Positions 1 through 64,000 of a stretch of 64,000 nt of DNA are shown here, one piece after another; positions within the stretch are counted from its first letter, which is position 1, and the number at the start of each line of letters is the position of its first letter. Location of the stretch: the IMG/VR virus record IMGVR_UViG_3300032282_006300, positions 1 through 64,000 of that record; one strand, written 5' to 3'. The notes beneath the pieces were generated by a model. That model was not told where the DNA came from. It made no database searches and saw only the letters and a program-made list of their open reading frames with translations. Made by a program: the position numbers and the translations under genes. The stretch comes from a virus.

Positions 1-190
1 CCGGTTAGACCAGTAGCACCGGTTTGACCGTTATTACCGGTTAGACCAGTAGCACCGGTTTGACCGTTATTACCGGTTAGACCAGTAGCACCGGTTTGAC
101 CGTTATTACCGGTTGCACCAGTAGCACCGGTTTGACCGTTATTACCGGTTGCACCAGTAGCACCGGTTTGACCGTTATTACCGGTTGCAC
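1..190. repeat. 36-bp tandem repeat (5+ copies) encoding 12-aa collagen units
   Basis: ccggtt(ag/gc)accagtagcaccggtttgaccgttatta at 1, 37, 73, 109 and 145. Confidence 0.95.
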
Positions 191-386
191 CAATTTGACC
201 CGTGACACCTGTGGCGCCGGTGGCACCAAAACCAGTGGCTCCAGTTGGGCCAGTAGGGCCGGTGGGGCGTTCCTCAAAAGCATCCGTGATATCAGCAATG
301 CCTTGCTCAATGTGGTTCATATTCTCAGAGGAAATAGGCAGGTTAGAATTTTCTAACTGCTCCCACTCTTTAGGCGTATATGGCAT
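1..386 (-). CDS. Collagen-like (Gly-X-Y) tail fibre/virion protein, 3'-truncated by window edge
   Basis: Absent from the ORF track. ATG at 386 reads [32 protein letters not shown]...[10 protein letters not shown]...([12 protein letters not shown])n and stays open to position 1. Its N-terminus resembles ORF 949-1203. Confidence 0.85.
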
Positions 387-388
387 CG

Positions 389-880
389 CTATTCTCCCGG
401 GTACAAATCTGGACTTGGAAAAATAGATGCGGCTGGGTAAATAGCCGTAATGACGTTATTCAAAATCACAGTGTAAATCCATTGACCATCAACCTCGTGA
501 AACCAAATGTAGTTATCGTCATTAGTTGAAGGATTCTCCCCATAAAATACCGGAATGCCCTCATACAATTCCAGATCAGAAAGACGAGATTGGTAGTTTG
601 CGTACATTGGGAAAGATGGACCTTGGGTGCCCTTGCCGTAAAGTACTGTAATTTCAGGGTTTTCATCAGGACCCAAGAAAAAGGGGATTTTAAAATCTTC
701 CCCGATTTGAACCAAAGAATTGCTAATGGGAAAACCGTCAGTAGTTGTAATGTCTGCCGGAATGGTGCAAGCAGAATCGGCAAAAACCGTAATGCTATGA
801 CGGTTTGGGGCTAAGACTGCGGCGCCCGGTTCGGTATAGATCAAGGCTGTTTGGTCTGCTGGAAAAAGCAAGCGAGCCAT
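389..880 (-). CDS. Hypothetical virion/tail-associated protein
   Basis: 163-aa ORF with RBS GAGGA, downstream of a late-promoter motif, among structural genes. Confidence 0.6.
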
Positions 881-910
881 TCATCCTCCTTGACCAATAA
901 GGGTATACTT

Positions 911-947
911 CTACCCTTTCAGGGGCCTAGGTAAGGGTTGCGACAGG
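911..947 (-). promoter_or_regulatory. Putative phage late promoter (CCTGTC-N22-AAAGGGTAG)
   Basis: The same bipartite motif, spanning 36-37 bp, recurs upstream of at least 10 structural genes. Confidence 0.7.
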
Positions 948-948
948 A

Positions 949-1203
949 TTAAGGAGAACCCTCAAGGTCGTTACCTTCCGCATCTCGCCAAGTGGCTCCG
1001 TCAGACCAAATGGGGATAGAAAGATCTGTGTCATAGTATTGAAAACCCGGACCTACTTCTGCCGGATCAGGGCGATCAACTGTGTATCCATAAGCAAGTA
1101 CTGACGCGGCTTCAATACCGTCTTCCATATGATTTAGACGAGCGGCGACAATTGGAGTGTTTCCTGCACGCAAATCTACCCAAGTTTGTTTTTCGTAAGC
1201 CAC
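949..1203 (-). CDS. Small tail-fibre-associated protein
   Basis: N-terminal W...TPIxAARLNHMEDGI motif and C-terminal YYDTDLxxPIWSDGxxWRDAxG, typical of tail accessory proteins. Confidence 0.6.
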   Translation of the reverse strand: MAYEKQTWVDLRAGNTPIVAARLNHMEDGIEAASVLAYGYTVDRPDPAEVGPGFQYYDTDLSIPIWSDGATWRDAEGNDLEGSP

Positions 1204-1212
1204 AATATCTCC

Positions 1213-2103
1213 TTAGTACCAACGGGCCCAATAGCGAGGACGAGCCGCGACAGAACCAACAATACGAGTAGGTCCATAACGACCGTAAACACCACCACTT
1301 GCCAAAACGCGAGGGCGACCCAAACCAATGTGTGCAATTTTGAACACAGACAATTGGTTCTGGAACATTTCTTCTTCGTTCTGCATAACTGACTGCCAGC
1401 GATCCATGTAGTCACGACGGTCAAGGCGAGTGATCTGTCCACCAACAAACATTGGTTGCTCAACATAAGAACGAATCAGGTGTTTCAAAGTTTCGATGTA
1501 AAGCGCAGTTTCGAGCAATGGACCCCATTGGTCTAAAGGAAAAAGTTTTCCACCCTGATCCAGCGAGTAAGTCATGTATGGCTGAGCCATTGTGTTCAAA
1601 CGACCTAACGCAATTTTAAGTAATTGCGAAAGTCGAGCGCGACCAAAATATGTTTGAAAATAGGTCATCAAATTGGGGCCAGACTCAGGTGAGTCATAGG
1701 TGTCAGCGAAACGAATCCAAACACTATCTACAACGGCCTTCATCCCGGGAACAAGCATGTCGTATTCTGGGGCTACCGCACCAACTTCAATATACGTTTC
1801 AGTGTATTGAGCAATTGAGTCAATAGCAAAAGACCATCCAACGGTGTAATAACCGGGCTGAGAAGTTTGAGAACTGTTTAGTGTGTGATTGTAAAGCCCC
1901 GTACTTTCACGAACTGCAGGTACTTCGTTTGCTACAATGTCGTCTGTAGATTCATTCCGAATGGTTACGTTTACAGAACTACCATCTGGATCAGCAAGCA
2001 CTCCTGCTTTATGGACGCCCAAAACCAAAATATCTTGAGAAAATTGGCTAACGTATTGACGGTCCCGACCCGAATACGGTGTGTCCTCTAAAGATACGGG
2101 CAT
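1213..2103 (-). CDS. Putative head-tail adaptor/neck protein
   Basis: 296 aa. Position downstream of the capsid operon, Ig-like N-terminus, C-terminal DRRDYMDRW region recalling cluster C-like neck proteins. Confidence 0.5.
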   Translation of the reverse strand: MPVSLEDTPYSGRDRQYVSQFSQDILVLGVHKAGVLADPDGSSVNVTIRNESTDDIVANEVPAVRESTGLYNHTLNSSQTSQPGYYTVGWSFAIDSIAQYTETYIEVGAVAPEYDMLVPGMKAVVDSVWIRFADTYDSPESGPNLMTYFQTYFGRARLSQLLKIALGRLNTMAQPYMTYSLDQGGKLFPLDQWGPLLETALYIETLKHLIRSYVEQPMFVGGQITRLDRRDYMDRWQSVMQNEEEMFQNQLSVFKIAHIGLGRPRVLASGGVYGRYGPTRIVGSVAARPRYWARWY

Positions 2104-2111
2104 CTTTACCC

Positions 2112-2825
2112 CTACCTAATCGGAGTAACAGTGATTCGTTGAGCCGTTGTAGCGCCATCCCAATTTAGACCGCTCTTATAACCAGCACAATAAAAAGTGT
2201 GCCCCTTGGGGCTAGCCATTGTGGCTCCGGCACCAGCCAAGAATATTTCCGAACCGGAAAGCGAAACTGTTGCACCGGACGTACCGGTGTGTTCGATCTG
2301 GCTTATCTGTAACCTACCCTGAAGTGCAGAAAGAGTTCCTGTGTCAATTGTATTACCTGTTCTGTAAGCCCAACCAAAACAACCAACGTCGTCTTGTTGA
2401 CCCGCGGCGGCAGATTGCGTAACCGCTACTTGCCAACTGATAAGACAATATATTGGTCGGGTAAATGTTTTAAAAACATGTGTACCTGAATCAAGAATGG
2501 TTGGAGCGGCTGAAGTGGATGTATTTGAAATAGTTATATTTGCATCGGAATAGTCAGTTTGTGGGGTTGGCATAGCCCCATCGGCGATCAAAGAATAGTT
2601 ACTAGAGCCGATGTACTCATACAGGCGCTTGGTGTCGGTCTCAAAAATGAGACGGCCAATTTGATCGGTATCCCAATCTGGGTAGGCTGGACGAGTTGAA
2701 CTGGTGCAAACATGCACACCAGGAGCAGCATCCAATTTGCTCCAGTTTTGGTTAAACGGAGTTTCAGAAAACGGGTCGCCGCCATCGAAGGTATTCAAAT
2801 CTAGGCGCGTAGTGTTTCCAGCCAT
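2112..2825 (-). CDS. Minor tail/fibre-like protein
   Basis: N-terminus TTRLDL...FNQNWSKLD...STRP...GRLIFETDT is typical of actinophage minor tail proteins. Confidence 0.6.
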   Translation of the reverse strand: MAGNTTRLDLNTFDGGDPFSETPFNQNWSKLDAAPGVHVCTSSTRPAYPDWDTDQIGRLIFETDTKRLYEYIGSSNYSLIADGAMPTPQTDYSDANITISNTSTSAAPTILDSGTHVFKTFTRPIYCLISWQVAVTQSAAAGQQDDVGCFGWAYRTGNTIDTGTLSALQGRLQISQIEHTGTSGATVSLSGSEIFLAGAGATMASPKGHTFYCAGYKSGLNWDGATTAQRITVTPIR

Positions 2826-2845
2826 GCCAATCCTTTCCTAATCCT

Positions 2846-2881
2846 CTACCCTTTCAAGGGGTTCAAGGGGTTACCGACAGG
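2846..2881 (-). promoter_or_regulatory. Putative late promoter (CCTGTC-N21-AAAGGGTAG)
   Basis: Copy of the recurrent motif. Confidence 0.7.
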
Positions 2882-3135
2882 GAGATTCCTGCGTGCCGTC
2901 TATCATCTTCGCTCATGCCGCCCCAGACGCCATACGGCTCTTTATGTTTGACCACAAAATCTAGGCAATTGCTAATTACTGAACAAGATTTACAAACTTT
3001 TTTGGCTTTTCGGTCTCGCAATTCTTTTTCAACGCCCCGTTCGCCCTCTGGGTGGAAAAATAGGTCCGCAAATTTATCATCTTTACATGCGGCTTTTTCC
3101 ATCCAGAGTTCAGAATTCACAATTTGATCTCCCAT
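2863..3135 (-). CDS. whiB: WhiB-family Fe-S transcription factor (WhiB3/WhiD-like)
   Basis: WxxxAAC...FFHPEGERG...CxxC...C...YGVWGG motif with four conserved Cys. Confidence 0.95.
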   Translation of the reverse strand: MGDQIVNSELWMEKAACKDDKFADLFFHPEGERGVEKELRDRKAKKVCKSCSVISNCLDFVVKHKEPYGVWGGMSEDDRRHAGISLSVTP

Positions 3136-3191
3136 ATTTATTCTCCAATAATTACAGGTTTATCTTAACGTGTTCTAAATCACAAACTGAA

Positions 3192-5129
3192 CTAGGGTGC
3201 AGTTGGGGTTACTGGGTCCGAAGGCTCAGATAGGGCGCCTTCACCAAGAGCATTTACCGCAGAAATCCTGAAAGTGTACGTTGTGTCATTGGTCAAACCT
3301 GTAACAAGGTACCCTGCGGAAATATCTTCCCCTAAACCGGTAATAATGGTATCAACAAGTACGTCATCTATGTACACATACAAGATGTGATCAAGAATTG
3401 TTGATCCGCCATCAAACCCAGCAGACCAACCAAGTTCAACTTGTTCATCTCCAACACCCGACAATGCAGGGTTCAAACCTTCAGAAGCCGAAGGCACAGA
3501 GTCCTCAAAAGTCACAATAAACGGGGCAGGAGTTGGGCTAAAAATGTCATAATCATGGAAGTGCCAAACGAAAAATGTGTATTCTTTACCCTCGGTCAGA
3601 CCATCAAAAGAATGGAATGTGTCTGAGCCGTAAGAGCCTTCTTCAAAAAGTGCACCATTTTCCAAAACCGTAATGTAATAATATTCAGGTGGAGAAGCAG
3701 TATATTCTGACTCATCCCAAACAAGAGTGTATTCATCAGTGTTGGTACGCGAACCTCGAATGTTTCGTACAACGCTGGGTGAACCCGTGTATTGCTTCAA
3801 CGTGCCATCAACATTCCAGATACCATCAATTTTATCGCGGAGTTCAATGCCCTGCATACCGAATCCGGTTTCATCAGAGTTGAATGGCGTTACTTCGCCA
3901 GACCAGTCGCTGGGCTCACTGAAACCATTGACATTACGGGCAACAATTCGGGCCCGAACGGGAAGACTTGATTGGCATTGGATCAAAGTACCATAGTAAT
4001 GGTTATCAAATGAACCATAGCGTCCAGCACGGTGGGTTGTGCCATCGCTCAAGTAGATTTCGTAATCCAATGTTGGTGCGCCAGAAATGTCTTCCTGGGG
4101 ATACCAATATGCAAAAACACCACGGCTGGTTGGGTAAATGTAAATATTATCGACTTCGTTTGGCACTTGAATATTTGTCAGTGTTGTAGCGCCAATGGAG
4201 TAACTATCTGCAGTCACAGATGAGTTGACCGTTTTACGCAAATCTACACCAGTGGTAAATCCACCCAGAGTGTAAGTTGAGTCAAACAGTTCAACGCCTG
4301 GACCAAATTGATCCGGCTCACGGTAATTTGGGTTTACCGAAGGAACACCCAAGGCTTGGTTTTGTTCAGAAGTGTTTTTGGTTCCCGATTCATCAATGGT
4401 CGGCAAAATTTCACCTGTGCCACCAGGAGCGCCTGCGGTGTCGCTGGTCAAAGGCTCACGGTTAAGCGAGTCAGGAACATCGCCAATGTAGGTAAAACCT
4501 TCAGCGCTTACGCCAAAGATCTCAAAGTTTTCGTTGTCAACAACATTGCTACCCGGTGCACGGTAATCAATGTCAACGCCTGGATCTTCGGTGTTGAAAA
4601 GCGGAGGAACACTGCTATCAAAAGTGGTACCGCTGGTTACAGCAACATTGACTTGAACATCGCCATCTTGACCCTGAACATAAGTTGAATCAAAAAGGGT
4701 GCCATCAATGGTGTGAGGAGCAGGAGCCGCACCCGAACCCGTGGTGTATGGGTAGCGAAGGACGTATTCGCCCGCGTCCGCATCATCGTAGCCACCGACG
4801 CGAATGTAGTAAACAGTTCCGGGAATTGGATCGTAAATAATTTTAGATGAATTGTTCGGACCGCCGTCGTCATCGCTGTCAATTTCAGTCAAATCATCAA
4901 TGGCCGTGCCAGTGTAAATCCACAAGTAGGTGTCAAAACTTGAGCCAAAAGTGTCAATGATTGCGTCGCCAACAAAATTGTCCGGAGTAATCCAGATGTG
5001 CCAAGCCGTAGCCCAACCGCCATAATTTTCAGCATCCGGTTCATCAACTTCAGTAGTGTAGCCAATGTTGTTACCAACAAAAGTCGTACCGGCCAGAACT
5101 GTTGCATTGGCAAAATTATCGTTTGACAT
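3192..5129 (-). CDS. Acidic virion surface protein with PPC-like N-terminal domain and several fibronectin type III repeats
   Basis: NDNFANAT...DTFGSSFDTYLWIYTG...YYIRVGGY (PPC-like) and GLTNDTTYTFRISAVNALGEG (FN3). Confidence 0.8.
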   Translation of the reverse strand: MSNDNFANATVLAGTTFVGNNIGYTTEVDEPDAENYGGWATAWHIWITPDNFVGDAIIDTFGSSFDTYLWIYTGTAIDDLTEIDSDDDGGPNNSSKIIYDPIPGTVYYIRVGGYDDADAGEYVLRYPYTTGSGAAPAPHTIDGTLFDSTYVQGQDGDVQVNVAVTSGTTFDSSVPPLFNTEDPGVDIDYRAPGSNVVDNENFEIFGVSAEGFTYIGDVPDSLNREPLTSDTAGAPGGTGEILPTIDESGTKNTSEQNQALGVPSVNPNYREPDQFGPGVELFDSTYTLGGFTTGVDLRKTVNSSVTADSYSIGATTLTNIQVPNEVDNIYIYPTSRGVFAYWYPQEDISGAPTLDYEIYLSDGTTHRAGRYGSFDNHYYGTLIQCQSSLPVRARIVARNVNGFSEPSDWSGEVTPFNSDETGFGMQGIELRDKIDGIWNVDGTLKQYTGSPSVVRNIRGSRTNTDEYTLVWDESEYTASPPEYYYITVLENGALFEEGSYGSDTFHSFDGLTEGKEYTFFVWHFHDYDIFSPTPAPFIVTFEDSVPSASEGLNPALSGVGDEQVELGWSAGFDGGSTILDHILYVYIDDVLVDTIITGLGEDISAGYLVTGLTNDTTYTFRISAVNALGEGALSEPSDPVTPTAP

Positions 5130-5156
5130 TTCGCTACTTCCTACTTGTAGTGGTTA

Positions 5157-6737
5157 TCAGTCTTGAGCAATGATCGCGGCAGATGGCTCAGATTGAGCGC
5201 TGGTGCCTTCAGCATTTACTGCGGCAACCTTGAAAGTGTAAGAAGCAGCCGCAGTCAGGCCCGTCAAAGTTAGCAATTGATCATCATTACCGGTTGACTG
5301 AGTTGCCTCAGCCGTTACACCATTAAGGTAAGGAGTTACAATGTAGTCGGTAATTGCGGATCCACCTGTTTGATCCAAGTCCCAAGTAAGGTCAACCTCA
5401 CCGACACCGCTACCCGTAGATCCAGCGACATCAATTGGCGCCTTGGGAGCAGCATCTTCAAGCAAGTAGAAAACAATCTCGTTAGAAACCGGCGAATCTA
5501 GACCATCCTCGTTGATGGCAAAAACAAGTGCGCTGTAAGTGCAGTTAATGTCAAAACCATAGTTCATGTGCTTGTAGGTACTTGAAGTGCTCCAAGTGTC
5601 CCACCAACCTTCAGTCTCATTAACTAAAAATACAACGTAGAAATCTAGAGGCGAACCGCCCGAATATGTGGGCGCAGTCCATGCTAGGTCAATTTCGCCA
5701 TTACCAAGATAGGTAGTAGCGAGGCTCGTCGGAGCCGATGGAGCACCAGTTCCAGAAAGCAGGTTTCCGTAAGGGTCAACGATACCGGCCCGCTCATTCT
5801 CATCAGTGTATCCACCGGGCTTGTTTGAATCGTTCTCGTCTGGGTTCCAACCCTGAGCGGTGCTGGACCAAGAAGAAGGCTCACTTGTACCGTTGTCGTT
5901 AATTGCATAAACGCGAACCCGAACGTCCACATTGGGGAGTGCATCTAGGAATTTGCCAAAGAAAAATTCGTTGCGGCTGGCGCGGTAAGTACCACTAACA
6001 ACACTTGGGTAGTTGCCATCAAAAACTTCAGAAAGTTCAATGATGTATCCACGGATTGGGGCATTTTCCGGATCGGGTGATGGGGTCCAGAAAGCGCGAA
6101 CTCCACGAGATGCGTAGTTAAGCCAAGCACAATCAGGTGCATCCGGAACATTATCGTTTAGAACGGGAACTGCACCGTAGCCAGTTCCGATCTGCGAAGT
6201 CTCAACAGTTTCACTGTAATTGTAAGTGGTAGGAATTGGAGCAATGCCCGAACTTGCAATCGAGTCAGAGCGAGTGGTGTCTTTGATTGTTACCGGAGCG
6301 CCAATAAAAGGTTCACGGTAAACATTGTATGTCGGCTCAACACCCAAGGGCTGATCCACATTAGTCGTGGGGATCGTTTCTGAGATGTCGGTGTTAACGG
6401 GTGTCGTTGGGAAGAAATCGTTATTCACACCAGCGCTTGTAGTATCACTGGTTACATCTGCGGTGCCCTGCTCGTCGCCATTGTAATCGGTGTAACGACC
6501 AAAAACGGGCTGTTGATCAAGAGTGGGGTGAGGATCAGTACCAGCGCCACCACCGAAGATCGTGGTATCTGCGTTGCTTACTTCTGCAGATACATCACCT
6601 TCACCGGCAGTTCCATCAATGCCGCTGGCGTTTTCGGTGTCGGTAGTTACAGGCTCCCGATTAAGCGGATAACCTTCTCCGTCAACACTTACACCAAAAA
6701 TTGGGAAATTTTCATTCTCAATAACATTGCTTGGCAT
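5157..6737 (-). CDS. Virion surface protein with fibronectin type III repeats (paralogue of 3192-5129)
   Basis: FN3 motifs (LTGLTAAASYTFKVAAVNAEGTS). Shares ENENFxIFGVS and LNREP segments with its neighbour. Confidence 0.8.
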   Translation of the reverse strand: MPSNVIENENFPIFGVSVDGEGYPLNREPVTTDTENASGIDGTAGEGDVSAEVSNADTTIFGGGAGTDPHPTLDQQPVFGRYTDYNGDEQGTADVTSDTTSAGVNNDFFPTTPVNTDISETIPTTNVDQPLGVEPTYNVYREPFIGAPVTIKDTTRSDSIASSGIAPIPTTYNYSETVETSQIGTGYGAVPVLNDNVPDAPDCAWLNYASRGVRAFWTPSPDPENAPIRGYIIELSEVFDGNYPSVVSGTYRASRNEFFFGKFLDALPNVDVRVRVYAINDNGTSEPSSWSSTAQGWNPDENDSNKPGGYTDENERAGIVDPYGNLLSGTGAPSAPTSLATTYLGNGEIDLAWTAPTYSGGSPLDFYVVFLVNETEGWWDTWSTSSTYKHMNYGFDINCTYSALVFAINEDGLDSPVSNEIVFYLLEDAAPKAPIDVAGSTGSGVGEVDLTWDLDQTGGSAITDYIVTPYLNGVTAEATQSTGNDDQLLTLTGLTAAASYTFKVAAVNAEGTSAQSEPSAAIIAQD

Positions 6738-6767
6738 GGGCCTCTACCTTTTCCTTTGGGTTGCTGG

Positions 6768-7385
6768 TTATTCGGTGACGGCTGAATCTTCAGTTACCAC
6801 GGGGGCAACCTTTTCAACAACCTTCTTCTTACGAGTTGAACGCTTCTTCGCAATGGGGGGCATTGCAGACATGTCACCTTCGCCTGCAGTTGTTGCCTCC
6901 TCCGTCGGAGCCTCGACGGCATCCACCGTAGCATCGGTAGGCACATCAGTTACCTCTTCAACTACGGTTTCTGCCACCGGGGTTTCGGCAACAACTACAG
7001 GTTCGGGAATATCAACCGAGACATCAGCAACGACTGCTTCAGCAACCGGTGCTCCACCGAAAGAACGCTTGGTAAGTGTATTTCGACTTTTATCAGCCTT
7101 CAGGTCGGCAAGGGAAATCCCGTACTGAGCCTCAAGGATGTGCAGGATGTCTCCACCTGCGAGATTGGCAGAATGACCGATAACGGCATCCTTCAACTGT
7201 TGTGCTTTATTCTCAGCGACTTGCTCTTGCAATTTAGCCTCCTCAGCCAGGATTTCTTCACGAGTTTTTGGTTTAGTTTCAAAAATTTCGTGAACAAACG
7301 CGATGTTATCTGTGGTACCCGACTGAACACCAGTGGTATCAATGGTGCCAGAAATATCTGTGAGGTTTCGCTGAGTTTTAGCCAT
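6768..7385 (-). CDS. Hypothetical low-complexity acidic protein
   Basis: 205-aa ORF, translationally coupled to the upstream gene. Confidence 0.6.
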   Translation of the reverse strand: MAKTQRNLTDISGTIDTTGVQSGTTDNIAFVHEIFETKPKTREEILAEEAKLQEQVAENKAQQLKDAVIGHSANLAGGDILHILEAQYGISLADLKADKSRNTLTKRSFGGAPVAEAVVADVSVDIPEPVVVAETPVAETVVEEVTDVPTDATVDAVEAPTEEATTAGEGDMSAMPPIAKKRSTRKKKVVEKVAPVVTEDSAVTE

Positions 7386-7747
7386 TACAGTACGCCCTCA
7401 CCCTTTTCGTCGGGGAAAGTAGCGGTAAAAATTGGTTCTTCAGTTTTCTCATCAATTACGGAAGTTTCTGCAGAGTTATTTGAGTCACTGCGAGCCTTCC
7501 AGGAGTCAACTTGTTTCTTCAGTGCCTCAACAATGGCAGGATCATTGGCGTCGTCTTCAACGACGAGAATTCCGCGCTGAACTGCACGCAGGAATTGCGG
7601 GGTGTTTACAATCTCATCGGGGGCTGGTTGAACATCGTTTCCCTGGGGGTCATTTGCGGCTTGCCACTCAACATAGTGAGTGCCCTTGGGGTCTGACGAT
7701 AGGACAAAAAGGCCCGGAAGTGTGTTCCTGACCATCGTTACAGGCAT
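7385..7747 (-). CDS. Conserved phage protein in the head operon
   Basis: MPVTMVRNT start with AAGGAG RBS, late promoter upstream. Confidence 0.6.
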   Translation of the reverse strand: MPVTMVRNTLPGLFVLSSDPKGTHYVEWQAANDPQGNDVQPAPDEIVNTPQFLRAVQRGILVVEDDANDPAIVEALKKQVDSWKARSDSNNSAETSVIDEKTEEPIFTATFPDEKGEGVL

Positions 7748-7780
7748 GATGTGCTCCTTTGCACTAGATGTAGATGCCTT

Positions 7781-7816
7781 ACACCCTTTCGTGGTCACTA
7801 GAGGGGGTCAGACAGG
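7781..7816 (-). promoter_or_regulatory. Putative late promoter (CCTGTC-N21-AAAGGGTGT)
   Basis: Copy of the recurrent motif. Confidence 0.6.
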
Positions 7817-7881
7817 AAGTGAAAGGTTCACAAGAAGGCTGTAATTAAACGGTTTAAAGAACCGGGCTTACAAGCCTTCGG

Positions 7882-8160
7882 TTAGATGTTATCTTCAATA
7901 TAACTTACGCGAGAGTCTAGGTCTTGAATATAAGGCGCAGCCTCAAAAACCGAAACAACCAAGGGGTAAGCACTGCGATCTGGATCGGACTCTGCTGAAG
8001 CAGAAGTATCCAATACTCGGTCATTAAAATCGGTATCTGTAAGCGTGGCAAATTCGGCATCGGTCAAAACCACCGTGTCGCCTCCATTGTAAGTGCCACC
8101 GGCACCCACAGGAAGCCACACGTTGGTGAATCCGGGCAGAACAGTAACTGGTTGACCCAT
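7882..8160 (-). CDS. Small putative virion protein
   Basis: 92-aa ORF with AAGGAG RBS, late promoter upstream. Confidence 0.6.
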   Translation of the reverse strand: MGQPVTVLPGFTNVWLPVGAGGTYNGGDTVVLTDAEFATLTDTDFNDRVLDTSASAESDPDRSAYPLVVSVFEAAPYIQDLDSRVSYIEDNI

Positions 8161-8178
8161 GAGGTACTCCTTTAGTTT

Positions 8179-8214
8179 CTACCCCTTAGACGGGCGCACA
8201 AGGCCGCTAACAGG
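8179..8214 (-). promoter_or_regulatory. Putative late promoter (CCTGTT-N21-AAGGGGTAG)
   Basis: Copy of the recurrent motif. Confidence 0.6.
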
Positions 8215-8219
8215 GTATG

Positions 8220-8591
8220 TCACTTACCGATTTTAGTTTGGATGTCCTCCGTCATATTGTGGATCTGCTGGGCCAGATCGTAAATTTGTTCGTTGATATG
8301 GGTATTTTCTTCCAATTCTACCTCTTGGCGATGAAATTCATGTTCCGTTTTTTTCTGTTGTATGTTAGATAAACGGTTTTGGCCGATCATCACAAAGGTG
8401 GAAAGAAAGATAGCCTCTAGGGAGACTACAAGGGTTAAAGTGGGCCAAGGATCTTTTTCTACAAAGATCATCCAAATACCAAAAATGGCTACAGAAATGT
8501 AAACAAATTTCATGGATCCAGCAAATGCAGTAATTTTATCTGCAATAATCAACTGGGAATCAATAAACTTTTTGATATATTTTTTAGACAT
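8220..8591 (-). CDS. DUF1003-family membrane protein
   Basis: ADKITAFAGS...PWPTLTLVVSLEAIFLSTFVMIGQNR signature. Confidence 0.85.
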   Translation of the reverse strand: MSKKYIKKFIDSQLIIADKITAFAGSMKFVYISVAIFGIWMIFVEKDPWPTLTLVVSLEAIFLSTFVMIGQNRLSNIQQKKTEHEFHRQEVELEENTHINEQIYDLAQQIHNMTEDIQTKIGK

Positions 8592-8651
8592 ATATATCAA
8601 ACCCCCTATCTAATAATTACATGGAGATAGGGGGACTTAGGTAGTTTCGTT

Positions 8652-9089
8652 TTAAGCGTGTAAAGATGCCCGCAATTGCCAAGACCATTTTTGGTGCATG
8701 TCAATGCGTTCTGCAATAAAGTTTGCTACGCCTTGTTCGTTTTCTTCATTAGCAACATTAAATGCTTGTTTCAGTTTAGCAATCAACATATCGTTGGACT
8801 GTAGAAGGTCCGAAGTCATAGTTTGTGCATTTGAGGTAACATCACTTTCAGGAAGTGTGCTCAACTCAAGAACGCGAGAAATCTTGTAGGGAGCATAGTC
8901 ACCAAGTTTACGAATGTTTTCTGCAAAAGGATCAATGCTTCCATCAGCATCTACGTAAATGTTCTCAAACAATGCGTGGTATTCGGAGAAATCTTTGCCT
9001 TCCACGTTCCAATGGTATCCGTGGGCTTTGAACTTAAACACAACAAGGTCGGCAACAAGAACCTTGAGGTTCTCGGTAAGTTCAGACAT
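8652..9089 (-). CDS. dps: Dps (DNA-protecting mini-ferritin)
   Basis: KAHGYHWNVEG..F..YH..FE..Y...ID..AE.IR.LG ferroxidase motifs and K..W.L end. Start MSELTE with AGGAG RBS. Confidence 0.92.
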   Translation of the reverse strand: MSELTENLKVLVADLVVFKFKAHGYHWNVEGKDFSEYHALFENIYVDADGSIDPFAENIRKLGDYAPYKISRVLELSTLPESDVTSNAQTMTSDLLQSNDMLIAKLKQAFNVANEENEQGVANFIAERIDMHQKWSWQLRASLHA

Positions 9090-9212
9090 TTTTCTCCTTA
9101 GTTCTTCAAACTTTCGGAGTTGATTTAAGTGATTACACAGTACCCCGCCACGGTAACGATCCGTGTTCCTCAGATTAAAAGTCTGATGCATCACCTTAAT
9201 GCTTGCAGGGCG

Positions 9213-9286
9213 CGACCCTGATCGGACTCGAACCGACGACATCCACCGTGACAGGGTGGCACTCTAACCAACTGAGTTACAAGGCC
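9213..9286 (-). tRNA. tRNA-Asp (GTC)
   Basis: GGCCTTGTAACTCAGTTGGTTAGAGTGCCACCCTGTCACGGTGGATGTCGTCGGTTCGAGTCCGATCAGGGTCG folds as a cloverleaf with anticodon GTC and a TTCGA T-loop. No encoded CCA. Confidence 0.93.
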
Positions 9287-9316
9287 TAGCAAAACAAACA
9301 TACACCATAAGTTTAG

Positions 9317-9357
9317 AAAAACCAAAAAGCCCCGGTGCCAAAGCACCGGAGCCTTTT
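9317..9357 (-). terminator. Rho-independent terminator after major capsid gene
   Basis: GCTCCGGTGC-TTTG-GCACCGGGGC hairpin followed by a T tract. Confidence 0.8.
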
Positions 9358-9372
9358 GTTAGACCTAAAAAA

Positions 9373-10359
9373 TTAGGACTTGGTGATCGTTGCAATACCG
9401 CGAGGGTTAAGAATAGCCATCGAAACCATCTCGTCAAATACCCAACCCTTCCAGAATGCCTCAACCTGGTGGTTCTCTTCAACGTCAAGTGAGTACAGGA
9501 CGGGGAAGACACCCAAGAAGTTAGGTTCAGGGGTGAGGAACACCTTGTTCTGAGGAACAATGATCGAACGCTGAATCTGGAACTCACCGAATGAGGTGAT
9601 CGTCTCTCCAGCAACCACGCGATCCTTGAACGCCCAACCGGTCTGGTTAATGTCCCAGCGGTAGAGGTCACGGAAGTCGTAAGGGTTGATGAGGATACGA
9701 GCCGACTGCAGTTCGTGCAGGTCGGTCTGGCTAACTGCCGAGTAAAGTGAACCCGGGGTCAGGTAACCCGATCCTTCAGTGATGTTGTGGTTCGGTGAAA
9801 CCGTGTGGTCTGGACGTGATGCATAGTCCGTCACAGCAGCCTGCAAGATCACGAGAAGACGTGAGTCTTCCTGCTTCAAGATGGCCTGCTTGGTCTCGTC
9901 CTGAGCCTGCTCAACGGCGTTGATACGCAGGTAGAACAGGTCTTCCTTACGAATCGCGGGACGCGAAGCAATACGGAAGAAGCGAACCGGAACGCGCTTG
10001 CCTTCGAACGGAGTCACTCGGACTTCGCCTTCAGTACCGGACATGATGTATGCCTGGCCCAAGTCATCCCAAACGTCATACTCAACCGGAGTACCAGGAG
10101 TTACCGGGTCCTCAACAAGCACGTTACGGGTAATACCTTGGTAACGCAGTTTCAATTGAATCGGGCCGACCATACCGACACCGAGACGCTTAATACCACT
10201 GACTTCATCCTGAAGGATGAGAGCCATCTTGCGAACCTTGGCCTCGTGGGTCAAAGTCGCACCCGCCTCACGGCGGTTCAAAATTTGAGCAACGTAATCG
10301 TCACTCTTCTTGGCAACCCGGCCCTTGAGGCCATTGCCCGTGTGTGTCAATTGCGACAT
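9373..10359 (-). CDS. Major capsid protein (HK97-like, cluster C/Bxz1-like)
   Basis: 328 aa from MSQLTHTG. PIQLKLRYQGITRNVLVED...ILNPRGI resembles cluster C capsids. Strongly biased codon usage, terminator follows. Confidence 0.88.
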   Translation of the reverse strand: MSQLTHTGNGLKGRVAKKSDDYVAQILNRREAGATLTHEAKVRKMALILQDEVSGIKRLGVGMVGPIQLKLRYQGITRNVLVEDPVTPGTPVEYDVWDDLGQAYIMSGTEGEVRVTPFEGKRVPVRFFRIASRPAIRKEDLFYLRINAVEQAQDETKQAILKQEDSRLLVILQAAVTDYASRPDHTVSPNHNITEGSGYLTPGSLYSAVSQTDLHELQSARILINPYDFRDLYRWDINQTGWAFKDRVVAGETITSFGEFQIQRSIIVPQNKVFLTPEPNFLGVFPVLYSLDVEENHQVEAFWKGWVFDEMVSMAILNPRGIATITKS

Positions 10360-10384
10360 GTTTTTTATTCCTTCCGGGCAATAT

Positions 10385-10912
10385 TTAGCGAAGTCCACCG
10401 ATGGTGATCTTCGTAGCGGAGTTGACCTTAACAAGGCGAGCAACGGGGTCGTTGCTCAAGGTTCCACGGCCGGATTGACCGGCGGGAGCCAACTTGCCCT
10501 GGTTAGCACCATCAACGATGGCGTGGACCAGAACTTCGGTTCCGTCATTGGAGTCATTCCAAGTCGAACCAGTGTCGAATGCGGGAGCAAGAATTTCGAA
10601 TTCAGCATCCGGAGCCGTGACCCACACCGAAAAGGCGTTGATCCCTGAATCAAGAACTTCATCAATTCCGTCGCCACCGACGTAAAGTGCACCAAAACCG
10701 TAAGGAACTTCGTCCTCGGGGGTTCCGTTAGTTGCACCAATCAGGCTGACGTTCTCACCAGTGGTGCGAGCGAAAACCATACCGGGGTAAATGTCAATCG
10801 AACGATCCCAGTCGGAATCGAGAAAGACTGACTTTGGTGTTGCTTGCGTAGCGGAGTACAATGGGCGAATTGTTCGCTTGATGTACGACGTAGCGATCCG
10901 CGTCCTCAGCAT
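10385..10912 (-). CDS. Capsid decoration/cement protein
   Basis: 175 aa immediately upstream of the major capsid gene, IYPGMV motif. Confidence 0.65.
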   Translation of the reverse strand: MLRTRIATSYIKRTIRPLYSATQATPKSVFLDSDWDRSIDIYPGMVFARTTGENVSLIGATNGTPEDEVPYGFGALYVGGDGIDEVLDSGINAFSVWVTAPDAEFEILAPAFDTGSTWNDSNDGTEVLVHAIVDGANQGKLAPAGQSGRGTLSNDPVARLVKVNSATKITIGGLR

Positions 10913-11070
10913 ATCTTCCCACCTTTCTGCGGGTAGTTAAACCGGCGTATCGGAACGCCGTACTTTCTAATGTTTGATTGGAGATAAACACTGTTTGACA
11001 GGCGCAACAAATGAAGGAACCGGCCTTTCCTTATTCAGAAAAAACCGGTTCCTTTTGGTTTTTGAAAAAC

Positions 11071-11949
11071 TTAGTTCAAAAACAAGTCTGCATCTGCAGT
11101 TTCTTCAGCGGAAACGGCACTCGTGGCAATGATGCCTGAAGCGTTGTCGCCAGCAAAAGAAGGAGTGGTGCGCTCAGCCGAAGCCTTGCGAGGAACCAAT
11201 CCGGATGGACGCGCTTGCTTAGCCGCGGCCTTGTTAACACCAGAGAGAATATTAATCTCATGGGCAATCATTGAATCACTCAAAGAGTTGTCTGACTCAA
11301 TTGCGGCTGAAACAGTAAGGTCATCTCCCTTAGCAAGACCAGCGGCGATGCGCAGTCGGGCCAAGTTCAAAGAAGCAACAACGCGGTTACGCGAAGCGGC
11401 TGCAGCCTGTCCACCAACACCTTGCTCAGTAGCGGCAAATTCAGGGCCACCGATGAGAGGGAATGCAATCTGAGGATTGTCTGGGTCACCAACGCGAACA
11501 TCCACCTCAAGGCGGGTGAGTTCGTTGGGAACGTGGGTTTCAGTTCCAGCAACAGGCGAAGTAACATCGGTTGGGGTTCCCCAAGGCGAAGTCGGAATCG
11601 TCTGACCGGGGCGAAGTGCAGTGTCAACCTGATCTGCTGCAAGGTTGTTCACCGAACCAGGAGTTTCACCAAGTGCTTGCGCGTCATCGCGAGCCTCTGG
11701 TGTAGCAACTTCTTGGGTGGTTTGCGTCGGACCAGATGATGGGGAGTCCGGCACGGGCTGTGCTGGGTTTGCCAAGTCAGCCTGCTTGCTAATTTCATCA
11801 ATGTACTCACCGACACCAGCAATGCGGGCAATGAAATCAACCTGTGCGCTTACCGTTTCAATACGGCGAGACTGGTCGTCAATGATCTGCTGTTGCTTGG
11901 CGATGGTGGTGAGCAATGCACGGCGGTTGCCGCCATTTTGGGTACTCAT
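11071..11949 (-). CDS. Putative scaffolding/head assembly protein
   Basis: Coiled-coil N-terminus, C-terminal D..LF, located between protease and capsid genes. Confidence 0.5.
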   Translation of the reverse strand: MSTQNGGNRRALLTTIAKQQQIIDDQSRRIETVSAQVDFIARIAGVGEYIDEISKQADLANPAQPVPDSPSSGPTQTTQEVATPEARDDAQALGETPGSVNNLAADQVDTALRPGQTIPTSPWGTPTDVTSPVAGTETHVPNELTRLEVDVRVGDPDNPQIAFPLIGGPEFAATEQGVGGQAAAASRNRVVASLNLARLRIAAGLAKGDDLTVSAAIESDNSLSDSMIAHEINILSGVNKAAAKQARPSGLVPRKASAERTTPSFAGDNASGIIATSAVSAEETADADLFLN

Positions 11950-11998
11950 CTACTCATACTCCTTCGATGGACTTGCCCTACGGCGGATACCGCACGGC

Positions 11999-12034
11999 TC
12001 ACCCTTTTATTGGAAAAAGGGCCGTTGCGACAGG
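11999..12034 (-). promoter_or_regulatory. Putative late promoter (CCTGTC-N21-AAAGGGTGA)
   Basis: Copy of the recurrent motif. Confidence 0.6.
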
Positions 12035-12043
12035 AGTTGAACT

Positions 12044-12775
12044 TTATACCCAGTAAGTTTTATTACGGCGAGAAGATTGCATAGACATAATGGCGTTTTC
12101 TTGCATCAATGCGCCTTTACCACAATTGGGGCAAGGGGCACCAGCAACAAGACCTACTCCATCATTTTCAGGATCCGTTGCGTTATCTCCGGAAGTCAAT
12201 GGACCGGCAGAAGGAACGTTCAATCCACAAATTGGACAAATTAAAGAAGCACCTTGTTGATCTTGTGCGCCACGCTCAGCATCTTCCACAAAATTTCCGG
12301 GGTTTTGTTCAGCAATATTTTCAGGATCAATTGGGTTTTCTTCAACGTCTTCTTCTGCAACATTAGTGGGCACCGGCGAACCATCAGCGTCAAGAGCGCG
12401 AACGTCAACGGGAACGCGAGCATCTGTTTCATCAAGTTGGTTGGGATCCATAGGCGCTTGATCTTGTTCTTGTGCAAATTCAGCGGCTTGATCAGGATTC
12501 ATTACGGAATCATCTTGCGCGCTTTGTCCAGTATCAGTTCCACCAAAGTCGCCCTGTGATTCATCAACTTGCTTACGAAGGTCAAGGGTGCGAGCCAAAT
12601 CTACATCGGGATCGCGGAAAGGCTTGGGAGGTGCAACATAGCCACAGACTTGACACTCGTTACCGTCGTAAGAGTCTGATTCTGAGCAAATGGGGCAAGA
12701 TTCGTCGCGCAGAGTATCCACGTCTGCCGGAGCCTTGGTTTCACCATAGGCGAACTTGCGTTGTGGATTGGTCAC
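12044..12775 (-). CDS. Zinc-ribbon head-assembly-associated protein
   Basis: Two CxxC...CxxC pairs with an acidic linker, N-terminal RKFA motif. Confidence 0.55.
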   Translation of the reverse strand: MTNPQRKFAYGETKAPADVDTLRDESCPICSESDSYDGNECQVCGYVAPPKPFRDPDVDLARTLDLRKQVDESQGDFGGTDTGQSAQDDSVMNPDQAAEFAQEQDQAPMDPNQLDETDARVPVDVRALDADGSPVPTNVAEEDVEENPIDPENIAEQNPGNFVEDAERGAQDQQGASLICPICGLNVPSAGPLTSGDNATDPENDGVGLVAGAPCPNCGKGALMQENAIMSMQSSRRNKTYWV

Positions 12776-12836
12776 GAATCCTCCAAATAGATATCTACAT
12801 CTTACCCGGCCCTATGCCGTTTGAAACAGTATAGCC

Positions 12837-15800
12837 CTATTCAGCAGGCGGGAAGAAATTGGCAAAATGGTCAAATAATTTGCTTGTGTGCATATTTTTG
12901 CGCCATTTAAACTTTTTCAAATTTTCGTCATCAGGGTTTTTTTGTTCAAAATCTTCCATCAATTCCCTATTATCCTGTTTTGTTGTTTCGTCATCAGTTA
13001 TATTGTGAATTCGCCTAAATGCTAGCCACGTAATTCCCTGAACTTGTTCTGGATGCAATTTAAAATTTGGATCATTTTGACGTTTACGTTCACGCTTAGT
13101 AATGTCATCTGCCGCTTTGCAATACATATCAACAGCATCGCGATAAAATGACTTAGTCCCAAGGGCTTTAGTGATTGCATCAAAACTGATTTTTTTCCAA
13201 TTTTTACCAATCATAACACGTGCGGAATGCCTATCAATTGCAGCACGCCTTTCGTCAGGTTGAATATTGGGTCGTTGTCCGCCATGAGCAATTAGATCGG
13301 CAAAATGTCCGGTCTTAAGGTGTTCTGGCAACACCGTAGAATAATGTTCGCCATCCATAATTCTACCAACTTTTTTAACACTATCTCCCAATGCACCCAC
13401 AGGTTTTCCCGAAATTTTTGACCTTAAGGCTTTACTAACATTTTGACCCCAACCGGTCATGGGACTATAGGCAGAGATAATACCGGCACCTTTATGAGAA
13501 TCACCTTCGCCAATAAAATGTGCAAATTCGTTTGCGTCTGAATACCATTTAGAACCAAGTTCTTTTTCTTCATCTGTAGCCTGGTCGTACATGCTTATAA
13601 TATTTTTGTGGTGCATTCCAAATTCTTTAATTTTGGGATGTTGTCCTCGTGCATAGATGGCTTCAAAATGTGGCAAACTTGAAGTATCCGCAAATGTAGC
13701 GGTTTTAATGTTTTCTGAACGTGGAATGGCTTGGTGAGGCACCCCAGCACCATTATCGTTTTTGTGGACATAGTTGTAAACGCTTCCGTCATTTACGCTA
13801 TAAATATCTCCGTTACAAGTTACGCAAACATCTTCTTGTCGTTCTTTTGCGCCCGAACCATCTTCGTCAGGAACGGCTTGGTGGGTCACACCCGCGCCAA
13901 CTGGAATATCATGTTGCCAAGGATTTAAAGAACCATCTTCAACCTTGTAGATATCTTCACCGCAAATTTTACATTTTTTAATTTTGCGATTTTTGTTGCG
14001 AGATTTTTTTTCAACATCAGTTTCTTGTGTGCCGCGGCCACCCATAGGATTAGCAAATTTAAAATGGTTTACTAAAGATGAAAGCATTGGTCGTTTTAGA
14101 AACATATCCGTTTCAGGAATTTCACTAACGGTATCTGTAATCTTATTGCGAGTGGGTGATCCAGTAATGCCCGTAGTATCTTCAGGCGCCATGTCTAAAA
14201 ATCCCTTTTTGGTTTGGGAATAGCCATTTCTTTTTTGCCAAGGAATAATTCTGCGATCATGGTGTTCGGCGTATTGACCATATTCTTTAACCCATTTGTT
14301 TAAATTGTTTTGTAGAGATCGACGGTTCCAACCCGCAGGTTTTGTACCAGCATCAAAAAAACCACTCTCAATACCGCCGGTAGTGTGAACAAGAGCGTGC
14401 TCAACTCTGCCCGTAGCCCTATGTAAAATACGAATATTTTGTCCCCCGTAGTCACGAGCAATATAGCCAGATGGGTGTTGCACATCTACATATGGCGTAC
14501 CCGAATGCCAATCGTCGGGATCATCTTCATGGAATTTAATGTGTTCTGGTTTATAGTTAGTTAAAAGTTCTTCAACAGAACGCATGTTTCGGTCTGATTG
14601 ACGAGATTCTTTTGTTCCTCCGGGATCCAAAATATCGTCAACGCCATTCAAAAGTTTGTCAACAATGCTTTTTGCTTTTTCTTTACCCGATTGCTCTTTA
14701 TCAAAATAATCTCGTTGTTTTTCAGCGTGGGCTTGGTTGTCCCAATTGTGATGATGAAGTTGGCGATTTTGATTATCTACAACACGAAATTTTTTATCTT
14801 CAGGGTGTTGCACTACAGAATAGGGACCATGCCATTCGTCTCTAGGAGAAAAACCTTCTGGTTTTACAATTGGCGCAGGATTTTCTTCTGCTCGTTGTTG
14901 ATAAATTTTATTTTTGGGATCTTCTGTGCTATGGGCAAATGGTGGGGTCGGTTTATACCATTCTGCTTCTTTTGAAGAAATTGGGTTACTGTGCCCTTCG
15001 CTATCTGGCGCTTCATGGCCAACAATAGAGTCTGCACTGTCATGAGAAGTATGCCCAGAAGAATCTAGCATGTGGCCGTGTTCGCGGTTAATTCTAATCC
15101 AAATATTTCTTGCCATCCTCCAAGCACCACGGTCATCATCTGGATTTGAAAAAGAATCTACTAATTTGTTTTGATTATCTACTATTTGCATTTTACGAGT
15201 TTCAGGATGCCTTGTTAAATGCCAAGGACCTTGATTTTTTTGTTTTGGCTCCAATCCAAAAGAAGCGCGGACTGCATCGTAATCTGCATTGCCCGCAGGT
15301 TTTGCCCAAAAATCATGGTGTTCTGTGTTTTTTGTGGTTTTTAAATAACCTTCAGGTTGCCTTTCGTCATTGTCTTCCAATTGGGCAAAATGGCGCAACA
15401 ATTTAGACAACATGGTCGGGCCTGTTGGATTAGTGCTAAAAAAATCTTTTTCTTTCTGGGATACACCAGATGTTGCTTCGTCAACGCTGCGACCAAGATC
15501 GGCCATATCATCTTTGTGATGTGCATCAAATTCTGCTTTGGCACGATCTCCCATCCATTTTTGAAAATGGGGGCGATAATCATCTTGAGCATGGTGCAAT
15601 TTATCTTGCCAATTTAAATAATGTTCTAGGTGCTCTGATAATATCTCATCTGTTTCGGGCAAATGTGTATCTGCTGTGCCAGCAACAATTTGGGTATCAA
15701 GAGCGTTTGTTAAACGTTTATCATGTTTTTCAAATTCATTATTCGCCGATTGAACAGAATCAAGATATTTACCTCGGTGCTCGTCGTGCGCAAGATCAAT

Positions 15801-18683
15801 ATCTCGAGTTGCACGAGACATATTGTAAAAAGCCTGCATACTTTTGGCTTCTTCATCGTATTCGGGACTTTCATGTTCCCACCAATGAATTCCAGAACTG
15901 TAAGAAAAATTACTAAAAAATTGAAACAAACTAGAATAACGAGCACTTGATGGCGTTTTGCCAAATTGCGGTGCTCGGTCGCCTTTTAAAATACGAAAAA
16001 GAACACTTGCATCTTCGCCCGAAGAATACCGAAGCGGTTTATCAAAATCATGTTTTTTATGTTGTTTTGATATAAAATCTCTAAAACCTGTAGGATTTTG
16101 ATATTTTAACGGATCGGTAGAAACAATACTCTTGACACAATCGGGGCAAGCCTCGCCTACCCTAGAAAGGTGGTGCAATTTTTCTTTATATGCTTCAGCC
16201 ATATCGGAATGGTCAAAAGACCATCCACAGTCACATTCAGCACGATAACCACCCTTACGCATCTGAGTTACTTCATGCGTCTGGTGTTGTTTTTCAGGGG
16301 AATCATAAATTCCGCCTTGTTGGTAAGCATCAATTTTGCGATTAATTGCATCAGGGGTCAATGCTGGATCAACTAAAGGTTCACCAAATTTATTTTCTGG
16401 ATATTTTACTTTATCGTTAACCATCGTGCCGTTATTTGCAAAATGCTGAAACAGTCCATCTTTTTCTGAAAGACTTCCGCTTCGCTTTAAACGCCACAAT
16501 CTATTGTTCATATTAACAAGACTTATTTGTCCAGATTGGTAAAGATGAACAATATTGCTTTGAATTGCCTCTTTTTGACTACTGCTATCGGCAAACCAAC
16601 CGCAACTGCATTCTGCGCGATACCCACCATTGCGCATTTTGGTTACGGTATTTTCGTGAACTTTTGTATTTTGTTTATGTTCTGGAGTGTCATAAGAATC
16701 AATAAGATCGTTGACACCAGCAGGGGTTACCCTGCGGTCTAATGGGTATTGTTCTGCAATTTTTTGATTATTTGCAAAATATTGCAATACAGAATATTTA
16801 CTTGGACCGTTGGGCATAATATCAAGAGTGGAGAGATCTTCTTTAATATTTGAACGTTGACCTATTTCATCCACGTTTTTTTTAGCAGAATCATAATTTT
16901 GATTTTCGCGCTCTAATTTTTCTAACATTTGGCGGATATTTTCTTCTCCGCCAGTTATTTGGTCTATCGTCTCATCATCGGGTTCTTCAAGTTTATAACG
17001 CATTTTACGAATTTTTTCGTGAACATTTTCCCCTTGACCCAATAAAATTTCTCCGCTCATCTTAGGCCCCCTATAGCGAGCCAACCATTCATCGGTTGAT
17101 TTAACTGGAGGGTAAAGGCTCACGTGATAAGGATGCAAGTATGTTTTATAGTGCTCGGGCCGTTTTCCCGAAACAGACGCGGGGACGTGCGTAACTTTAA
17201 AATCATCTTCAGGATGTTGTGGTTCGAGCATCTCCCCCGCTTGGGCTATTTTAAAAGAAGAGTATTTGCTGGGACCATGCGGCATGATGTCAAGAGTGGA
17301 AATATCTTCTTGAATATCCGGGCGTTTGCTTAATTCATCTACGCCATTTTTTGCAGAAGCAAAATCTTCGTGTTCAGGGTCTTGGTGCGATGGATCAATG
17401 TGCTCGGCTTCAGTGTGAAAAGGCTCGTTGTTTTGAACACACCAAGGGGCCGTGCATGGTTTTTCATTTTCAAAAGGAAAAGCACCGCAAGAAGGACATT
17501 GATCATGTGCCGTCAATGGCATGTCAGTGTGGGGACAAGTTGCTTGATCACGCGCTCCGGTCTTGCGGGCGGTGTGAAAATGTACACCATGAAGGGTGGT
17601 AGCGTTGGGCCAATCTTCGGGATATTCACCGTGTTCGTGGTCGTGAACTTTTTGCATTTCCGCGTGAGTAAGGTCGCGATCCATATCCTCATCACTCTCA
17701 CCAAGGGCATCGGTGTTGATGGGATTTTTGCGAGCAAAGTCATGGTCTTCTGGGTAGCGATCATGTGCCTCAATCATGTGCTGCATTAGATCAATGTGGT
17801 CTTTAGTGTTTACGACACGCTTCTCGGCTTGTTCACTCAATTCCAAATCTTGATTCCGCTGTTGAATCATCTGTCGGTAGAATTCGCGATCTTCATCGCT
17901 CAAACGAATATGAGAATGGTTGGTTGGTTCTTCACCCGGTTTACTTGGGCCCATTTGGAAATCTTCGTGATCAAGATGCGCAGTTTTACTGGCAGCCTTA
18001 GTCACACCACTTGTATCAACGCCAAGAAAAAAAGCAGTCGGGTCAGCGGGTTCTTCAACTAGCAAAGAGTTTTCAAAGAAAGACAAACCGTAACAAATCT
18101 CGCGGATCAAAATTCCTTCTTTGACACCAGTCTTAGGATCGGCCTTGTAAAGACGCTGTCCCTTTTGGCGAGGAATGTGGGCGCAATATTCGGCAGGACT
18201 AGAGGCTTTGTTTCCGCAAGCCGAACAAATTGAGTACGCAACATCTGTGCCCATTGAGGTGCGGTCAATGTGACCTTTTTGGATAGCGTCAGCCAACTTG
18301 GGAAAGTTGATCGCGTCTACTTCCATCAAGACCTCAGCCCAAGTATCAGGCGAGCCATCTGGATTGAAGTCTTCGTGAAGAACAGCATCAATAATGACAC
18401 CACGCGCACGACGGTGGTTGTCATTGTGGTGGTTAACAAACACCGGCTTACCAATAAAAGTTTTGTAGCCTTGCTTGATTTCCTCGGCGGGGAACTCATC
18501 AAAGTTGTCGTTACAACGGCTTGAAATGGCCCGTGAACGGACATAGAGGAAACCCGGGCGTACTTCATAATCAAAGGTTGCTCGGTGAGCCTGCTTGACC
18601 ATAGCCAGTCCCTGAGCCGCCGTAACGTTGCTGGGGACTAGAACACTGCTGGTAACGCCAAACGAAGCGAACTTGGTGAACAC
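12837..18683 (-). CDS. Giant polyprotein: N-terminal prohead-protease-like domain, many small duplicated modules, C-terminal HhH-glycosylase-like (DUF7178-like) domain
   Basis: GKPVFVNH...TSMG...CSACG...FFENSLLVEEPADPTA at the N-terminus. WY...AGIISAYSP...IDRHS...QVQGITW at the C-terminus. Internal duplicated modules. Confidence 0.75.
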   Translation of the reverse strand: MFTKFASFGVTSSVLVPSNVTAAQGLAMVKQAHRATFDYEVRPGFLYVRSRAISSRCNDNFDEFPAEEIKQGYKTFIGKPVFVNHHNDNHRRARGVIIDAVLHEDFNPDGSPDTWAEVLMEVDAINFPKLADAIQKGHIDRTSMGTDVAYSICSACGNKASSPAEYCAHIPRQKGQRLYKADPKTGVKEGILIREICYGLSFFENSLLVEEPADPTAFFLGVDTSGVTKAASKTAHLDHEDFQMGPSKPGEEPTNHSHIRLSDEDREFYRQMIQQRNQDLELSEQAEKRVVNTKDHIDLMQHMIEAHDRYPEDHDFARKNPINTDALGESDEDMDRDLTHAEMQKVHDHEHGEYPEDWPNATTLHGVHFHTARKTGARDQATCPHTDMPLTAHDQCPSCGAFPFENEKPCTAPWCVQNNEPFHTEAEHIDPSHQDPEHEDFASAKNGVDELSKRPDIQEDISTLDIMPHGPSKYSSFKIAQAGEMLEPQHPEDDFKVTHVPASVSGKRPEHYKTYLHPYHVSLYPPVKSTDEWLARYRGPKMSGEILLGQGENVHEKIRKMRYKLEEPDDETIDQITGGEENIRQMLEKLERENQNYDSAKKNVDEIGQRSNIKEDLSTLDIMPNGPSKYSVLQYFANNQKIAEQYPLDRRVTPAGVNDLIDSYDTPEHKQNTKVHENTVTKMRNGGYRAECSCGWFADSSSQKEAIQSNIVHLYQSGQISLVNMNNRLWRLKRSGSLSEKDGLFQHFANNGTMVNDKVKYPENKFGEPLVDPALTPDAINRKIDAYQQGGIYDSPEKQHQTHEVTQMRKGGYRAECDCGWSFDHSDMAEAYKEKLHHLSRVGEACPDCVKSIVSTDPLKYQNPTGFRDFISKQHKKHDFDKPLRYSSGEDASVLFRILKGDRAPQFGKTPSSARYSSLFQFFSNFSYSSGIHWWEHESPEYDEEAKSMQAFYNMSRATRDIDLAHDEHRGKYLDSVQSANNEFEKHDKRLTNALDTQIVAGTADTHLPETDEILSEHLEHYLNWQDKLHHAQDDYRPHFQKWMGDRAKAEFDAHHKDDMADLGRSVDEATSGVSQKEKDFFSTNPTGPTMLSKLLRHFAQLEDNDERQPEGYLKTTKNTEHHDFWAKPAGNADYDAVRASFGLEPKQKNQGPWHLTRHPETRKMQIVDNQNKLVDSFSNPDDDRGAWRMARNIWIRINREHGHMLDSSGHTSHDSADSIVGHEAPDSEGHSNPISSKEAEWYKPTPPFAHSTEDPKNKIYQQRAEENPAPIVKPEGFSPRDEWHGPYSVVQHPEDKKFRVVDNQNRQLHHHNWDNQAHAEKQRDYFDKEQSGKEKAKSIVDKLLNGVDDILDPGGTKESRQSDRNMRSVEELLTNYKPEHIKFHEDDPDDWHSGTPYVDVQHPSGYIARDYGGQNIRILHRATGRVEHALVHTTGGIESGFFDAGTKPAGWNRRSLQNNLNKWVKEYGQYAEHHDRRIIPWQKRNGYSQTKKGFLDMAPEDTTGITGSPTRNKITDTVSEIPETDMFLKRPMLSSLVNHFKFANPMGGRGTQETDVEKKSRNKNRKIKKCKICGEDIYKVEDGSLNPWQHDIPVGAGVTHQAVPDEDGSGAKERQEDVCVTCNGDIYSVNDGSVYNYVHKNDNGAGVPHQAIPRSENIKTATFADTSSLPHFEAIYARGQHPKIKEFGMHHKNIISMYDQATDEEKELGSKWYSDANEFAHFIGEGDSHKGAGIISAYSPMTGWGQNVSKALRSKISGKPVGALGDSVKKVGRIMDGEHYSTVLPEHLKTGHFADLIAHGGQRPNIQPDERRAAIDRHSARVMIGKNWKKISFDAITKALGTKSFYRDAVDMYCKAADDITKRERKRQNDPNFKLHPEQVQGITWLAFRRIHNITDDETTKQDNRELMEDFEQKNPDDENLKKFKWRKNMHTSKLFDHFANFFPPAE

Positions 18684-18693
18684 AGGCGACCTC

Positions 18694-18730
18694 CTACCCT
18701 TTTAGGTGGTTCAAACGGTTCATGGACAGG
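18694..18730 (-). promoter_or_regulatory. Putative late promoter (CCTGTC-N22-AAAGGGTAG)
   Basis: Copy of the recurrent motif directly upstream of the protease polyprotein gene. Confidence 0.7.
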
Positions 18731-18738
18731 CGAGAAAC

Positions 18739-18942
18739 TTAACCTCTGCCAGCCTTAATTTTCCAAGCAACAATGTATCCATCTTTTTCTGTTCGTTGAA
18801 AAATGTCGCCAGATTTCCTCTTGCCTCTAACGTGCTTTTCAGCCTCAGCCTCGCTGACGGATACCAAAATACGCCGACCGTTGCGGTCTAAATCGTAATA
18901 CTGGCCCCCAACTGGGGTCAGCATCCACTTAACTTTAGACAA
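18739..18942 (-). CDS. Hypothetical protein
   Basis: Small ORF overlapping the upstream gene, start uncertain. Confidence 0.45.
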   Translation of the reverse strand: MSKVKWMLTPVGGQYYDLDRNGRRILVSVSEAEAEKHVRGKRKSGDIFQRTEKDGYIVAWKIKAGRG

Positions 18943-19147
18943 CCTTACGATCTTTCCAGTTTGAAAACGAAGGCTTGACGCTTTGTGAACGGATTTCTTC
19001 TAACAGGGCTAGGGTTGCATAAGCCTGAGCCTGTACAGCAGCCAACAATCGAAAATCTGATGTCGTGGTGACATGGATATGAGATTCGGATAGCAACTGT
19101 TCAGCCAGTTCCTTGGGACCCAATTCTTCTAGCATTTTGTTGTTCAT
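18935..19147 (-). CDS. Hypothetical protein
   Basis: MNNKMLEE start with AGAAGG RBS. Confidence 0.5.
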   Translation of the reverse strand: MNNKMLEELGPKELAEQLLSESHIHVTTTSDFRLLAAVQAQAYATLALLEEIRSQSVKPSFSNWKDRKVV

Positions 19148-19332
19148 GCGTTTTGACCTTCTTTCTTTTTTGTTGTAAATAAATCCATGTTTTCTGGTTC
19201 GCAAGTCAGACAAAATGGGAGTTCTTCACCATTAAGACTTTCAATCCAAATAACTGCTTGCTTGCGCAGGCAGGAAACGCAAATATCAAAACTCATCGTT
19301 TGACCTTTTCTCTAGCGGGTGGAAAAAGTGTA

Positions 19333-20103
19333 TCACATTCCCATGCGTTGTCTACAAGCATCAGCATTTTCTTGCAGGGTTAAATATCCATATATTTCTC
19401 TATTGTCCAAATATTGCTGAATTTGATTGCTACGAAGTATGCGGGAAAAAATTACATATTCGTAATCTTCTGTTCCATCAAAATAATCACATTTGTCTAA
19501 AATGCTCTTGTGCAGAAGATATGTGCAATGCATCACAGCGACTGCTATAAGGCCCGTAACTTTTTGTTCAACAATAGCAAAATATGCGGGATTGTCAATG
19601 TAATACCCATACTCGTTTACTTCGTTGTGAAAATTTGAATAAGCGCGAGGACCTTCATCTGGTCCATTTGCGTAATGCAACATCGGGGCAACAGCACTCA
19701 CTCCGGTTTCAATCAACGCAGAAAGAGTGTGGGGAAAAAGATAGTTGTCAACATCTGAAACAAAGTAGTAGTCAGCGTTCATCTGCCGAGCCATTTGAAT
19801 GGACTTACGGCGAATACTTGCCAACACCGAAAATCGCAAAGAAGTCCATTCATGTACGCCAAGTGATTCTAGGTCGTGGGGCACATCCGTGTAGTCCATC
19901 AGCACCGACATGTATTGCGAACCATATTGACGAACCCATTCGTTAAGGATGTCTTCAGTTTCGTCAGTGTTGTTGTTAGTCCTGATGTAAATGTGCATTC
20001 GGTCTTTGGGGTAATCCCAATTATTCAAGGTTTCCAAATAAAAGGGTAGAGTCGCGGCTTTTTCTTTTGCCAAAATTGCAACAAAAACCGTGGGCTTTTC
20101 CAT
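19333..20103 (-). CDS. Glycosyltransferase (GT-A fold, GT2/procollagen galactosyltransferase-like)
   Basis: VFVAILAK...DYPKDR..IYIRTNNNTDET...YYFVSDVD (DxD)...HCTYL. Confidence 0.8.
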   Translation of the reverse strand: MEKPTVFVAILAKEKAATLPFYLETLNNWDYPKDRMHIYIRTNNNTDETEDILNEWVRQYGSQYMSVLMDYTDVPHDLESLGVHEWTSLRFSVLASIRRKSIQMARQMNADYYFVSDVDNYLFPHTLSALIETGVSAVAPMLHYANGPDEGPRAYSNFHNEVNEYGYYIDNPAYFAIVEQKVTGLIAVAVMHCTYLLHKSILDKCDYFDGTEDYEYVIFSRILRSNQIQQYLDNREIYGYLTLQENADACRQRMGM

Positions 20104-20888
20104 TAAATGCCATCACCTTTCCAGGGATTAAAAACAATGCTCACTGCAACAAAAGGTATGGCCCATACAGGCAATAAATTACAGGTGGCCAATGCAAGCA
20201 CCGGGGTAGCCCATTGGTATAGGCGGACAGAATCAGTGGCAATAAGTAATTGCGAATAAGCCAGAAGTAAGGCTAAAAATAATTGTGGGGTCATTGCGCC
20301 AAGACCTAATATCAATCCGGCCCAAGGGGTTAGCATCAACTGAGGGCTCATCCATTTGCCAGCATGAAATTCTTTAGAAGCCTTAAAAGGATGTTTTACA
20401 ATCCACAAACCTTTTTCATCAAGAACATCGGGACCTTCTTTTTGCAACCAGCGAATTGCAACCGGAATCATTCCGACTAAAAGGATTGGGTTCCATGCAT
20501 AAACGGCAGACCAGATTGGTGCAGTTTCTCTTACGCAACCGGCAAGTAAAGCAACTGCAACCGCGGCTGGCCAATAGATCGGTAAAAGGACGCACGCTAG
20601 TAGCGCGAGGAACATTCCAAAAGCATCAACGAGGACTGGGCACTTCCAACTAAAAACAATTCCCGGCAAGAGTGCTACCGAAACCATCCACGGATTTTGG
20701 CAATAAACTGCGGTAAGGATTGCAAAACCAACAATAGATAATCTTGTGACCCAAGCCCATGCTTGCAGATTATCTTTTAAAACAAAGGGCAAAAACCATC
20801 GCAAATGAAATGGTTTAATTACACGTTTTTCAGATACCGCAAAATAACGATATCCGTCCGGCGTAAGCCAAACATTGATAGGTTTCAT
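20103..20888 (-). CDS. Multi-pass membrane protein (possible GT-C-type glycosyltransferase)
   Basis: Many hydrophobic segments, TPDGxRY and RE motifs, coupled to the GT gene. Confidence 0.55.
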   Translation of the reverse strand: MKPINVWLTPDGYRYFAVSEKRVIKPFHLRWFLPFVLKDNLQAWAWVTRLSIVGFAILTAVYCQNPWMVSVALLPGIVFSWKCPVLVDAFGMFLALLACVLLPIYWPAAVAVALLAGCVRETAPIWSAVYAWNPILLVGMIPVAIRWLQKEGPDVLDEKGLWIVKHPFKASKEFHAGKWMSPQLMLTPWAGLILGLGAMTPQLFLALLLAYSQLLIATDSVRLYQWATPVLALATCNLLPVWAIPFVAVSIVFNPWKGDGI

Positions 20889-21161
20889 TTACTTGACATC
20901 GCCAATGTAAACACCATTGCGTGGAGGATCTGTTTGCCAATTCGGAAAATCCATACCCAAAACGTAAGGGTCAACGTGCAAATATCCTTTGCAACCAATG
21001 GCTACTTTTCCATCGGCAACAAGTACATGGTCTTGTTCAGAAGGTTGATCTGAATTACATTGGCAACACTGAGAAGTTAGCCAACTTTGAACACTCGGTT
21101 CATCAAAACCTGTGCGTTCAAGTCGTTTGAGATATTCTCTCTCAATGTGTCCAAGCATCAT
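20889..21161 (-). CDS. Hypothetical protein
   Basis: 90-aa ORF with Cys motifs. Confidence 0.5.
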   Translation of the reverse strand: MMLGHIEREYLKRLERTGFDEPSVQSWLTSQCCQCNSDQPSEQDHVLVADGKVAIGCKGYLHVDPYVLGMDFPNWQTDPPRNGVYIGDVK

Positions 21162-21214
21162 TACAAAACCTTCTTACGATTAGGGGTGTATAAGTGTATT
21201 GCTAAATATCTTTT

Positions 21215-21430
21215 TTACAAAACTGACTTATGGGCCTTGTAAAGATTGACGCAATACACTCCGCCATAAAACAGACACAAGATTGCTAAAGCGGGTTGGT
21301 GAATGGCAAAAGCATAGATGACCCAAGGGATTTCCATAGCCAAACACCAACCCCAGCCAATCTTGGGATTGCGTGCAACGATCCAAAGACCTGCAATACT
21401 ACCCGCGGCCAGAACAAATGAAAACCACAC
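21215..21430 (-). CDS. Small membrane protein
   Basis: Three hydrophobic helices. Confidence 0.6.
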   Translation of the reverse strand: MWFSFVLAAGSIAGLWIVARNPKIGWGWCLAMEIPWVIYAFAIHQPALAILCLFYGGVYCVNLYKAHKSVL

Positions 21431-21621
21431 TACTCAGCGCTTTTTCCGTGGTGCTCAGACCAATTCTCAAGCCAGGAATCAAATGCCTTCTCTGGGGTGT
21501 TCAATCCATCAGCCTTATACTTGGCTTGCTCGTCTGAACTGAGATTGCTCCACCATTGCTGGATTTCTTCCTGCAATTCTTTTTCAATCTTGTCTTTAAT
21601 GTTATTGTGTTCCTCGGGCAT
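21430..21621 (-). CDS. Hypothetical protein
   Basis: MPEEHNN start with GAGG RBS. Confidence 0.5.
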   Translation of the reverse strand: MPEEHNNIKDKIEKELQEEIQQWWSNLSSDEQAKYKADGLNTPEKAFDSWLENWSEHHGKSAE

Positions 21622-21622
21622 A

Positions 21623-21844
21623 TTACTTAACCTCTTCCTTTTGTGTATGTTCTGAAACGGCCAATGATCCAAATTCCAAAATTCCAAGAATATGATCAAA
21701 AACTTCATTGGTGTCTTTGCAACAATCTTTTTCTTGAATTTCATTAATGAGATTGATGATACGACCGCGTTCTTCAATAACACCTAGAGAATAGGCGCCC
21801 TGTATCGGAGTATCAGTTACTTCAATCTTGTTTTGTTCTGTCAT
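21623..21844 (-). CDS. Hypothetical protein
   Basis: 73-aa ORF with AAGGA RBS. Confidence 0.5.
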   Translation of the reverse strand: MTEQNKIEVTDTPIQGAYSLGVIEERGRIINLINEIQEKDCCKDTNEVFDHILGILEFGSLAVSEHTQKEEVK

Positions 21845-21866
21845 TGTTTTAATCCTTAGTTAGAAA

Positions 21867-22325
21867 TTAAAAATCTGTATCAAGCAATGCAATTAGAGTT
21901 TCTGCAACCAGTTGGGTTGACATTGACTGTTCAAAAGCATAGTCAAGCAACATTGCGAACTTGTAATAGGGGTCTTGAGCCAAAGAAAGATTGACCCACC
22001 GACGTGCCAAAAAGGTTTCATCTTTGATGCAATAAATTGCAGACAACATAGACGCGATTGGGGCAGTTCCGCTATCTTTTACTTGATACAAGTTTAATAA
22101 CAAGTTTTCAATAGCATCAATGTTTTCTTCTTTTGTGTGGCAAAGAGCAACCAACAGGGCATCACGCATAACTGAAGATTCTGTTAGCAAAACCAGACTA
22201 TCAATTTGATGATCTTTAAGTTCATCAAAAGAAAGTTTGCTCGCGGAAATAAAAAACTTTACAGCCTTTTTATGGTTTCCATAATGTTGCAAGTATCTTG
22301 GATCGTCAAAGATTTCCTCAGACAT
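21867..22325 (-). CDS. DUF4192-like helical protein
   Basis: MRDALL...APIASMLS...A..DPYY.FA.LL pattern recalls the C-terminus of actinobacterial DUF4192. Confidence 0.55.
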   Translation of the reverse strand: MSEEIFDDPRYLQHYGNHKKAVKFFISASKLSFDELKDHQIDSLVLLTESSVMRDALLVALCHTKEENIDAIENLLLNLYQVKDSGTAPIASMLSAIYCIKDETFLARRWVNLSLAQDPYYKFAMLLDYAFEQSMSTQLVAETLIALLDTDF

Positions 22326-22393
22326 TGGTCTCTTTCAGGTAGGCGGTATTAGATACCTAAACCTACCACAAGAATGCCTAATTGGCCACAACC

Positions 22394-25069
22394 CTAGGAA
22401 TGGGCCCCGCAAAAATGGCTACCTTCTTGGGCATCGTTTTCGCACCCTTCCCAGTAACTAGAGCCCATCGGCCCGCTCATGCCATCATTTGCTAGGCCTT
22501 CACACATGCCATCATATTTGCAACCTTCTCCGTCATTCCAACAATCATCCGCGTAGTGGTTTTCGTTGTCTACAAAACCTTCACATTCATGATCATCATC
22601 TTTTTGTGATTTAGCGCACTCGTCATATACACCAGTGTGGTCATGGTCGGTTTCGTGATCGCTCTTAGGGCATCCACAAAGGCAGGTGGCCCCTGGAGAC
22701 TCTTTGCTTGCCAATGCCTGACTTAGGGGTAGGTGTAGTTCACAAAGGGTCTGTCCGCCAACCACAGCGGTCTTAGCCACGTTGCCACAATAATCGCATT
22801 TAACGGCCTGAGCGGTCTTGTAGAAAGAGAACTCAGTCTTGCGGGAACCAGTACTTGACTTGGGTACAAATTTTTCAACGTGGTTGTCTTCAGTGTTGGC
22901 CCCGTTACCTCCACCATGACCCTTTCCAAAACCCAGTCCTCGTGTTACGTTTTTCATCAATCCTCCTGCGCCACCTGCGGCTCCTGATCCGGCTCCGGCT
23001 GCTCCGGCTCCGGCCCCTGCTACTTCAGCACCGGCTGCTCCTGCGCCTGCTACTTCAGCCCCTGCTGCTCCGGCTGCTCCTGCACCTTCAAGCAATGCGG
23101 CTCCTTCAAGCAACACTGGCAAGAAAGCGGTTTTATTTGAAGCGGTGCTTCCGCCAAGAAGATTATTGGCAGTGTTCTTAGCGTAAGTGCTGTCGGCCTC
23201 TAGGTGGGCTTTATGCCAATCAGATTGAGAACGGCGAAGTTGGTCTTTAATAATTTCGAAAGCAACTGCTCGTTCCATTGATTTAGGAGCAAATCGATAA
23301 ACAGCAAAAGCCTTGGACTTTTCATGGTCTTCTTGGGCGACTTTCAACCTAATGTCGGCGTTACGTTTTTTGCGGTCACGAATTTCTTCATGGCTTAGAC
23401 CCGAATTGTTAAGTTCTTCAAAAGCATCTTCAATGCTTGGCGCAGGACGAGTGTTCTTAGGCAATTTAAAACTGCGTCCACGTTCAGGAGAAGGACCGGT
23501 TTGAGGAGCGGGGGCTTGAGAAGGTTGTGGTTTTTCGTTAGGAGATTGGAAAACAATCGGGTTAACCGCACCAGTTACCTTGTTCCAAGGTTGCTTGGGA
23601 TTTTTGACGTGAGAACTAGAGCGCTTGCACTTGCATTTGCTAACCATGCAACCGCCGGAAACAGGTGCTCCACTTTCCTTATCTTTGCTACGGAACTCAA
23701 CGTCGTGACTGTTGGCTGAGTGTCCACAAGTAGAACAATTGTCTGCGCTGGTTTCCCTATTCCAATCGTCGTCGTCGTCGTCGTCGTCGGAATCGCTTTC
23801 GTTATACTCATCGCCAAAATCAAAATCGTCATCGTCATCTAGGTTAGACTCGCTACCACAAGGACATTGGCAATCTCCACCAACACAGTTTTGGTGATTG
23901 CCTTCAAAACATTCTTGACAAATGTCAGCCTTAGCCAACTTACTCAAATCATCCCAGACTTGCTCAGACAAGGACGCTGTGGCTTGTTTTTCCATTCCCG
24001 AATCTTTGCAACGACGGCAAATGTCTTGACCTGCCAAGTTCGCAAGGAAGTCGTCCCCGCCACAGAGTTTGCAAGCCCAACCATCTTTTGCCAATTCAAA
24101 ATCAACAGCAAACTTCTTAAGGGCGGTCACACTCAAATGCGCTAATGCGCCAGAGGTCTTAGCGGTAGTGCTCTTGCCGTCGCCTGAACACACTTCGGGG
24201 TGACTGTACCAATCCTGTGGTGCATCATCTAGGTCAAACCAACGCTGACACTTAGGACAAGTCACACCATTGCGACCAGCGTTCTTGTGAACAGCATGGG
24301 AGTGAATGTTGCCCTCCGTCTTAGCATCGGGCCATTCGCCTTCCATTGCTTCGTGTTGTTCATCGTGCTCTGCTTGCAAATGTTCATGGTCCCAGTGGTC
24401 TACGCTAAATCCCACAGGTGGATGTAATTGAACAATGTGTTGCAAAAGTTCAGTGCGGTCTTGAGTGTTTACGGGATTCTTTTCTGCATGTTCTTTCATT
24501 TGAGAATCCCTAAATGCATCTTCTTCTCGTTGTTTAACGAATTCCCTCATAATCTCAAAACGACCTTTATCGCAGATGAGCCCTGTGTGTGTTTTTCCAT
24601 CTTCGGTTGGAATTGTAATTGGAACCGTTTCACCTTCGCAATCGGAAGGATAAAGGTGAGAAATACAACGTCCGTCAAGGTTAGCAATCTTGCTACCTTG
24701 TGACGACTTCAGGGCTTCTTCGTAGGCATCAAAGTGGCGGTCGTAGTAGGAGTCAGGGTAGGAATTGTGACGCTTAGCGTGAGCCATTTCATCATCGTTG
24801 GGCTTAGGCTTTAGCGAGTTGAACAGTTTGACATCAAAACCTTCAGCCAATTCTGCATCGCCCTGAGAAGCAATCTTGTTCAACTCATTCCAAACCTGTT
24901 CGGAAAGGGACGAGGACTTGTCAAGGGGGAGTTCTTCTTGCTCACCGAAACCGTTCTTTACTTCTCTTGTTCCACCATCGCAAGGGCAGTCGCAACGACC
25001 TTCGCCACCATTGGAAGGAACATCACAGTTGTGGTGATTACCAATCTTGCAATGACGACAAGAATCCAT
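22394..25069 (-). CDS. Modular Cys/His-rich polyprotein (putative internal head cargo)
   Basis: Many CxxC/H modules separated by KxA motifs (LNKIA, LKKFA, SNKTA, FYKTA), duplicated SLSEQVW, Gly/Ala repeat. Confidence 0.7.
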   Translation of the reverse strand: MDSCRHCKIGNHHNCDVPSNGGEGRCDCPCDGGTREVKNGFGEQEELPLDKSSSLSEQVWNELNKIASQGDAELAEGFDVKLFNSLKPKPNDDEMAHAKRHNSYPDSYYDRHFDAYEEALKSSQGSKIANLDGRCISHLYPSDCEGETVPITIPTEDGKTHTGLICDKGRFEIMREFVKQREEDAFRDSQMKEHAEKNPVNTQDRTELLQHIVQLHPPVGFSVDHWDHEHLQAEHDEQHEAMEGEWPDAKTEGNIHSHAVHKNAGRNGVTCPKCQRWFDLDDAPQDWYSHPEVCSGDGKSTTAKTSGALAHLSVTALKKFAVDFELAKDGWACKLCGGDDFLANLAGQDICRRCKDSGMEKQATASLSEQVWDDLSKLAKADICQECFEGNHQNCVGGDCQCPCGSESNLDDDDDFDFGDEYNESDSDDDDDDDDWNRETSADNCSTCGHSANSHDVEFRSKDKESGAPVSGGCMVSKCKCKRSSSHVKNPKQPWNKVTGAVNPIVFQSPNEKPQPSQAPAPQTGPSPERGRSFKLPKNTRPAPSIEDAFEELNNSGLSHEEIRDRKKRNADIRLKVAQEDHEKSKAFAVYRFAPKSMERAVAFEIIKDQLRRSQSDWHKAHLEADSTYAKNTANNLLGGSTASNKTAFLPVLLEGAALLEGAGAAGAAGAEVAGAGAAGAEVAGAGAGAAGAGSGAAGGAGGLMKNVTRGLGFGKGHGGGNGANTEDNHVEKFVPKSSTGSRKTEFSFYKTAQAVKCDYCGNVAKTAVVGGQTLCELHLPLSQALASKESPGATCLCGCPKSDHETDHDHTGVYDECAKSQKDDDHECEGFVDNENHYADDCWNDGEGCKYDGMCEGLANDGMSGPMGSSYWEGCENDAQEGSHFCGAHS

Positions 25070-25107
25070 GACTTAAACCTTTTCGTAGAAGAAGCAACTC
25101 CTACGGA

Positions 25108-25353
25108 TTACTCCGCTTCTTTGGTCACTTCAACAGTATTGGACGTTTCAATCCATACTCTTGCGCCACACGAAAGCGGGTCTTGTGCTTGATAAACAAC
25201 TCTGGCGGCCTCCAGACCGTCCTGCCCATAGATGATGGCAGTGTGAGCGTACCTGTTCTCCTTGTAAGTCTTTACCGTCAGCACAGGCTCGTTAGTGTTG
25301 TTCTTGGCATTGGCTTTAATCTTGTGCTGGTTTACATGAATGATGGTTTTCAT
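25108..25353 (-). CDS. Conserved phage hypothetical protein
   Basis: MKTIIHVNQH...VLTVK...PLSCGARVWIET, a family I recognise as widespread in phages, function unknown. Confidence 0.75.
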   Translation of the reverse strand: MKTIIHVNQHKIKANAKNNTNEPVLTVKTYKENRYAHTAIIYGQDGLEAARVVYQAQDPLSCGARVWIETSNTVEVTKEAE

Positions 25354-25482
25354 TTGACAAACACTTCGTTGGAAGCAATCTCACCCAATGTCACATCGGG
25401 GTGTTGTTCTAGGTATGCGTCAATGAAGTCTAGGTATTCTCCAAACTCTTGCTTGCTTCCCCTGAAGGACAAGACCAATGTC

Positions 25483-25677
25483 TTACTCACCTAGCAACTC
25501 CTTAATGCTTCTGTCGTTATCTGCGTGGCAAGACTGACACATTATTTTGCCTTTAATCTTCTCGCTGTTAGCCCAAAGTGCTTCATTGTCTTCGGTCAAG
25601 TAGATGTGAAAGTCGCCATAGTCAGCGAACTTGCGACCGCACACCAAACACTTTCCTACTTGTGAAAGTCTTGCCAT
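25483..25677 (-). CDS. Small zinc-finger protein
   Basis: CxxC...CxxC with AGGAG RBS. Confidence 0.6.
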   Translation of the reverse strand: MARLSQVGKCLVCGRKFADYGDFHIYLTEDNEALWANSEKIKGKIMCQSCHADNDRSIKELLGE

Positions 25678-25728
25678 AACAACTCCTATCGTTGGTTGCT
25701 TCCAACCTTACACCTTGCTGTCAAGCCT

Positions 25729-25923
25729 TTAGTCAGGCTCGTAAGGTTCAGAGTTGTTCACGACCTCGTGGAGTTCGCAGAACTTGTCTGAGGTTTCCGT
25801 GTCAATGTCGTCCTCGCAGAACTCAACATCGGGCACTTCTGTCCAATCAGGGTGAGCAACGGAGTAGTGATACATCACTGCCCAATTACACTTGCCCTTG
25901 ATTGGATTTACATCTTCACCCAT
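25729..25923 (-). CDS. Hypothetical protein
   Basis: MGEDVNP start with GGAGG RBS. Confidence 0.5.
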   Translation of the reverse strand: MGEDVNPIKGKCNWAVMYHYSVAHPDWTEVPDVEFCEDDIDTETSDKFCELHEVVNNSEPYEPD

Positions 25924-26016
25924 TGCGCTTTTCCTCCAGCAGTTTGGTGATACAAGGCACGCAGTAGTCAAAGCCGTTGGTGGCTTTGCTCTGGCAACCT
26001 TTGGTCTGGCAACGCT

Positions 26017-26328
26017 TCACGGTTTGCTCACTTGCTTCTGTTGCTTCCTTACCTGAGATAGCCAAGTCGGAACTGCGTCCTTCCAGACGGCTCTGAGGTC
26101 GTCGTCGTTGTTGATGAGGTCTGCTACCCACTCGCGCGCGAGCACCACCTCCAGCAGTCGCTCCGCTTCCTCAAGTGATGTCTGCTCGTCTATCTCCAAC
26201 TGACAGACCGAGCAGAAGGCTTTGGCTTCATTGCCGGTGGAGTTGGGACAAGCAATCCAAGTCAATGAGCCATCATCTGCGTGTTCCCCGAAGGCAAAGC
26301 CTGAGCAGGGATAGTGTGTATTGTTCAT
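26017..26328 (-). CDS. Hypothetical protein
   Basis: 103-aa ORF coupled (ATGA) to the upstream gene. Confidence 0.6.
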   Translation of the reverse strand: MNNTHYPCSGFAFGEHADDGSLTWIACPNSTGNEAKAFCSVCQLEIDEQTSLEEAERLLEVVLAREWVADLINNDDDLRAVWKDAVPTWLSQVRKQQKQVSKP

Positions 26329-26786
26329 GCGCTCACCTTAGCACCTAGAGCCTCTGCTGGGTACACCATCTGCCCAGCCTCAATGTCCTCCCTGATGTGG
26401 ACTTCACTCCACTCAGGCTCAACGGTCAAGAAGCCAGAGCCGGAGAAGGGGAAGCAGGTAAGCACCAGACCGTCTACAAGCCACTCACAGCCATCATCGC
26501 CCCACTCCCATAGTCCTTTGACCAAAGGGAACTGCGCGGTCGTGTCAAACTGTCTGGCGGTCGTGTCAATGACAATCTCCTCGGCTTCCACCCAAACTGC
26601 CCAATGCTCACGACCTTGATACTCAACGCCGGTCATTCGTATCAGGCTTGCGTCAATGCCTCGGTCTTGGAGGAACTGCGCCAAGCCCTGAGAGGCAATG
26701 ACACAATGTCCCCAAGCCTTGTGAGGTACTGACAAGTCCTGCTGGCTTTCGCACCACTGCTGGACTAGCCCTAGCGTGTGGTTCAT
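26325..26786 (-). CDS. Putative transglutaminase/papain-like (Cys-His-Asp) protein
   Basis: GHCVIAS...EHWAVWV...VIDTTARQF spacing of Cys, His and Asp. Confidence 0.55.
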   Translation of the reverse strand: MNHTLGLVQQWCESQQDLSVPHKAWGHCVIASQGLAQFLQDRGIDASLIRMTGVEYQGREHWAVWVEAEEIVIDTTARQFDTTAQFPLVKGLWEWGDDGCEWLVDGLVLTCFPFSGSGFLTVEPEWSEVHIREDIEAGQMVYPAEALGAKVSA

Positions 26787-26876
26787 CTTGCTCCTTCCGT
26801 TGTTGTTGTGCCCCACCTTAGCGACTAACGCCGGAGAGTCAAGCACCCTCACCGGCGTGTCGCCAGATTGTTTGAG

Positions 26877-27161
26877 TCAGCAATACTCGCAGATTTCGCA
26901 GTGCTCCACGGCGCAACGCACTATTGGCTGGCGGAGCAACTCCAGCAGGTAGCCGAGGAACTCAGGTCGGGTGATGTCCCATGCTTCTTCTTCAATGTGT
27001 CCGTAGTGCAATGGATTGCTCTCGTCCTCCATGAGCACGAAGCCTGCGGAGCAAGACCAATCCGCTCCGTAAGTGTTCACATCTCCGCGCTCGGTGTAGA
27101 CCTCAATCTCAATGCCGACTTGCTCAGCCAGCGTGAGCACTTGCTTGAGTGTTGCCTTCAT
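26877..27161 (-). CDS. Hypothetical early protein
   Basis: Own GACAC promoter cassette and RBS. Confidence 0.65.
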   Translation of the reverse strand: MKATLKQVLTLAEQVGIEIEVYTERGDVNTYGADWSCSAGFVLMEDESNPLHYGHIEEEAWDITRPEFLGYLLELLRQPIVRCAVEHCEICEYC

Positions 27162-27248
27162 GTCTTGCCCCCTTCGTTGTCGTTGGTACTAACTTACACG
27201 CAACGCCGGAGGAGTCAAGCATTTCCACCGGCGTGTCGCAAGATTGTG

Positions 27249-27521
27249 TCAGCGCGTTGCGTTGATGGGGAACATCTCATCAAAGATTTCCCACAGTCGG
27301 GCTTCCACAAGACCGGCTTGGTCAAAGGTGTCCGATACGATAAAGGACTCGTTTGGCTTGGTCGTCCAAATCTGCCCATCGTCAAGGACAAGACGGAAGC
27401 CTGTGCCGTCTGGTGTGACCCTTTGGACAACTCGGCTCATTACCCAAGCACCTGTGCGGGGATTGCCGTGGAGGGTGATGATGTCCTGCGTCTTGATTTC
27501 GTTAGCCGGTGTCTGGTTCAT
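27249..27521 (-). CDS. Hypothetical early protein
   Basis: MNQTPA start, own promoter cassette. Confidence 0.65.
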   Translation of the reverse strand: MNQTPANEIKTQDIITLHGNPRTGAWVMSRVVQRVTPDGTGFRLVLDDGQIWTTKPNESFIVSDTFDQAGLVEARLWEIFDEMFPINATR

Positions 27522-27610
27522 TGTGTTGCTCCCTTTCGTTGTCGTTAGTACTAACATACACGCCGGTGGTCACTTTCGCGGTATTGACCACCGGCGTGTC
27601 GCAAGTTATT

Positions 27611-27982
27611 TCAGCCGTAGATTTCCTCACCAAAGATTGCCAACTGAAGCACCGTGGTGGCAACGCAAACATCCCACGACCAGAAGTCGGTGGAGATGGC
27701 ATTGCCACAGCAGGAGTCGCGCAGAGAGCGCGTCAGGGCAATCTGGAAGCCCCTCTCAATGTCAGCAATACCCAAGATGATTTCGCTTGGCTTGCCATCG
27801 TAGAAGTCGTCCTGCTTGTAATAGGTGAACTTGATTTCACCAATGGTTTCCCAATCGGCTTCGCCGAGGTACTCGGCTGAAACGCAGAAGGACTTCATCA
27901 CAGGGTCGCAATCCCAGCCTGAGCCGAAAGTGGCTTCCCATAGAGCCTTGCTGTCCACCTCTACTGCGATTGTCTGGTTCAT
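27611..27982 (-). CDS. Hypothetical early protein
   Basis: MNQTIA start, ends VLQLAIFGEEIYG, own promoter cassette. Confidence 0.7.
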   Translation of the reverse strand: MNQTIAVEVDSKALWEATFGSGWDCDPVMKSFCVSAEYLGEADWETIGEIKFTYYKQDDFYDGKPSEIILGIADIERGFQIALTRSLRDSCCGNAISTDFWSWDVCVATTVLQLAIFGEEIYG

Positions 27983-28067
27983 TGTCTTGCTCCTCTCGTT
28001 GTTGTCGTTGGTACTAACATACACGAAACGCCGGTGGAAACAAGCATTTCCACCGGCGTGTCGCGGA

Positions 28068-28364
28068 TTATTTCACGCAGTCGGGACAGCCCAACTCGCA
28101 AGGCTCAACTCGTGAGCAAAGGTCTACGACACTCTCCCAGATGTCGCCCCAAAGTTCACCGTCCGTCCTGCTGTAATAGTAATCACGGTAGTGGCTGTCA
28201 CCATAGAAGGTGTAGCCGGTCGGAGGGTCAAGGCTGACATGACCACCGGAGATAACGAGGGTGCAACCTGCTCGCTTCGCGGAGGCGATTGCTTGCGCCT
28301 TCGTTGCCTTGCGGGCGGGCTTGACGGCAAAGAGTTGGTTCAGTCGTTGTTCTAGTTCTAACAT
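28068..28364 (-). CDS. Hypothetical early protein
   Basis: MLELEQ start with AAGGAG RBS, own promoter cassette. Confidence 0.65.
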   Translation of the reverse strand: MLELEQRLNQLFAVKPARKATKAQAIASAKRAGCTLVISGGHVSLDPPTGYTFYGDSHYRDYYYSRTDGELWGDIWESVVDLCSRVEPCELGCPDCVK

Positions 28365-28519
28365 GGTCTTGCTCCTTTCGGTTGTCGTTGGTACTAACAT
28401 ACACGAGTTTGCCCGAAACCTCGGTATTTCCACCGGCGTGTCGCAAACTATTTATTTCACCAAAGACCCCTGCCAGACGGGGGATGCTGGCAGGGGTCGG
28501 TCTGGTGTCAGGTCAGGCT

Positions 28520-28891
28520 CTAACCCTCCCTGCTCGTGTCGTTCACATCGTGGCTGTGAAACTCGCCCTCGCTCTGGATTTCAGAAGCCAGCGCGTCCTC
28601 ATCATCAAGGCAGTAGTCGTTGGACTCCACCTCGTACTCAGCCTCGCTCCAATCCAGCCAACGCTCAAGGTTGTCACCGTCACCCTCGCTATCAACGAGG
28701 GTGGTGGCTTCCTGCTCATCAGTAGCCAAGACCAGCAAGGAGAAGGGCACTGTGGCTGTGACCTCCACCGTGAGCGTAATGCCAAACTCGGCAAACTCAA
28801 GTTGAGCGCGGTACTCAGCAGTGCCGGTCACGCGGAACTTGTGGAGTTCTTGCGTGAAAGCAATCTCGTCATTGCTGTCAAAGTAGTTCAT
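28520..28891 (-). CDS. Highly acidic hypothetical early protein
   Basis: 123 aa, very D/E-rich C-terminal half, own promoter cassette. Confidence 0.65.
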   Translation of the reverse strand: MNYFDSNDEIAFTQELHKFRVTGTAEYRAQLEFAEFGITLTVEVTATVPFSLLVLATDEQEATTLVDSEGDGDNLERWLDWSEAEYEVESNDYCLDDEDALASEIQSEGEFHSHDVNDTSREG

Positions 28892-29443
28892 TGTCGTCCC
28901 CTTCTGTCGGTGTAAGCGGTCTTGCTTACAAGGAATACATTACACACCTTTGCCCGAAACCTCGGCATTTACATCGGCGTGTCGCAAGATTTATTTCAGG
29001 GGAGGTAAGAATACCCCTCCCTCCCTACCCTATTTATGGTATCGGCAATCTCGCGCGAAGTCACGCACATCTACCGGCGTGTCGTGAAAAAGTTTATGGA
29101 TTTATCGGCGTGTCGCTACATAACCTGTGCTCAACTCCCCAGATTGCTCTGTATCGCACGAACGCAGGGGGGCTGGTGTGATTGGATAGGGGCAGGGCTA
29201 AGGCTCTCACAGGGGCACACAGGGCTTCTGGTGGGGGTATGCCCCTTGTCAAGCATTGACTCCGGCGTGTCGTGAACTTTCGCCTGAAACGACCAAACCC
29301 CCCTCACGACAATGGGGGGGTCTGGGAGTCGCTGGGGAGGAAAGGAATACTCCTATGCGACTGCCACGCGCTGACAAGGCGCGTGGGGGTGAGCCTAGCC
29401 GGTGAGTCACGGGGGATGGACTCACCGGCTAGGGGCGTGGGGG

Positions 29444-29818
29444 CTACATAGGCTTCACCACGATGTAGTCGGTGGCGGTAGCCAGCATTTCGGCAATCGC
29501 AGGGTACTCAGCCTTCAGGCGAGTGGTGTCAATGCCGGTGCGAGTCCGAGAGCAAGCCATAACCTGAACATAGCCTCCGACTGAACCAGCCTCGTGACCA
29601 TCAAGAAGGGTCAGGATTTGAGCGCGAACCGCCTTTTCCTGAGCCTCAAACAACTTGCTCGCGGTGCGAGCCTCGTTGAGAGCGTTCACCAACTCCAACA
29701 GGTTGGTGTTGTCAAGAGCGATAACATCATCACTCACAGCGGTCGTCTGCTTCACAGCAGGAGCAATACCGACAAGTCGCGCGATTGCGGACTTGGTGAT
29801 TTCGGTCAAAGTAGCCAT
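29444..29818 (-). CDS. Hypothetical early protein (resembles C-terminal region of YqaJ-type phage proteins)
   Basis: Coiled coil followed by IDTTRLKAEYP, strong RBS, own promoter. Confidence 0.6.
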   Translation of the reverse strand: MATLTEITKSAIARLVGIAPAVKQTTAVSDDVIALDNTNLLELVNALNEARTASKLFEAQEKAVRAQILTLLDGHEAGSVGGYVQVMACSRTRTGIDTTRLKAEYPAIAEMLATATDYIVVKPM

Positions 29819-29918
29819 TGTCGTTCCTTTCCTTGTCGTTGTAAGCGGTCTTGCTTACAGGGACTAACTTACCGGACACACCGGAGGAGTCAAGCATTTC
29901 CTCCGGCGTGTCGCGGAT

Positions 29919-30185
29919 TTATTTCGTGTTCAGCGCGTCAAACTGTGCGTGCCACTCAGGGCTTGTCGCCTTGCCACACGAGATAGCAACTTCCAGCACC
30001 GCAATCGCGGTGTCAATAGACATCACCACTTCTTGTGGTGCGTCTGGAGCAGACCACTCGTATAAGTGCCTGTCCTCTCGCGCGATGTGCCAAGACTCGT
30101 ACCGAGCCTGAGCAAGTTCGCCCAGAGCCGAGTCAAGCAGGTTCAGCACGCGAAGCGTGGTTTCCCTTTGCCTTTGGACTGTCAA
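29919..30185 (-). CDS. Hypothetical early protein
   Basis: TTG start with AAAGGA RBS, own promoter. Confidence 0.55.
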   Translation of the reverse strand: MTVQRQRETTLRVLNLLDSALGELAQARYESWHIAREDRHLYEWSAPDAPQEVVMSIDTAIAVLEVAISCGKATSPEWHAQFDALNTK

Positions 30186-30719
30186 TGTCCTTTCCTTCCT
30201 GTTGAGTTGTTGGTAATAACCTACACGAAACCTCCGACAATGCTGGGATTTCGCTCGGCGTGTCGCAAACTTTATGAGATTTATTTATTTATTGGAGTCA
30301 CCGGCGTGTCGCTACACGACCTGTGAGTAAATCCTCCCTAACGGACTTTCAGGCAGGGGGTGGGGTGATTGCCCCTAAACAGGGGGTAAATGGCTTAGAA
30401 CGGCGCACAGGGCTTCTCCGGCGATTTGGCTAAAGTCAAGCATTTGGCTCGGCGTGTCGGGAACTTTCGTGACAATAGCAACCGCACGACTTGACCTGCC
30501 CTTCGCGCTCGTATGACTCACGACACGCCGAGTGCTGATGTGTCAAGCACCAGCCGAAACTTGTGGTACGGTCGGAGGTGGACTTTGGCTTCGGCTTCGG
30601 CTTCGGCTTTGCCCTAGTCATTGGCTTGCCCCCCTGAGCAGGGGCAGAGGTCGCTGGGCGAGTTCGGGAGTCAGCCCCCTGCCGGTGACATAACGGACAT
30701 TTCGGGCATAGCCCGATTT

Positions 30720-30943
30720 GAGTCCGAACTGAAAGTCCGGCGGCGAACTTGCTGGCTGACCCTGAGAGTCCACACAAGGTGTCCCAGCCTGTGATTGTGA
30801 CAAAGACCGGCGACAGTCCGAAGCCCCCTGGAATAGTCCGAACTCAGTCCGGTCATAGTCCCCTAATAGGGTGGTACGCATTAGTCCGAAGTCAGTCCGA
30901 GCATAGTCCCCTATGCTCAGTCCGACCTCAGTCCGGTAGTTCG
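30720..30943. repeat. Iteron-like array of (T/C)AGTCCG units, often 11 bp apart
   Basis: About 9 AGTCCG plus AGTCCC/AGTTCG variants in 220 bp. Confidence 0.85.
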
Positions 30944-30946
30944 GCA

Positions 30947-31417
30947 TTACCAACTCGCCCGATACTGAAACTCCCAGCCTTGAGGAGTGTCCTTCAGCAC
31001 ACGCTCTAGTTGCTCAATGGAGTCGTCAATGTCTGACCAATAGGACTCGTCAATCTCGGTTGAGCCGAAGAAGAAGCCAGCGCAAGGAGGCAACAGTTCC
31101 TCAGCGACCTCCTTGCCTCCAGCCTTGACATTGAGGCAGATGGTCAGCAGTTCGCTCAGTTGCTCACGACCGACATACATCTCCTGACATTCGTCAATGC
31201 CTCGCCCACAGTTGTCTACGAACCAGCGATGGATTTGATTTGCCTTGCGCCAATAGCCAACGGACAGGTCAATCTTTGCTGAAGGCACGAAGCCCCCTAC
31301 AAAGTCTTGACCTTTGACGGCCTCCAAGACCGCGCTGAAGGTGTCCTGATTGGCTTGGGACTGATAGATAGACTCGCTGACATACTTAGTCGCGGTCAGG
31401 TATTGGTCTAGACCCAT
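30947..31417 (-). CDS. Conserved phage hypothetical protein
   Basis: MGLDQYL...YWRKANQIHRWFV...GFFFGST...YRASW family signature. Confidence 0.8.
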   Translation of the reverse strand: MGLDQYLTATKYVSESIYQSQANQDTFSAVLEAVKGQDFVGGFVPSAKIDLSVGYWRKANQIHRWFVDNCGRGIDECQEMYVGREQLSELLTICLNVKAGGKEVAEELLPPCAGFFFGSTEIDESYWSDIDDSIEQLERVLKDTPQGWEFQYRASW

Positions 31418-31418
31418 C

Positions 31419-31691
31419 TCAATCACCCTCCTCATCAAGCCACGGTTCTAGGTGGTGTCCATCAACGATTGCCCACGCTGGCGCGCTCATCTCACCGCGA
31501 TACAGAATACCTTCGGGGAGGTCAATGTCTGCCTCGCTGTTGCCCTCGTTCACAGCCTCAATGGCCAGCACGCAAGGCTCAATCATTGTGGCGGGCACAG
31601 GTGGGTAGTGATTGTTGGTGAGGTGGATAGATAGTGCTTGACGCAAGCCAAACATACTCGTGGCTAGGTCTTGTGCGAAGTTGCTTCCCAT
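31419..31691 (-). CDS. Conserved actinophage hypothetical protein
   Basis: HLTNNHYPPVP...IVDGHHLEPWL. Confidence 0.7.
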   Translation of the reverse strand: MGSNFAQDLATSMFGLRQALSIHLTNNHYPPVPATMIEPCVLAIEAVNEGNSEADIDLPEGILYRGEMSAPAWAIVDGHHLEPWLDEEGD

Positions 31692-31775
31692 TGTCGTTCC
31701 TTCCTTGTTGTTGGTAGTTCCATTGTGGCACACACCGGAGGTCATTTGGGGGATTGACCTCCGGTGTGTCGGGAC

Positions 31776-32195
31776 TTATTCCGCAACAGCCAGCAGGATA
31801 AGTCGTTTCACATCACTGCCATAACCGCGCTCCAACATCTGAGCAAACAGTTGCGCGAGCCGGTTGTCCTCATTGTCGCCCTGACTCATCTCAAAGAAGT
31901 GCTGAGATACTTCGGGCAAGCCCCAGCAATGAGCGAGGATACTCGCCACAATCGCAGGGTGGTCGCGCTCACCATCAGGTGCGATGGTTGCGTACTCGTA
32001 GATGAAAGTTCGCAGTTCATACGCACCATCATCACTGCTCAGGGCAAGCCCCAGAACATTGTCGCGCACATACAGGTTGCTGAACGCGCTGGCCAGCATG
32101 GCAAACACTTCAGGCGTGTAGGTGCGTTCATTGTTGTCAATGGCAACAGCGAAGTCCACGACTGCCTGAACCTCTGAGTCGCTGTGGCTAATCAC
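31776..32195 (-). CDS. DUF4192-like helical protein
   Basis: VRDNVL...IVASILA...NRLAQL, similar in pattern to 21867-22325. Confidence 0.45.
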   Translation of the reverse strand: MISHSDSEVQAVVDFAVAIDNNERTYTPEVFAMLASAFSNLYVRDNVLGLALSSDDGAYELRTFIYEYATIAPDGERDHPAIVASILAHCWGLPEVSQHFFEMSQGDNEDNRLAQLFAQMLERGYGSDVKRLILLAVAE

Positions 32196-32362
32196 ATTGA
32201 CTCCTTAGCAAGTTGGATAGCGCGAACCATACCGCTTGCCCAGCCATCGTTGTATTGGATTTCCTCGTCCTCCAACTCGCCTTCCTCAGCCTCAGCCTTG
32301 TCTAGCGCGGTCGTCTGGTCGTGTTCTGCCTGAAGGACTTTGATGAGTTCCTCAATGGTCAT
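32192..32362 (-). CDS. Small acidic hypothetical protein (56 aa, below ORF-track cutoff)
   Basis: MTIEELIKVLQAEHDQTTALDKAEAEEGELEDEE..., follows a promoter cassette with GGAAGGAAG RBS. Confidence 0.6.
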   Translation of the reverse strand: MTIEELIKVLQAEHDQTTALDKAEAEEGELEDEEIQYNDGWASGMVRAIQLAKESM

Positions 32363-32511
32363 TGTCTTGCTTCCTTCCTTGTTGTTGTTGTTGTTGTTGG
32401 TCTTACTATTTCACACACTCTGGTCATTTCGGTGTATTGACCTCGGCGTGTCGTGGACTTATTTCGGAAGGTGTTGCCCCTGCCCAATGGCGGTCAGGCA
32501 GGGGCAAGTAC

Positions 32512-33348
32512 CTATCCCTCCTCGTAGAAGTCAAACGAGTTCCAAGCCTCGTCCTCGTCCCAATCGTTGTCCCAAGCAGAGCCGTCAGACCCAAGCAAGG
32601 GCACATAGTCAGGGTTGGCAATCTCAGCCAACACTTCATAGCGACAGGTACGCAACTTCTGGAAGTCGCAGTCGCGCGGAACGGATACAACATCGCGAGG
32701 GTTGATTTTCACCTTGACCACGCGAGGTGCGAAGGTGGAGGCGTAGTCCCAAGTGCCAGCGTGGAGTCCGGTAGAACAGCCCTCAAAGGCGTTTGCGTTC
32801 ACGCGATTGCGAGGCATTTCCACGATTGACCCAACAGAGTTCGGGACATTACCGTAGACGGTCTGACCATCTACGATTGCTTCCCCAGAGTGAACCGAGG
32901 TGAGGTCGTCCCTCAGACCCTTGTAGGCGATAAAGTCACCGTCCTCAGTAATGGTGAAGTTCCGGTCGTTGAGCCAAGTGTAAAGTTGCTCACGACTGTT
33001 GCCATTACGGTTCTGGAGTACCTTCTCGTAGAAGTTCACGAGAGGCACGAAATCGTAGATACCCTGCTTCTGAAAGCGCGAGATTTGCGCCGACAAAGAG
33101 TTGTCCACGAGTTCACCATCAACATACACACGACCATCGCTGATTGAGATACGGTCGCTGACCTTCTCAAAGGCTTGTCGTGCTTGCTCGGCTAGGTCAA
33201 ACAAGCCAAACACTTGAGGGTCGTCCTTGATAACTCCCTCAATAATCTGCGCGAACGCAGGGTGATTGTTGGTGGCTGTGTAGACCTTGCCACCTTGTAG
33301 CACCGTAATGGCTGAGCCATTACCTGTGCTGATGAGTTCGTAAAGCAT
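32512..33348 (-). CDS. rIIB: rIIB-like protein
   Basis: NPS-like NRNGNSREQLY...ITEDGDFIAYK...VEMPR...CSTGLHAG...KINPRDVVSVP.D....R.CRYEV. Confidence 0.9.
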   Translation of the reverse strand: MLYELISTGNGSAITVLQGGKVYTATNNHPAFAQIIEGVIKDDPQVFGLFDLAEQARQAFEKVSDRISISDGRVYVDGELVDNSLSAQISRFQKQGIYDFVPLVNFYEKVLQNRNGNSREQLYTWLNDRNFTITEDGDFIAYKGLRDDLTSVHSGEAIVDGQTVYGNVPNSVGSIVEMPRNRVNANAFEGCSTGLHAGTWDYASTFAPRVVKVKINPRDVVSVPRDCDFQKLRTCRYEVLAEIANPDYVPLLGSDGSAWDNDWDEDEAWNSFDFYEEG

Positions 33349-33482
33349 TTCGTTTCCTTCCTTGTAGTTGTTAGTTCTAACTTACCATCTGGGACTGACA
33401 AACCGTGTATTGACGACCGGCGTGTCGTGAGAAGTTTCGGCAGGGCAGGTCAGGCAGGGAAGCCCTGACCTGCCCCTGACCG

Positions 33483-35519
33483 TCACTCGCTGGACTGCTG
33501 ACGCAGGGCATAGGAAGCGTTGAGGTAGATAACAAACTCAGCCCTGACGAGTTCACTATCGGTCACACGACCCAGCCAGATTTCGTTGAGCAGGGGATAA
33601 CTGTGAAGGCTGGTCTTGTAGTCGCTGACCAAAGACTCACCGATAGAGAACGAAAGCGTTCGTGCCAACTTGCGGAACTTGCTCACGACCTCACCGACCT
33701 TCTCATAGCAATCTTTCAGGTCGCGCAGTTCGTCAATGAACTGCTGGTCGTCTACCAATCCCTCTAGCGCGTCAGCGAGTTTGGCTGGCTGACCGAACGA
33801 GTTGTTATTGGAGTTGTAGAGAACAACCTCGCGCGATGTGAACGCTGTCAATGCTTCAGCATAGTCGCGCTTGATTGCTTGTTGGACTGTCAGAGCCAGA
33901 GGGTTCTCTCGCAAGAACTTGTCCTGACGGTTCTTGGCAACTTCCACGACCGCGTAGTTGTCCTCCACAAAATGCTCCACAATACGATTGCGCGAATAGC
34001 CACGGTACTCGTCATTGCTCAGTTCCGTTGGCGAGAAGTAGAGAACCTGCTTGCCAGCAAAGTCAATGCTGTCGGCTGGCATAAGCCCTCCGTTGTTGGT
34101 GACAAGTTCCCAATCCTTAGTGCGTGTTGGGGAGTTCGCGGTGGTCGTTCCAACAGATTGCTTGTGAACTTTGATTGCCTTGATTGTTGAGTAATCAACG
34201 GCAAGAACATTGACCCACTCGCCGACAAAGTTGGTGTCTGCGAATAAGTATTCCGTTGGAGCAGTTTCCAAAGCGAGCGTGTCCACATAAGCGTTCACTC
34301 TCTCAATGGTCGTGGCAGAAGGGTACGACTCACTGCTGTATCCGGTGACAAGAAGTACCTTGCCCAAGTCGCTCGCAATAATAGAACTTTGACGAGAGTT
34401 CTTACGACTACCGTAAGAAGGACTGAGTTGGTGGAGCAGGTAAGAATAACGGAACTGATTGGGCACAGTTTCGCCCCTGAACTCAAACCGCTTGTTGCTG
34501 TCCTCAATGTTGCGCGCAATCGCTCGCCATTGGGTCGCTTCCTCAAAGGCTTCTGCCTTGTTGTTAGCCCTTCCGACATCGGCATAGGCTTTATTGCGTG
34601 CGTTCTTGCGTGCGATGTTCACGAGTTCGGCAAGTCGCTTCTCGGTTCGGTCTGTCAAGTGTAGTTCCTCACGGCTTGGCACGAAGTTGAGTTCGCCCAT
34701 TGGAACTGTGAATACGACAAGGCAATCAAACCAACGGTTGAGTTCGTCTGCGATGTTGCGTGGAGCAGGGTAAGGCACTCCACCCATTACGAAGGTGTGC
34801 GCGCTAATCCTGTCGTCTACCGATTGCGCGCGCCAAGAACTCCAAGCAGGCAGGTTGGTAGCAACAATGGACACATCGTCAGTTCCGACTTCCTTGCCCT
34901 CCACCTTGACATTAGGTTCACCGTCAATCAAGACAGAACCGGACTCCCAGACAGAGAACAGTATCTTAGCCTTGCTTGCGAACTTGTTGTCCGGCTTGGC
35001 TGGGACAGTAATCTTGACTCCGTTGCGTTCGGTCGTGGAGGCGGTGTCCATCACCGACATAGTGCCAGCACCGTCAGTCTTGACTGAGATAAGTACCTCA
35101 GACTTCACACCGTCCTTCACAGCCGTCATAATGAACTGTGAGGCATAGGTCAGGGCAGACTTTGAGCCAAGACCGAGCATACCTGTTTGCTCATTGGACT
35201 CGCGCTTAGTGCTTGCTCCATAGCGTGAGTAGATAGCAGTAATGTCGTCAAGCGACAGCCCTAAGCCAAAGTCCTGAATAGTCAGGAACGGAGAGAGCGT
35301 GTTGGGGAGATTGACCTCAATGGGGGCAGGGTTGCCAGAGGCGATGTGAGAGTCGCGCGCGTTGCTGGAATACTCACGCAAGACTGCCATTTCGGGGTCG
35401 GAGTAGAGGTTGGTCAGAACGCTCATAATGTGAGCGAGCGAGTTCTGGTCAATGCTCATCTCAATGGACTCGCCCTCAAAGGTTGAGGACTTACGAATAC
35501 CTGTCTTTGCTGGTATCAC
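33483..35519 (-). CDS. rIIA: rIIA-like protein (GHKL/HATPase N-terminus)
   Basis: LYSDP.MAVLREYSSNARDSH...IQDFGLGLS...YGASTKR.SN...GMLGLGSKS...SREEL, adjacent to rIIB. Confidence 0.9.
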   Translation of the reverse strand: MIPAKTGIRKSSTFEGESIEMSIDQNSLAHIMSVLTNLYSDPEMAVLREYSSNARDSHIASGNPAPIEVNLPNTLSPFLTIQDFGLGLSLDDITAIYSRYGASTKRESNEQTGMLGLGSKSALTYASQFIMTAVKDGVKSEVLISVKTDGAGTMSVMDTASTTERNGVKITVPAKPDNKFASKAKILFSVWESGSVLIDGEPNVKVEGKEVGTDDVSIVATNLPAWSSWRAQSVDDRISAHTFVMGGVPYPAPRNIADELNRWFDCLVVFTVPMGELNFVPSREELHLTDRTEKRLAELVNIARKNARNKAYADVGRANNKAEAFEEATQWRAIARNIEDSNKRFEFRGETVPNQFRYSYLLHQLSPSYGSRKNSRQSSIIASDLGKVLLVTGYSSESYPSATTIERVNAYVDTLALETAPTEYLFADTNFVGEWVNVLAVDYSTIKAIKVHKQSVGTTTANSPTRTKDWELVTNNGGLMPADSIDFAGKQVLYFSPTELSNDEYRGYSRNRIVEHFVEDNYAVVEVAKNRQDKFLRENPLALTVQQAIKRDYAEALTAFTSREVVLYNSNNNSFGQPAKLADALEGLVDDQQFIDELRDLKDCYEKVGEVVSKFRKLARTLSFSIGESLVSDYKTSLHSYPLLNEIWLGRVTDSELVRAEFVIYLNASYALRQQSSE

Positions 35520-35630
35520 TTTGGAACTTCCCTTCGGTTGTTGTTGGTGACGGTCATCACCTTGTGCCCTAATCATTACACGACAAACGCCGATACTCGT
35601 GGATTGAGTACCGGCGTGTCGCGGATTATT

Positions 35631-35993
35631 TCAGAACGAGTAGGTATTGACCTTCTCAACCGATTTCATACGAGCCTTCAGCACCTTCTCGTACTCCGAA
35701 CGCTCGTGATACACATAGCCACAGGAGTTGCCTGTGCCAACGAAGTAGAAGATTGTGGTGAAGCAGTTGTAAGGGTCACAGGCGTTGTCCATCTTCCACC
35801 TCAGACCCCCCATGTCGTCTACCCAAACATCGTCAATCGGGATACCGCAGGAGAAGTGATACACCTTCGCCAGATAGTCCTTCTTGACCCACCCTTTCGG
35901 GTTGAGCAGTCGCGCAGTCTTGGAGGCTTCCGTCAGGCTGGTGTTCTTTCCCCAGCGACCGTTTCCACCAATGACGACATAGAAATCAGACAT
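35631..35993 (-). CDS. Hypothetical early protein
   Basis: 120 aa with GGGAG RBS, first gene downstream of the non-coding hub. Confidence 0.6.
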   Translation of the reverse strand: MSDFYVVIGGNGRWGKNTSLTEASKTARLLNPKGWVKKDYLAKVYHFSCGIPIDDVWVDDMGGLRWKMDNACDPYNCFTTIFYFVGTGNSCGYVYHERSEYEKVLKARMKSVEKVNTYSF

Positions 35994-36246
35994 ACAATCA
36001 TCTCCCCTGTTGAGTTATGCCAGCACTTGCTGACAAGAACTAACTTAGCACCTCAGACCCCCGAAACCGTGTATTGACCGCTTCGGCGTGTCGCCGGAAT
36101 AGAGATTTCCAACTATTTCCAAACTCTCGGCGTGTCGCTACAAGGGCTGTATGTAAATGCTCTGTAATCGCCTGAAACGATGTGGTTGGTATGGTTGGGT
36201 GGATACGGGGGGTAAGTGGCTCAAATCGCCTCCTACGGCTTCTAAA

Positions 36247-36271
36247 GACCATTGTCCCACATTGTTCCACT
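36247..36271 (-). promoter_or_regulatory. Short MraZ-type GTGG decamer repeat
   Basis: GTGGAACAAT-GTGGGACAAT-GG on the minus strand, 10-bp period. Confidence 0.4.
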
Positions 36272-36456
36272 ATGTCCGATTTGCTCTGCTCTGTTGAGTT
36301 ATGGCTTTCGCTACCTCAAGCATAGCATCACTTGACCCAAAATCTTGGTATTGACTCTCGGCGTGTCGTGAAAAGATTTATTTATTTTCGGCGTGTCGGT
36401 ACTTGATTTCGCGCCTCAAAAGAGTAAAGTTGAGTTTGGTGCCCAAAAACATTTAT

Positions 36457-36472
36457 TCGTACAGGTGTTCTA
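36457..36472. promoter_or_regulatory. LexA (SOS)-box-like site
   Basis: TCGTAC-AGGT-GTTCTA versus the actinobacterial consensus TCGAAC-N4-GTTCGA (2 mismatches). Confidence 0.5.
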
Positions 36473-36654
36473 ATCCAACGACACTCTGTTGCCTCGGTTC
36501 CCTAACTCACCAGCCTAATGCCAAATGGGGCACTTGTCAAAGACCGACACGCGGTTTGGTAGGTGTTTATCATCACACTCAAATCGGCGTGTCTTGCCAA
36601 GATTTCAGGTATGGTTCGGCTATGGTGGTCGTGCCCACGAGCATAACCTACCTT

Positions 36655-36682
36655 ACTTGACATAATGTGTATTATCGGCGTG
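36655..36682 (-). other. dif-like XerC/XerD recombination site
   Basis: CACGCCGATAA-TACACA-TTATGTCAAGT, an 11-6-11 layout. The XerD arm TTATGTCAAGT and the GCCGATAA of the XerC arm match the actinobacterial dif as I recall it. Confidence 0.8.
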
Positions 36683-36824
36683 AGCCACTACGAGTAGGAG
36701 GTCTAGGCACAAATGCCCTTCAGAAGCCCTGTAAGGCTCGCTGAGGGACTTACCCTCCTTCTGTAGGCAATCACCCTAGCCCTTACCTGTTAGGCGCTCA
36801 TGAAGCCATACAGAGCCTCCAAAT

Positions 36825-36951
36825 CTATCCACAGACCTCACGCCTGTATCCACAGGTTATCCACAGGTCGCAAGTTATCCACAGGTTATCCACAAGGTTG
36901 TCCACATTGTGGATAAAATCTGTGGATAACTTGTCCACAGCCTGTGGATAG
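36825..36951. promoter_or_regulatory. Cluster of 10 DnaA boxes
   Basis: TTATCCACA at 36857, 36875, 36886. TGTGGATAA at 36908, 36921. TTGTCCACA at 36898, 36931. One-mismatch boxes at 36825, 36846, 36943. Confidence 0.9.
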
Positions 36952-37055
36952 TGCCTGTCCGTTATGTCCGATTTGCCAGACACGGGGGGTCTCAGCGCCA
37001 GCCAGACCCGCGGGGAGCCATACCATACCCCTACCCCCGCCGCGCGCGTGGACCA

Positions 37056-37276
37056 TAGTCCGGTCCAGTCCGGTCCGTGAGCATGAGCATGACCGGTGTC
37101 AGTGAGCATGACCGAGTCCGGTGTCAGGGCTATAGTCCGATTTCAGTCCGGCGGTTCCCAAAAATAGTCCGAACTTAGTCCGAAGATCAGTCCGAAGCAT
37201 TTTTAAATAGTCCGGACCCATACATGTAAAAAGTCCTCGGCACATCTAGTCCGAAAATAGTCCGGCCATAGTCCGA
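37056..37276. repeat. Second iteron-like (T/C)AGTCCG array
   Basis: About 12 AGTCCG units, many 11 bp apart, same orientation as 30720-30943. Confidence 0.85.
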
Positions 37277-37370
37277 CACAAGTACGCTCGCGTGACGCTC
37301 GCAACTTAATTCAACTTGTTCTCGCCGCCGACTCTTCTTGCACAGCGAACGTGTCCGTAGGCACAAAAAG

Positions 37371-37420
37371 ATGGTAGAAAGTGGTAGAAAGTGGTGCATG
37401 GTGGGGCTTTGTGGGACTTT
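37371..37420 (+). promoter_or_regulatory. MraZ-type binding array (5 x 10-bp GTGG repeats)
   Basis: ATGGTAGAAA GTGGTAGAAA GTGGTGCATG GTGGGGCTTT GTGGGACTTT. Confidence 0.65.
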
Positions 37421-37575
37421 GCTATTAGATATCTGTTAGTGAACTATTGTCCCTATTCGCACGCTTGATTGTAAACGGTACGGGTAATCTTCCAAACACT
37501 ATCGTCCACATGAACGCTACTATGATGTCCATGAGGATATGATCAGGGTCAGATATGTTTTCTAGGAATTGTTCT

Positions 37576-38235
37576 TTACTGATCATAGGACTGATCGTAG
37601 GTGGGATCGTCTTTGATCTCCCGATAGATTCTTTGGTAATCCATCTTTTCTTTGTAATGTTTTTCACACTGGGGTTGTGTTTGACCACTTGTTGTTACAT
37701 AGTCTGCGAATCTTTTCTCAGGACATTGTGAGCATTTTGTTTGGCTCAATAGTTCACTGGCGACTTTTACGGCGATCCGCGGGGTCTTCCCCTGATATTT
37801 CCCTTCAAGGATCCCGTGTTCGCGCACATGCTCGCGGGCGCGGTTGATCGTATCCTCGTTGGGGTCTTCATGTTCTTCGGGGTCTTGATCAGTCCGTGAC
37901 CAGTCCGCGTGATTAGTCTTGTCCGGGTCGATGCCCTTGTAGGGCAAGGGGTGCTTTCCAGCAGAGTCATAAGCATGCGTGTCGTCGTGCGCGAAGTAGT
38001 GCGATGGGACCTCCATCTTGTCGCCATCGCTGTCTGTCAAGACCCACCCCATCGCCCCGAAACGAAGAGAAGGCTTCTCGCGGATCAGTGCGTGAGCGTA
38101 TTCAAGGCAATTGCCGTGCTGCCAGTCGCGCCAGCCGTGGAGGTTGTATCCTCGCTCTTGGTAGTCCTTCTCCCATTCCGCAGTTTCTAGGCTGTCTTCA
38201 TTGTTTTCAGCGACTTTGTACCATAGGTTAGCCAT
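37576..38235 (-). CDS. MxNLWYKVA-leader protein with possible Cys-His-Asp catalytic domain
   Basis: Shared leader, then GNCLEYAHAL...SHYFAH...YDSAG. Confidence 0.65.
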   Translation of the reverse strand: MANLWYKVAENNEDSLETAEWEKDYQERGYNLHGWRDWQHGNCLEYAHALIREKPSLRFGAMGWVLTDSDGDKMEVPSHYFAHDDTHAYDSAGKHPLPYKGIDPDKTNHADWSRTDQDPEEHEDPNEDTINRAREHVREHGILEGKYQGKTPRIAVKVASELLSQTKCSQCPEKRFADYVTTSGQTQPQCEKHYKEKMDYQRIYREIKDDPTYDQSYDQ

Positions 38236-38277
38236 TATTGTTCTCCGTTATATTGAAAATACACAAGTAAAATTGCT

Positions 38278-39000
38278 TTAAAATTTCCATCCGACGTCTT
38301 GTCCAACGTAAGGGCTTGGACTTAAATGATGATTAATCCGGTTTTTAATACAACTAGAGGCATCTGGATCTAAACAACCATTTTTTTCTGCAAGCGTTCC
38401 ATCAAAAAGACCATTGTAAAGATTTCCACAACGAAGGCATTCATGTTCCCAACCATAATGTGTTTGTACGGGAATATGAAGCGAACTTTTCCAACCCTGT
38501 GATATTGTGCTTTTTAATTCAAAATGCGATCCTGTTTCGGGATCCTTTTCGGATCCGTTGGACCTTAAAGGAGATTGTTGCGCTTCTGCTCCATGTAACC
38601 ATGAACCTAAACCTTGTGTATGTAGATACATGGCTGGTCCAGAATTGTCGTGTTTTAAAATTCCACAATTTATGCCAACTAGGCCACCGTCACCATAAAT
38701 ACCATGTTTTCCGTATATAATCCTATTGTCGTTATGATTATATACGGAACCTTCTTTAAGAATATCTGATACATGTTTTTCGCAATGGTGACAATAATCT
38801 GTTCTGTCATCCATCAATGTGCTTAAATTTTCGCCTTTTAATGTTTCGAAACCTTTATGTATATGGCTCAAATATAAAGAAGGGTTATAAATATGGCGCA
38901 AAGCGGGCGCATTGTGAAACCTACCAATTGCTGGGTTATTATTAAGTTCAGAAACCCAACTTGGTGTATCTGAAGCGACTTTGTACCATAAATTACTCAT
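38278..39000 (-). CDS. MxNLWYKVA-leader His/Cys-rich protein
   Basis: Start MSNLWYKVA at 39000 (TAATG overlap) with GAGGAG RBS. Confidence 0.7.
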   Translation of the reverse strand: MSNLWYKVASDTPSWVSELNNNPAIGRFHNAPALRHIYNPSLYLSHIHKGFETLKGENLSTLMDDRTDYCHHCEKHVSDILKEGSVYNHNDNRIIYGKHGIYGDGGLVGINCGILKHDNSGPAMYLHTQGLGSWLHGAEAQQSPLRSNGSEKDPETGSHFELKSTISQGWKSSLHIPVQTHYGWEHECLRCGNLYNGLFDGTLAEKNGCLDPDASSCIKNRINHHLSPSPYVGQDVGWKF

Positions 39001-39692
39001 TATTGCTCCTCGCCTTTGAAAAGATATAAACCATTCTTTTGGCGCCATTCTGCTTCTGATCCTAGAAGGGTCTCTAGATCTCCTGCGGTACCATAGGCTT
39101 TTGCTTGTTCGTCAGAAATGTGACCCCCGGGCCAAAGGTCTTTATGGTGAACATAATCTCGGGTTTCCTCTAAAGTATCTTTAAAAGCATGTGGGGTGAA
39201 TATGTCATGTGCAATACAAGAATCAGGATGCCCCGTCGCTTTTACCATTTTTAATTTGTGTTCTTGGCATTCTTTTTGTGAATGTGGTCTGGCGGGCAAT
39301 ATGCTTCCCATAACACAAGTAGGACATTCAACGCCATTTATGTTATTTTTTCTTAATTCTTGAAAAGAAATGGGTTTTTCAATTGATCCACCACGTGAAT
39401 GTTTTAGAAATTTTTCTTTACATTCGTCTCTATTGCAAATAAAAAATTCATGACCAGACCCATTTTTTGCTACGTGGGCAATTTTATCTTGAGGGCTTCT
39501 CAAATGTGAAATATTTTCCCAATATTTATTTGCATATATTGTACGTTGTTTAGTATTTAATTCTCCAGCAACATCAAAAAATTTAAATTTACCTTCAATA
39601 GGAGCAGGTTCATTATCTTCGGGCACCCTTAACCAGTCTGGTTCTCTCATATGGTCACCATAATCAGCAACTTTGTACCATAGGTTACTCAT
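39000..39692 (-). CDS. MxNLWYKVA-leader Zn-binding paralogue
   Basis: SFQELR...CxxC...ILPxRPH..EC...HISDEQAKAYGTAGDLE. Confidence 0.75.
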   Translation of the reverse strand: MSNLWYKVADYGDHMREPDWLRVPEDNEPAPIEGKFKFFDVAGELNTKQRTIYANKYWENISHLRSPQDKIAHVAKNGSGHEFFICNRDECKEKFLKHSRGGSIEKPISFQELRKNNINGVECPTCVMGSILPARPHSQKECQEHKLKMVKATGHPDSCIAHDIFTPHAFKDTLEETRDYVHHKDLWPGGHISDEQAKAYGTAGDLETLLGSEAEWRQKNGLYLFKGEEQ

Positions 39693-40414
39693 GATTTATT
39701 TCTCCCACCTAAATTGATGGGCAGATTGTTTTTTACACGGTATTCTGCTTCTGATCCTAGAAGTACTTCTAGGTCTCCTGAAGTACCATAGGCTTTTACC
39801 TGTTCATCTGTAATGTGACCTTGTGGAAAAGCATGTTTGGGGTCAAAACCTCCGTGGTTAATGCATGATCCCTCATACGAACCATGTTGGCATTTATGGA
39901 AATAAATTCCTTCTGGTCTAAGTTGACAAGTGGCCAAACAGTTTCCTTTTTTTTGTGGCCTACCATTAGGTTTACATTCTTTTTCCGAATGTGGTCTTGA
40001 AGGTAAAATTGTGGTTGCGCAATTAAGACACTGAGGAAAAATATTATCCGCTCCTGCTTTATAAATTGGGCTGTAGTCGTTGTTTTGTTCTTGTCTTAAT
40101 TCTTGAAAAGAAACAGGTTTTAAATTGCTATATTTTAAACCACTTACCTTGTCTCTAAAATCATTTTTTTCTACTTCTGGCAAACATGTTCTGTGAATCA
40201 ACGCTTTATAAGGAAAATGACTATCTTTAATATCGGCCGAATATGCAACTGTATTATCTCGACCCATTGATGATAGATTTTTCCAATAGTTTTCATGATG
40301 TTTTTCAGCATCAGTACGGTTGTATTTTAATAAAACCCAAAGATTGGGGTCTAATTGTTGATGCCTACCGCTTAAATTAGAATATTCAGCGACTTTGTAC
40401 CAGAGGTTAGCCAT
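39689..40414 (-). CDS. MxNLWYKVA-leader Zn-binding paralogue
   Basis: SFQELR...CxxC...ILPSRPH..EC...HITDEQVKAYGTSGDLE. Confidence 0.75.
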   Translation of the reverse strand: MANLWYKVAEYSNLSGRHQQLDPNLWVLLKYNRTDAEKHHENYWKNLSSMGRDNTVAYSADIKDSHFPYKALIHRTCLPEVEKNDFRDKVSGLKYSNLKPVSFQELRQEQNNDYSPIYKAGADNIFPQCLNCATTILPSRPHSEKECKPNGRPQKKGNCLATCQLRPEGIYFHKCQHGSYEGSCINHGGFDPKHAFPQGHITDEQVKAYGTSGDLEVLLGSEAEYRVKNNLPINLGGRNKS

Positions 40415-40986
40415 TAGAAAACCCTGCCCTTGGGTTCAATATTTTCACGGGCCTGTATTTCATGTTCTTTTGCTAGGTATACTTCGGCGTCTCCGGATAC
40501 CCCTAAATGATCGGTAATATCTGGTGAATTTTCAGGCAAATGGTTTTTGCATTGAGTTGTCCATCCATCTGGATGCGATTCAAGTTCGCATTCTGATTTT
40601 TTATGTGGTCGGCCTTTAAGAATTGGCTGATAACATTCTGAGCACTGAGTTGTATGGGGTGTACTTTTTCTTACATCAGCAAAAGATAAGGATTTTTTTT
40701 CATCTTCATAAAGCCAATTAGATGTGTCACACTGAGGGTGAAAAAAATTACCACGAAATGTTTTAGCAAAAGGTTGTTTCGGATTTTGTACCCAACTATC
40801 TAAATTTGAATAATAATTGTCCATACCTTCGGCATTGAGAGGGGCAATACGACCTTTTTCCCCTTTCCAAAGAGCGGGAAATTCTTCATCATGACTATCT
40901 CCCTGAACGTGGGGGTGCGGTGACCAATATTGAAACCCGTCAAGAAACGGGCTGATTTCACTGGTTTTGTACCATAAATTACTCAT
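40414..40986 (-). CDS. MSNLWYKT-leader Zn-binding paralogue
   Basis: SFADVR...CSEC..PILKGRPH..EC...GD.E. Confidence 0.75.
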   Translation of the reverse strand: MSNLWYKTSEISPFLDGFQYWSPHPHVQGDSHDEEFPALWKGEKGRIAPLNAEGMDNYYSNLDSWVQNPKQPFAKTFRGNFFHPQCDTSNWLYEDEKKSLSFADVRKSTPHTTQCSECYQPILKGRPHKKSECELESHPDGWTTQCKNHLPENSPDITDHLGVSGDAEVYLAKEHEIQARENIEPKGRVF

Positions 40987-41441
40987 GGGTTCTTATTCAT
41001 TCTGCTAACTTCAGGGATTGTTTCTTTTGCATCTTCGTATCCCCCCCAATATCCATATGCTCTGGGATCATCTTCAGAAATATGGGGTTCTTCACAATAA
41101 CTCTCATCTTGTTCACACTCTGAGTCAAGATGGGGACGTTCGGGTACAATCATTTTTCCACATTTATCGCAGTCATAACCGTGAGGCAATTTGACACGCA
41201 ATTCTTTAAATGAGATTCCTGTTGTGTCTTTGTATTTAGGTCCACATTTTTTACAAAAAACACCGTCTCCCACAAAAGCGTAAGGACCTTCTTCATTTTT
41301 TACTTGGTCTGGAAATGAATGTTGTAAAGAATGGTGTTCAACAGAACCGCATTCGGTGCAAGGATGAAATTGAAATATTCCGGAAGCAGATTTAAAATTA
41401 AAATTTAAACTGTGCAAGGAGAGCCAATAGTCATTGTTCAT
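40983..41441 (-). CDS. Zn-binding paralogue of the same family (divergent leader)
   Basis: SFKELR...CDKCG..IVPERPH..EC...HISEDD.RAYG. Confidence 0.7.
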   Translation of the reverse strand: MNNDYWLSLHSLNFNFKSASGIFQFHPCTECGSVEHHSLQHSFPDQVKNEEGPYAFVGDGVFCKKCGPKYKDTTGISFKELRVKLPHGYDCDKCGKMIVPERPHLDSECEQDESYCEEPHISEDDPRAYGYWGGYEDAKETIPEVSRMNKNP

Positions 41442-41466
41442 TAAAAATCCCCTCGGATAACGGTCT

Positions 41467-41503
41467 ATACCATTTAAACCGCTGTTTTAGAGGCTAGAAC
41501 AGG
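41467..41503 (-). promoter_or_regulatory. Putative late promoter variant (CCTGTT-N22-AAATGGTAT)
   Basis: Same spacing as the other copies, heads the LWYKVA operon. Confidence 0.5.
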
Positions 41504-41721
41504 CCGGTGGCTTTTTCTTTTGCTGGGGCATCAAAGACCCGAATTACCAATTCACAGGGGTCTCCCCCATCTTCCCACTCTTTGGCCTCTTCCTCGGTGA
41601 AATACTCATATCCACCATCGTGGGTATTGCAATAAGGCTCGGAAATCCAATTATTCTCAATTCCGATGCGTATCCAGTCAATAAAATCGGGTTCGTTATT
41701 GTTCTTGGCATGCTTAGCCAT
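41494..41721 (-). CDS. Hypothetical protein
   Basis: WIRIGIENNWISEPYCNTHDG...GGDPC, a small phage family. Confidence 0.65.
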   Translation of the reverse strand: MAKHAKNNNEPDFIDWIRIGIENNWISEPYCNTHDGGYEYFTEEEAKEWEDGGDPCELVIRVFDAPAKEKATGLF

Positions 41722-41993
41722 AATGGGCCTTTCTGAAGCGGAAGATTGTGTGCTGATTTTTAATGCTGGTCCAGCCAATAAAAAAATGCCATCATCAATA
41801 CTGAACATAGTCCAATTACAATACCTGAAATATTCATTACACGTCCTTACCGATCTTGTATGCCATGTAGCAGGTTACAACAACAATAATGGCAATAAAA
41901 ACAACAACAATTGAGTTCATGATTCCTTCAAATCTAAGACTAGGACAACCCCACCACAACAAGAAGGAAAAAGATGGGGTCGCCCTAGTGGTC

Positions 41994-42392
41994 TTAAGTC
42001 AGACTTGCAATGTCTGATTCATATTCTGGGCAAAATGCCGCGACTGATGCTCCCACAAGGGTTCCTGCTTCTGAAGCAGAAAAACCATTGTCAATGATTA
42101 TATTGCCGACCTGGATCAATCCTGCACCAGAGTCAAGCGCTGAACATACTGCTTTTCCGAGACGGAGAGCGGTAGCATCATCAACACTGCCAAACTCGCT
42201 TTGGATAAGAGTCAAAAAAGCCTGTTCGTTGATATCATTGTTGCTGACAACAGGGGGGTCATATGGCACAGGTGCAGGTGCTTGTGCTTGTGGTGCTGGC
42301 TGTGGTGCAGGTGTGGGCGCTGGCGTTGAAGAACATCCCGCGATCAAAAATGCTACAGCGACAATGGCTGAGCCTAATGCAATTTTCTTCAC
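41994..42392 (-). CDS. DUF732-family lipoprotein
   Basis: Lipobox LIAGC, Pro-rich linker, G..VC..LD.G...GASV.AFCPE. Confidence 0.8.
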   Translation of the reverse strand: MKKIALGSAIVAVAFLIAGCSSTPAPTPAPQPAPQAQAPAPVPYDPPVVSNNDINEQAFLTLIQSEFGSVDDATALRLGKAVCSALDSGAGLIQVGNIIIDNGFSASEAGTLVGASVAAFCPEYESDIASLT

Positions 42393-42856
42393 GAACTTAC
42401 CTTATTTTCTATGTGGGTTGGCCAGTAATACGAACACCGATCACAACAAACATGCTCCGTGTAAATCTCTGACTCATATTGATATTGAGGATAGTGCTCA
42501 GGGAACTTGATAAACAAGCGACCCCTATGGGTGATTTTGACGCTATCGTTATTCAGCCATTGTGGGGCTGAAGTTTTGGTAAAATGTGTATCATACACAT
42601 CTTCAATTTTTTCAAGCAAATCTGTTTTATACCCACGGTTGGAGATTTCACGGTAGATTGCTTTGGTGTAATCAAGCAAACTGGATTCGTGACCTTTCCA
42701 CATAAGGCATGCTGGATGGTTGCGCCAGCCTTTGGTAAGACCAGCATTGACCCGAAGAATTTGGTAAGACTCAAGTCCTTGCTTGTTTAATCGCTTAACA
42801 TCAAGCACTTTTGCTGATTCATCAAAATCAATGCCACCCGGCATAAAAGTTTGCAT
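42389..42856 (-). CDS. Pyrimidine-dimer DNA glycosylase-like protein (MSMEG_6728 family)
   Basis: MQTFMP...LD.KRL.KQ..E..QIL...GWRNHPA..MW.GHE. Confidence 0.8.
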   Translation of the reverse strand: MQTFMPGGIDFDESAKVLDVKRLNKQGLESYQILRVNAGLTKGWRNHPACLMWKGHESSLLDYTKAIYREISNRGYKTDLLEKIEDVYDTHFTKTSAPQWLNNDSVKITHRGRLFIKFPEHYPQYQYESEIYTEHVCCDRCSYYWPTHIENKVSS

Positions 42857-43028
42857 TAATTAACTCCATAAATGTATCGGCTGATTACTGTACCAAGAAA
42901 GGCGCAGATGATTAATCCTATCGGAAAACCAATAATTAATGGCAAGTTGGCCCATACTAATGCCGCGATACATCCCGCCAACAAGACTAATGTCAAACTT
43001 GCAATAAATTTTCCAATTTCAAGAAACA

Positions 43029-43361
43029 TTAGACATCCTTGCGGGAAAGGTGGGAAATTTCACCGGAATGCCAATTGATGTTTTCGGCAAGTTTTTTCAA
43101 TTGTTCTGACATTAGGGATTCTGGGTTATTCTTAATTTTGTAGAAAGAATGAAGAAACTGGTCAACAAACTCGTAGGGGACAGTGATTGCATTTTCATTG
43201 ACCTCAATACGAATTGAATAAATATCATTGTTGAAAATTTCGCCATCAACATCCAAAACGATGTTGCGAAGTGCAAAAATTTTCATGGAGTGGTTAGAAT
43301 TTTCTGAAAAAACAAGTTCTTGTTCAAACATCAAAGAGTTACCATCAAAATTCTTAATCAT
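43029..43361 (-). CDS. Hypothetical protein
   Basis: 110-aa ORF with AAGGA RBS. Confidence 0.5.
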   Translation of the reverse strand: MIKNFDGNSLMFEQELVFSENSNHSMKIFALRNIVLDVDGEIFNNDIYSIRIEVNENAITVPYEFVDQFLHSFYKIKNNPESLMSEQLKKLAENINWHSGEISHLSRKDV

Positions 43362-43716
43362 TGTTTTCCTTAGCGGTTGAATTTGTTTATTACTGGTGAC
43401 TCACCGTAATGACAACACTCATTGTTGGTGTGAGTGACGCCACAAGTGACCTTAGTGATTCCAGAAGGAAGAATATAGTATACTTTAAAACACTTGGGGC
43501 AAACCCAAGACGGCCAATCTGATTCATCCTTCTGTAAACTACTCATTGTTCTTGGCGATCCTTAGAATGCTGAATTAAATGCCAAGACCAAGCGTAAGGA
43601 CCAAACTGCCCGAAACCATCTCCTTGGGTTTCAATCATAGATTTGGTCCATCCATGATTATTAACGAGATGATCGTTTAATTCTTTTTGTCGAATCAATG
43701 TGTGTTCGTTTTTCAT

Positions 43717-44292
43717 TTATACCTTCTTTGCACATTCTGGACCAAGTCCTGAATGCAAACTAGATGGGACGGTTAATTGGCGGTTACAAAGAGAACAGCG
43801 ACCTGAAATCTTTGCATATTTTTCTCTGGCGGGGTTTGGATCTTTTATCACAGATTGGATGTCTGCGAGCAATAGCGTATCATCTTTAAAACGTTTCCAT
43901 ACCCTTATTTCGACATTGTTTTGAGTTTTTTGTAAATGTCCGAAATTGGTGTATTTGTCCTTTTCTCCCGTATTGTCTAGATATCCAACAATTTGGGTAT
44001 CTGGCATAAAATCGTCGTCTTTATCTTGTGTGCGTATGCGAAAAGTGGTCTTAGAGCCATCCAGACGTACTACAGTGTAAAAACCCTCTGAGAAGCCGTA
44101 GGATGCGTTCTGAGACGTTTTCTGGCAATCTGCGTGCTCAACCCTCCATTCGCCTACTTCTCCAAAGAGAAAGCCTTCTCCGGCTTTTACGGGGGCATTA
44201 CACTTAGCGCAACGAGAATCAAAACGGTTGCGCCTAGATGCTTCTTTGGGGCGGGTGGCAAAAGGGCTACTAAATGCTGGTTTGGCGGTCAT
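43717..44292 (-). CDS. DUF6011-like zinc-finger protein
   Basis: C-terminal GRCSLCNRQLT.P.S...GLGPECA and N-terminal CxxC...H..C. Confidence 0.75.
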   Translation of the reverse strand: MTAKPAFSSPFATRPKEASRRNRFDSRCAKCNAPVKAGEGFLFGEVGEWRVEHADCQKTSQNASYGFSEGFYTVVRLDGSKTTFRIRTQDKDDDFMPDTQIVGYLDNTGEKDKYTNFGHLQKTQNNVEIRVWKRFKDDTLLLADIQSVIKDPNPAREKYAKISGRCSLCNRQLTVPSSLHSGLGPECAKKV

Positions 44293-44372
44293 GGCACAAT
44301 GATTGCACAAATTTGAGCAAAAAGCAAAGATGCTGGCCAATTTTATCAGCCAGCACCTTTTTAGATATTCTA

Positions 44373-44603
44373 CTATTTTTTAATGTTGTTCAATTCATCG
44401 TGACTTGGGTGTTCAGATACCTTACCTATTTCTGGGTTTTTGGGGTCAAAATAAGCAACCAACGTTCGCAAAAAGGCAATACACACAGCCACTGCGATTA
44501 CTTTAACCCAAGGTACATCTTCTACAACAAAAAATGATACTGGCAAAAGTGTCAGCAATGTTGAAAAAAAGGTTGTAAGTGATGATCGAATTAGCATCGT
44601 CAT
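44373..44603 (-). CDS. Putative holin
   Basis: 76 aa, two TM helices, RTLVAYFDPKNP..G end typical of actinophage holins. Confidence 0.55.
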   Translation of the reverse strand: MTMLIRSSLTTFFSTLLTLLPVSFFVVEDVPWVKVIAVAVCIAFLRTLVAYFDPKNPEIGKVSEHPSHDELNNIKK

Positions 44604-44917
44604 TACCTACCTGAATTATCTAGTCGCTCCATAATCCAAAGTTGACGTTCTTCTATACGTTGCATTCTTTCGCATAAATCTTCCATCATTTGGTCACGGT
44701 TCATGGTTAATTCAATTTGTCTTTTCCAACGAGCATAAAGACGGCCAACTCCTGCACCAATGGTTGCAAGACTGACTACAATTGCTGTGATTAAATATGC
44801 ACTACTTACAAAATCATCGTTACTGATTGCTACCCCTACGGCTAACGGAGCGCCACTAGCAATGGCCCCCGTAATACTTAATAAAATTGTGGCTTCGCCT
44901 GAGTCAGTGCCACGCAT
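44603..44917 (-). CDS. Membrane protein with C-terminal coiled coil (possibly lysis-associated)
   Basis: TM segments followed by RMQRIEERQ. Confidence 0.5.
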   Translation of the reverse strand: MRGTDSGEATILLSITGAIASGAPLAVGVAISNDDFVSSAYLITAIVVSLATIGAGVGRLYARWKRQIELTMNRDQMMEDLCERMQRIEERQLWIMERLDNSGR

Positions 44918-45025
44918 TTTAACAGTCCGTAAGGTGCAGGGGGGAGTTTTTGTTTTTCAACATATTATCCTCCCCGAAATGGTATTTACAATCATTAGTG
45001 GTATTTAGTCCCGCCTACACAGGCG

Positions 45026-47650
45026 TTAGAACCAAAGGGTGTCGCTTTCTTCATTTTCTAGAAAAGAAGCCTCAACTTGTGCATAATGGGTGCCTTCAAG
45101 ATTTAAACGGTCAAAGTTGGCGGCCCGAACATCCCCTTGCTCACCTTCTCGAATAATTTGGTCTGCTTCCCCGGAAGTAAAACTCTTCATAGAAATTTTT
45201 TCTAGATATTGTTTTGCGGCTTTGGCAATATCTGAATCTCCAACGGCTGGGCCAACGTTTTCACCATCAAGATGAGAGGCTGTAGCCTGGAACTGAGCAA
45301 CAATGTCATTCACAGAACCTGTGGTTACCAGACTTTCGTTGCTAGGACTGATGTTGCTAAACTTTCCATCTTCTTCTTCTGTAGTGTTGCTACCAGCCAT
45401 CAAACGGCCAACGTCTTTGCCGTCAGTGTTTTTTTGTGGCAAAACCGGCAATTCTGGTTTAGTGCTATGAGTTACATAATTGCCGTCTGTACTTGGCAAA
45501 GCAGGTTCTGGTTCGTCGTTCAAAATTCCTTCTGAACCATCGGTGCGAGGTAGGGCGGCTTCTGGTTCTTCGCGCAGGGTAGCCTCTGAATCAAGATCGG
45601 CTTCAAACAAGAATTCATCATCCAAAGATCCGTAAACGCTACCGACACCCTCAGCGTCACGAGTTTTAACGCTTTGGTCTCCCCAACCACCTGGGTCAGG
45701 AGCAGAGGCGAAACCGGCAGAGGCAGGGTTTTCGCTTTTATCCGGAAGTTTAGTTCCACCGGGTTGGGACATATTAACGTCAACAATTACTTCACCAAAT
45801 GGTGTATTGACACTACCTTCAAAAGCGTGCAATGTGTAATAAGCATCTTCATCACCAAGTGATGCAATATGTTCTGAAACGGAATGTTCAAAAACATTCA
45901 AACTTGAACGTGCGCGAATGTTTTGACCGCTATTGATATCGTGTTTTACAACTACACGACGTGGAACCCAACGGGCCTGCTCGCTTTCACGAATATCTTT
46001 ACCAAACATACCTTGAGACTGTGATTCAAATTGCAAAGCGAGCGCGTGTGAACACATGCGTCCAGCAAATTTGCTATTGTCGTCTGATGCACCCCAATGG
46101 TAGGAGCCCCACTTGCATCCACAAGACCATGAAGAAACTCCCGACTTGCCAGGAAGTTTTTGCAAACCTGTTTCGTATACATTATGGTCGCCCCGCACAT
46201 TTCCGAAAATGTAACCGTCGCGGGCAAGTTTAATATTTACTCCGCCTTCTTGACGAATGCGCTTGGCTTTTGCTCTTACATCAGACCAACCAGCGGTTAC
46301 GTGAAAGGCAAAATCTGGATCCGTTGATGCTTGAGCGATAATGCGATCAATATCTTTAGATATTAAAGATCCAATAGAAGAATCTCCTCCACTACCGCTC
46401 GAGTCGCCAGAATCTCCCGAATCAGAATCGTTTGAGTCTGCGCCAAAACTATCATCAAAATTTAAATCATCTCTACTATCGTCATTTTGATCTTTATCTG
46501 CATCTTCAAAATCGTTAGGGTCATGCACTTGGTTGGCCACGTTGTTGTGCAAATCATTACTAGAAATCATAGGCGTTCCGCAAAGAGGGCAAGCCATTCC
46601 TGGATACGCTTTTGCGTTCCAGTATTTACAATCTGGACAAACAGAACCAGAATGTGGGCGTCGTTTAGATGGATCTGCTTGTTCGGGATCGTTAGAAATC
46701 ATTTCATGGCGATCAACGGATGTTTTATTAAAAGAAGATTTTTTCTTATTATTATTTAAATGGTGACCGCAAGAAGGGCATTGATCAATTGTAATATTTT
46801 TTGGATCTCCGTGATCATCCATTGGATCACCGCAACCACAATTTAAACATGCAATTTTACGAGATGATTCAGTTTTTACATCAGGGCGATTTTCTTTAAT
46901 CCAATTAACAAGATCTTTTTGCAAACCTTCATGAGTCAAAGGTCGTTTTTCTGTGCTAAAAATATTGTCAATTACTTCGTATTTAAGATTTCCATTTTTG
47001 TCGTATCTAGGGTTTGAATCAGCAATATCTAAAAAATCGTAAGGAAGTTCTGGTTTATGGTAAGCACGAACGGTATAGCCCGAAGGGTGAAAAACTTCGT
47101 AATAATGTTCTCCACCTAAATCAACACCATATTTACCTTTGGGATTTTCTCCAAAAGTTTTTTTCAAACCAGCAAGGCCACCATTTTTGCTCGAACAAGG
47201 ATTACAAAGAGGTGCATCCTCTTCATCAGGAACCACCATATTGGTTCCGCAATCTGCGCAATTGCTTCGTTTACCGACAATCCTAGAACCCATTTTAGTA
47301 TTAATGGCAATGTCGGGTCTTTCAATTAAAATATTGCCAAGTTCTGGGTAATCATCGGCGGCCGTAACCACATTGCTAATAACCTGTGCTTGAACAGATT
47401 TGTTGGCTACCACAGATTTAATTTGGTTGGGGCTGTATTCCCCAGCGCCGAGGTTGTTGTCTAAGACAATGTGGTAAATCTCAGTTCCGCTTACAGGGCC
47501 ATCCTTGATGTCGGAAATCAAACCAGCAATTCCGTCAACAGTCATTACGTGCTGACCTACTTGATAGTCAGTATCTGAACCCTGATCAAAAGCATTTTTG
47601 CGCACAGAATCAGTGTCGTGAAACCTAGCGTTACGCCGACCAAGACTCAT
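45026..47650 (-). CDS. Modular head-associated protein with SWIM-like Zn finger
   Basis: WSCGCKW...CSH SWIM-like motif, KxA-delimited modules, directly downstream of portal. Confidence 0.65.
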   Translation of the reverse strand: MSLGRRNARFHDTDSVRKNAFDQGSDTDYQVGQHVMTVDGIAGLISDIKDGPVSGTEIYHIVLDNNLGAGEYSPNQIKSVVANKSVQAQVISNVVTAADDYPELGNILIERPDIAINTKMGSRIVGKRSNCADCGTNMVVPDEEDAPLCNPCSSKNGGLAGLKKTFGENPKGKYGVDLGGEHYYEVFHPSGYTVRAYHKPELPYDFLDIADSNPRYDKNGNLKYEVIDNIFSTEKRPLTHEGLQKDLVNWIKENRPDVKTESSRKIACLNCGCGDPMDDHGDPKNITIDQCPSCGHHLNNNKKKSSFNKTSVDRHEMISNDPEQADPSKRRPHSGSVCPDCKYWNAKAYPGMACPLCGTPMISSNDLHNNVANQVHDPNDFEDADKDQNDDSRDDLNFDDSFGADSNDSDSGDSGDSSGSGGDSSIGSLISKDIDRIIAQASTDPDFAFHVTAGWSDVRAKAKRIRQEGGVNIKLARDGYIFGNVRGDHNVYETGLQKLPGKSGVSSWSCGCKWGSYHWGASDDNSKFAGRMCSHALALQFESQSQGMFGKDIRESEQARWVPRRVVVKHDINSGQNIRARSSLNVFEHSVSEHIASLGDEDAYYTLHAFEGSVNTPFGEVIVDVNMSQPGGTKLPDKSENPASAGFASAPDPGGWGDQSVKTRDAEGVGSVYGSLDDEFLFEADLDSEATLREEPEAALPRTDGSEGILNDEPEPALPSTDGNYVTHSTKPELPVLPQKNTDGKDVGRLMAGSNTTEEEDGKFSNISPSNESLVTTGSVNDIVAQFQATASHLDGENVGPAVGDSDIAKAAKQYLEKISMKSFTSGEADQIIREGEQGDVRAANFDRLNLEGTHYAQVEASFLENEESDTLWF

Positions 47651-47671
47651 AACCCGCCCTCTCAGATACCT

Positions 47672-47708
47672 CTACCCTTTCGGGGGCATATATGCCAAAT
47701 GAAACAGG
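47672..47708 (-). promoter_or_regulatory. Putative late promoter (CCTGTT-N22-AAAGGGTAG)
   Basis: Copy of the recurrent motif. Confidence 0.7.
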
Positions 47709-47713
47709 CTAAA

Positions 47714-49807
47714 TTAAGCCTGATCTTCGTCTAGGTCAATATCTTCTCGGGTCAAGTGACGGCGCATACCTACCACCTTGGGGTCTCCGAACTTGCCTCT
47801 TGGCAAGGGATCGGAAGGTAACAATAAGCCAGATTCGTTGTAAATGGCGTCATTATTTTCTTCTAAAGGTGCTGGAATTTTGTAATGTTCCCTTGCAATC
47901 CCTCGCATACGGCCAGCCTGCTTGTACAAAACGGCCTGACTTGGCATACCAGCCCTCATCTCGTCTGACTCTTCTGGTCGCTGAGCAGGGGCATCATCTT
48001 GTTCTGCCTGCACTTCATCTTCAAGATTTGATGGAATAGTGTTCATCAAATCATCCTCAGTGGGAGCCAAGTTTGGCTGTATAGCATTGGGGTCCGTACC
48101 CAAAGTAGTAACCCTCGTGTTTTGCATTGCATCCGCAGATGGTCCAGCAGTGGGCTCAAAATCGGCTCGCAAGTCCATTGGAATAGGAAGACCGCGGTCG
48201 CGCAATGCCTGATACATAGCCTTGCGGGTTTCTTGTTCTGCAATAGCCAATTGCACTTGCTCTTCTTGGGTGCGCTCAACTTCTTCATCAAGATCAAAAG
48301 GAATATTGAGGAGGCGAGTTTTGATAGAGATAGGAACTCCAGCGGCCCGCAATTGCTCGTAAAAATCACGTTGGTTTTGTTCGTCGGACAGATTCATTGT
48401 CTTGAAACGAAGTTCGGGAATCAACAGTTTGGGTTGTTCAACGATACGCTCTTCGCCTGTTTCTTCGTCAATTTCAAGAACTTCTTCCATTTTGACGTAA
48501 CGCTTACCGTTGCGAACTTCATAATCAAAATGTTCTTGTGCCTCGGCAACAATCAGTGCACGACTACGGTAATGGTTTGCGATCATCTGCTGGTAAGAAG
48601 TAAGCAACTGGCTTACGAGGTCTCGGTTCAAAGCATCCGCCGCATATGTTTCACCAGCGGATGCACCAGAAAGCATGGTCTGGCTCAAACCAAACGACTG
48701 AAGAATACGTCCTTCTAGCCGGTCAAAATCTGCACTCATGTCGGGCATATTTTCGCGACCGAAAACAGATTCCATTTGGATACCAAAATGGTGAACCAAA
48801 ACGCGGAAGTCCGCGGCCAATGCTTGGTCAAGGGCTTCTTCAAAGTTACCCAAGTCGTCATCTGTTGGAATCCAAGGAACTGTTGTCCCCAAGTCTCCGG
48901 CACTTGCGCCCAATTTTGCAAGAATAAGCGGAGTGTAGAGTCGGTCGGCGATAGCATCTTGCGCGGCGTTAAGCATTTCTTCTTGCATAACCGCTCGCAT
49001 GGCACGCATCAAGATCGGCACGCCACGCTTGTTAAACGTATCTGCTTCAAATTTCATTTGTTTCAGCAACACATTGCTGACAGGCATCAATGCTCCATCA
49101 GAAGCATACTGAAGCAATTCTGGGTAATTCTGGATCAAACGTTCATATTCGTATGAAGGTGAGCGCTTTTGGATAATTTCACGAAGTGATTGAGGCAATT
49201 TGATGTATAGATGTGGATCTCGAGAAAAAGGACTGCGTTCAACTTCTACATCGTCAGGGTTGAGAAGTTCTTCATCTTCCCAGACACCAAGAGCCTCATT
49301 GAAAGAACCCAATGACATGGCTTCACCAACGGTCCAATATTGCTTTCCAATGTCAATCAGAAACTTATCGTAATTTAATCCATCTGGACTAAAAAAAAGA
49401 TCGGTATAAAATTCGGTGAGTTGCTCATCTTTACAAACCAACTCGGAACCGAGCAAAGGATATTTGGAGTAAATGTCCACGCAAGATGCAACAATTGGGT
49501 GAGTCAAGTAAAGCAGACGACAGAAGGCCCGGACCTTTTTAAGTTCTTCGTGCTTTTCCACCTCGTAAGGTAGGTTGTTTTGTTTCCAGTAAAACAGTGG
49601 GTCACGAGGACGACCTGTGGCAAAGGACAATTGTGATCCACCACGACCAGCACCCGATGTAGCAGAAGCAGTACGACGGTTTACTGCGCGGTTCTTTCGC
49701 ATCTCTGCAACTTCAGGATTGTCATCTGTAGTGCTTGTTCGACGAAAACTACCTAACGTTTTCATTACAGATTCATCATATGAAGACGGTTTGCTTTCGT
49801 CAGCCAT
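47714..49807 (-). CDS. Portal protein (cluster C-like)
   Basis: CRLLYLTHPIVASCVDIYSKYP...LLNPDDV...RGVPIL.RA...AQDAIADRLYTPLILAKLG. Confidence 0.85.
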   Translation of the reverse strand: MADESKPSSYDESVMKTLGSFRRTSTTDDNPEVAEMRKNRAVNRRTASATSGAGRGGSQLSFATGRPRDPLFYWKQNNLPYEVEKHEELKKVRAFCRLLYLTHPIVASCVDIYSKYPLLGSELVCKDEQLTEFYTDLFFSPDGLNYDKFLIDIGKQYWTVGEAMSLGSFNEALGVWEDEELLNPDDVEVERSPFSRDPHLYIKLPQSLREIIQKRSPSYEYERLIQNYPELLQYASDGALMPVSNVLLKQMKFEADTFNKRGVPILMRAMRAVMQEEMLNAAQDAIADRLYTPLILAKLGASAGDLGTTVPWIPTDDDLGNFEEALDQALAADFRVLVHHFGIQMESVFGRENMPDMSADFDRLEGRILQSFGLSQTMLSGASAGETYAADALNRDLVSQLLTSYQQMIANHYRSRALIVAEAQEHFDYEVRNGKRYVKMEEVLEIDEETGEERIVEQPKLLIPELRFKTMNLSDEQNQRDFYEQLRAAGVPISIKTRLLNIPFDLDEEVERTQEEQVQLAIAEQETRKAMYQALRDRGLPIPMDLRADFEPTAGPSADAMQNTRVTTLGTDPNAIQPNLAPTEDDLMNTIPSNLEDEVQAEQDDAPAQRPEESDEMRAGMPSQAVLYKQAGRMRGIAREHYKIPAPLEENNDAIYNESGLLLPSDPLPRGKFGDPKVVGMRRHLTREDIDLDEDQA

Positions 49808-50112
49808 TAAGACTCCAGACCAGAGGTATACATGTCCCAAGCCTTATGGCCCAGACTACGGATAACATTACCAAAGACACGACGATCTTCCCAATCAGGC
49901 CTACCGTCGTTTTGATACATCATTTTGACGTATTCAGTTAAATTGTCAGAACAAATGCCACACAACTGAATGTAGAAACCCGGCCCTCTTACAATGGCTT
50001 CCGCCGCGATTCCGTAAATGGAGGTTGCTACCGCAGAATCTAGGCGATATGGGTGCAAAACCATAGGCGTAGGCGAATGGAACTTAGATCCTTCGCATAG
50101 TTCGGAGGACAT
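49807..50112 (-). CDS. Hypothetical protein
   Basis: 101 aa, coupled to portal. Confidence 0.55.
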   Translation of the reverse strand: MSSELCEGSKFHSPTPMVLHPYRLDSAVATSIYGIAAEAIVRGPGFYIQLCGICSDNLTEYVKMMYQNDGRPDWEDRRVFGNVIRSLGHKAWDMYTSGLES

Positions 50113-50126
50113 TTCAATTTCCTGAC

Positions 50127-50759
50127 TTAGTTTTGACCCATGCGAGATGCTTTAACGGCCCTTAGCACCTCGGGTGAACGACCGCTAAATTCAATAGCAA
50201 GGTGTCGCAAATAATCTTCCTCACTCACCAAAACACCACTGGCGGTTTTGTAAGATTTTTTAGCAAGTTCTTCATCTTGTGGTTGAATATCGGGATTTTC
50301 TTCTTCCGCTTCTTCCTCGGATACATCTTCGGGATTAATAGGATCTTCTTGGCCCAAAGAGTCTTGTCCGTCCATTGCGGTGCCTTGGGTTGGTTCTGCG
50401 TTTGGCATACCGGGAATTTCTACGGGCACTCCATCAACTGTCTGCGGGAAAGCAGGATAAGAAGGTTGAAGGCGAACCATAAAGTTGATACCACAAAAAC
50501 CACATTCAACTGCCCCATCAGAACGGGCAGTTACCTGACCACTACCGCACATGGGGCAGTGAAAAATACGAAATTGGTCACCGCTATCGTGAGCCTGCAC
50601 CCTAATAGATGACATTGTTTTCCTTCCAGAACTCTTTGATGCCGAAACCATTCCGCCACGGGGACGCTCTAAACAAGCCGGACAAAGCATCTGATCGCCC
50701 GAACGACTGCGGGGTACGTACGGATCCATCTTGACTCCGCAATCATCACACAGCCTCAT
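50127..50759 (-). CDS. Zinc-ribbon head-region protein
   Basis: AHDSGD..IFHCPMCGSGQV..RSDG.VECGFC, late promoter upstream. Confidence 0.6.
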   Translation of the reverse strand: MRLCDDCGVKMDPYVPRSRSGDQMLCPACLERPRGGMVSASKSSGRKTMSSIRVQAHDSGDQFRIFHCPMCGSGQVTARSDGAVECGFCGINFMVRLQPSYPAFPQTVDGVPVEIPGMPNAEPTQGTAMDGQDSLGQEDPINPEDVSEEEAEEENPDIQPQDEELAKKSYKTASGVLVSEEDYLRHLAIEFSGRSPEVLRAVKASRMGQN

Positions 50760-50771
50760 ATAGAGCCTCCT

Positions 50772-50807
50772 CTACCTTTTTGGAGCCGTTTAAGGTGATG
50801 CGACAGG
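50772..50807 (-). promoter_or_regulatory. Putative late promoter (CCTGTC-N21-AAAAGGTAG)
   Basis: Copy of the recurrent motif. Confidence 0.65.
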
Positions 50808-51866
50808 GGTTTTGGGCTCGTTCAGGGCTTTCATGTACCAAGACATGTTTTCTTGCAATCTGGGGTCTTCAGGAAACAAGTCTAATGCTTTTTGACCATA
50901 GGATAGGGCCAGATCATGCGCACCGCAATTATGGGCGCATAAAGCCGCAATATCATAGATGTAGAAATTCCAGGCTTTATCTTCTGTGATGTATGCGGGG
51001 TGTTTAAAATCCATAGAAACTGCTCTATTGGCCATGCCAAGACCACATTGCCAACGACCTTCGTTGTAATACAATTCTGCCAATTCTACAAAAGGTTCTC
51101 TGCGGTCAGAAGTTTCTGCACAAGCCTTTAGTAACCAAGTTTCAGCATTGTTGGGTTCGCATTTGGCGAGCATAATCATTGATTCAGAACGTTCGTATGA
51201 CCAACCACCAAGGGTTAGATAACGTTTAAGTTCTTCGGCACATTCTTCAAAACGTTGAACATAAAATAATTCTCTGCCGTAATAAAAAGACATACGGGAA
51301 TCATCCGGCAAATCTTTTACTGCTTGTTCAAGCATAGGTAGGTAATTGCGGGGTTTGGTGCGATCTGGCATATGTTCGCTAATTACCTTACTGCTGGCCC
51401 TAATGCACGGTGTAACTTCAAGCATTTCGTGAATAGGCCAAACCCAACGTGAGCCGTGGCGAGCATGGATGTTTACACGTTCCCAACTTTGCAATGGCGT
51501 TCCATCGGGCAATTTGCTATTGATAAATAAATAACCAAATTGTGTGGCTTCTGGATTTTCTTCAATAGTTTTTTCTAATTCTTCTCGCCATCCTTCATGC
51601 AAAATTTCATCCATATCGACACTGAAACAAAAATCAACATCGTCGGGGATAAGGTTGAGCGCATCATTGCGTGCCTGATCAAATTTAAAAGTTTTATATT
51701 TTTTCTTATGAACCGTTACGCCAGAGGCTTTGGCAATTTTGACGGTATCGTCTTCTGAGCCTGTATCAAGAATTAAACGAACGTCTGCATCTTTTGCTGA
51801 TTCAGCCCAACGGGCAACATGCTTGGCTTCGTTTTTGGCTATTGAATATACAGCGATCTTTGGCAT
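50790..51866 (-). CDS. GT2 glycosyltransferase with TPR repeats
   Basis: IAKNE...DTGSEDDT...FDQARNDAL...VDMDE...W..PIHE plus TPR-like helical C-terminus. Confidence 0.88.
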   Translation of the reverse strand: MPKIAVYSIAKNEAKHVARWAESAKDADVRLILDTGSEDDTVKIAKASGVTVHKKKYKTFKFDQARNDALNLIPDDVDFCFSVDMDEILHEGWREELEKTIEENPEATQFGYLFINSKLPDGTPLQSWERVNIHARHGSRWVWPIHEMLEVTPCIRASSKVISEHMPDRTKPRNYLPMLEQAVKDLPDDSRMSFYYGRELFYVQRFEECAEELKRYLTLGGWSYERSESMIMLAKCEPNNAETWLLKACAETSDRREPFVELAELYYNEGRWQCGLGMANRAVSMDFKHPAYITEDKAWNFYIYDIAALCAHNCGAHDLALSYGQKALDLFPEDPRLQENMSWYMKALNEPKTPVASP

Positions 51867-51900
51867 AACAACAGATCATAGTACCTTTATGGGATAAGGT

Positions 51901-52380
51901 CTAGTCTTCGTAGAAAGCGTCTCTAATAAGCACAGAAGCCGCGGTACGGACAACAGAATCGGCCTCTTCTTCATCCAATTGGCTCAATACTTCAATAAAA
52001 GATGGGTCTCTACGAATAAGACTTGCCACCAGAATCAAGGCATCTTCAGCGATATCTTGAAAAGCGGCTAGGTGGCCAGATTCGTGCATGGCATTTAAAA
52101 TTGCCGTTTCCCCACCCATGTCGTACACATCGCGAACAGCAAAAGCCGTCAAACCAGAAGTTTCCAGAGAGTCGTTCAAATCTGTGTCAATTGAACTGGT
52201 TGATTGCAAAGGCGAAAGATCGTGTAAAGCCACAGGAACAATCTGTCCTGCAGAAATACCATTTTCAAAAGAAATATGTGCTGTATTCGAAGACATCAAA
52301 AGGATGCGACCCTCATCACCAAGATTGAGTTCGCTGGTTGCATAACCTGTGTATGCTACCTTTTGTCCTTCGCGCAACAT
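51901..52380 (-). CDS. Hypothetical protein
   Basis: 159 aa with AAGGA RBS. Confidence 0.6.
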   Translation of the reverse strand: MLREGQKVAYTGYATSELNLGDEGRILLMSSNTAHISFENGISAGQIVPVALHDLSPLQSTSSIDTDLNDSLETSGLTAFAVRDVYDMGGETAILNAMHESGHLAAFQDIAEDALILVASLIRRDPSFIEVLSQLDEEEADSVVRTAASVLIRDAFYED

Positions 52381-52388
52381 ATTAATCC

Positions 52389-53717
52389 TTATGGTTGTTG
52401 TTGTTGTTGTTGTTGGTTGTTTTGTTTTTGAGGAGGATTAAAACTTTTTGGAATTTTATTCAAAAGTGGTCCAGCACCAGGAAGCAAAACATTTACTCCA
52501 GTTTCGACCACTTTAGGAATTGCTCTTTTTACGGCTTGTTCAATTGGTCCATCAGGAGGAGAAGATGGCGGTTGAAAATTTAAAGAGTTGGCAAAACCTC
52601 CACCCAAGAAAGACATAGGGTATTCTGCCATCGCGGAAATAGCGATAACCCGTGCTTCTTTATCGCTTAAATGCGGATTGTCTTGAAGTACCTTTGCGGT
52701 AAAAAGCAACAAAGAAATTTTAGGCGACGAAGTGTCTGGTGAATTAGCACCACTAGAAGCAGGATTAAACATACCGGGCTGTCCCCCGCTCAGCCCGGGA
52801 TTTCTCATTTGGCGGTTAATTAATTCTGGATCACTTGATTCTAGCCCCATTGCGGGTGAGGTTCCGTTTCCGTAATTAGAAGAAGGACCTGCACTGCTTG
52901 GCAACATGCCATTATTGTATTGAATACTGGCTGGGGTGCTATTGGCACTAGACCTTTTATCAATAGTGCCCTGCTCTTCTAAGTCTCCAGAACCGCACAA
53001 AGGACATTTGCGAGGACCTTGTGGATTTTTTAAATCGTTAAAAGCGTCGTCTTCATCTTTATGATTACAATTTTTACATTTAAGTTCTACAACCATATCT
53101 GCTTTTTTTAAGATACCAACAGAGAATTTTGATGACAGGTATTCCCAACGACCGTTAGGTACATACACGCCATCTTCATCTTGTTCTGTGAGATGCACTT
53201 TTATCCTCGGGGCTTGTTCTGAAGGCTTTTGTTTTTTTGAAGGTGAAGGAGCCGGTTCAGATGTTTGTTGTGGTTGTTGTGGTGGTTGTGGTTTTTGTGG
53301 ACGTTGCACGTTTGTTTCTTTTTTTTTAGGTTTTCCCATCAATTCGTCAAATTTTTCAAAACCTTTTAGCAGTTTTTGATCTAAACCTTGAAAACCTTGC
53401 CAATGGTTTTCATTAAGTTCACCTTTGTGGTTTAAACGATTTTGTACCGTATTGATAATATTTTTTATATCTGCTGTGGTACCAGAAGCAGTTACACCAT
53501 CATTGTTTTCATTTAGTGGGCGAGTGCTTTCATCGTGGCAAGGACCACAAAAAACCATTTTGCCATTATCAATGGAGACACCACAACATTCTCCTGCATT
53601 CAAACCACAATTATCGCATTTTGGCGTAGGGTGTCCCGGCTCAACAAAATCTTGTTCGGCAGGTGAATGTCCGCACCGAGATTTGTTGGCTGTTTGAGAA
53701 CCATACTTATCGGCCAT
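52389..53717 (-). CDS. Low-complexity modular protein with Zn ribbons
   Basis: CxxC modules and P/Q-rich linkers. Confidence 0.6.
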   Translation of the reverse strand: MADKYGSQTANKSRCGHSPAEQDFVEPGHPTPKCDNCGLNAGECCGVSIDNGKMVFCGPCHDESTRPLNENNDGVTASGTTADIKNIINTVQNRLNHKGELNENHWQGFQGLDQKLLKGFEKFDELMGKPKKKETNVQRPQKPQPPQQPQQTSEPAPSPSKKQKPSEQAPRIKVHLTEQDEDGVYVPNGRWEYLSSKFSVGILKKADMVVELKCKNCNHKDEDDAFNDLKNPQGPRKCPLCGSGDLEEQGTIDKRSSANSTPASIQYNNGMLPSSAGPSSNYGNGTSPAMGLESSDPELINRQMRNPGLSGGQPGMFNPASSGANSPDTSSPKISLLLFTAKVLQDNPHLSDKEARVIAISAMAEYPMSFLGGGFANSLNFQPPSSPPDGPIEQAVKRAIPKVVETGVNVLLPGAGPLLNKIPKSFNPPQKQNNQQQQQQQP

Positions 53718-53719
53718 TA

Positions 53720-55462
53720 TTAACCCATATCGTTTTCAATTTGTGGATCGAAAGAACTAAGACGATGGGTACGTTGCCATCCCCATACAGGGTTGTAATA
53801 ACCATTTGGAGTATTTTTATGCACATGGTTCATAATATGTGTATGCGCGTGAACACCAAAAAAATCAGTAAGTTCTCGATGATCAGACGGTGATACGTTG
53901 TATTTCTTGTACATAGCAAGTTGGGGTTCGGTTGGTTCGTCGTTATAAGTTTCACTGATCGCGTGATCTTCAGAACAATCGTCCGCACCGGCCGTTTTAT
54001 TAAAATTTAGGCGACTGCTAGATTGGCTAGAAACTTTGAGCGACTTATAATCGCTGTGCAAGCGCTTGCTTGCGGCAACAGCCTCGTCACGGGTTTGGTG
54101 TGAGGAAAGAACATTGCCTGATTTCTTGTCAATGATTACCCACATGCCATTGCGCTTACGCACATTGCCAGCCGCGGTACGGCGTGAGGCAGTCTTGCGG
54201 GAGGCAGTGGTGCCCATTGGGTAAGAACGATCCGGGTGCGTGTGATCAGCATGGCCATCGTTGTGCATCTGATCGTGCAAATTTGCAATAGTCTCTTCGT
54301 GAGCACTGCCACGGTCTTCATCATCCTTAATAGACAAATCAGGCCCAGGAAGAAATTCAGTCCAAAGATTATGATCGTTCTCAATGTGCTGAACCATAGG
54401 GTGGCTTTCCACGTCGTCAGGATCAACCCCCCAGCCAAGGATGTTTGCGAGATACGGGCCTTCCTTGGGGGCATCATCCGAACCTGCAACCAGGAGAGGG
54501 TTGTCTTCTTCATCGCCTGGGTGCCAGTGGTCAATACTGCCATCGGCGTGCTCATTGTCATGTTTTTCTTTAAGCAATTGCCCGACATCAGTGCGTCCAC
54601 CATTACGCGCTTTGTATGCTGCGTCGTCATGAACTTGGCTCAAAATATCACCGGCACCATTGCCGTGATCTTCAACAAGGTGATCCATAGCCTCGTTAAT
54701 GTGGTGATCTTCAGCAGCGGTCTTGCGGGAGGACTGTGCACGCTTGTGATCACTCATACCACGTCCATCGCAACCTGGACAAGTGTTATCACCATGATTA
54801 ATCTCGCCATCTGTGGTACCTGTGCCATTACAAGAAATACAAGTCATATGGCCAGTCTTGCGAGCGGCAGTGGTGCTGTTGTCTTCTGATTGGCATTGAG
54901 GACAAACAAGATGTAGTTTTCCATCAAACGTGGTGTAATCTGACCAATTTTCTTTTTTGCCAGAGAACCCGCACTTATTACACTTAGCAGAAGACCCGTC
55001 ATCACCAGCGGTACGGCGTGAGGAAGTGGTGTTGCCTCTCTGCCTTTTGTCATATTCAGCAAAGGGGTCGGTGTCTTTGTATTCAGGCAAATTATTTTTA
55101 TTTGCGTGTTCTCCGAAAAACTCACAAGCCAAACATACATTTGGGTCTTCAGCATCGCATCCACAAGGGCAACTGCAAATACCGTTGTTTGCCAACTTGA
55201 CGTTACCGGCCTCAACCAGCATTTCCCAACGGTTACGCAAAGAAGCAGTAACTTCATCAAGAGGAACACCTGTGCTATCTGACAACTCCTGAATGCTCGC
55301 GGTGGCCAGCATTAGGCGACCTTCGAACTCATCGTTGGTCTGCGCCAGAGCAAGGTATTGCATGACACCAGTTGATGCCACACGGAGGTTAGCCTGAGCA
55401 ACTAGACGCGCTTCTGAATCGTAATCGCGTGAAGCCTCATCCCAAACGGAGTAGCCATCCAT
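53720..55462 (-). CDS. SRKTA-delimited modular polyprotein (putative internal head protein)
   Basis: SRRTA, ARKTG, SRKTA x2, SRRTA and FNKTA separate Cys/His modules. Confidence 0.7.
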   Translation of the reverse strand: MDGYSVWDEASRDYDSEARLVAQANLRVASTGVMQYLALAQTNDEFEGRLMLATASIQELSDSTGVPLDEVTASLRNRWEMLVEAGNVKLANNGICSCPCGCDAEDPNVCLACEFFGEHANKNNLPEYKDTDPFAEYDKRQRGNTTSSRRTAGDDGSSAKCNKCGFSGKKENWSDYTTFDGKLHLVCPQCQSEDNSTTAARKTGHMTCISCNGTGTTDGEINHGDNTCPGCDGRGMSDHKRAQSSRKTAAEDHHINEAMDHLVEDHGNGAGDILSQVHDDAAYKARNGGRTDVGQLLKEKHDNEHADGSIDHWHPGDEEDNPLLVAGSDDAPKEGPYLANILGWGVDPDDVESHPMVQHIENDHNLWTEFLPGPDLSIKDDEDRGSAHEETIANLHDQMHNDGHADHTHPDRSYPMGTTASRKTASRRTAAGNVRKRNGMWVIIDKKSGNVLSSHQTRDEAVAASKRLHSDYKSLKVSSQSSSRLNFNKTAGADDCSEDHAISETYNDEPTEPQLAMYKKYNVSPSDHRELTDFFGVHAHTHIMNHVHKNTPNGYYNPVWGWQRTHRLSSFDPQIENDMG

Positions 55463-55480
55463 AGTTATATTTCCTCTTCC

Positions 55481-58141
55481 TTAGTTTTCTTTGGTTACAA
55501 GAGAGATATTATCTTCAATTGCTTGACGGAAGTTGGCCAGACGGCGAGCACTCGTCAATTGTTGTGTTGCTGGCATTGAGACGTTGATCTCGGCATTAAT
55601 CACACCTTGACCAAAGGGCTCAACACCATTGTAGGGTGCAGGACCACCGGGACGAGCGGGATCAGTTCCTCCAGCGTTAGGACCATCGCGGCCCGGACCG
55701 TTAATGGGGGTTTCACCAACGGGGGAAGGTGTAGCGTCTGGAGCCATAGTGTCAAGGTCAGTTGACGTGGCACTCTCAACGCGAAGGTAAGCACCCTTCA
55801 TAATTCCACCTTGATCAGAAATGACCTTCAAGGAGAAATCTTTATGAAGTGCAATGCGCTGGCTAAACTCTGGATACTTGTTGGCTTGCTTGCGATGCTT
55901 GGCAACCCAAGCCTCTTGAGAACCAATGTTGTCAGAGATACCTGCGTACAGGCCAGCCTCAAACTCGGCAGAACCGGTGCGAACCAATGGCTTGCTTGCG
56001 TCCCATTTGCTTGCAAACTTGTAAGCCTTACGGAATTCAGGGTCCTGATTTGCATCTTCTGGAGTGAAAAGGCTAGAGGTGCGTTGCGCTTGTGCTTCGT
56101 CCAATTGCCTTTCTAGATCCTTGTTGTTTTCTGGTGCGTGTTTGGGAGATGGTGAATTTCCTCGCCAAATCTGGTCACTTTCATACCTTTGACTGTAAGG
56201 CAAAGTTTCATCATCAATATATTTGCCCGGACGATTAAGGTGCAATTTACTTACGTCGGTTGGAAGATCCGCGGCTGGACCTTTACGACGAAATGGGTTG
56301 CGACCAGCGGTACCACTCAAAAATGCCTGACCATTATCGCCACCGGCTGAGTAAGGCATGTCCTTGGGGTTACGCTCATCGCGTGCTTCGCCAATACCCT
56401 TTTGGTAACCTGCAACATAACCGGAGGAGAAAGCAAGACCACTTGATGCATCAGAGTAGGTAGGTGCATCACCATTGGCGCCATCAGCCATACCGGCCGC
56501 AAAACCAGCGGTGTACGAGCCACCCTGCTGAGGTTGTGGGGTAGTAGCAGGGGAATTTGCTACATCAGGTTGTGCAACTGCGTGAGGTGCATCGGAGTTA
56601 CCGTACATGTCAGCAGTTTTGCGAGAAGCCGTTGGCGGTGCTATGCCGTCGAGAAACGGTCCCCTGCAATCATCGCAACTCCACCTAGTTTGATTAGGAT
56701 TCCCATAAGAGATATAGACAGACGGTTTTGCCCCAGCGGCTCCACAATTGTCGCAAGTTGCTTCAGCAGCAGTCTTGCGGGAGGCGTTCTTGGGCGCGTT
56801 GACTTCAGCGGGAACCATACCCATGCCACCGCAATTACCGCAGGAGTTCTTGCCATCTTTAGTCTTTCCAGTGGCATCACAAGAACGGCAAGAAAAATCA
56901 GCGGGAGCAGCAATACGGCGAGAGCCGGTAAAACCAAATTCGTGTTGTCTACCCGGCAAATATCCGCGAAGGTGTTCGTTTATGTGGGCTTTGGCGTCCG
57001 CAACGCTTTCATGGTCGTGCTGATTTTGATCGTCGTGGGTATTTTCATTTCCCATAATTGTGAAAATACGATTGGGATCATCTCCACTTTGATAAATGTG
57101 ACCGAATGCAAAATTGCCATCTCTGTCTTTAGTCTCTGCGCTGTGTAAAAGTGGATCATCTCCACCATTTGGATCAATTCCACCCTCGTCATACCACTGA
57201 ATTTTAGCAGCAGTCTTGGTTGCGGCAACAGCCTTATCAATTGCTGCTGGTGCCGCCTGAGTAAAATCCTGATCATCAGCCTCTGGGTCCACAACCGGAC
57301 CGCCAAGCATCCAAGGGTAAGCAACTTCACCCGGAAGTGGGGTGGGCTTGGGCATGTTGTTGGGGTCAATGGTTTGAGCAATCTGATCCAAGGTGCTTGC
57401 GGCTTCACGCTGACGAAACTCATCCAAGTTGTAGGAGTGAGAAATGGCAACTGAAGTTACATTAGCAAAGTTAGCGGTTCCGCCACCGGGAACTGGGGGC
57501 CATTCTCCTTGGCCTTGTCCTCCACCAAGTTGCTCAATTTCAGCAAGCAATGGGTTGTTGTAAGTTCCCTCTTGCGCGACAGCCTGATCATTAATCGGGT
57601 GAACTGGGTCTTCAAAAGTGGGGAAGGTAGCCGCAGGGTATTCAGTAGCCTTGGGCATGTTATTGGGATCAATGAGTTGGTCAACCTGATCCAAGCCGGA
57701 TGCGGCTTCGCGGTTCAAGAATGCAACGTATTGCAAGAACGACTGCTCGGCGTCAGGTGCATAAACACCGTAAGTGCTGGCGGTACGACGAGCAATACCA
57801 CGGGCCTGCTCAACAAACTCTGGAACGTCATTTTTGACTTCGTCAGAGATGCGGTTGAACCACAATGATGCTTCAGCCATCACTGCTTGGTGATAGTTAT
57901 TGTCCTGAGTGTCGTCATCCATGCTCAACCAGTCGGTGGAGGCAGTGTGAAACTCGTGCACTCGCACGGGCGACAATGTCTGCTCTACAATCGCGCTGGT
58001 GAAGTCTAGACTTCGGTCTTCAGCGATGTTGCTGGCCTGACGAGCGTCAAGTGCTTCAAGTTCTGAAACCAAAGCGATCTGCTCAGCAAGAGATGATGCT
58101 TTTTGCAAGGATGCCATGATTTCGGCACGAGAGTTGTTCAC
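55481..58141 (-). CDS. SRKTA-delimited modular polyprotein (putative internal head/core protein)
   Basis: Duplicated REAAS.LDQ..Q.IDPNNMPK, plus KTAA, SRRIA and SRKTA x2. Confidence 0.7.
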   Translation of the reverse strand: MNNSRAEIMASLQKASSLAEQIALVSELEALDARQASNIAEDRSLDFTSAIVEQTLSPVRVHEFHTASTDWLSMDDDTQDNNYHQAVMAEASLWFNRISDEVKNDVPEFVEQARGIARRTASTYGVYAPDAEQSFLQYVAFLNREAASGLDQVDQLIDPNNMPKATEYPAATFPTFEDPVHPINDQAVAQEGTYNNPLLAEIEQLGGGQGQGEWPPVPGGGTANFANVTSVAISHSYNLDEFRQREAASTLDQIAQTIDPNNMPKPTPLPGEVAYPWMLGGPVVDPEADDQDFTQAAPAAIDKAVAATKTAAKIQWYDEGGIDPNGGDDPLLHSAETKDRDGNFAFGHIYQSGDDPNRIFTIMGNENTHDDQNQHDHESVADAKAHINEHLRGYLPGRQHEFGFTGSRRIAAPADFSCRSCDATGKTKDGKNSCGNCGGMGMVPAEVNAPKNASRKTAAEATCDNCGAAGAKPSVYISYGNPNQTRWSCDDCRGPFLDGIAPPTASRKTADMYGNSDAPHAVAQPDVANSPATTPQPQQGGSYTAGFAAGMADGANGDAPTYSDASSGLAFSSGYVAGYQKGIGEARDERNPKDMPYSAGGDNGQAFLSGTAGRNPFRRKGPAADLPTDVSKLHLNRPGKYIDDETLPYSQRYESDQIWRGNSPSPKHAPENNKDLERQLDEAQAQRTSSLFTPEDANQDPEFRKAYKFASKWDASKPLVRTGSAEFEAGLYAGISDNIGSQEAWVAKHRKQANKYPEFSQRIALHKDFSLKVISDQGGIMKGAYLRVESATSTDLDTMAPDATPSPVGETPINGPGRDGPNAGGTDPARPGGPAPYNGVEPFGQGVINAEINVSMPATQQLTSARRLANFRQAIEDNISLVTKEN

Positions 58142-59643
58142 TGGTTCTCCTCTAGATCAAGCACTTGACGTGCTCTTTGGGCGATGGCTGAAGCCGTACG
58201 CCGATTGTTTTTGATTGCTGCTTTGTTAACTGATGGTGCGTCTGAAAATTTCAAACCACCCGCACCAGGAACTTTTTCTACGAAACCGCAAGTAGAACAT
58301 TTATAATCGTTTGCGCCTTTTTGCAATGTCATCATTGTACCATCACGAGGGCATTTTAACTCTTCGGCAGAAGGTTTGTTGGCGAGTGGATCATGTTGAC
58401 GGCCAAAAGGAATTACATTGCTGTTTCCACCCGGAATGCCTGTGCTAGGTAATTCAATTTGACTCATGTTGTAAGGATTACGTACAACTGTTCGATTTCG
58501 TTTTACGGGAGAAGAAGTTCCTGAATCTGTGTCCACGTAGGCTTCACCGCTTTGAGTTTCAAAAGAACGTGTACGGCGAATTTTTTCATTACCTTGGGTA
58601 ATTGGGTGGAGAATGTAATCTTGTGGTGTTAAATTTTGAACTTGAGTGGGGATCAAAGTCGCATTCTTGTTTGAGGAAGTGGCTTTGTTATTCGGAGTTT
58701 TACGAGCGCCGCGAAAATTGCGCATCATTGTATGATAGACATCGTCCGCAGCGTATCTTTTTTGCGAAGTCTCGTGCTCTTGGAACGGGCTTACGCGATG
58801 GTACTGTGTGCCTTTTGGACCTTCAACGGTAAAAACACCAGCCTTGTAACCGTAGGCTTTATTTCCAAAATCATTATCTGGAACGTGTTCGTGATAACTG
58901 ATATTGTGTTCAACGCCATCGGGACCAATAAATTGCATGGATTCCCCGTGTTGAAGCCCATGAATCTGTGTCCACGTAGGCAGTTTTGCCCACCAGGGAT
59001 TTTCATTTTCAGCAGTTTTGCGAGAAGCCTCGGTGTGCTCACCGCTTTGAACGTGGAGGTCTGGATCGTACCAATCGTCGTGACCATAGTGTTCGAAATA
59101 ATCTTTTCTGTTTGCTGAATACCACGGGGCGATAACTTCTTTTCCGCACGCAGAGCAACGTTCTCCCATTGGACCGGTAGAATCCCAAGATGCAATGGAA
59201 CCACATGATCCTTCGCATTCTTTAGTCTCTGGGCCGTGGCAATCGGTACAATAGATTTCTCCATCATGGGCGTAGCCTTTTAAGAATTTGTCAGACGCAG
59301 TTTTGCGAGAGCCGGTAAAACCCGGATCTTTTTCGCGGTCGTAGGGGCGGTCGGGAGTGCCTACTGCCGGGTCGTTTTTCGTGCAATTGTCGCACTTAGG
59401 AAAAGAACTATCTTCAGGCACGAGCATATTAGTCCCACAGTTAATACAACTACCGCGGACAGCAATTTTAGAATTAGCGAAAAAAATGTCATAAGCCGAC
59501 TTCTTTGCCATTTGCCGTCTAACCTTCTTCTGGTCGGTGGATGGATTACGCCTTACTTGGCTGTCAGAACCCCTCATAGGTTCTTGCTTCGGAGCGTCCT
59601 CATTACGAGAAACACCCTTTGGCTTTGCAGCCTCATACTGCAT
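58138..59643 (-). CDS. SRKTA-delimited modular polyprotein
   Basis: SKIA, SRKTA x2 and RRTA with Zn-ribbon modules, late promoter upstream. Confidence 0.7.
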   Translation of the reverse strand: MQYEAAKPKGVSRNEDAPKQEPMRGSDSQVRRNPSTDQKKVRRQMAKKSAYDIFFANSKIAVRGSCINCGTNMLVPEDSSFPKCDNCTKNDPAVGTPDRPYDREKDPGFTGSRKTASDKFLKGYAHDGEIYCTDCHGPETKECEGSCGSIASWDSTGPMGERCSACGKEVIAPWYSANRKDYFEHYGHDDWYDPDLHVQSGEHTEASRKTAENENPWWAKLPTWTQIHGLQHGESMQFIGPDGVEHNISYHEHVPDNDFGNKAYGYKAGVFTVEGPKGTQYHRVSPFQEHETSQKRYAADDVYHTMMRNFRGARKTPNNKATSSNKNATLIPTQVQNLTPQDYILHPITQGNEKIRRTRSFETQSGEAYVDTDSGTSSPVKRNRTVVRNPYNMSQIELPSTGIPGGNSNVIPFGRQHDPLANKPSAEELKCPRDGTMMTLQKGANDYKCSTCGFVEKVPGAGGLKFSDAPSVNKAAIKNNRRTASAIAQRARQVLDLEENQ

Positions 59644-59666
59644 ATTAGGCCTCCACAATCAATCTC

Positions 59667-59703
59667 CTACCCTTTCAGGGGGTTTGTGCTAGATAGTGAC
59701 AGG
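59667..59703 (-). promoter_or_regulatory. Putative late promoter (CCTGTC-N22-AAAGGGTAG)
   Basis: Copy of the recurrent motif. Confidence 0.7.
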
Positions 59704-59723
59704 GGCGACAACAAAGAGTTTTT

Positions 59724-60218
59724 TTATTGCACAGGACGACTTGAAGTTGCGACCCATACTATTGCCTGATTTCCATACCGAGTTAGCCTTCTTAAACCCG
59801 AATCTTGTATCCAGCCGTCTTTAACCAGCGTATTGCGTGCCCCGCTCGTACTTTGATGAGAACGGCTAATGGCGATCTCTATTTCATCATCCGTGGCCCC
59901 TTTGGAACCAGCATCTTGGATAGTATGAAAAACTTTTGCTCTAATGGTGCCCGATTTTCCAGAAAATAATGCCAAGGTCATTTGGGAAGTATCTGGATGA
60001 TTGGCAGATATCCAAGTTGCATCGTCTTGGGGCATCCTTGCGGATTTAACTATGGCTTGCATCAATTGCTTGTTTTGTGCACTGCCGTTCTTTGACGGAA
60101 TAGGTAAACCTTCCCAATAAGTCCCTGATGGGTCGTGGGCATGCATGCCAAAAGGATGGGCTGGCTTTGTACAAGCCATCCCATCCTGATCGGGGTTTGC
60201 CTCAGAACAGAGAATCAT
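59724..60218 (-). CDS. Winged-helix DNA-binding protein
   Basis: GATDDEIE....SHQSTSGARNTLVKDGWIQDSG.RR.T..G..AIVW. Confidence 0.75.
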   Translation of the reverse strand: MILCSEANPDQDGMACTKPAHPFGMHAHDPSGTYWEGLPIPSKNGSAQNKQLMQAIVKSARMPQDDATWISANHPDTSQMTLALFSGKSGTIRAKVFHTIQDAGSKGATDDEIEIAISRSHQSTSGARNTLVKDGWIQDSGLRRLTRYGNQAIVWVATSSRPVQ

Positions 60219-60516
60219 CTTCCTCCATTGCTCGTTTCAGCAAATTTTGTAATTCGGGATCGTTGTCGTATTCATCCTGAGCGTGAACATAACCATGTTC
60301 TACATCAATGTCACGGTGGATGTCACGACGGAGCCGGGGCAAAATGTAACCCTTGAAAAAAATCTTGTAGCCAAGCCAAAGGAGCACAAAGTCAAAGACA
60401 ATGGTAAAAGTTAATTCGGCCAAAATGTGTGCAGGGTCAAAAGAAACACTGACATAGTCTTGCCAAATTGACATGTTGCTTTCGGTTTCTTGTACTAGCA
60501 TCGCTGTATTAATCAT
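60202..60516 (-). CDS. Membrane protein
   Basis: Single TM segment. Confidence 0.55.
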   Translation of the reverse strand: MINTAMLVQETESNMSIWQDYVSVSFDPAHILAELTFTIVFDFVLLWLGYKIFFKGYILPRLRRDIHRDIDVEHGYVHAQDEYDNDPELQNLLKRAMEEDDSLF

Positions 60517-60553
60517 GTTTAAAACTTAATGCAAAATTTCTACAAAGTCAAGC

Positions 60554-60985
60554 CTATAGCCATTGAATATCGTTTAAATTGTCTACGCCATCTAGGGCCT
60601 GACGTGCAATATCTTCAGCCACCCAATCAGGGTCCATCAAAGCCGCAATTTCTTGCGAAATCAAGATAGCCATACCCGTGTCTAATTCGGTATCATATTT
60701 TAACGTAGCCAAACGGTTGGTTGCCAACCATGTTTGGAAATTGCAGATTTTATCTTCTAAATTATTTGAAATATTAAAATATTTAGGAATTTGTCCCAAA
60801 ATACCACTTGTTGGAATGATGGCATTTGATTCAGACAATACGATTGTTGGTTCACCAAGAATATCTAGAAAACGGTGGTAAATTTTATCAATCGTATTTA
60901 CACCAAACGGCAATTTAAAAGCAACGACCGACCATTCTGTACCATGCTCTTCACAAAAGTTTTTGCACAAACGATAGTCAATCAT
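60554..60985 (-). CDS. Hypothetical protein
   Basis: 143-aa ORF with GAGG RBS. Confidence 0.5.
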   Translation of the reverse strand: MIDYRLCKNFCEEHGTEWSVVAFKLPFGVNTIDKIYHRFLDILGEPTIVLSESNAIIPTSGILGQIPKYFNISNNLEDKICNFQTWLATNRLATLKYDTELDTGMAILISQEIAALMDPDWVAEDIARQALDGVDNLNDIQWL

Positions 60986-60994
60986 AATTCCTCT

Positions 60995-61198
60995 TTACAA
61001 AATAATATCTGCCGAAGTCATTTTTTCACGCCATTCAGGGTTCGCCTGTTCATAAACATCGCGGGCTTTTACACTGATTGCTGAAGAAAATGATGCACAA
61101 GGTCCAGGGTGGTTTAAAGGAAGTTCACACCAATAGTTGTTGTGTTCTCCTGCGACACCTTCACGACAAGTTTTTTCTGGGTATTCGGCGGGCTTCAT
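60995..61198 (-). CDS. Small Cys/His protein
   Basis: C...CEL...HPGPC motif. Confidence 0.55.
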   Translation of the reverse strand: MKPAEYPEKTCREGVAGEHNNYWCELPLNHPGPCASFSSAISVKARDVYEQANPEWREKMTSADIIL

Positions 61199-61491
61199 TA
61201 ACTCTCCTCAATTTGCGATATTTGAGACAGTGGGTCCAACGGTTTTGAAACTATAACACCATCGTATTTGTATACTACACCCTGGATCTGAGTGATCAAA
61301 TTGGCAGGCAAATACTGTATTTGTGGGCTTAATTCTTCTGGCATCTCAATAATAACGAGAACGGGCCTATTTTGTTGTGGAATAACGTATTGGGGCCCAA
61401 AACAATCAAAAACATTTTCCAGAGCATAAATAGCCCTATTTGCGTCATTAAAGTTGTTGAAATATGCTTTAAAAATTCTGTTATTCATCAA
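61198..61491 (-). CDS. Hypothetical protein
   Basis: 97-aa coupled ORF. Confidence 0.5.
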   Translation of the reverse strand: MMNNRIFKAYFNNFNDANRAIYALENVFDCFGPQYVIPQQNRPVLVIIEMPEELSPQIQYLPANLITQIQGVVYKYDGVIVSKPLDPLSQISQIEES

Positions 61492-61714
61492 TACCTCTCA
61501 GCAATTCAATTTCATCATCGGGAGAAAATGATTGTTTTTCGGTAACATCATTTGTTACAAAAGTAACGATAATCATGGATACGTGCCCTAAACTAGAATT
61601 GGCATTGTTAATATTGGTAACATAACTTCTACCAAAATCTGTTTTAATAACTTGACCTTTTTTAATATCGCCAGCAAGAATTATCAAAGGGGTTTGGCGT
61701 TCTTCAGACATCAC
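61481..61714 (-). CDS. Hypothetical protein
   Basis: 77-aa coupled ORF. Confidence 0.5.
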   Translation of the reverse strand: MMSEERQTPLIILAGDIKKGQVIKTDFGRSYVTNINNANSSLGHVSMIIVTFVTNDVTEKQSFSPDDEIELLRGIDE

Positions 61715-64000
61715 TGCGCCCCCTCTTTTTTATCAATACCAAAACGGGCATTTACAAGAGGTTGCCATAAACCTTTTTGATCTAAATATTTTTCGGCGGC
61801 ATTGCGGTAGTCAAAAACCCCGCGACCAGAAGGTTTGAATGCGCCCTTGCGAGATTCGTGGATAAATTCCCACAGTTGTCGGGCACGGCGGTTGCGGGAA
61901 GGTTCTGGCAACTTGAGAATGTTCTCAATTTCTACAGCCAATCCTTCAAAATAATACCATTCGCTTTGATTAAACTGGTGACCTTCTGGTGCCTCAATCG
62001 GTCGCACTGCCCATTCATCGTCAGTTAAATTATAAGCCGCGTAAGGTTTTAACACACTAATATCGTAAGAATGGGGATTGACGTAAAAAGTAGCAGACCA
62101 AGGGCCAACCTTAATTTTTCCACCAAATGGTTCACCGTTCCATTCCCATTCTGGAATGCCAATAAAAGGCACATTAAAATATGCTTCTTCAATGTTGCAG
62201 TGTTCGCGTAATTCTGCATTCATATGTGCAGAAATTTTTTCAGGAGACATTGTTGCAAATTGTGGATTGCTTTCAATCAAACCACCGTATTCAATTCCAA
62301 TCAAGGTATCAAGATCATCATTAAGATGGTATCCTTGAGATGCGCCGATTTCAGGATTTTTTACTGCGCTAGGATCTGCCCACCATTGGCTTACAGAAGA
62401 ACCGGCAATATAAACTTTACTCCAGTTTTTCCATTCTTTGTATTGGCTGTCCCATAATTCAGCAATACGGTTTATAATGGATTCACGAATTTCTGGGCGA
62501 ATCTTGTCATCTTCAAAAAGACGTGGATCTAGGCTACCAATAGTTGGCGCAAACAAGCGCTGGTTAGGTCGCCAAGAATCAAGGACTGCATTGCGTTCAT
62601 TTGCATTCTTAGAAGCATGTGGGTGAAGTGTTTTTACAAGGTGGTCATGCCACGCCCTGCCTTCACTTGTTTTACGATTTGAATGAATAGGTTTGGTGTC
62701 GGCTAAACCTAACATGTGTGCTTCGTGCGCTTTTGTAAGCATTGTAGTAGCGATACCGTGATATTGATATCCTGGATCTACTTCAATCCAATCAATCTCA
62801 CCTGGAGATAATTTAGAAAGATCGTCTCCATGTCGATCTGTCCATGATAATACTCCAATTTGTTCGTTATTATGATGGACAGTTATTCTATGAGAACCTC
62901 CCTTTTCCGGCGATTCTTTAAAGCGATATTCAATATTTTGTGGGTGAGGGGCATTACTCATATTTTGTGTATAAGTTTTATTTGCCTCATCTAAATTTTT
63001 TTGAAAATCTAAAAATGCATCTTCAGATTTACTTTTATAATACTCGTTTTCATGTTTATTTATTGCATTTTGAAGACGGGCATCTTCCTGTTTTTTAATA
63101 GTCAGGAAAGGATCTTCATCACTAGCAAAATGCTGGAGTAGGCTTAGGCTTGGAGGTAATGAAGACACCCACGCTTCACCGTCATCACTCAGGATATCTG
63201 AGTGCTGGGGTTTAGTAATTGCTCTACCAGAATAATGGGCATCGCGAGCCTTTTCCATCATTTTTGTAGCAATACCATGACGTTGATATTCATCATCCAC
63301 GTCAATGTTGCTGATTTCACCAGAAAAATAGCCAGAACTATATTTATCGTGGGTATCAGTCGCCCAACGAAGGTTGCCAACTTGTTTGCCATCATGGTTC
63401 GCAGTTACTTCATGCATGCTGCCAACCGTGCCAACAGCGCGATAAAACTTGTATTCTACGTTCATTGGGTGTGGTGCTTTTCGCATATTTTGTATATAAA
63501 TTTTGTATGCATTTGAAAATTCTTCATTAGAACCACGCTTTGCCGCATTAAGTTTAGCCTTTTCCTGCTTTTTAATCGTCAGAAAAGGATCTTCATCACT
63601 AGCAAAATGCTGGAGTAAGGAAGCCAAGGTGGGATTTTTTTCAACCATGCGGTCATACCATGCTTGACCTTGAGTGGTTTTGTGATCGGAATGTTCAATA
63701 CGTGTACTGGCATCACCAAATTCGTAAAATTCCCGAGCCTTTTTAATAAGATTAGTAGCAATGCCATGACGTTGGTATTCCGGGGTTACTTGGATGTGGC
63801 CAATTTCCCCAGGAAAAAGACTATGACGTGTTTTTTTTTCATCATTAGCCCAGCGAACATGACCAACTTCTTCGCCATTATGGTAAGCAGTTACTTGATG
63901 CATTTGGTTTCCACCATGTTCAGAACGTTTATTAAATTCGTATTCTACGTTCATTGGGTGTGGGGCTTTTCGCATATTTTGTATATAAATTTTGTATGCA
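61711..64000 (-). CDS. Polyprotein with at least 3 tandem GNAT acetyltransferase domains and a C-terminal nucleotidyltransferase-like domain (5'-truncated)
   Basis: Three GEI...V.PEYQRHGIAT motif-A copies and IAGSSVS...DDLDTLI (Pol-beta-type GS...DxD). The frame stays open to the window edge. Confidence 0.8.
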   Translation of the reverse strand, partial: AYKIYIQNMRKAPHPMNVEYEFNKRSEHGGNQMHQVTAYHNGEEVGHVRWANDEKKTRHSLFPGEIGHIQVTPEYQRHGIATNLIKKAREFYEFGDASTRIEHSDHKTTQGQAWYDRMVEKNPTLASLLQHFASDEDPFLTIKKQEKAKLNAAKRGSNEEFSNAYKIYIQNMRKAPHPMNVEYKFYRAVGTVGSMHEVTANHDGKQVGNLRWATDTHDKYSSGYFSGEISNIDVDDEYQRHGIATKMMEKARDAHYSGRAITKPQHSDILSDDGEAWVSSLPPSLSLLQHFASDEDPFLTIKKQEDARLQNAINKHENEYYKSKSEDAFLDFQKNLDEANKTYTQNMSNAPHPQNIEYRFKESPEKGGSHRITVHHNNEQIGVLSWTDRHGDDLSKLSPGEIDWIEVDPGYQYHGIATTMLTKAHEAHMLGLADTKPIHSNRKTSEGRAWHDHLVKTLHPHASKNANERNAVLDSWRPNQRLFAPTIGSLDPRLFEDDKIRPEIRESIINRIAELWDSQYKEWKNWSKVYIAGSSVSQWWADPSAVKNPEIGASQGYHLNDDLDTLIGIEYGGLIESNPQFATMSPEKISAHMNAELREHCNIEEAYFNVPFIGIPEWEWNGEPFGGKIKVGPWSATFYVNPHSYDISVLKPYAAYNLTDDEWAVRPIEAPEGHQFNQSEWYYFEGLAVEIENILKLPEPSRNRRARQLWEFIHESRKGAFKPSGRGVFDYRNAAEKYLDQKGLWQPLVNARFGIDKKEGAQ

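Follow-up and report, generated by a model that had tools for sequence, protein, structure and literature searches.

Why does a stretch of some 14 kb in a phage genome contain no GATC at all? The window that raises this question comprises positions 1 to 64,000 (64,000 nucleotides) of IMG/VR virus record IMGVR_UViG_3300032282_006300, whose source is best read as a complete, uncultured, contractile-tailed phage of 124 kb, the core of the stretch being its early gene block. An original prediction, made by eye, had put the last GATC before the gap at 22986 and the next at 37185, with about 55 copies expected between them, and computed counts returned exactly these positions. The GATC-free gap (22990-37184) measures 14,199 bp, compared with 1,628 bp for the runner-up gap in the 123,830-bp genome, which carries ~450 GATC. 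It holds 0 copies where 40-59 would be expected (base composition predicts 54.8, a trinucleotide Markov model 39.6 and the genome's own rate 58.7), a result with a Poisson probability of at most about 1e-17. Right of the gap GATC is dense, with 5 copies at 37541-37615. We found that TCGA, TTAA and AATT, which had appeared scarce, were indeed few in 22990-37184 (observed/expected 2/62, 10/25 and 13/56), and that every copy of the three lies left of 25.9 kb. AGCT, suspected to be rare or absent, has 0 copies in the window and 0 genome-wide, versus 320 expected under the Markov model. The part that had looked GC-richer has a GC content of 0.52-0.56 at 26-36 kb, compared with 0.39-0.47 in the flanks. 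The depletion is real and stronger than first stated. The stretch lies in one 43-kb contig of the probable source run, and parts of it occur in 3 further runs as pieces 95-99% alike (4 runs examined, all as assembled contigs, among the 20 matching runs listed, 12 studies).

Motif counts defined a core purged block of ~11 kb at 25901-37130, with 54% GC compared with 44% in the remaining genome. Ten 4-bp palindromes are nearly gone from it (6 copies in total observed versus 346 expected), and these are the ten most depleted among all 256 tetramers in the core. AATT, ACGT, AGCT, ATAT, GATC, TCGA and TTAA have zero copies, and the residual copies are of TGCA (2), TATA (1) and GGCC (3). The remaining six 4-bp palindromes total 231 observed versus 243 expected, with CCGG, CGCG, GCGC, CTAG and GTAC at expectation. 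Furthermore, the core is depleted of longer motifs (observed/expected), both degenerate (CCNGG 1/36, GCNGC 2/42, GGNCC 3/31, TTNAA 1/28; more narrowly GCWGC 0/28, CCWGG 1/27.5, GGWCC 3/30, TTSAA 1/28) and non-palindromic (GTCTC 1/19, ACTGG 1/16, GCATC 2/14), and 55 of the 64 hexamer palindromes are absent from it. The additional 5-bp motifs, non-palindromic ones included, we take to be known Type II and IIS sites. Two hexamers, CGCGCG with 12 copies and GCGCGC with 8, are enriched in the block, which holds 20 of the genome's 23. Since CGCG, GCGC, CCGG, CTAG and GTAC are kept, the purge is not a general hairpin effect.

In the remaining 91% of the genome the purged motifs occur as often as chance predicts, and the other 2-kb bins have normal motif levels except for AGCT and TCGA, both scarce throughout. 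AGCT, partly TCGA, CCATGG and GCCGGC form a tier avoided throughout the genome, and these may be the targets of enzymes that are beyond the phage's power to disarm. Genome-wide avoidance of restriction sites is known in phages, according to the parts of that work drawn on here (Rusinov et al. 2018, PMC6286503), and there too short palindromes are lost by selection. In contrast to such systems, the purge described here is regional, has one sharp border and covers many more motifs.

The purge was evident at the level of codons. The 14 block genes contain 5 sites, whereas 200 synonymous-codon shuffles averaged 216.6 and never fell below 176; kept motifs occur as the shuffles predict. Six genes from elsewhere in the genome served as controls: five were depleted by no more than 30% and the sixth, a head gene, was undepleted (35 versus 32.2). 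Substitution tests used relatives 97-98% identical to the block. In a relative with 83 substitutions we counted 5 sites, compared with 15.6 under random placement (P 0.0005), and in one with 155 substitutions 5 sites compared with 28.8, the observed count being reached in 0 of 2000 simulations; kept motifs were at the null in both tests. In a second lineage, whose rIIA shares 43-45% identity, purged and kept motifs are the same as here over at least 12 kb, at a different GC content of 47-50%. Together, the shuffles, the below-random gain of sites in close relatives and the second lineage showed that the purge reflects ongoing selection on the DNA itself and not on protein. A 137-aa gene has 0 sites in this block and its homologue in L004, in a mosaic zone past the continuous purged stretch, has 40 sites per kb, a contrast indicating that the purge follows position and not gene family. 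The second lineage tolerates islands of sites within the zone that is purged, which makes the absence of sites a matter of degree.

The two edges of the block differ. On the right, depletion ends in a non-coding hub (36.8-37.3 kb) that adjoins the early block, and site density rises there from 0 to 26 and then 51 per kb, in keeping with the sharp end originally described. A pattern search placed ~10 DnaA boxes (TTATCCACA-like; 7 forward, 3 reverse) at 36825-36951, within the purged zone; this cluster includes 7 of the genome's 10 matches to a looser pattern and 7 of 9 to the stricter TT[AG]TCCACA. A repeat search found 12 direct AGTCCG iterons on the plus strand at 37057-37275, eight of them as TAGTCCG and many spaced 10-12 bp. 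The purge stops within this array, between 37131 and 37185, the first sites being TATA at 37131, GATC at 37185 and TTAA at 37203. Just beyond the block, the five GATC at 37541-37618 (family D12) are packed into 75 bp, and four belong to a TGATC. On the left, by site density, the margin is graded (22990-25900; GATC and ATAT zero, TCGA 2), and ten-motif sites per kb run 1, 6, 17, 24, 27, 35 from 26.1 to 21.1 kb, a gradient over 4-5 kb. The assembly closes as a circle, and the record begins and ends within a 36-nt collagen-like repeat, at a point where the assembly was joined.

All genes of the genome are on one strand, and the block is a minus-strand run of small genes plus rIIA and rIIB. The rIIA-like gene (33483-35576, minus; PHROG 612, E 3e-87) is 697 aa in its longest frame, close relatives being called at 678 aa, and has 0 purged-set sites versus 65.5 in synonymous shuffles. 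The rIIB-like gene (32512-33348, minus; 278 aa; PHROG 609, E 6e-60) has 0 versus 27.0 and is 72-74% identical to its counterpart in the second lineage. Three small minus-strand ORFs (53, 76 and 120 aa; 35631-36663) are the first downstream of the hub; Pfam and PHROG searches gave them no family, and the Atlas matches of the 120-aa ORF were viral hypothetical proteins only. The ORF list places ~15 further small, mostly acidic minus-strand ORFs (42-175 aa; pI 4.1-5.3 in 10 of 11 tested) at 25983-32487. The sole Pfam result for this run was a weak DUF4192 match at 31776-32195, and PHROGs were assigned at 30947-31438 (phrog_7971) and 29444-29818 (phrog_434/1956). Across the left border of the gap lies an 891-aa minus-strand gene (22394-25069) that is mildly depleted (60 sites versus 86.0 in shuffles, minimum 66) and had no family in the PHROG search. 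Beside it, an unpurged 81-aa minus-strand gene (25108-25353; phrog_8676, E 1.6e-27) has sites in both lineages, is 76-83% identical between them where rIIA is 43-45%, and attracts extra partial contig matches; judged from its sequence, it was clearly exchanged recently.

Its content marks the block as early-type: rIIA, rIIB and small genes that gave hardly any family matches, lying directly downstream of the hub in a one-strand genome. Its probable role is in host takeover and anti-defence. None of its proteins matched known anti-restriction families in Pfam, PHROGs or the Atlas. Searches of the phage for modification genes (C5, N4/N6 and Dam-type methyltransferases, TGT, ThyA-like) found none. 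The genome encodes a tail sheath gene, a UvsX-like recombinase and an exonuclease, and, followed from the hub along transcription, the early block is succeeded by head, tail, replication and packaging genes, an order that is not simply early to late.

We consider it rather probable that the purge is passive anti-restriction of an early block exposed first, probably through staged entry. The DNA of the block would be inside the cell and under transcription while the phage still lacks any counter-defence protein, so each restriction target in it would be a lethal liability; targets in the other 91% would be harmless, being exposed once the block products have disarmed the host. The likeliest cause of the delay would be staged genome entry with the block first, and the hub would then sharply delimit the segment that is exposed first. 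The most economical account is early exposure, given motifs at chance in the other 91% and the published experiments on T5, BF23 and Murciavirus. In the original prediction the stretch was already read as the earliest-exposed DNA, purged of restriction targets; that reading has gained from the evidence for selection on the DNA and from the early-type gene block, and the staged entry it invoked is a point we infer. Several points count against early exposure: under it the sparing of CCGG, CGCG, GCGC, CTAG and GTAC has no explanation, the gene order is not simply early to late, the block proteins matched no known anti-restriction family in the searches above, and the second lineage tolerates its islands of sites.

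The closest precedents are phages in which sites matter only in the DNA that enters first. In T5 and BF23 (Demerecviridae), as the excerpts of the literature used here describe them, restriction acts only through sites in the first-step-transfer (FST) segment; survival depends on that segment lacking restriction or CRISPR targets, sites elsewhere being harmless. The same excerpts describe a ~10-kb pre-early block, mostly of unknown function, followed by a long non-coding border rich in DnaA boxes and repeats that marks the stop of injection; the block here is similar in size and content and likewise adjoins a non-coding stretch of this composition. We found 3 consensus DnaA boxes in the first 50 kb of T5, all within the FST, and in both phages the genes neighbouring the segment are transcribed toward it. 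However, 4-bp palindromes below 0.2 of expectation number 0 of 16 in the T5 FST and 10 in the block here, and Pfam and PHROG searches found no homologues of T5 pre-early genes among the block proteins. Unlike T5, this phage has a sheath gene and head and packaging genes of actinophage type. T5 enters in stages and has a terminal repeat, whereas for this phage staged entry is deduced.

In Murciavirus (Autographiviridae), a motif leads to restriction only if it lies in the early-injected region, and the authors regard restriction-modification systems as filters on a sub-genomic scale, in the sections of that article drawn on here (Martinez-Cazorla et al., NAR 2025, PMC12455610), which also cite restriction-site depletion in plasmid leading regions. 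That work concerns one Type I motif in ~40-kb podophages of known entry polarity (PMC12455610). In the present phage, which is 124 kb long and has a sheath gene, an 11-kb region lacks more than 20 short Type II-like motifs. The purge may thus best be seen as resembling the T5 FST and the Murciavirus leading region but as far broader.

T7 is similar in its single-strand genes and in an early block straight after a non-coding leader, and a further point of likeness is that the depletion here fades along the direction of transcription. However, T7 entry is transcription-coupled and Ocr is its first gene, whereas here the gene order is not early-middle-late, a search that detected T7's own RNA polymerase found none of that type, and Pfam and PHROG searches gave no Ocr-like match among the block proteins. 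The early 7.6 kb of T7 is no more depleted than the rest, GATC being low throughout T7. The Herelleviridae myophage SPO1, which has a host-takeover module of small early genes in a 13-kb terminal redundancy, is comparable as a large myophage with a block of ~11-13 kb and many small early genes; the palindrome profile of its terminal repeat equals that of the rest of SPO1, only CGCG and GGCC being low in both. As T5, T7 and SPO1, the models for staged entry or a terminal early module, have no regional 4-mer purge, the textbook mechanism alone does not predict such breadth.

Early exposure could be arranged in two ways. In a T7-like arrangement, the version originally put forward, the hub would be the leading end, near 37.1-37.2 kb, with entry along the direction of transcription. 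In a T5-like one the hub would be the injection stop; since the repeat- and DnaA-rich stretch of T5-like phages is an inner border and not a terminus, the molecular end would lie at the opposite side of the block. Both this inner-border position in T5-like phages and the circular permutation described for relatives of the terminase count against placing the end exactly at 37.1-37.2 kb.

Those relatives also raise an unlikely but credible alternative, headful packaging with circular permutation, under which no DNA would reliably be first in and the purge would be unrelated to entry order; when ends are random, no particular DNA is always injected first, a point made by the Murciavirus authors in the sections drawn on (PMC12455610). 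The nearest matches of the terminase (30-34% identity) and portal (41-44%) are cluster C mycobacteriophages and the Rhodococcus phage E3. Momo, in the cluster of the listed terminase hits, is described as circularly permuted, and so is Finch, a Rhodococcus myophage outside those hits with nearly all genes on one strand. However, 30-34% terminase identity is too low to transfer a packaging mode. Either most of the incoming genome would be shielded by a co-injected coating protein or a compartment, leaving only the transcribed early operon exposed, or cuts elsewhere could be repaired after early proteins such as the recombinase and exonuclease have been made, a cut in the early operon always being fatal. 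The UvsX-like recombinase, the exonuclease and the circular closure of the assembly suit this account, but repair is implausible against 4-bp cutters because GATC alone occurs ~450 times, and we know of no shielding system of this kind in such phages. In a milder form, a pac-initiated headful series would cluster its ends in a window beside a pac site in the hub, so that depletion would stop abruptly at pac and taper off downstream, which is the shape observed. The phased direct iterons and the TGATC cluster would fit this form, as we take them to resemble terminase-binding or pac-type repeat arrays. Pac sites are usually near terminase genes, however, and the hub lies 29 kb from that of this phage.

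It is improbable that the purge guards the block against the phage's own early host-DNA-cutting nucleases and not against host restriction enzymes. Early proteins would then cut short sites to degrade host DNA, and whatever phage DNA is inside by that stage would have to be free of them. This follows a hypothesis published for T5, that of Davison for protein A1 (as given in the excerpts drawn on). A purge that takes in at least 11 tetramers and several pentamers is broad for any single host's enzymes, and many block genes have no known function. However, Pfam and PHROG searches found no nuclease family among the block proteins, and one or few nucleases would not require the removal of more than 20 motifs.

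Very improbable, in our view, is that the block is a recently acquired module from a donor that purged its whole genome for its own hosts. The GC of 54% versus 44% and a block GC3 of 0.59-0.71 versus 0.31-0.44 in most control genes would suit a foreign origin, as would the mosaicism of phage early regions and the recently exchanged margin gene; yet raised GC is an expected by-product of losing AT-rich palindromes, AGCT is zero in block and rest alike, the regional pattern recurs in the diverged second lineage at 47-50% GC, substitutions in the 97-98% relatives keep avoiding new sites, and the 137-aa gene is purged within the zone but not beyond its continuous part. Transfer would merely shift the question to the donor.

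A non-selective or structural origin (biased mutation, hairpins or cruciforms being avoided close to an origin, an assembly or contamination artefact) is scarcely credible, for although an origin-like hub lies next to the block and palindromes may be unstable, it is contradicted by five 4-bp palindromes at expectation, enriched CGCGCG and GCGCGC, purged non-palindromic motifs, the substitution tests, recurrence in contigs from further runs, and motifs without C or without A being equally hit, which rules out a single methylation-linked decay.

Collectively, the purge suggests that the DNA of the early block meets host defences first. If so, the order in which this genome enters its host could be guessed from sequence alone.

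We found that GATC is missing between 22986 and 37185, a gap of 14,199 bp in a genome of 123,830 bp where the runner-up gap measures 1,628 bp. The original prediction had put the expectation for this gap at about 55 sites; the computed value was 40-59, depending on the null model, and none was observed. Past the right border GATC is dense, with five sites at 37541-37615. The other features noticed by eye also held when counted. AGCT has no copy in the window or in the whole genome (320 expected), the rare copies of TCGA, TTAA and AATT within 22990-37184 all lie left of 25.9 kb, and the GC fraction is 0.52-0.56 at 26-36 kb versus 0.39-0.47 in both flanks. Observed/expected k-mer counts, the check proposed at the time, confirmed the depletion and revealed that it is wider than GATC alone. 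A far broader purge lies behind this conspicuous GATC gap.

The core of the purge, here called the block, spans 25901-37130. Within it, ten of the sixteen 4-bp palindromes sum to 6 copies against 346 expected: AATT, ACGT, AGCT, ATAT, GATC, TCGA and TTAA are absent, and TGCA, TATA and GGCC are left with 2, 1 and 3 copies, respectively. The six remaining palindromes sum to 231 versus 243 expected; among them, CATG stands at about one-third of expectation, with its remaining copies partly within the repeats at the right edge of the block. When all 256 tetramers were ranked, the ten most depleted were exactly these ten palindromes. Longer words were affected too, including CCNGG (1 observed versus 36 expected), GCNGC (2 versus 42), GGNCC (3 versus 31), TTNAA (1 versus 28), GTCTC (1 versus 19), ACTGG (1 versus 16) and GCATC (2 versus 14). 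Many of the missing words match restriction sites, among them those of AluI, MboI, HaeIII, TaqI, MseI, EcoRII, AvaII, Fnu4HI, BsmAI, BsrI and SfaNI. All other 2-kb bins of the genome have normal counts, so the absence of restriction targets is confined to one contiguous segment. A second tier of words is avoided genome-wide, namely AGCT (0 of 320 expected), TCGA (105 of 319), CCATGG (0 of 19) and GCCGGC (0 of 19.5), and we infer that these are targets of enzymes that the phage cannot neutralise.

Hexamer palindromes follow the same trend, with 55 of the 64 missing from the core; 20 of the 28 copies found there are CGCGCG or GCGCGC. The block holds 12 of the 13 genome copies of CGCGCG and 8 of the 10 of GCGCGC, a clustering that is probably a by-product of codon choice avoiding other palindromes. 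On the plus strand of the block we also observed a shortage of ATTC (5 versus 44 expected), milder for its complement GAAT (13 versus 29), together with low counts of T runs and A runs. The palindrome purge does not account for this strand-asymmetric signal.

To the right, the purge ends sharply. From 0 per kb in 36131-37130, the density of the ten motifs jumps to 26 and then to 51, and sites return at 37131 (TATA), 37185 (GATC) and 37203 (TTAA). This border sits within a non-coding hub of about 0.9 kb, which carries about ten DnaA boxes in both orientations at the sharp edge (36825-36951), a GC-rich spacer and 12 direct AGTCCG iterons (37057-37275), many of them 10-12 bp apart. In L001, a 98% identical relative, the right border is at the same place. 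The left border is graded: the density of the ten motifs runs 1, 6, 17, 24, 27 and 35 per kb from 26.1 to 21.1 kb, and GATC and ATAT stay absent leftward to about 23 kb, inside a gene for an 891-aa protein.

The right flank has features of its own. Four of the five GATC in 75 bp at 37541-37618, which lie 350 bp beyond the block, read TGATC, and part of them sit in two tandem units of 12 nt; to us this cluster resembles methylation-sensitive pac or origin elements. At 37600-41000 lie small genes at 36-41% GC that are highly variable among relatives of 95-99% identity, and one contig skips 2,062 nt right of the hub (37626 to 39689).

Three tests point to selection acting on the DNA sequence itself. 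First, we shuffled synonymous codons gene by gene in 14 block genes (200 shuffles), with six genes from elsewhere as controls. The block genes contained 5 sites of the purged set against a shuffle mean of 216.6 and a minimum of 176, and the palindromes that are kept in the block were at shuffle expectation. Among the control genes, depletion did not exceed 30% in five and was absent from the sixth, the head gene. Second, two metagenome contigs match the block at 98.2% and 97.2% identity, which allowed us to simulate where their substitutions would fall. With an unchanged spectrum and random placement, the relative with 83 substitutions would be expected to have 15.6 sites but has 5 (P 0.0005), and the one with 155 substitutions has 5 versus 28.8, a value reached in 0 of 2,000 simulations; in both, the kept motifs were at the null. 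Sites were tallied jointly in each relative, since neighbouring substitutions co-occur and scoring them one by one over-counts created sites. Third, the effect is motif-specific: the block retains CCGG, CGCG, GCGC, CTAG and GTAC and has lost non-palindromic words as well. A general aversion to palindromes or hairpins is ruled out by these five spared palindromes, the concentration of (CG)3-type hexamers in the block and the purged non-palindromic words. The original reading of the block as purged of restriction targets is strongly supported.

The collection itself rates the record as a complete virus genome, and all its large ORFs are on the minus strand. In transcription order, the hub (36.8-37.3 kb) is directly followed by the purged block, then by genes for the 891-aa and a 1,948-aa protein and for the major head protein (9373-10443); tail fibres, sheath and baseplate follow past the contig join. 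Next come helicase, exonuclease, ribonucleotide reductase, primase, SSB, DNA polymerase and a UvsX-like recombinase, followed by the large terminase (66.2-68.2 kb), the portal (47.7-49.8 kb) and small genes at 45-37.5 kb, which lead to the hub again. Two of the ORFs are giant: the 1,948-aa one (12837-18683) matches phrog_2774 and a head-protease-like family at its N terminus, and one of 1,441 aa (61711-66036), which continues into the adjoining part of the genome (L081), has an acetyltransferase-like domain in its window part. The genome's only two tRNA genes, the adjacent Lys-TTT and Asp-GTC (9140-9286), follow closely downstream of the gene for the major head protein.

In the block itself, rIIA and rIIB lie side by side (PHROG 612, E 3e-87; PHROG 609, E 6e-60). 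Proteins of these families protect from abortive infection, a role predicted here by sequence membership. The block also carries about 20 small ORFs, mostly acidic among those tested and with almost no family matches; neither Pfam nor PHROGs nor two look-ups of block proteins in the Atlas pointed to a function. Small acidic family-less ORFs together with rII genes are the profile typical of early host-takeover regions. The portal (41-44% identity) and terminase (30-34%) are nearest to those of cluster C mycobacteriophages and Rhodococcus phage E3, and rIIA to that of large Streptomyces phages (about 32%). The host is probably an actinobacterium of low GC from freshwater or soil. A profile search of the genome for five families covering methyltransferases (three families), a TGT-type and a ThyA-type enzyme (PF00145, PF01555, PF02086, PF01702 and PF00303) gave 0 matches for each. 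Consensus scans found promoter-like sites (7 versus 8.1 in shuffles, for promoter types other than the actinobacterial ones) and terminator-like sites (12 versus 13.3) at chance level, and no Rfam family was found in 20-46 kb.

We then looked for the purge in other phages. Searching with the rIIA protein returned two near-identical clusters, a large group with 40-46% identity and, below that, weaker relatives, many of which are on contigs of 105-131 kb; 805 of the 7,997 scored candidates were rIIA homologues. An alignment-based scan of metagenome contigs yielded 80 loci. When the DNA of 22-38 kb was compared at near identity with 50,697 phage records, there was no match, and a scan of IMG/VR with the rIIA query alone gave no relative. 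With the rIIA alignment, the IMG/VR scan gave 73 loci, all with at most 47% rIIA identity and none from either purged lineage.

The second purged lineage (loci L003-L006) has rIIA 43-45% and rIIB 72-74% identical to the proteins here. Its purged set is the same with CATG added, and its kept set is identical. In L004, where the local GC is 47-50%, the purge spans 12 kb or more. Across this lineage the purge is a mosaic, in which rIIA and rIIB, like several small genes, are free of sites and a few interspersed genes have 24-48 sites per kb. A 137-aa block gene has 0 sites here and 40 per kb in its L004 homologue, which sits in the mosaic zone past the end of the continuous purged stretch; purging therefore tracks position and residence time, not gene family. 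An 81-aa gene of phrog_8676 (25108-25353), which in the second lineage lies in one of these site-bearing islands and is unpurged in both lineages, is 76-83% identical between them, far above rIIA, which argues that it moved recently, and it looks like a small gene moving between phages. It also matches extra contigs from other runs.

To survey the pattern more widely, we scored 126 sequences of at least 6 kb, comprising 124 fetched loci (some contigs were fetched twice), the first 50 kb of T5 and this genome, for any 3-kb window lacking 8 or more of the 16 palindromes despite at least 4 expected copies; L001 and L003, shorter than 6 kb, lay outside this set. Only this genome (10 palindromes), L004 (9) and a further locus, L002 (8), passed. 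Below the threshold were L005 and the IMG/VR locus L137 (6 each), L006 (5) and the other 120 sequences (at most 4). More distant rIIA-bearing phages have at most single-motif avoidance, for example of AGCT or GATC alone. Three IMG/VR loci with distant rIIA (L137, L138 and L150) are AT-rich and have a partial avoidance of their own, with ACGT, CTAG, GTAC, CCGG and GGCC missing over at least 10 kb around rIIA; in the first two, those motifs return at low counts in the opening 5-6 kb of the locus. Such avoidance may amount to a regional purge of another set of motifs. As for its distribution, the block with its left flank occurs at 95-99% identity in the freshwater, soil and sediment runs examined. 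Part of the stretch is present in 20 of 22 listed runs, these 20 coming from 12 studies, and besides the likely source run, 19 listed runs carry 28-57% of the sampled words.

Restriction pressure on part of a genome has precedents. In published experiments, restriction and CRISPR act on T5 and BF23 solely via sites in the first-step-transfer segment, and experiments on Murciavirus (PMC12455610) likewise show that only motifs of the first-injected region matter. Our genome shares with a T5-type leading region the absence of targets from one contiguous segment and their presence elsewhere, as well as a non-coding repeat and DnaA-box border at the segment edge, here a putative injection stop. In the first 50 kb of T5, all three consensus DnaA boxes fall within the first-step-transfer segment. 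However, the block has no homologues of T5 A1, A2 or dmp (17 ORFs searched by Pfam and 21 by PHROGs), so the resemblance to T5 is analogy, not kinship. With T7-type entry it shares the location of all genes on one strand, but the single-subunit RNA polymerase (PF00940) has 0 matches in the genome, in a search that detects the T7 enzyme.

We also counted how many of the 16 tetramer palindromes fall below one-fifth of expectation in model phages. The number is 10 in the block, a regional effect, versus 1 in the rest of this genome (AGCT, avoided genome-wide). None falls below in the T5 first-step-transfer segment, 2 do in the 13-kb terminal repeat of SPO1 (CGCG and GGCC, matching the rest of SPO1) and 1 in the early 7.6 kb of T7 (GATC, matching the rest of T7); none of these is regional. 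The principle of sub-genomic restriction pressure is already known, and a purge of such regional breadth is absent from T5, SPO1 and T7. A literature search for a regional many-motif purge in a phage returned single-motif cases only (T5-like phages and Murciavirus), supplementary tables, which may list per-region counts for T5-like phages, being outside its scope.

These motifs would be a lethal liability in the block, which makes up 9% of the genome, and neutral over the remaining 91%. Outside the block there are about 450 GATC sites and hundreds of targets for 4-bp cutters. With so many targets, escape of the remainder through chance methylation is inconceivable; it follows that the remainder would be out of the enzymes' reach while vulnerable, with the enzymes disarmed afterwards. 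The simplest route to this would be staged entry with the block going in first, and the block as first-injected DNA is the best available reading, as we infer it from the motif pattern. A more elaborate scenario, which we offer tentatively and consider rather unlikely, is a two-step transfer that arose independently of T5 in a sheath-bearing phage with actinophage-type head and packaging genes. In it, the 11-kb block would enter first and halt at a DnaA-box/iteron stop, the rest would follow only once proteins from the block had disarmed the host, and selection by many different hosts would have scrubbed more than 20 restriction motifs from this first segment.

Where the ends of the molecule lie bears on this reading. 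The original prediction placed a physical end near 37.1-37.2 kb, which is a candidate placement and one of at least three live options. A leading end at about 37.15 kb with entry along the transcription direction fits the data: the genes are all co-oriented and the depletion tapers off in that same direction, but there is no T7-type polymerase and the gene order is not early-to-late. By analogy with T5, the hub could instead be the inner border, an injection stop, with the end near 25.9 kb. In T5-like phages the first-entering segment is followed by a long non-coding border with many repeats and DnaA boxes, and the genes beyond the border here are small, variable and transcribed toward it; this arrangement would leave the graded left margin unaccounted for. 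Against both placements, the terminase relatives are reported to be circularly permuted. A pac site in the hub that starts a headful series would give clustered ends, sharp at the hub and fading away from it, and would bring the two strands of evidence together. The hub also has the features of a chromosome-type origin (a DnaA-box cluster facing both ways, phased iterons and an AT-rich stretch), and a candidate replication origin fits equally well.

The 83-nt overlap of the record's ends (1-83 and 123748-123830), classed as direct terminal repeats, lies inside a collagen-like Gly-X-Y repeat of 36-nt period belonging to a tail-fibre-type gene, and it is therefore an assembly join and no physical end. 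Contig stops at 37331-37584 in three other runs were read as strain variation, and a joint going back from 39000 to 25208 in one contig of the sequencing run X2 is best explained by a copy of the small mobile gene (25.1-25.35 kb) and not by a genome junction. The run data are assembled contigs, which are incapable of showing molecule ends.

Earlier experiments on sub-genomic restriction pressure concerned single motifs in T5-like phages and Murciavirus. The block is a natural case, with a single border sharp to the base, in which 9% of a genome has lost nearly every short target, and the purge is conserved over lineages whose divergence reaches 45% protein identity. If the phage turns out to be circularly permuted like its relatives, the pattern calls for a mechanism not yet described. 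If the first-injected reading is true, the two tiers of avoidance, a few motifs genome-wide and many in the block only, would separate the host enzymes that the phage can disarm from those that it cannot, and the roughly 20 small block genes would be prime candidates for new anti-restriction and host-takeover functions. A simple k-mer scan would then point to first-exposed DNA, and hence to likely anti-defence genes, in uncultured phages. If two-step transfer is also true, both the first-entering DNA and the polarity of entry could be readable in such phages from sequence alone.

Follow-up and report, generated by a model that had tools for sequence, protein, structure and literature searches.

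A repeated WhiA-type box heads exchangeable single-gene cassettes in a freshwater phage and may tie its first genes to a host division regulator

The window analysed here, a 64,000-nt stretch of a 123,830-bp freshwater phage genome, carries on its minus strand an array of mostly small genes (Table 1), which is set apart by its G+C content (0.52-0.56 as compared to 0.39-0.50 in the remaining window) and by one recurring 10-mer, CGACACGCCG. This box, the commonest 10-mer of the genome, occurs in 21 exact copies, all located within the window at 26,853-36,398 and thus confined to 9.5 kb of 124 kb; 20 lie on the minus (coding) strand and one on the plus strand. With up to one mismatch, 26 copies are found in the window versus 1.96 expected, a number reached by none of 100 shuffles, and the shorter 8-mer GACACGCC is present 22 times in the genome, exclusively at 26,861-36,593 (21 on the minus strand). 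Counting two one-base variants (31771 and 36594), the co-oriented boxes amount to 22, and four tandem pairs were identified. The preliminary description, which reported about 22 nearly all co-oriented copies, was accurate in number and in its coordinates, to which the reading direction of the array, on the minus strand, has to be added. Its designation of the genes as serving host takeover is not borne out, as the array ORFs besides rIIA and rIIB have no annotated family match.

Table 1. Features of the array in reading order, with two features outside it (positions in the window; L429, L433 and L440, relatives; G412, a distant relative; G409, a further record; X2, X3 and X7, metagenome runs)
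Feature	Position	Strand	Remarks
DnaA-box cluster	36850..36960		palindromic, TTATCCACA-type; directly upstream of array; same neighbourhood in G412
Whole array	26786..36603	-	22 co-oriented WhiA-type boxes, 13 box-promoter-leader-ORF units, 3 noncoding repeat segments
Variant box	36585..36594	-	AGACACGCCG; first box of array
Tandem boxes	36319..36398	-	36389-36398 and 36359-36368, 30 nt apart; -10-like TATGCT 34 nt past second; no ORF of at least 40 aa follows
Tandem boxes	35993..36137	-	36128-36137 and 36084-36093, 44 nt apart; TAAGTT 36 nt past second; leader, ATG
Cassette ORF	35631..35993	-	120 aa; no family match
Unit	35519..35621	-	box 35612-35621; strong hairpin, z -6.2; TAATGA at -10 position; CAA-rich leader; GTG start
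rIIA homologue	33483..35519	-	678 aa from GTG; PHROG 612, E 3e-87; closest full-length matches Streptomyces phages, ~32%
Unit	33348..33427	-	box 33418-33427; TAAGTT 33 nt past box
rIIB homologue	32512..33348	-	278 aa; PHROG 609, E 6e-60
Unit	32362..32453	-	box 32444-32453; weak hairpin, z -3.0; (CAA)n leader
Overlapping ORFs	31776..32362	-	56 aa and 139 aa; 139-aa ORF: weak DUF4192 match below Pfam cut-off
Unit	31691..31771	-	variant box CGACACACCG (31762-31771); hairpin partner with matching change, z -7.1
ORFs	30947..31691	-	90 aa and 163 aa; 90-aa ORF: 47% homologue beside box cluster of G412
Cys-rich small ORF	30436..30777	-	contains sole plus-strand box (30521-30530), ends in box 30450-30459; the two form a 12-bp inverted repeat
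Noncoding repeat segment B	30312..30449	-	3' of box 30459 and TTGACT; paralogous to 29116-29262 and 36138-36300; no significant fold
Tandem boxes	30185..30311	-	30302-30311 and 30256-30265, 46 nt apart; TAGGTT -10, leader, TTG start
Cassette ORF	29919..30185	-	88 aa
Unit	29818..29913	-	box 29904-29913; TTGACT, TAAGTT; strong hairpin with G-U pairs, z -7.4
Cassette ORF	29444..29818	-	124 aa; resembles C-terminal part of RecE-like exonuclease families (PHROG 434, E 5e-10); 33% homologue in G409
Box and noncoding repeat segment C	29116..29272	-	box 29263-29272, TTGACA; segment C 147/147 identical in L429
Tandem boxes	29075..29115	-	29106-29115 and 29075-29084, 31 nt apart
Unit	28891..28984	-	box 28975-28984; TAATGT -10
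Cassette ORF	28520..28891	-	123 aa
Unit	28364..28443	-	box 28434-28443; TATGTT -10
Cassette ORF	28068..28364	-	98 aa, hypervariable; 221/297 nt identical in L429; 'same length, diverged' in 3 runs
Unit	27982..28063	-	box 28054-28063; TATGTT -10; strong hairpin, z -6.7
Cassette ORF A	27611..27982	-	123 aa; missing from L433 and one contig of run X2
Unit	27521..27601	-	box 27592-27601; TATGTT -10; strong hairpin, z -6.1
Cassette ORF B	27249..27521	-	90 aa; missing from L440 and contigs of runs X2, X3, X7 (three studies)
Unit	27161..27238	-	box 27229-27238; TTGACT, TAAGTT
Cassette ORF C	26877..27161	-	94 aa; missing from L433
Last unit	26786..26862	-	box 26853-26862; TTGACT, TAAGGT; hairpin, z -4.3
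ORF D	26325..26786	-	153 aa; first gene of following box-free run; different ORF here in L433 and L440
WhiB-like gene	2863..3135	-	90 aa; four-Cys motif and GVWGG; Pfam PF02467, 75 bits versus cut-off of 23.6

Thirteen boxes head a unit in which the box is followed after 10 nt by the -35 position and then by a TANNNT -10 element, a CAA-rich leader, a Shine-Dalgarno sequence and one ORF, whose start codon lies 66-92 nt past the box end. As described before, the leader and its AAGGA-type ribosome site are conserved across units. A -10 element 36-37 nt past GACAC, previously ascribed to most cassettes, is found at 10 of the 22 boxes (TANNNT starting 32/33 nt past the box end), and two more have it 34 or 36 nt past the box. 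With TANNNT at 62 of 10,401 background positions, 0.26 of 22 boxes would be expected to show this spacing (binomial P = 3e-14, a value that overstates independence because the units are paralogous), and part of this fixed spacing may stem from recent duplication. The occasional TTGACT noticed earlier was recovered as TTGACT or TTGACA 10 nt past the box in five units (26862, 27238, 29913, 30459 and 29272), and the -35 position agrees with the consensus in only four of the 14 units inspected. The array sites were not picked by a generic promoter scan of the E. coli type (5 found versus 4.9 expected). In 7 of 13 ORFs, the stop codon precedes the following box by 4-14 nt, so that the distance given earlier (3-15 nt) held and its 'often' comes down to these seven.

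About half of the units form, in sense RNA arriving from upstream, a hairpin of 10-17 bp that has the box as its 5' arm (five of 14 units reach a z of -6 or below, and three others lie at -3 to -4.3), and compensatory changes are found at 4 of 10 consensus hairpin pairs, including the variant box. In the remaining 6 of 14 units, the box is perfect but the folding is not significant (z from -0.25 to -2.2). The box-armed hairpins suggest a composite terminator/promoter resembling the PeSL elements of T4-like phages, in which repeated stem-loop/early-promoter units are reported to flank small variable ORFs (PMC4122927, PMC2839356). The hairpins may accordingly terminate transcription, although they have no U-tract and a terminator scan gave no enrichment, both of which count against the explanation favoured below.

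Cassette content differs among metagenomic relatives (contigs from three studies and two JGI contigs), in which single cassettes are missing or swapped with breakpoints inside the repeated units. Whereas the phage under study holds cassettes A, B and C, L440 has A and C and L433 only B; runs from three studies have lost a 362-nt cassette, the joint falling in a 12-nt leader stretch common to both flanking units. None of the runs found to contain the region is an RNA run. In L429 (92.8 % overall identity), six of six boxes are conserved at 10 of 10 positions and the -10 hexamers at 35 of 36, whereas one flanked ORF retains only 221 of 297. The comparison of cassette order among relatives proposed in the preliminary description thus revealed variable presence and absence instead of invariance, and its suggestion of recombination between repeated promoters agrees with the cassette losses, whose joints lie in shared leader or promoter sequence. 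These data support an exchange of one-gene units by recombination between repeated units, which would be possible by homologous recombination owing to their near-identity.

Like integron arrays, the locus consists of co-oriented single-gene cassettes with repeated, partly palindromic separators and variable presence among relatives. However, the phage encodes no tyrosine or serine recombinase, and hence no integrase of either family, which argues that the array is not an integron; each cassette has its own promoter instead of a shared Pc, and the joints in homologous leader sequence point to homologous recombination and not to site-specific excision. The former label 'integron-like' is therefore better replaced by the T4 PeSL analogy. 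In both cases, short intergenic stem-loop and promoter units are repeated around variable ORFs of small size, closely related phages differ by indels that end in the repeats (PMC4122927, PMC2839356), and the region also houses rIIA and rIIB. In contrast to PeSLs, the hairpin of the phage array overlaps the promoter, with the -35 position in its loop, has no U-tract and is part of a unit carrying a candidate host activator site; moreover, sequence likeness is absent and the host is probably an actinobacterium instead of a Gram-negative bacterium.

The earlier assignment of GACAC as a WhiA-type site could be extended to the full 10-mer, which is identical to the top motif published from ChIP-seq of WhiA in Mycobacterium tuberculosis, 'CGACACGCCGn' (Minch et al.; PMC13473873). 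The same source reports recovery of GACACGCC by ChIP-seq and in vitro IDAP-seq for this protein and cGACACGc as the motif of M. smegmatis WhiB2, and a core GAYACRCY is described as bound by the WhiA helix-turn-helix (HTH) domain in further phyla (PMC11701221). As perfect 10-bp matches, the array boxes are candidate WhiA recognition sites. Their placement likewise resembles WhiA/WhiB-dependent sigma-A promoters (sepX; the M. tuberculosis WhiA/WhiB2 regulon), with which they share the GACAC core, and indeed the full mycobacterial CGACACGCCG, weak or absent -35 elements, and a box upstream of -35 that leaves space both for a bridging WhiB-type protein and for an alpha-CTD site further upstream. 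In the Streptomyces venezuelae sepX complex (PMC10243135), the order is reported as alpha-CTD, WhiA-CTD, WhiB and sigma-4, GACAC being located on the non-template strand; by order and strand, the phage succession of A-tract, box and -35 matches, in keeping with the GACAC position upstream of -35 noted before. Differences are that the sites lie on a phage at about 2 boxes/kb, compared to 123 in the 4.4 Mb of an Acidimicrobiia genome, that four tandem pairs occur, and that the phage copies are all perfect with one fixed spacing, whereas host targets reportedly vary in spacing and orientation (PMC10243135). The core also fits the operator of Mollicute WhiA at the rpsJ promoter, which is, however, described as repressing from 22-40 nt downstream of the start (PMC11701221), unlike the phage box upstream of -35.

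The association of box and promoter extends beyond this phage. In IMG/VR, at least 119 stretches contain the pattern box-N8-13-TTGAC-N17-19-TANNNT as compared to 4 for a reversed-box control, comprising 110 distinct promoters at loci of 34-66 % G+C, and boxes are likewise clustered in the distant relative G412, in the same neighbourhood with DnaA boxes and an array-ORF homologue. Two results count against the explanation favoured below: no enrichment of the 8-mer was seen in five isolated actinophages, the nearest protein-level relatives (1, 7, 6, 6 and 2 versus 6, 14, 5, 0 and 5 for reversed controls), and box-N32-TANNNT was found just twice in 41 Actinomycetota genomes (control: once). The box is missing from 10 of 17 small Actinomycetota genomes.

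The link to WhiA and WhiB proposed earlier gains from a WhiB-family gene of the phage itself (Table 1). This family is described as restricted to actinobacteria and their phages (PMC13013590), so the freshwater host is probably an actinobacterium; the closest portal matches are from Rhodococcus and Mycobacterium phages. The closest solved structure of the WhiB-like protein is WhiB3 (1.3e-16; Streptomyces WhiB, 2e-11), and both its greater sequence proximity to WhiB3 than to WhiB/WhiB2, the WhiA partner, and the location of its gene 23 kb from the array amid structural-looking genes count against our main explanation. Nine of 22 other box-bearing records tested encode a WhiB above the Pfam cut-off (batches 0/5, 2/5 and 7/12), among them 5 of 7 records at least 90 % complete; the 13 that show none, which likewise count against it, include two complete 29-kb genomes, many of the others being fragments. 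The phage is probably lytic with a genome of about 124 kb, and the array would mark the start of its candidate early transcription region.

Taken together, we consider it reasonably probable that the early array genes are driven by WhiA-box promoters with a WhiB-type partner, the units doubling as 3' end signals and the cassettes recombining. Each unit, starting a few bases past the previous stop, would successively present an A-rich tract, the 10-bp box with GACAC on the non-template strand, the -35 position, the TANNNT -10, the conserved CAA-rich leader and a strong ribosome site ahead of one small gene. Host WhiA would bind the box via its C-terminal HTH and, with a WhiB-type partner on sigma-A region 4 (host WhiB/WhiB2 or the phage's own protein), recruit RNA polymerase to promoters mostly devoid of a -35 element, with transcripts presumably starting downstream of the predicted -10. 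As the sense RNA folds with the box as hairpin 5' arm, each unit may also serve as 3' end signal of the preceding cassette, either as weak terminator or as processing/stability hairpin as in T4 PeSLs, and homologous recombination between units would delete, duplicate and exchange cassettes.

It appears unlikely, by comparison, that WhiA occupies the boxes in a negative role, be it as repressor, inter-cassette roadblock or energy-state switch, and that the array stays off until either WhiA has been displaced or the phage WhiB-like protein has altered the complex. S. venezuelae WhiA is reported to activate about as often as it represses, regardless of motif orientation (PMC3781837), the Mycoplasma protein is described as an ATP-sensing repressor (PMC11701221), and in record G004 a -10-like TAATAC precedes the box by about 13 nt, which puts the box in a repressor-type position. 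That WhiA also occurs outside Actinobacteria and can act as a repressor counts against our main explanation. A protein bound directly after the stop codons could moreover halt read-through. Nevertheless, all 13 ORF-preceding units have the box upstream of their -35 position, whereas the repressing site in Mollicutes is downstream of the start site as cited above; the scarcity of good -35 elements is typical of activator-dependent promoters, and the element order agrees with the activating sepX complex (PMC10243135).

It is quite improbable that the box is read by a DNA-binding protein of the phage, or by a different host factor, and matches the WhiA motif through coincidence or mimicry. Most array ORFs are of no known function and one is Cys-rich, WhiA is known to read 5-8 bp, fewer than the 10/10 positions that are perfectly conserved here, and the majority of box-bearing records tested show no WhiB; yet the coupling of the same 10-mer to promoters, at least 30-fold over control amid otherwise unrelated flanks, points to a conserved host factor, and only one array ORF is common to each of G409 and G412, so that no conserved candidate binder was seen. 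Least credible, in our view, is a role mainly in nucleic-acid structure, recombination or replication and none in promoter activity; the box might then form the G+C-rich base of terminator hairpins between cassettes, a site of the attC type, or iterons belonging to the nearby DnaA-box origin. Compensated hairpins in 5-8 of 14 units, the cassette joints inside units and the DnaA-box palindrome adjoining the array start here and in G412 would fit such a role, but the perfect boxes without hairpin, joints in leader or promoter and not at the box, the lack of an encoded recombinase, the fixed distance to -35/-10 shared with the IMG/VR stretches, and a scatter of boxes between genes over 9.7 kb instead of grouping at an origin all speak against it.

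Under the WhiA-activated promoter model, array gene expression would depend on the WhiA/WhiB state of the host, and the sequence suggests that the phage may tie its first genes to the host cell-division regulator WhiA.

The cassettes of the array are headed by a ten-base GACAC box, CGACACGCCG, that is the most frequent 10-mer of the whole genome, a virus record of 123,830 bp with terminal repeats that is rated 100 % complete and of which the window represents the first 64 kb. All exact copies lie within the array (see table), while the reversed pattern, used as a control, has no copy in the genome. With up to one mismatch to CGACACGCCG allowed, 26 matches are found in the window as compared to 1.96 expected, a number that was reached by none of 100 shuffles. 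The gene-like ORFs of at least 150 aa are all encoded on the minus strand, and the array is thus to be read on this strand; its G+C content is 0.52-0.56 as compared to 0.39-0.50 in the remaining window. The 22 co-oriented boxes, named here by their minus-strand start coordinate, include two one-base variants (31771 and 36594). With 21 exact 10-mers and 13 units that each possess their own ORF, the array of small GACAC-box cassettes proposed in the preliminary description is confirmed.

Table. Features of the array and of the surrounding genome, and roles of the 22 co-oriented boxes
Feature	Position	Strand	Count or remark
Tandem repeats, 36 bp, at both record ends	window 1-190; genome 123,655-123,830
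Repeats, 27 bp, near the record ends	122,212-122,870
WhiB-family gene	2863-3135		90 aa
tRNA-Lys(ttt) and tRNA-Asp(gtc)	9140-9286	minus	adjacent
Cassette array	26786..36603	minus
Exact 10-mer CGACACGCCG	26,853-36,398	20 on minus	21 copies genome-wide
8-mer core GACACGCC	26,861-36,593		22 copies genome-wide
ORF C	27161..26877	minus
ORF B	27521..27249	minus
ORF A	27982..27611	minus
Hypervariable cassette ORF	28364..28068	minus
C-rich noncoding segments	29116-29262; 30312-30449; 36138-36300		3 paralogues, ~130 nt
CGGACT/GGACTG stretch	30700-30945		~10 irregularly spaced copies
DnaA-box palindromic cluster	36850-36960		about eight TTATCCACA-type boxes, directly upstream of array
Boxes heading a unit and an ORF with Shine-Dalgarno site			13 of 22
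Boxes as upstream members of tandem pairs			4 of 22; pair distances 30, 31, 44, 46 nt
Boxes with -10-like hexamer, without ORF			2 of 22
Boxes with TTGACT or TTGACA, heading conserved noncoding segments			2 of 22
Variant box	36594		1 of 22

An alignment of 15 units revealed a common order, which starts with an A-rich tract, often holding the stop codon of the preceding ORF, and continues with the invariant box, an AAT 7-9 nt and the -35 position 10-11 nt past the box, a GTG preceding TA..(G)T(T) as the -10 element, and, in the 3' part, AGTACCAACGACAAC-like leaders followed by an AAGGA-type ribosome site. The AAT was considered as a WhiB contact and dismissed, as it is absent from the dominant IMG/VR family and may reflect paralogy only. 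The distance from GACAC to the -35 position is 14 nt. Start codons are located 66-92 nt past the box, and for 7 of the 13 ORFs only 4-14 nt separate the preceding stop codon from the box that follows. TANNNT, the usual actinobacterial -10, starts 32 or 33 nt downstream of 10 of the 22 boxes, as compared to 0.26 expected from a background of 62 in 10,401 positions (binomial P of 3e-14, a value inflated by the paralogy of the units). A good -35 (TTGACT) is present in only four of the 14 units examined, so that a consensus sigma-70 scan misses these units; such a scan found five sites versus 4.9 expected and thus no enrichment.

The identity of the box points to the actinobacterial regulator WhiA. 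In the accessible part of a study on M. tuberculosis, GACACGCC is given as the motif of WhiA (from ChIP-seq and in vitro IDAP-seq) and likewise as the ChIP-seq motif of WhiB2; the study also quotes, from earlier ChIP-seq work, the top WhiA motif 'CGACACGCCGn', which the phage box matches letter for letter, and cGACACGc is described as needed for M. smegmatis WhiB2 function (PMC13473873). The recognition sequence is represented in the array by both the exact 10-mers and the 8-mers. As far as the available sections of the report on the S. venezuelae sepX promoter complex show, GACAC is read by the C-terminal domain of WhiA and lies on the non-template strand, WhiB sits on sigma-A region 4 with a minor-groove contact immediately upstream of the -35, and the alpha-CTD is bound directly upstream of the WhiA site (PMC10243135). 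Compared with this complex, the phage units have the same element order and orientation, the box of the predicted promoters being placed upstream of the -35, co-oriented with the ORFs, and on the non-template strand. The same sections state that WhiA targets differ in orientation and spacing (PMC10243135), and a pattern built from the paper's wording for the sepX promoter gave a single doubtful match in 401 genomes.

The accessible text of a further study ascribes reading of a GAYACRCY core in several phyla to the WhiA HTH and presents WhiA as a repressor whose site of action lies downstream of the transcription start (PMC11701221), and for Streptomyces WhiA the portion available to us reports activation as well as repression (PMC3781837). 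Either sign is therefore possible at the phage boxes. Exact motif identity, geometry, a WhiB gene encoded by the phage, and a strong association across the collection together make it quite probable that WhiA binds these boxes, be it for activation or repression; WhiA-dependent activation of the array promoters would be somewhat favored.

The phage WhiB-like protein (Wbl) scores 75 bits in Pfam (cut-off 23.6) and resembles WhiB3 more closely than WhiB; a WhiA HTH domain was not found in the phage genome. The WhiB family is described, in the part of the source at hand, as restricted to actinobacteria and the phages infecting them (PMC13013590). The portal protein is closest to those of Rhodococcus phage E3 and Mycobacterium phages (42-44 %), with Mycobacterium phages accounting for 209 of 228 matching records, while Streptomyces phages lead the full-length matches of rIIA (about 32 %). 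Near-identical DNA was found in 20 DNA runs from 12 studies, mostly of freshwater, lake, sediment, and drinking-water metagenomes, and in no RNA run. Together, the WhiB gene, the portal and rIIA matches, and the metagenome sources make an actinobacterial host likely. An rIIA-based search of IMG/VR returned no close relatives, and, among phage records, megablast with the array region gave no match and blastn with a single unit only two spurious ones.

Folding of the sense RNA from box to -10 in 14 units yielded z ≤ -6 in five (35621, 31771, 29913, 28063, and 27601), -4.3, -3.0, and -3.0 in three, and -0.25 to -2.2 in the other six. The box forms the 5' arm of the hairpin and the -35 position lies in the loop. 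A consensus structure of eight units comprises 10 pairs, four of them with compensatory changes, and at the variant box 31771 the hairpin partner is changed to match. Several stems require G-U pairs, which favors the sense RNA. Since a U-tract is missing downstream and terminators were not enriched in a scan, the hairpins would presumably serve as weak terminators or as processing/stability signals for the upstream cassette.

The supposed shuffling of cassettes is supported by relatives in which single cassettes are lost or swapped (runs X2, X3, and X7; metagenome contigs L433 and L440). Contigs from X2, X3, and X7, representing three studies, join 27172 to 27535, with 362 nt skipped and 12 nt common at the joint. 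It falls within the 12 nt that the 27601 and 27238 units have in common in their leaders and deletes exactly ORF B plus the next promoter. A second joint in repeat units is 27521/27996, and ORF A is missing from one X2 contig. L440 carries A, C, and then a different last gene; L433 carries B followed by this different last gene, without A and C. Order is otherwise kept, as an 8.9-kb contig from run X5 is colinear across 27,663-36,615. The close relative L429 is identical at 1547 of 1667 positions (92.8 %), with six boxes all conserved at 10/10 and 35/36 positions of the -10 hexamers, 221/297 in the ORF 28364..28068, and 147/147 in one noncoding segment. This ORF is hypervariable among close relatives (74 % nucleotide identity as compared to 93 % overall), being of the same length and diverged in three runs, with conserved flanking promoter units. 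A further joint, 29835/31045 in X7, was weak (21 nt on one side) and left out.

The array had been called integron-like, a comparison that fails: in contrast to integrons, no IntI-type tyrosine recombinase is encoded beside the array, and the 13 cassettes possess their own box/-10/leader units and no common promoter. In the complete genome, tyrosine and serine recombinases (PF00589 and PF00239) had no match, while the controls matched in 14/14 and 12/14 genomes, respectively. This gene content argues that the mechanism is homologous recombination between repeats and not integron-type excision. Such recombination has been proposed for the promoter-early stem-loops (PeSLs) of T4, according to the part of the source available (PMC4122927). 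The likeness to PeSLs that had also been suggested holds in function and not in detail. As with PeSLs, the repeated intergenic unit combines a stem-loop (z ≤ -3 in 8 of 14 units) with a predicted early promoter, and indels or replacements among close relatives end in the repeat. Unlike in PeSLs, hairpin and promoter overlap, no U-tract is present, and neither T4-type sigma-70 promoters nor terminators are enriched in consensus scans.

Among the cassette genes, rIIA and rIIB were recognized by PHROG matches (E of 3e-87 and 6e-60, respectively), one ORF is similar to RecE-like families in their C-terminal portion (5e-10), another has a sub-threshold DUF4192 match, and the remaining ORFs had no annotated match in Pfam or PHROGs. 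The presence of rII genes and of small ORFans, together with promoters of host type beside the DnaA-box cluster, suggests that the array genes may be expressed early. The cluster itself could act as an origin of replication or as a sink for DnaA; it is also where many metagenome contigs stop or diverge, and Rfam gave only sub-threshold miRNA-like matches for the palindrome.

To assess the distribution of such promoters, the composite box-N8-13-TTGAC-N17-19-TANNNT was searched in IMG/VR and found in at least 119 stretches as compared to 4 with the box reversed. Among the matches listed, 121 matches correspond to 110 distinct promoters, which do not represent 110 independent lineages because one large family dominates; box and -35 are 9 nt apart in 81/110 (overall 8-13 nt), the spacer 17 nt in 92/110, and the locus G+C 0.34-0.66 (median 0.38). 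WhiB exceeded the Pfam cut-off in 0/5, 2/5, and 7/12 box-bearing records of three sets, and in five of the seven that are at least 90 % complete. In the box-bearing records tested, the 8-mer forms clusters of 4-14 copies, the 22 copies here being the largest cluster seen. The distant, WhiB-positive relative G412 (100 kb, 36 % G+C) has several genes in common with the phage at 40-60 %, and its box cluster lies among TTATCCACA boxes, interleaved with them, beside a 47 % homologue of the array ORF 31691..31419. This same neighborhood suggests that a few ancestral box promoters were amplified in the present phage.

In the nearest isolated actinophages at the protein level (E3, Tonenili, TunaTartare, Coruscant, and Wakanda), the box is neither enriched nor clustered. 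Box-N32-TANNNT showed no enrichment among 41 Actinomycetota genomes (2 versus 1 for the control), an Acidimicrobiia genome contains the 10-mer 123 times versus 28 for the control, and the exact box is absent from 10 of 17 small Actinomycetota genomes, the contexts read looking coding. Three other search patterns were set aside: AATNNNNCGACACGCCGG gave 117 single, uninformative matches; the tandem-box pattern hit 109 stretches, many of which represent Asp-Thr-Pro repeats encoded by high-G+C contigs, so that this count was not used; and box plus spacing plus -10/leader hit nine stretches, mostly single and chance-like, and pointed to loci L247 and L249. G004 (L234/L235), a complete 28.9-kb phage without WhiB, carries six exact, co-oriented 10-mer boxes at 21,036-27,942 and one further variant copy of the 8-mer in the same orientation; unlike the boxes of the window, five of the six follow a conserved TTACATAATACA element at a distance of ~13 nt, a placement resembling that of repressor sites. 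In the dominant low-G+C family (L270-L388, e.g., L272 and L353), the palindrome TGTGA-N6-TCACA, a CRP/GlxR-type consensus, is found 2 nt upstream of the WhiA box, suggesting that these promoters may combine two host regulators.

Further features of the genome deserve mention. The three noncoding segments, each with a box on one side and a tandem box pair on the other, have the words AGAAGCC.., TTACCCCC.G, CCAA.CA..CCA, and ACAG..TGTAG in common and fold no better than shuffles (z of -0.13, +0.61, and -0.27). The CGGACT/GGACTG stretch is without a convincing gene and flanked by the ORF 31438..30947 and a Cys-rich ORF. The 'direct terminal repeat' may be no more than a point at which the assembly broke within a tandem and probably coding repeat.

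In actinobacteria, including pathogens, the cell-division regulators WhiA and WhiB are essential, and actinophages frequently carry whiB. Searches of open-access full text found no publication that connects phage promoters with the WhiA motif, and the word 'phage' is absent from the accessible text of the M. tuberculosis WhiA study (PMC13473873). Tentatively, WhiA-box promoters could represent a widespread, undescribed class of actinophage promoters (at least 110 distinct ones in IMG/VR, most of them from phages of 100-125 kb that encode WhiB) which the whiB genes of actinophages would exist to operate, with phage Wbl and host WhiA switching a phage regulon on or off and the unit amplified here to an array of 22 boxes that would drive cassette exchange as well. 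For dissecting activation by WhiA/WhiB, the array provides about 15 near-isogenic promoter variants of natural origin, which differ in the presence of a -35, the presence of a hairpin, and single or tandem boxes. As shown by the cassette polymorphisms, PeSL-like modular shuffling extends beyond T4-like phages of Gram-negative hosts. Finally, the perfect WhiA sites in phage promoters provide a concrete link by which phage expression would go through the host division regulator, with the phage's own Wbl possibly acting as partner of host WhiA.

What the first reader, a model, noticed from the sequence alone, without database searches (positions are those of the whole stretch)
36040..37425. Non-coding hub stacking host chromosome-cycle binding sites (DnaA, XerCD/dif, MraZ, LexA, WhiA, CRP): a possible phage cell-cycle decoy/sensor or mini-chromosome module
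Seen: within about 1.4 kb with no credible gene there are 10 DnaA boxes (36825-36951), an 11-6-11 dif-like site (36655-36682), GTGG repeats in exact 10-bp phase (37371-37420 and 36247-36271), an SOS-box-like site (36457-36472), at least 6 GACAC boxes, a GTG-N8-CAC CRP-like site (36563-36576) and an AGTCCG iteron array. Established: these motif types are bound by DnaA (initiation), XerC/D (dimer resolution), MraZ (dcw division cluster), LexA (SOS), WhiA (division genes) and CRP in actinobacteria. On a chromosome, oriC and dif lie on opposite sides, whereas here they are about 140 bp apart. Inference: this could be (a) a DNA sponge that titrates host replication and division regulators once phage DNA is amplified, (b) a sensor tying phage gene expression to host cell-cycle state, or (c) a compact host-machinery replicon for a carrier state. 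I know of no described phage element that combines all these sites.
Basis: partly seen in the sequence, partly recalled or inferred. Interest (0 to 1): 0.93.

Follow-up and report, generated by a model that had tools for sequence, protein, structure and literature searches.

The report
Phage hub of host chromosome sites
A gene-free 1.4-kb stretch of an uncultured 124-kb phage, probably of freshwater actinobacteria, carries faithful copies of three host chromosome control sites (a DnaA-box cluster, a dif recombination site and an MraZ-type operator) beside the phage's own repeats; it is most likely the phage's replication origin region and shows how a virus can plug into its host's replication and division machinery.

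Summary
The observation largely holds. Ten DnaA boxes lie in 127 bp. A 28-bp site on the minus strand matches the published Frankia alni dif at 27 of 28 bases. Four GTGG plus one ATGG stand in exact 10-bp phase, and 12 AGTCCG repeats follow. All are far above chance. The GTGG array resembles the arrays upstream of mraZ in Acidimicrobiia genomes. The SOS-like and CRP-like sites are at chance level. The "GACAC boxes" are part of a 9-nt phage early-promoter motif.

Independent assemblies bridge the stretch, so it is not a chimera. The phage encodes DnaB, a DnaC-like loader, a primase and Pol III alpha but no DnaA. DnaA-box clusters recur in 17 of 43 related phage records. dif (0 of 43) and the GTGG array do not recur there. 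DnaA boxes next to dif recur in other viral contigs.

Best reading, at 0.4: a host-DnaA-dependent origin with a Xer site, at the edge of an 11-kb palindrome-free early segment. Rivals are a T5-iss-like boundary, a sensor and a sponge. Earlier scan notes, which I did not check, report similar DnaA and XerCD islands in other giant phages.

The parts
36040..36700 (-). Run of the phage's own early-promoter cassettes without long ORFs. GACACGCCG copies (given as + strand CGGCGTGTC) start at 36084, 36128, 36359, 36389 and 36585, with a degenerate copy at 36676.
   Evidence: The motif has 22 copies in the genome, all at 26853-36585, 21 co-oriented with the genes. In 11 of those 21 a -10-like hexamer starts 41-45 nt after the motif start. 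The copy at 36084 precedes the 120-aa gene 35631-35993.
36512..36540 (-). Candidate sigma-A-type promoter, TTGACA-N17-TAGGCT, reading leftwards.
   Evidence: Read by eye. The consensus scan does not list it (its -10 rule is stricter). Inference only.
36457..36472 (.). SOS-box-like palindrome TCGTAC-N4-GTTCTA. Weak.
   Evidence: not above chance by the GAAC-N4-GTTC core. The lexA operator of the candidate-host MAG is TGGAAC-N4-GTTCCA.
36655..36682 (-). Canonical actinobacterial-type dif core site: XerC arm CACGCCGATAA, centre TACACA, XerD arm TTATGTCAAGT.
   Evidence: It is 27/28 identical to the F. alni dif. The 25-mer is identical to the single dif-type site of one Acidimicrobiales MAG. The arm pattern is single-copy in 53 of 201 genomes of that class (a 54th has two). 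It is unique in the phage.
36825..36951 (.). Cluster of 10 DnaA boxes: 5 TTATCCACA, 2 TTGTCCACA, 2 CTATCCACA, 1 GTATCCACA. Seven are on + and three on -.
   Evidence: Strain differences at 36918 and 36930 fall between boxes.
36958..36976 (+). Copy of a 19-nt repeat (TCCGTTATGTCCGATTTGC) next to the DnaA boxes. The other copy is at 36266-36284. On the minus strand it reads ..AAATCGGACAT.., like the CGGACAT iterons beside the DnaA boxes of a relative.
   Evidence: (family D13), (L186).
37078..37115 (+). GAGCATG repeats (GTGAGCATGAGCATGACCG / GTGAGCATGACCG).
   Evidence: family D9. GAGCATG-type repeats also flank the DnaA boxes in relatives L187 and L189 (by eye).
37057..37275 (+). Iteron array: 12 exact AGTCCG, mostly 10-12 bp apart, with a 67.5% A+T 40-mer inside (starting at 37195).
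   Evidence: Strain differences at 37174, 37176 and 37197 fall between repeats; 37072 hits one repeat.
37371..37414 (+). MraZ-operator-like array: ATGG plus 4 GTGG at an exact 10-bp period.
   Evidence: In 14 of 29 mraZ upstream regions of the candidate-host class at least 3 of 5 slots are filled in phase on the coding strand. Some are nearly the same in box plus flank.
25885..37130 (.). Context: an 11.2-kb higher-GC early segment almost free of ten 4-bp palindromes. Its right edge lies inside the hub.
   Evidence: There are 6 such sites in 11.2 kb, against about 25-50 per kb elsewhere.
30721..30935 (+). Second AGTCCG array (9 exact copies), 6.3 kb to the left and in the same orientation.

Best explanation
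The stretch is the non-coding control region at the head of the phage's early gene module. Its core (about 36.65-37.3 kb) is a replication-origin-type module that relies on host proteins.

Proposed mechanism:
1. Host DnaA binds the 10-box cluster.
2. An unidentified, probably phage-encoded protein binds the neighbouring lineage-specific iterons (AGTCCG, AAATCGGACAT, GAGCATG).
3. DNA opens nearby.
4. The phage's own DnaC-like loader places the phage DnaB helicase, followed by the phage primase and Pol III alpha.
5. The canonical dif site 143 bp away lets host XerC/XerD recombine circular or multimeric replication forms. This could mean resolution, or cyclisation if the segment is terminally repeated.

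The left third (36.04-36.70 kb) is a run of the phage's own early promoter cassettes firing leftwards. The GTGG array at the outer edge mimics a host MraZ operator. I read it as a species-specific add-on by which the host division regulator MraZ can bind at the entry to this region.

Shown: the sites, their match to host-type sites, their non-random density, the phage replisome gene set, the recurrence of DnaA clusters and of DnaA+dif pairs.

Inferred: every binding event, origin firing, and what XerCD and MraZ do there.
For: Sites are real and host-like.

The phage encodes these replication proteins:
- a DnaB-family helicase,
- an IstB/DnaC-like AAA+ protein, a DnaG-like primase, Pol III alpha and RecA.
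It has no DnaA DNA-binding domain.

DnaA-box clusters recur:
- 17 of 43 related IMG/VR records have at least 2 perfect boxes within 300 bp.
- In 5 of 6 such places examined they lie in gaps of 400-1000 bp free of ORFs of 60 aa or more; in the sixth (L188) the boxes sit at ORF ends.
- Short repeats like the hub's stand beside them (CGGACAT, GAGCATG).
- A closer relative (rIIB 74%, rIIA 45% identical) has 5 boxes in a roughly 390-bp gap among early genes.

DnaA boxes next to dif recur in other viral contigs:
- L235/L242: 7 boxes ending 11 nt from dif.
- L246: 2 boxes 4 nt from dif, then an A-rich tract. It is a distant relative (RNR 63% identical).
- L248: a box on either side of dif.
- L262: 3 iterons, 2 boxes and a dif-like site.

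Strong DnaA boxes are 14 times denser within 250 bp of 137 dif-like sites than elsewhere in the same loci.

Between two strains, 1 of 24 substitutions in the hub hits the 255 motif-core positions, against 4.4 expected. My binomial estimate is about 0.05.

From my own knowledge, not from a call: iteron + DnaA-box architecture is that of plasmid origins such as P1 oriR and RK2 oriV.
Against: - No clear A+T-rich unwinding element lies beside the boxes. The best 40-mers are 62-70% A+T.
- Cumulative GC skew is monotonic, with no turn at 36-37 kb. Nearly all genes are on one strand, so this test is weak.
- No Rep-like iteron-binding gene was identified.
- A lytic-type phage that packages concatemers has no obvious need for dimer resolution.
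- dif is absent from 43 of 43 related records, and the GTGG array is absent from their DnaA clusters. These two parts are therefore not essential to the lineage's origin.
- The cultured distant relatives Rhodococcus phage E3 and Mycobacterium phage Tonenili have no cluster.
- In T5, a comparable DnaA-box region is thought not to be the origin.
- The host is not identified. The Acidimicrobiia link rests on one exact dif match and on habitat.
Confidence: 0.4

Rival explanations
1. T5-iss-like boundary element. The hub marks the inner end of the DNA that enters the cell first. Membrane-associated DnaA (and perhaps divisome-bound XerCD/FtsK) hold the incoming genome there while the early genes are expressed, as proposed for the injection-stop region of T5-like phages.
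For: The hub's right part coincides with the sharp right edge (about 37,131) of an 11.2-kb segment (9% of the genome). That segment is almost free of ten 4-bp palindromes. For example GATC is 0 against 32 expected, TCGA 0 against 53, AATT 1 against 39, while the rest of the genome is normal. This is what one expects of DNA exposed to restriction before protective genes act.

The segment consists of small single-gene cassettes with their own promoters, plus rIIA and rIIB.

T5-like phages carry 8 DnaA boxes in a large untranslated, repeat-rich region at the end of the first-step-transfer DNA (7.9% of the genome). That DNA is the part exposed to restriction and CRISPR (passages of bioRxiv 10.1101/866236).

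In 6 of 8 relatives examined the DnaA cluster sits at a low-GC/high-GC junction.
Against: The DnaA role in T5 is itself only a hypothesis. The physical genome ends are unknown here: the record's 83-bp terminal repeat is only an assembly overlap. None of the 8 relatives examined has a palindrome-free segment. No shared repeats mark the two edges of the segment. A1/A2 homologues were not sought.
Confidence: 0.2
2. Cell-cycle sensor. Host DnaA and MraZ (and possibly other factors) act here as transcription factors on the promoter-rich hub. Early phage expression then follows the host's replication and division state, as CtrA does for phages of Alphaproteobacteria ('lytic deferment').
For: The hub holds 5-6 early promoter cassettes, and candidate promoters on the minus strand lie just upstream of the GTGG array (37495->37446). 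The GTGG array closely copies mraZ operators. There is a precedent: a large intergenic region dense in CtrA sites, with binding and regulation shown (abstract of PMC9437464).
Against: The DnaA boxes and the GTGG array do not overlap any recognisable promoter of a protein gene. The GTGG boxes are on the strand opposite to phage transcription, unlike at mraZ. A dif site has no role in such a model.
Confidence: 0.15
3. Decoy or sponge. Once the phage DNA is amplified, the hub titrates DnaA, XerCD and MraZ away from oriC, dif and the dcw promoter. This would freeze host replication initiation, chromosome resolution and division control.
For: Three different host chromosome-cycle factors are targeted with high-quality sites. 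From my own knowledge, not from a call: a DnaA-titrating locus (datA) is known in E. coli. The theme is coherent.
Against: There is only one dif and one 4-5-box MraZ array per genome. The DnaA cluster is conserved in relatives together with iterons, which suggests a role in cis. No experimental handle is available here. Titrating the repressor MraZ would de-repress division genes rather than block them.
Confidence: 0.1
4. Carrier-state or integrative element. The module lets the phage persist as a plasmid-like circle, or integrate at the host dif through XerCD (IMEX-like), because it has no recombinase of its own.
For: No tyrosine recombinase is encoded, yet the dif is perfect. The origin + Xer-site layout is plasmid-like. 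Xer-exploiting phages are known, though non-tailed ones (search listings and abstracts).
Against: No ParB or ParA-like partition protein was found. The gene set looks lytic, with rIIA/rIIB, RNR and a replisome. The portal was not found in any of 301 genomes of the candidate host class. From my own knowledge: IMEX attP sites are usually imperfect, whereas this one is canonical.
Confidence: 0.07
5. Chance motif stacking or an assembly chimera with host DNA.
For: The LexA-like and CRP-like sites are at chance level. Many motif classes were tried by eye.
Against: Shuffle expectations are 0.03 or less for the dif and GTGG patterns. Contigs of 3 runs from 3 studies, plus one JGI contig, bridge dif, DnaA boxes and iterons at about 98% identity. 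The hub shares the phage's own repeat families: GACACGCCG with 26.8-35.6 kb, and AGTCCG with 30.7 kb. The candidate-host genome shares only the dif 26-mer.
Confidence: 0.02

Closest known systems
Injection-stop (iss) untranslated region of T5-like phages (Davison 2020, bioRxiv 10.1101/866236; abstract and passages read)
   Same: A large gene-free, repeat-rich region in a large virulent-type phage. It holds about 8-10 DnaA boxes arranged as at oriC. It lies at the inner end of the early, restriction-exposed part of the genome and is conserved among relatives.
   Different: The T5 region has no dif and no MraZ-type array. Its boxes sit in pairs inside long inverted repeats within a known terminal repeat. 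Here the physical ends are unknown and the boxes are accompanied by iterons. In T5 the origin is mapped elsewhere.
Iteron-type plasmid and plasmid-prophage origins with DnaA boxes (P1 oriR, RK2 oriV, pSC101; recalled, no paper read)
   Same: DnaA boxes directly beside an array of short direct repeats at about one helical turn. The host DnaA is used while the element supplies other replication proteins.
   Different: No Rep gene and no partition genes were identified. The genome is a 124-kb myovirus-like phage with its own DnaB, DnaC-like loader, DnaG-like primase and Pol III alpha. The iterons are 6-nt cores rather than 17-22-nt units.
Chromosomal dif/XerCD, plasmid Xer sites (cer, psi) and Xer-exploiting phages (IMEX). 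Kono et al. 2011, PMC3025954, passages read; other papers seen only in search listings and abstracts.
   Same: A 28-bp 11-6-11 core with both arms identical to an actinobacterial dif. The element has no recombinase of its own.
   Different: It is not at a chromosome terminus. No integrated copies were found. IMEX described in the papers listed are filamentous or double-jelly-roll phages, not large tailed phages. No cer/psi-type accessory region was recognised, though the DnaA array lies on the XerC side at about 140 bp.
MraZ binding repeats of the mra/dcw promoter (White et al. 2022, bioRxiv 10.1101/2022.02.09.479790; passages read)
   Same: Direct GTGG repeats with a 10-bp period. A triple repeat is unique to Pmra in B. 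subtilis. Here there are 4-5 repeats, and box plus flank are nearly the same as in some Acidimicrobiia mraZ promoters.
   Different: It lies in a phage, not upstream of mraZ. It overlaps no recognisable promoter. The boxes are on the strand opposite to the direction of phage transcription.
CtrA-site islands in phages of Alphaproteobacteria (Mascolo et al. 2022, PMC9437464; abstract read)
   Same: A large intergenic region of a phage densely packed with binding sites for a host cell-cycle regulator, evolved independently in several lineages.
   Different: There it is one factor at promoters, with binding and regulation shown. Here three different host systems are involved, nothing is shown experimentally, and the sites are mostly not at promoters.

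Membership tests
dif-type XerC/XerD core site (actinobacterial) | 28-bp 11-6-11 layout with a XerC arm, a 6-bp centre and a XerD arm matching the phylum's dif | tested here: met
   27/28 identical to the F. alni dif quoted in PMC3025954. Zero mismatches to GCCGATAA-N6-TTATGTCAAGT.
dif-type XerC/XerD core site (actinobacterial) | The same pattern is the single-copy site of real genomes | tested here: met
   The pattern (at most 1 mismatch) occurs in 54 of 201 genomes of the class of the Acidimicrobiales MAG. It occurs once per genome in 53 and twice in one. The reversed control gives 0. The exact 25-mer occurs in 1 genome of the 185,579-species collection.
dif-type XerC/XerD core site (actinobacterial) | Lies at the replication terminus of a chromosome, opposite oriC | tested here: not met
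   It lies on a phage genome, 143 bp from a DnaA-box cluster. It is therefore a dif-type core site, not a chromosomal dif.
dif-type XerC/XerD core site (actinobacterial) | Bound and recombined by XerC/XerD (with FtsK activation) | not testable with these tools
   Needs a recombination assay.
DnaA-dependent replication origin (oriC or iteron-plasmid type) | Cluster of DnaA boxes | tested here: met
   10 boxes in 127 bp.
DnaA-dependent replication origin (oriC or iteron-plasmid type) | Adjacent A+T-rich unwinding element | tested here: inconclusive
   The best 40-mers are 62.5-70% A+T, for example at 37195 inside the iteron array. No obvious repeated 13-mer-like element was seen.
DnaA-dependent replication origin (oriC or iteron-plasmid type) | Iterons with a cognate initiator gene | tested here: inconclusive
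   Iterons are present (12 AGTCCG). No Rep-like gene was recognised. The flanking ORFs have no family.
DnaA-dependent replication origin (oriC or iteron-plasmid type) | The element depends on host DnaA (it lacks its own initiator but has a helicase and loader) | tested here: met
   No Bac_DnaA_C domain. DnaB_C hit of 77 bits. IstB-like AAA+ protein, DnaG-like primase and Pol III alpha.
DnaA-dependent replication origin (oriC or iteron-plasmid type) | Strand-composition switch at the origin | tested here: not met
   Cumulative GC and AT skews are monotonic across 36-37 kb. The test is weak because nearly all genes are on one strand.
DnaA-dependent replication origin (oriC or iteron-plasmid type) | Supports initiation or autonomous replication | not testable with these tools
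   Needs cloning or marker-frequency analysis.
MraZ operator (MraZ binding repeats) | Three or more direct GTGG repeats at a 10-bp period | tested here: met
   4 GTGG plus 1 ATGG. Definition taken.
MraZ operator (MraZ binding repeats) | Resembles the arrays upstream of mraZ in candidate-host genomes | tested here: met
   14 of 29 mraZ upstream regions have at least 3 of 5 phase slots filled on the coding strand, and 10 of 29 have at least 4. The reverse strand never exceeds 2. L223 and L226 nearly share box plus flank with the phage array.
MraZ operator (MraZ binding repeats) | Sits at the promoter of mraZ/dcw | tested here: not met
   It is phage non-coding DNA. There is no mraZ and no AbrB/MazE-fold gene in the phage.
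T5-type injection-stop region | Untranslated repeat region with DnaA boxes at the inner end of the first-entering DNA or terminal repeat | tested here: inconclusive
   It lies at the edge of the palindrome-free segment, but the physical ends and any repeat status are unknown.
T5-type injection-stop region | A1/A2-type pre-early genes and paired boxes inside the IRC/IRD inverted repeats | not tested
   No search for A1/A2 was made. The box layout differs by eye.
LexA SOS box | Match to the host's SOS palindrome beyond chance | tested here: inconclusive
   10/12 to the recalled TCGAAC-N4-GTTCGA consensus. By the core there is 1 site against 0.63 expected. The candidate-host lexA operator is TGGAAC-N4-GTTCCA.
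CRP/GlxR site | TGTGA-N6-TCACA beyond chance | tested here: not met
   1 site with at most 2 mismatches against 0.62 expected.
WhiA GACAC boxes | Bare GACAC motifs acting as WhiA sites | tested here: inconclusive
   The boxes are part of the 9-nt GACACGCCG motif. It sits at a fixed distance from -10-like hexamers in 11 of 21 co-oriented copies and occurs only at 26.8-36.6 kb. Binding by WhiA is neither shown nor excluded.
IMEX (integrative element exploiting Xer) | Found integrated at a host dif | tested here: not met
   The portal was not found in 301 genomes of the candidate class. That is a sample, and no positive control exists.

The most novel reading that the evidence does not exclude
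The hub may be a 'host chromosome-cycle docking module'. In this reading, a pairing of DnaA boxes with a canonical dif site has arisen repeatedly in unrelated phages: at least four further viral lineages here, and per unchecked scan notes also marine giant phages. In this phage it is extended by an MraZ operator mimic. It would tie the infecting genome physically to the host's initiation (DnaA), terminus/divisome (XerCD-FtsK) and division-control (MraZ) machinery. The purpose would be to read or to jam the host cell cycle, not merely to start phage replication.
Probability: 0.25. Interest if true: 0.9.

Novelty: new variant of a known kind. Interest (0 to 1): 0.72.

Why it matters
DnaA-box regions in phages are known (the T5 iss region, P1 oriR). 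Xer sites are known on plasmids and on small non-tailed phages. I found no description of any of the following:
- a canonical host dif site 143 bp from an oriC-like DnaA-box cluster in a large tailed-type phage;
- an MraZ operator mimic in any phage;
- the recurrence of DnaA-box + dif pairs across viral contigs.

If the module is the origin, it gives a concrete, testable model for how phages that carry a bacterial-type replisome without an initiator start replication. It also assigns a new task to XerCD in tailed-phage biology.

If the module is a boundary, sensor or decoy, it links phage infection to the host's replication and division cycle in Actinomycetota, where no such link is known.

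The adjoining palindrome-free early segment offers a sequence-only way to recognise first-entering DNA in uncultured phages.

Tried and rejected
- DNA similarity of 35600-37800 to GenBank phages and PLSDB plasmids. There was nothing except 51-60-nt matches of the DnaA-box run to unannotated or hypothetical regions of Escherichia phage P483 and Vibrio phages BD1/BD5, and no plasmid match.
- Rfam. Only a tRNA at gathering score in the window. At E up to 1 the hub gave only sub-threshold microRNA-hairpin hits on the DnaA-box palindromes.
- rIIA as a single query found no relative in IMG/VR. An alignment of 22 sequences was needed.
- None of 80 distant rIIA loci carries a dif-like site or 4 or more DnaA boxes per 200 bp within 7 kb of rIIA. 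The clusters lie farther away.
- GC/AT skew shows no origin signal.
- No repeats are shared by the two edges of the palindrome-free segment.
- None of 8 relatives has a palindrome-free segment.
- Phased GTGG triples occur in 2 of 43 related records, neither at a DnaA cluster.
- AGTCCG-N5-AGTCCG in 101 genomes of the candidate class: by my hand tally of the table, about 65 hits against about 43 for the reversed control. That is only modest enrichment. A subclass, AGTCCGCGnnn, lies beside tyrosine integrases and a transposase. I keep this as a lead, not as the binder of the phage iterons.
- The candidate-host MAG shares only the dif 26-mer with the hub. There is also a 21-nt DnaA-box match in its dnaA-dnaN gap.
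- Portal search in 301 genomes: nothing, and no positive control.
- No RNA holder was listed among the sequencing runs. This says nothing about expression.
- The contig depths cannot tell whether the early segment is a two-fold terminal repeat.
- I first read the dif site on the plus strand and took its right arm for a degenerate promoter-motif copy.
- A recount gives 14/29 and 10/29 (corrected in entry 5).
- Supplements of the papers were not seen. The per-genome dif tables of Kono et al. could bear on which taxa share the TACACA centre.

Full report
WHAT THE WINDOW IS. The window is the first 64 kb of a 123,830-bp IMG/VR virus record rated 100% complete. The record's 83-bp terminal repeat is only an assembly overlap. 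G+C is 44.7%. The portal protein is about 42-44% identical to those of Rhodococcus phage E3 and Bixzunavirus mycobacteriophages. rIIA (33483-35576) and rIIB (32512-33348) lie just left of the finding. Of the 108 non-overlapping ORFs of 100 aa or more, all but about ten are on the minus strand. Transcription therefore runs from high to low coordinates through the finding.

THE OBSERVATION. Between the 120-aa gene ending at 35993 and the next gene at 37576 no ORF exceeds 94 aa. None of the eight ORFs of 53 aa or more has a PHROG or Pfam family.

The DnaA boxes are real. Ten matches to TTATCCACA with at most 1 mismatch lie at 36825-36951, out of 24 in the window. Shuffles give a mean of 16.1 for all 64 kb. 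Five of the seven perfect boxes of the genome lie here.

The minus strand reads CACGCCGATAA-TACACA-TTATGTCAAGT. Kono et al. 2011 quote CACGCCGATAATGCACATTATGTCAAGT for Frankia alni. That is 27 of 28 identical, and the one difference lies in the central hexamer. The site is unique in the genome, and shuffles give a mean of 0.03 even at up to 3 mismatches.

ATGG plus four GTGG stand at an exact 10-bp period at 37371-37414. Shuffles give a mean of 0.01. No other 4-mer forms a run of four at this period anywhere in the genome.

Twelve AGTCCG, all on the plus strand, lie at 37057-37270, against 0.48 expected.

The SOS-like and CRP-like sites exist but are not above chance. The second GTGG array has only two boxes in phase.

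THE GACAC BOXES. These belong to a longer motif. CGGCGTGTC occurs 22 times in the genome. All copies lie between 26853 and 36585, and 21 are in the same orientation as the genes.

Read on the gene strand, the copies sit in the short gaps before genes. In 11 of the 21 co-oriented copies a -10-like hexamer (TAAGTT, TATGTT and the like) starts 41-45 nt after the motif start. A strong hairpin (z below -2) follows in only 4 of 21.

The left third of the finding is therefore a run of five or six copies of the phage's own early promoter cassette. The last copy drives the 120-aa gene. WhiA binding is neither shown nor excluded.

NOT A CHIMERA. Contigs from four runs of four studies (freshwater, lake, soil) cover the stretch at about 98% identity. 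Single contigs bridge dif, the DnaA boxes and the iterons in three of them: X2 at 36376-37584, X4 at 36336-37570 and X5 at 35815-37331. A 5.9-kb JGI contig (L104) runs from rIIA to 37605 and carries every element.

The hub also shares repeat families with the rest of the phage. GACACGCCG is shared with 26.8-35.6 kb, and there is a second AGTCCG array at 30721-30935.

Between L104 and the window, 24 substitutions fall in the hub. Only one hits the 255 motif-core positions (the outermost base of dif), against 4.4 expected. My binomial estimate is about 0.05. The variants listed from the other runs fall mostly in spacers, with one exception at 37072.

HOST-LIKENESS OF THE SITES. The exact 25-mer of the phage dif occurs in one genome of the 185,579-species collection, an Acidimicrobiales MAG (taxonomy). 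The arm pattern (at most 1 mismatch) occurs in 54 of 201 genomes sampled from that class. It occurs once per genome in 53 and twice in one, and the reversed control gives none. The pattern therefore behaves as that class's dif. F. alni, of another class, shares the arms, so the host class is not settled.

That MAG shares nothing else with the hub except a DnaA-box pair in its dnaA-dnaN gap.

I examined the stretches upstream of mraZ in 29 genomes of the class (30 loci were fetched and one gave no ORF). In 14 of them at least 3 of 5 phase slots carry GTGG on the coding strand, and in 10 at least 4 do. The reverse strand never exceeds 2. Some arrays, such as GTGGtgcaaaGTGGggcgtcGTGG, nearly equal the phage's GTGGtgcatgGTGGggctttGTGG. 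White et al. define the MraZ repeats of B. subtilis as three GTGG[A/T]G with 4-nt spacers, and the triple is found only at Pmra.

The MAG's lexA operator, TGGAAC-N4-GTTCCA, does not resemble the phage's SOS-like site closely.

WHAT THE PHAGE BRINGS ITSELF. It encodes RecA, Pol III alpha, a DnaG-like primase, a class II ribonucleotide reductase, an IstB/DnaC-like AAA+ protein, a 5'-3' exonuclease and an SNF2 helicase. It also encodes a DnaB-family helicase next to the loader.

I did not find any of the following:
- a DnaA DNA-binding domain;
- a tyrosine recombinase;
- ParB;
- a ParA-like ATPase;
- MraZ;
- an AbrB/MazE fold.

RELATIVES. Forty-three related IMG/VR records were searched whole (36 of them at least 90% complete; rIIA at most 47% identical).
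- None has a dif-type site with 3 or fewer mismatches.
- Two have a phased GTGG triple, and neither is at a DnaA cluster.
- Seventeen have two or more perfect TTATCCACA within 300 bp. Some of these records are close to each other, so this is not a count of independent lineages.

I looked at six such places. In five the boxes lie in gaps of 400-1000 bp free of ORFs of 60 aa or more. In the sixth (L188) they sit at ORF ends, which is ambiguous. CGGACAT iterons stand beside the boxes in L186; compare the hub's ..AAATCGGACAT.. next to its boxes. GAGCATG repeats stand beside them in L187 and L189; compare 37078-37115.

In 6 of 8 relatives the cluster sits where G+C rises by 0.05-0.1 into a 5-8-kb segment. 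In this phage the hub likewise separates 38-41% G+C from 52-57%.

A closer relative, L106 (rIIB 74% and rIIA 45% identical), has five boxes in a gap of about 390 bp among early genes, 7 kb upstream of rIIA. It has no dif in the 13 kb held.

The cultured phages E3 and Tonenili have no cluster.

DIF + DnaA BOXES ELSEWHERE. A scan of IMG/VR for GCCSATAA-N6-TTATGTCAAGT gave 20 loci. Several carry DnaA boxes beside the site:
- L235 and L242, the same element, carry seven DnaA boxes that end 11 nt from dif.
- L246 carries two boxes 4 nt from dif, then an A-rich tract and an inverted TTAGTCC repeat.
- L248 has a box 70 nt on one side of dif and 45 nt on the other.

L246 is a distant relative of this phage (RNR 63% identical over 683 aa). 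L248 encodes a terminase and L235 a peptidoglycan-binding protein.

By my estimate it contains many chance hits. Over 137 sites in 138 loci, strong DnaA boxes number 28 in the 72.3 kb within 250 bp of a site, against 31 in 1,114.6 kb elsewhere. Fourteen of the 28 come from the duplicate pair. Twelve of the 137 sites have at least one box.

L262 shows three iterons, two DnaA boxes and a dif-like site in a row.

THE SURROUNDINGS. From 25,885 to 37,130 the genome is almost free of ten of the sixteen 4-bp palindromes:

| Palindrome | Observed | Expected |
|---|---|---|
| AATT | 1 | 39 |
| ACGT | 0 | 33 |
| AGCT | 0 | 53 |
| ATAT | 0 | 21 |
| GATC | 0 | 32 |
| GGCC | 3 | 47 |
| TCGA | 0 | 53 |
| TGCA | 2 | 46 |
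| TTAA | 0 | 14 |
| TATA | 2 | 16 |

The rest of the genome is normal, except that AGCT is absent everywhere. The right edge of this segment falls inside the AGTCCG array. So dif, the DnaA boxes and the promoter run lie inside the segment, and the GTGG array lies just outside it.

Such local avoidance is what one expects of DNA that meets host restriction before protective genes act. In T5 that is the first-step-transfer DNA. Its untranslated end carries eight DnaA boxes, which Davison proposes as the injection stop.

WEIGHING. The conserved part is the DnaA boxes plus lineage iterons. The phage has a bacterial-type replisome with no initiator. Independent iteron + DnaA-box + dif modules exist in other viral contigs. 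Together these make a host-DnaA-dependent origin with an attached Xer site the best single reading (0.4).

Against it stand the lack of a clear unwinding element, the uninformative skew, the missing Rep gene, and the fact that dif and the GTGG array are species-level additions.

The T5-like boundary reading (0.2) is favoured by the palindrome-free segment, and it is compatible with an origin at the same place. The sensor (0.15), sponge (0.1) and carrier/IMEX (0.07) readings cannot be excluded. Chance or chimera is excluded for the four strong elements.

PRIOR NOTES AND NOVELTY. Earlier notes of this scan, which I did not check, describe a DnaA-box island in giant T4-like phages and a XerCD/IHF/DnaA module ahead of the first genes of a marine jumbo phage. 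If they hold, this finding is an actinobacterial instance of a wider pattern, and the MraZ mimic is its new feature.

I found no paper describing a tailed phage with dif beside DnaA boxes, or MraZ sites in a phage. Those searches cover only the held library.

Noticed in passing
window 25885-37130: An 11.2-kb higher-GC early segment almost free of ten 4-bp palindromes (6 sites in all), with sharp edges. GATC is absent from 22986 to 37185. This suggests DNA that enters or is exposed first.
   Followed up: yes
whole genome (G000): AGCT is absent from the whole 124-kb genome (0 observed, about 256 expected outside the early segment). TCGA is at 0.4 of expectation.
   Followed up: partly
window 30300-30950: A second gene-poor stretch with 9 AGTCCG repeats (30721-30935), a GGCTTC x4 run (about 30586-30609) and three GACACGCCG cassettes, one of them inverted (30522).
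   Followed up: partly
window 29106-29122 (minus strand): One promoter cassette reads GACACGCCGATAAAT. It contains a perfect 11-nt XerC arm (CACGCCGATAA) without a XerD arm. The promoter motif and the XerC arm share CACGCCG(A).
   Followed up: no
window about 37460-37630: Contigs of all four runs laid, and the JGI contig L104, end within this 170-bp span just right of the hub. One run continues into unlike sequence at 37626.
   Followed up: no
L233, L230, L229 and others (genomes of the candidate host class): Arrays of 2-3 AGTCCGCGnnn units at an 11-bp period lie beside tyrosine integrase genes and a Mutator transposase. In places two arrays in the same orientation stand 3-8 kb apart, as if flanking small integrated elements.
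   Followed up: partly
L185 1020-1060, L186 990-1030; window about 30395-30425 and 36718-36745: A roughly 25-40-nt element (..AAGCyCTGTgCGCCGTTCTrAG..) between the DnaA boxes of two relatives resembles stretches in this phage's early region. Seen by eye only.
   Followed up: no
L243 1076-1132: A 31.7-kb viral contig carries two dif-type sites in tandem, 29 bp apart start to start.
   Followed up: no
L106 100-1400: The 45%-rIIA relative uses a different repeated early-promoter motif (TGTCAGACCC, then about 5 nt, then GGTAnAAT) in place of GACACGCCG.
   Followed up: no
GenBank phages P483 (37317-37381) and BD1/BD5: The DnaA-box run of the hub matches 51-60-nt stretches (81-85% identity) in unannotated or hypothetical regions of Escherichia phage P483 and Vibrio phages BD1/BD5. 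Cultured phages therefore also carry tandem DnaA boxes.
   Followed up: no
window 9140-9286: Adjacent tRNA-Lys(ttt) and tRNA-Asp(gtc) genes on the minus strand.
   Followed up: no
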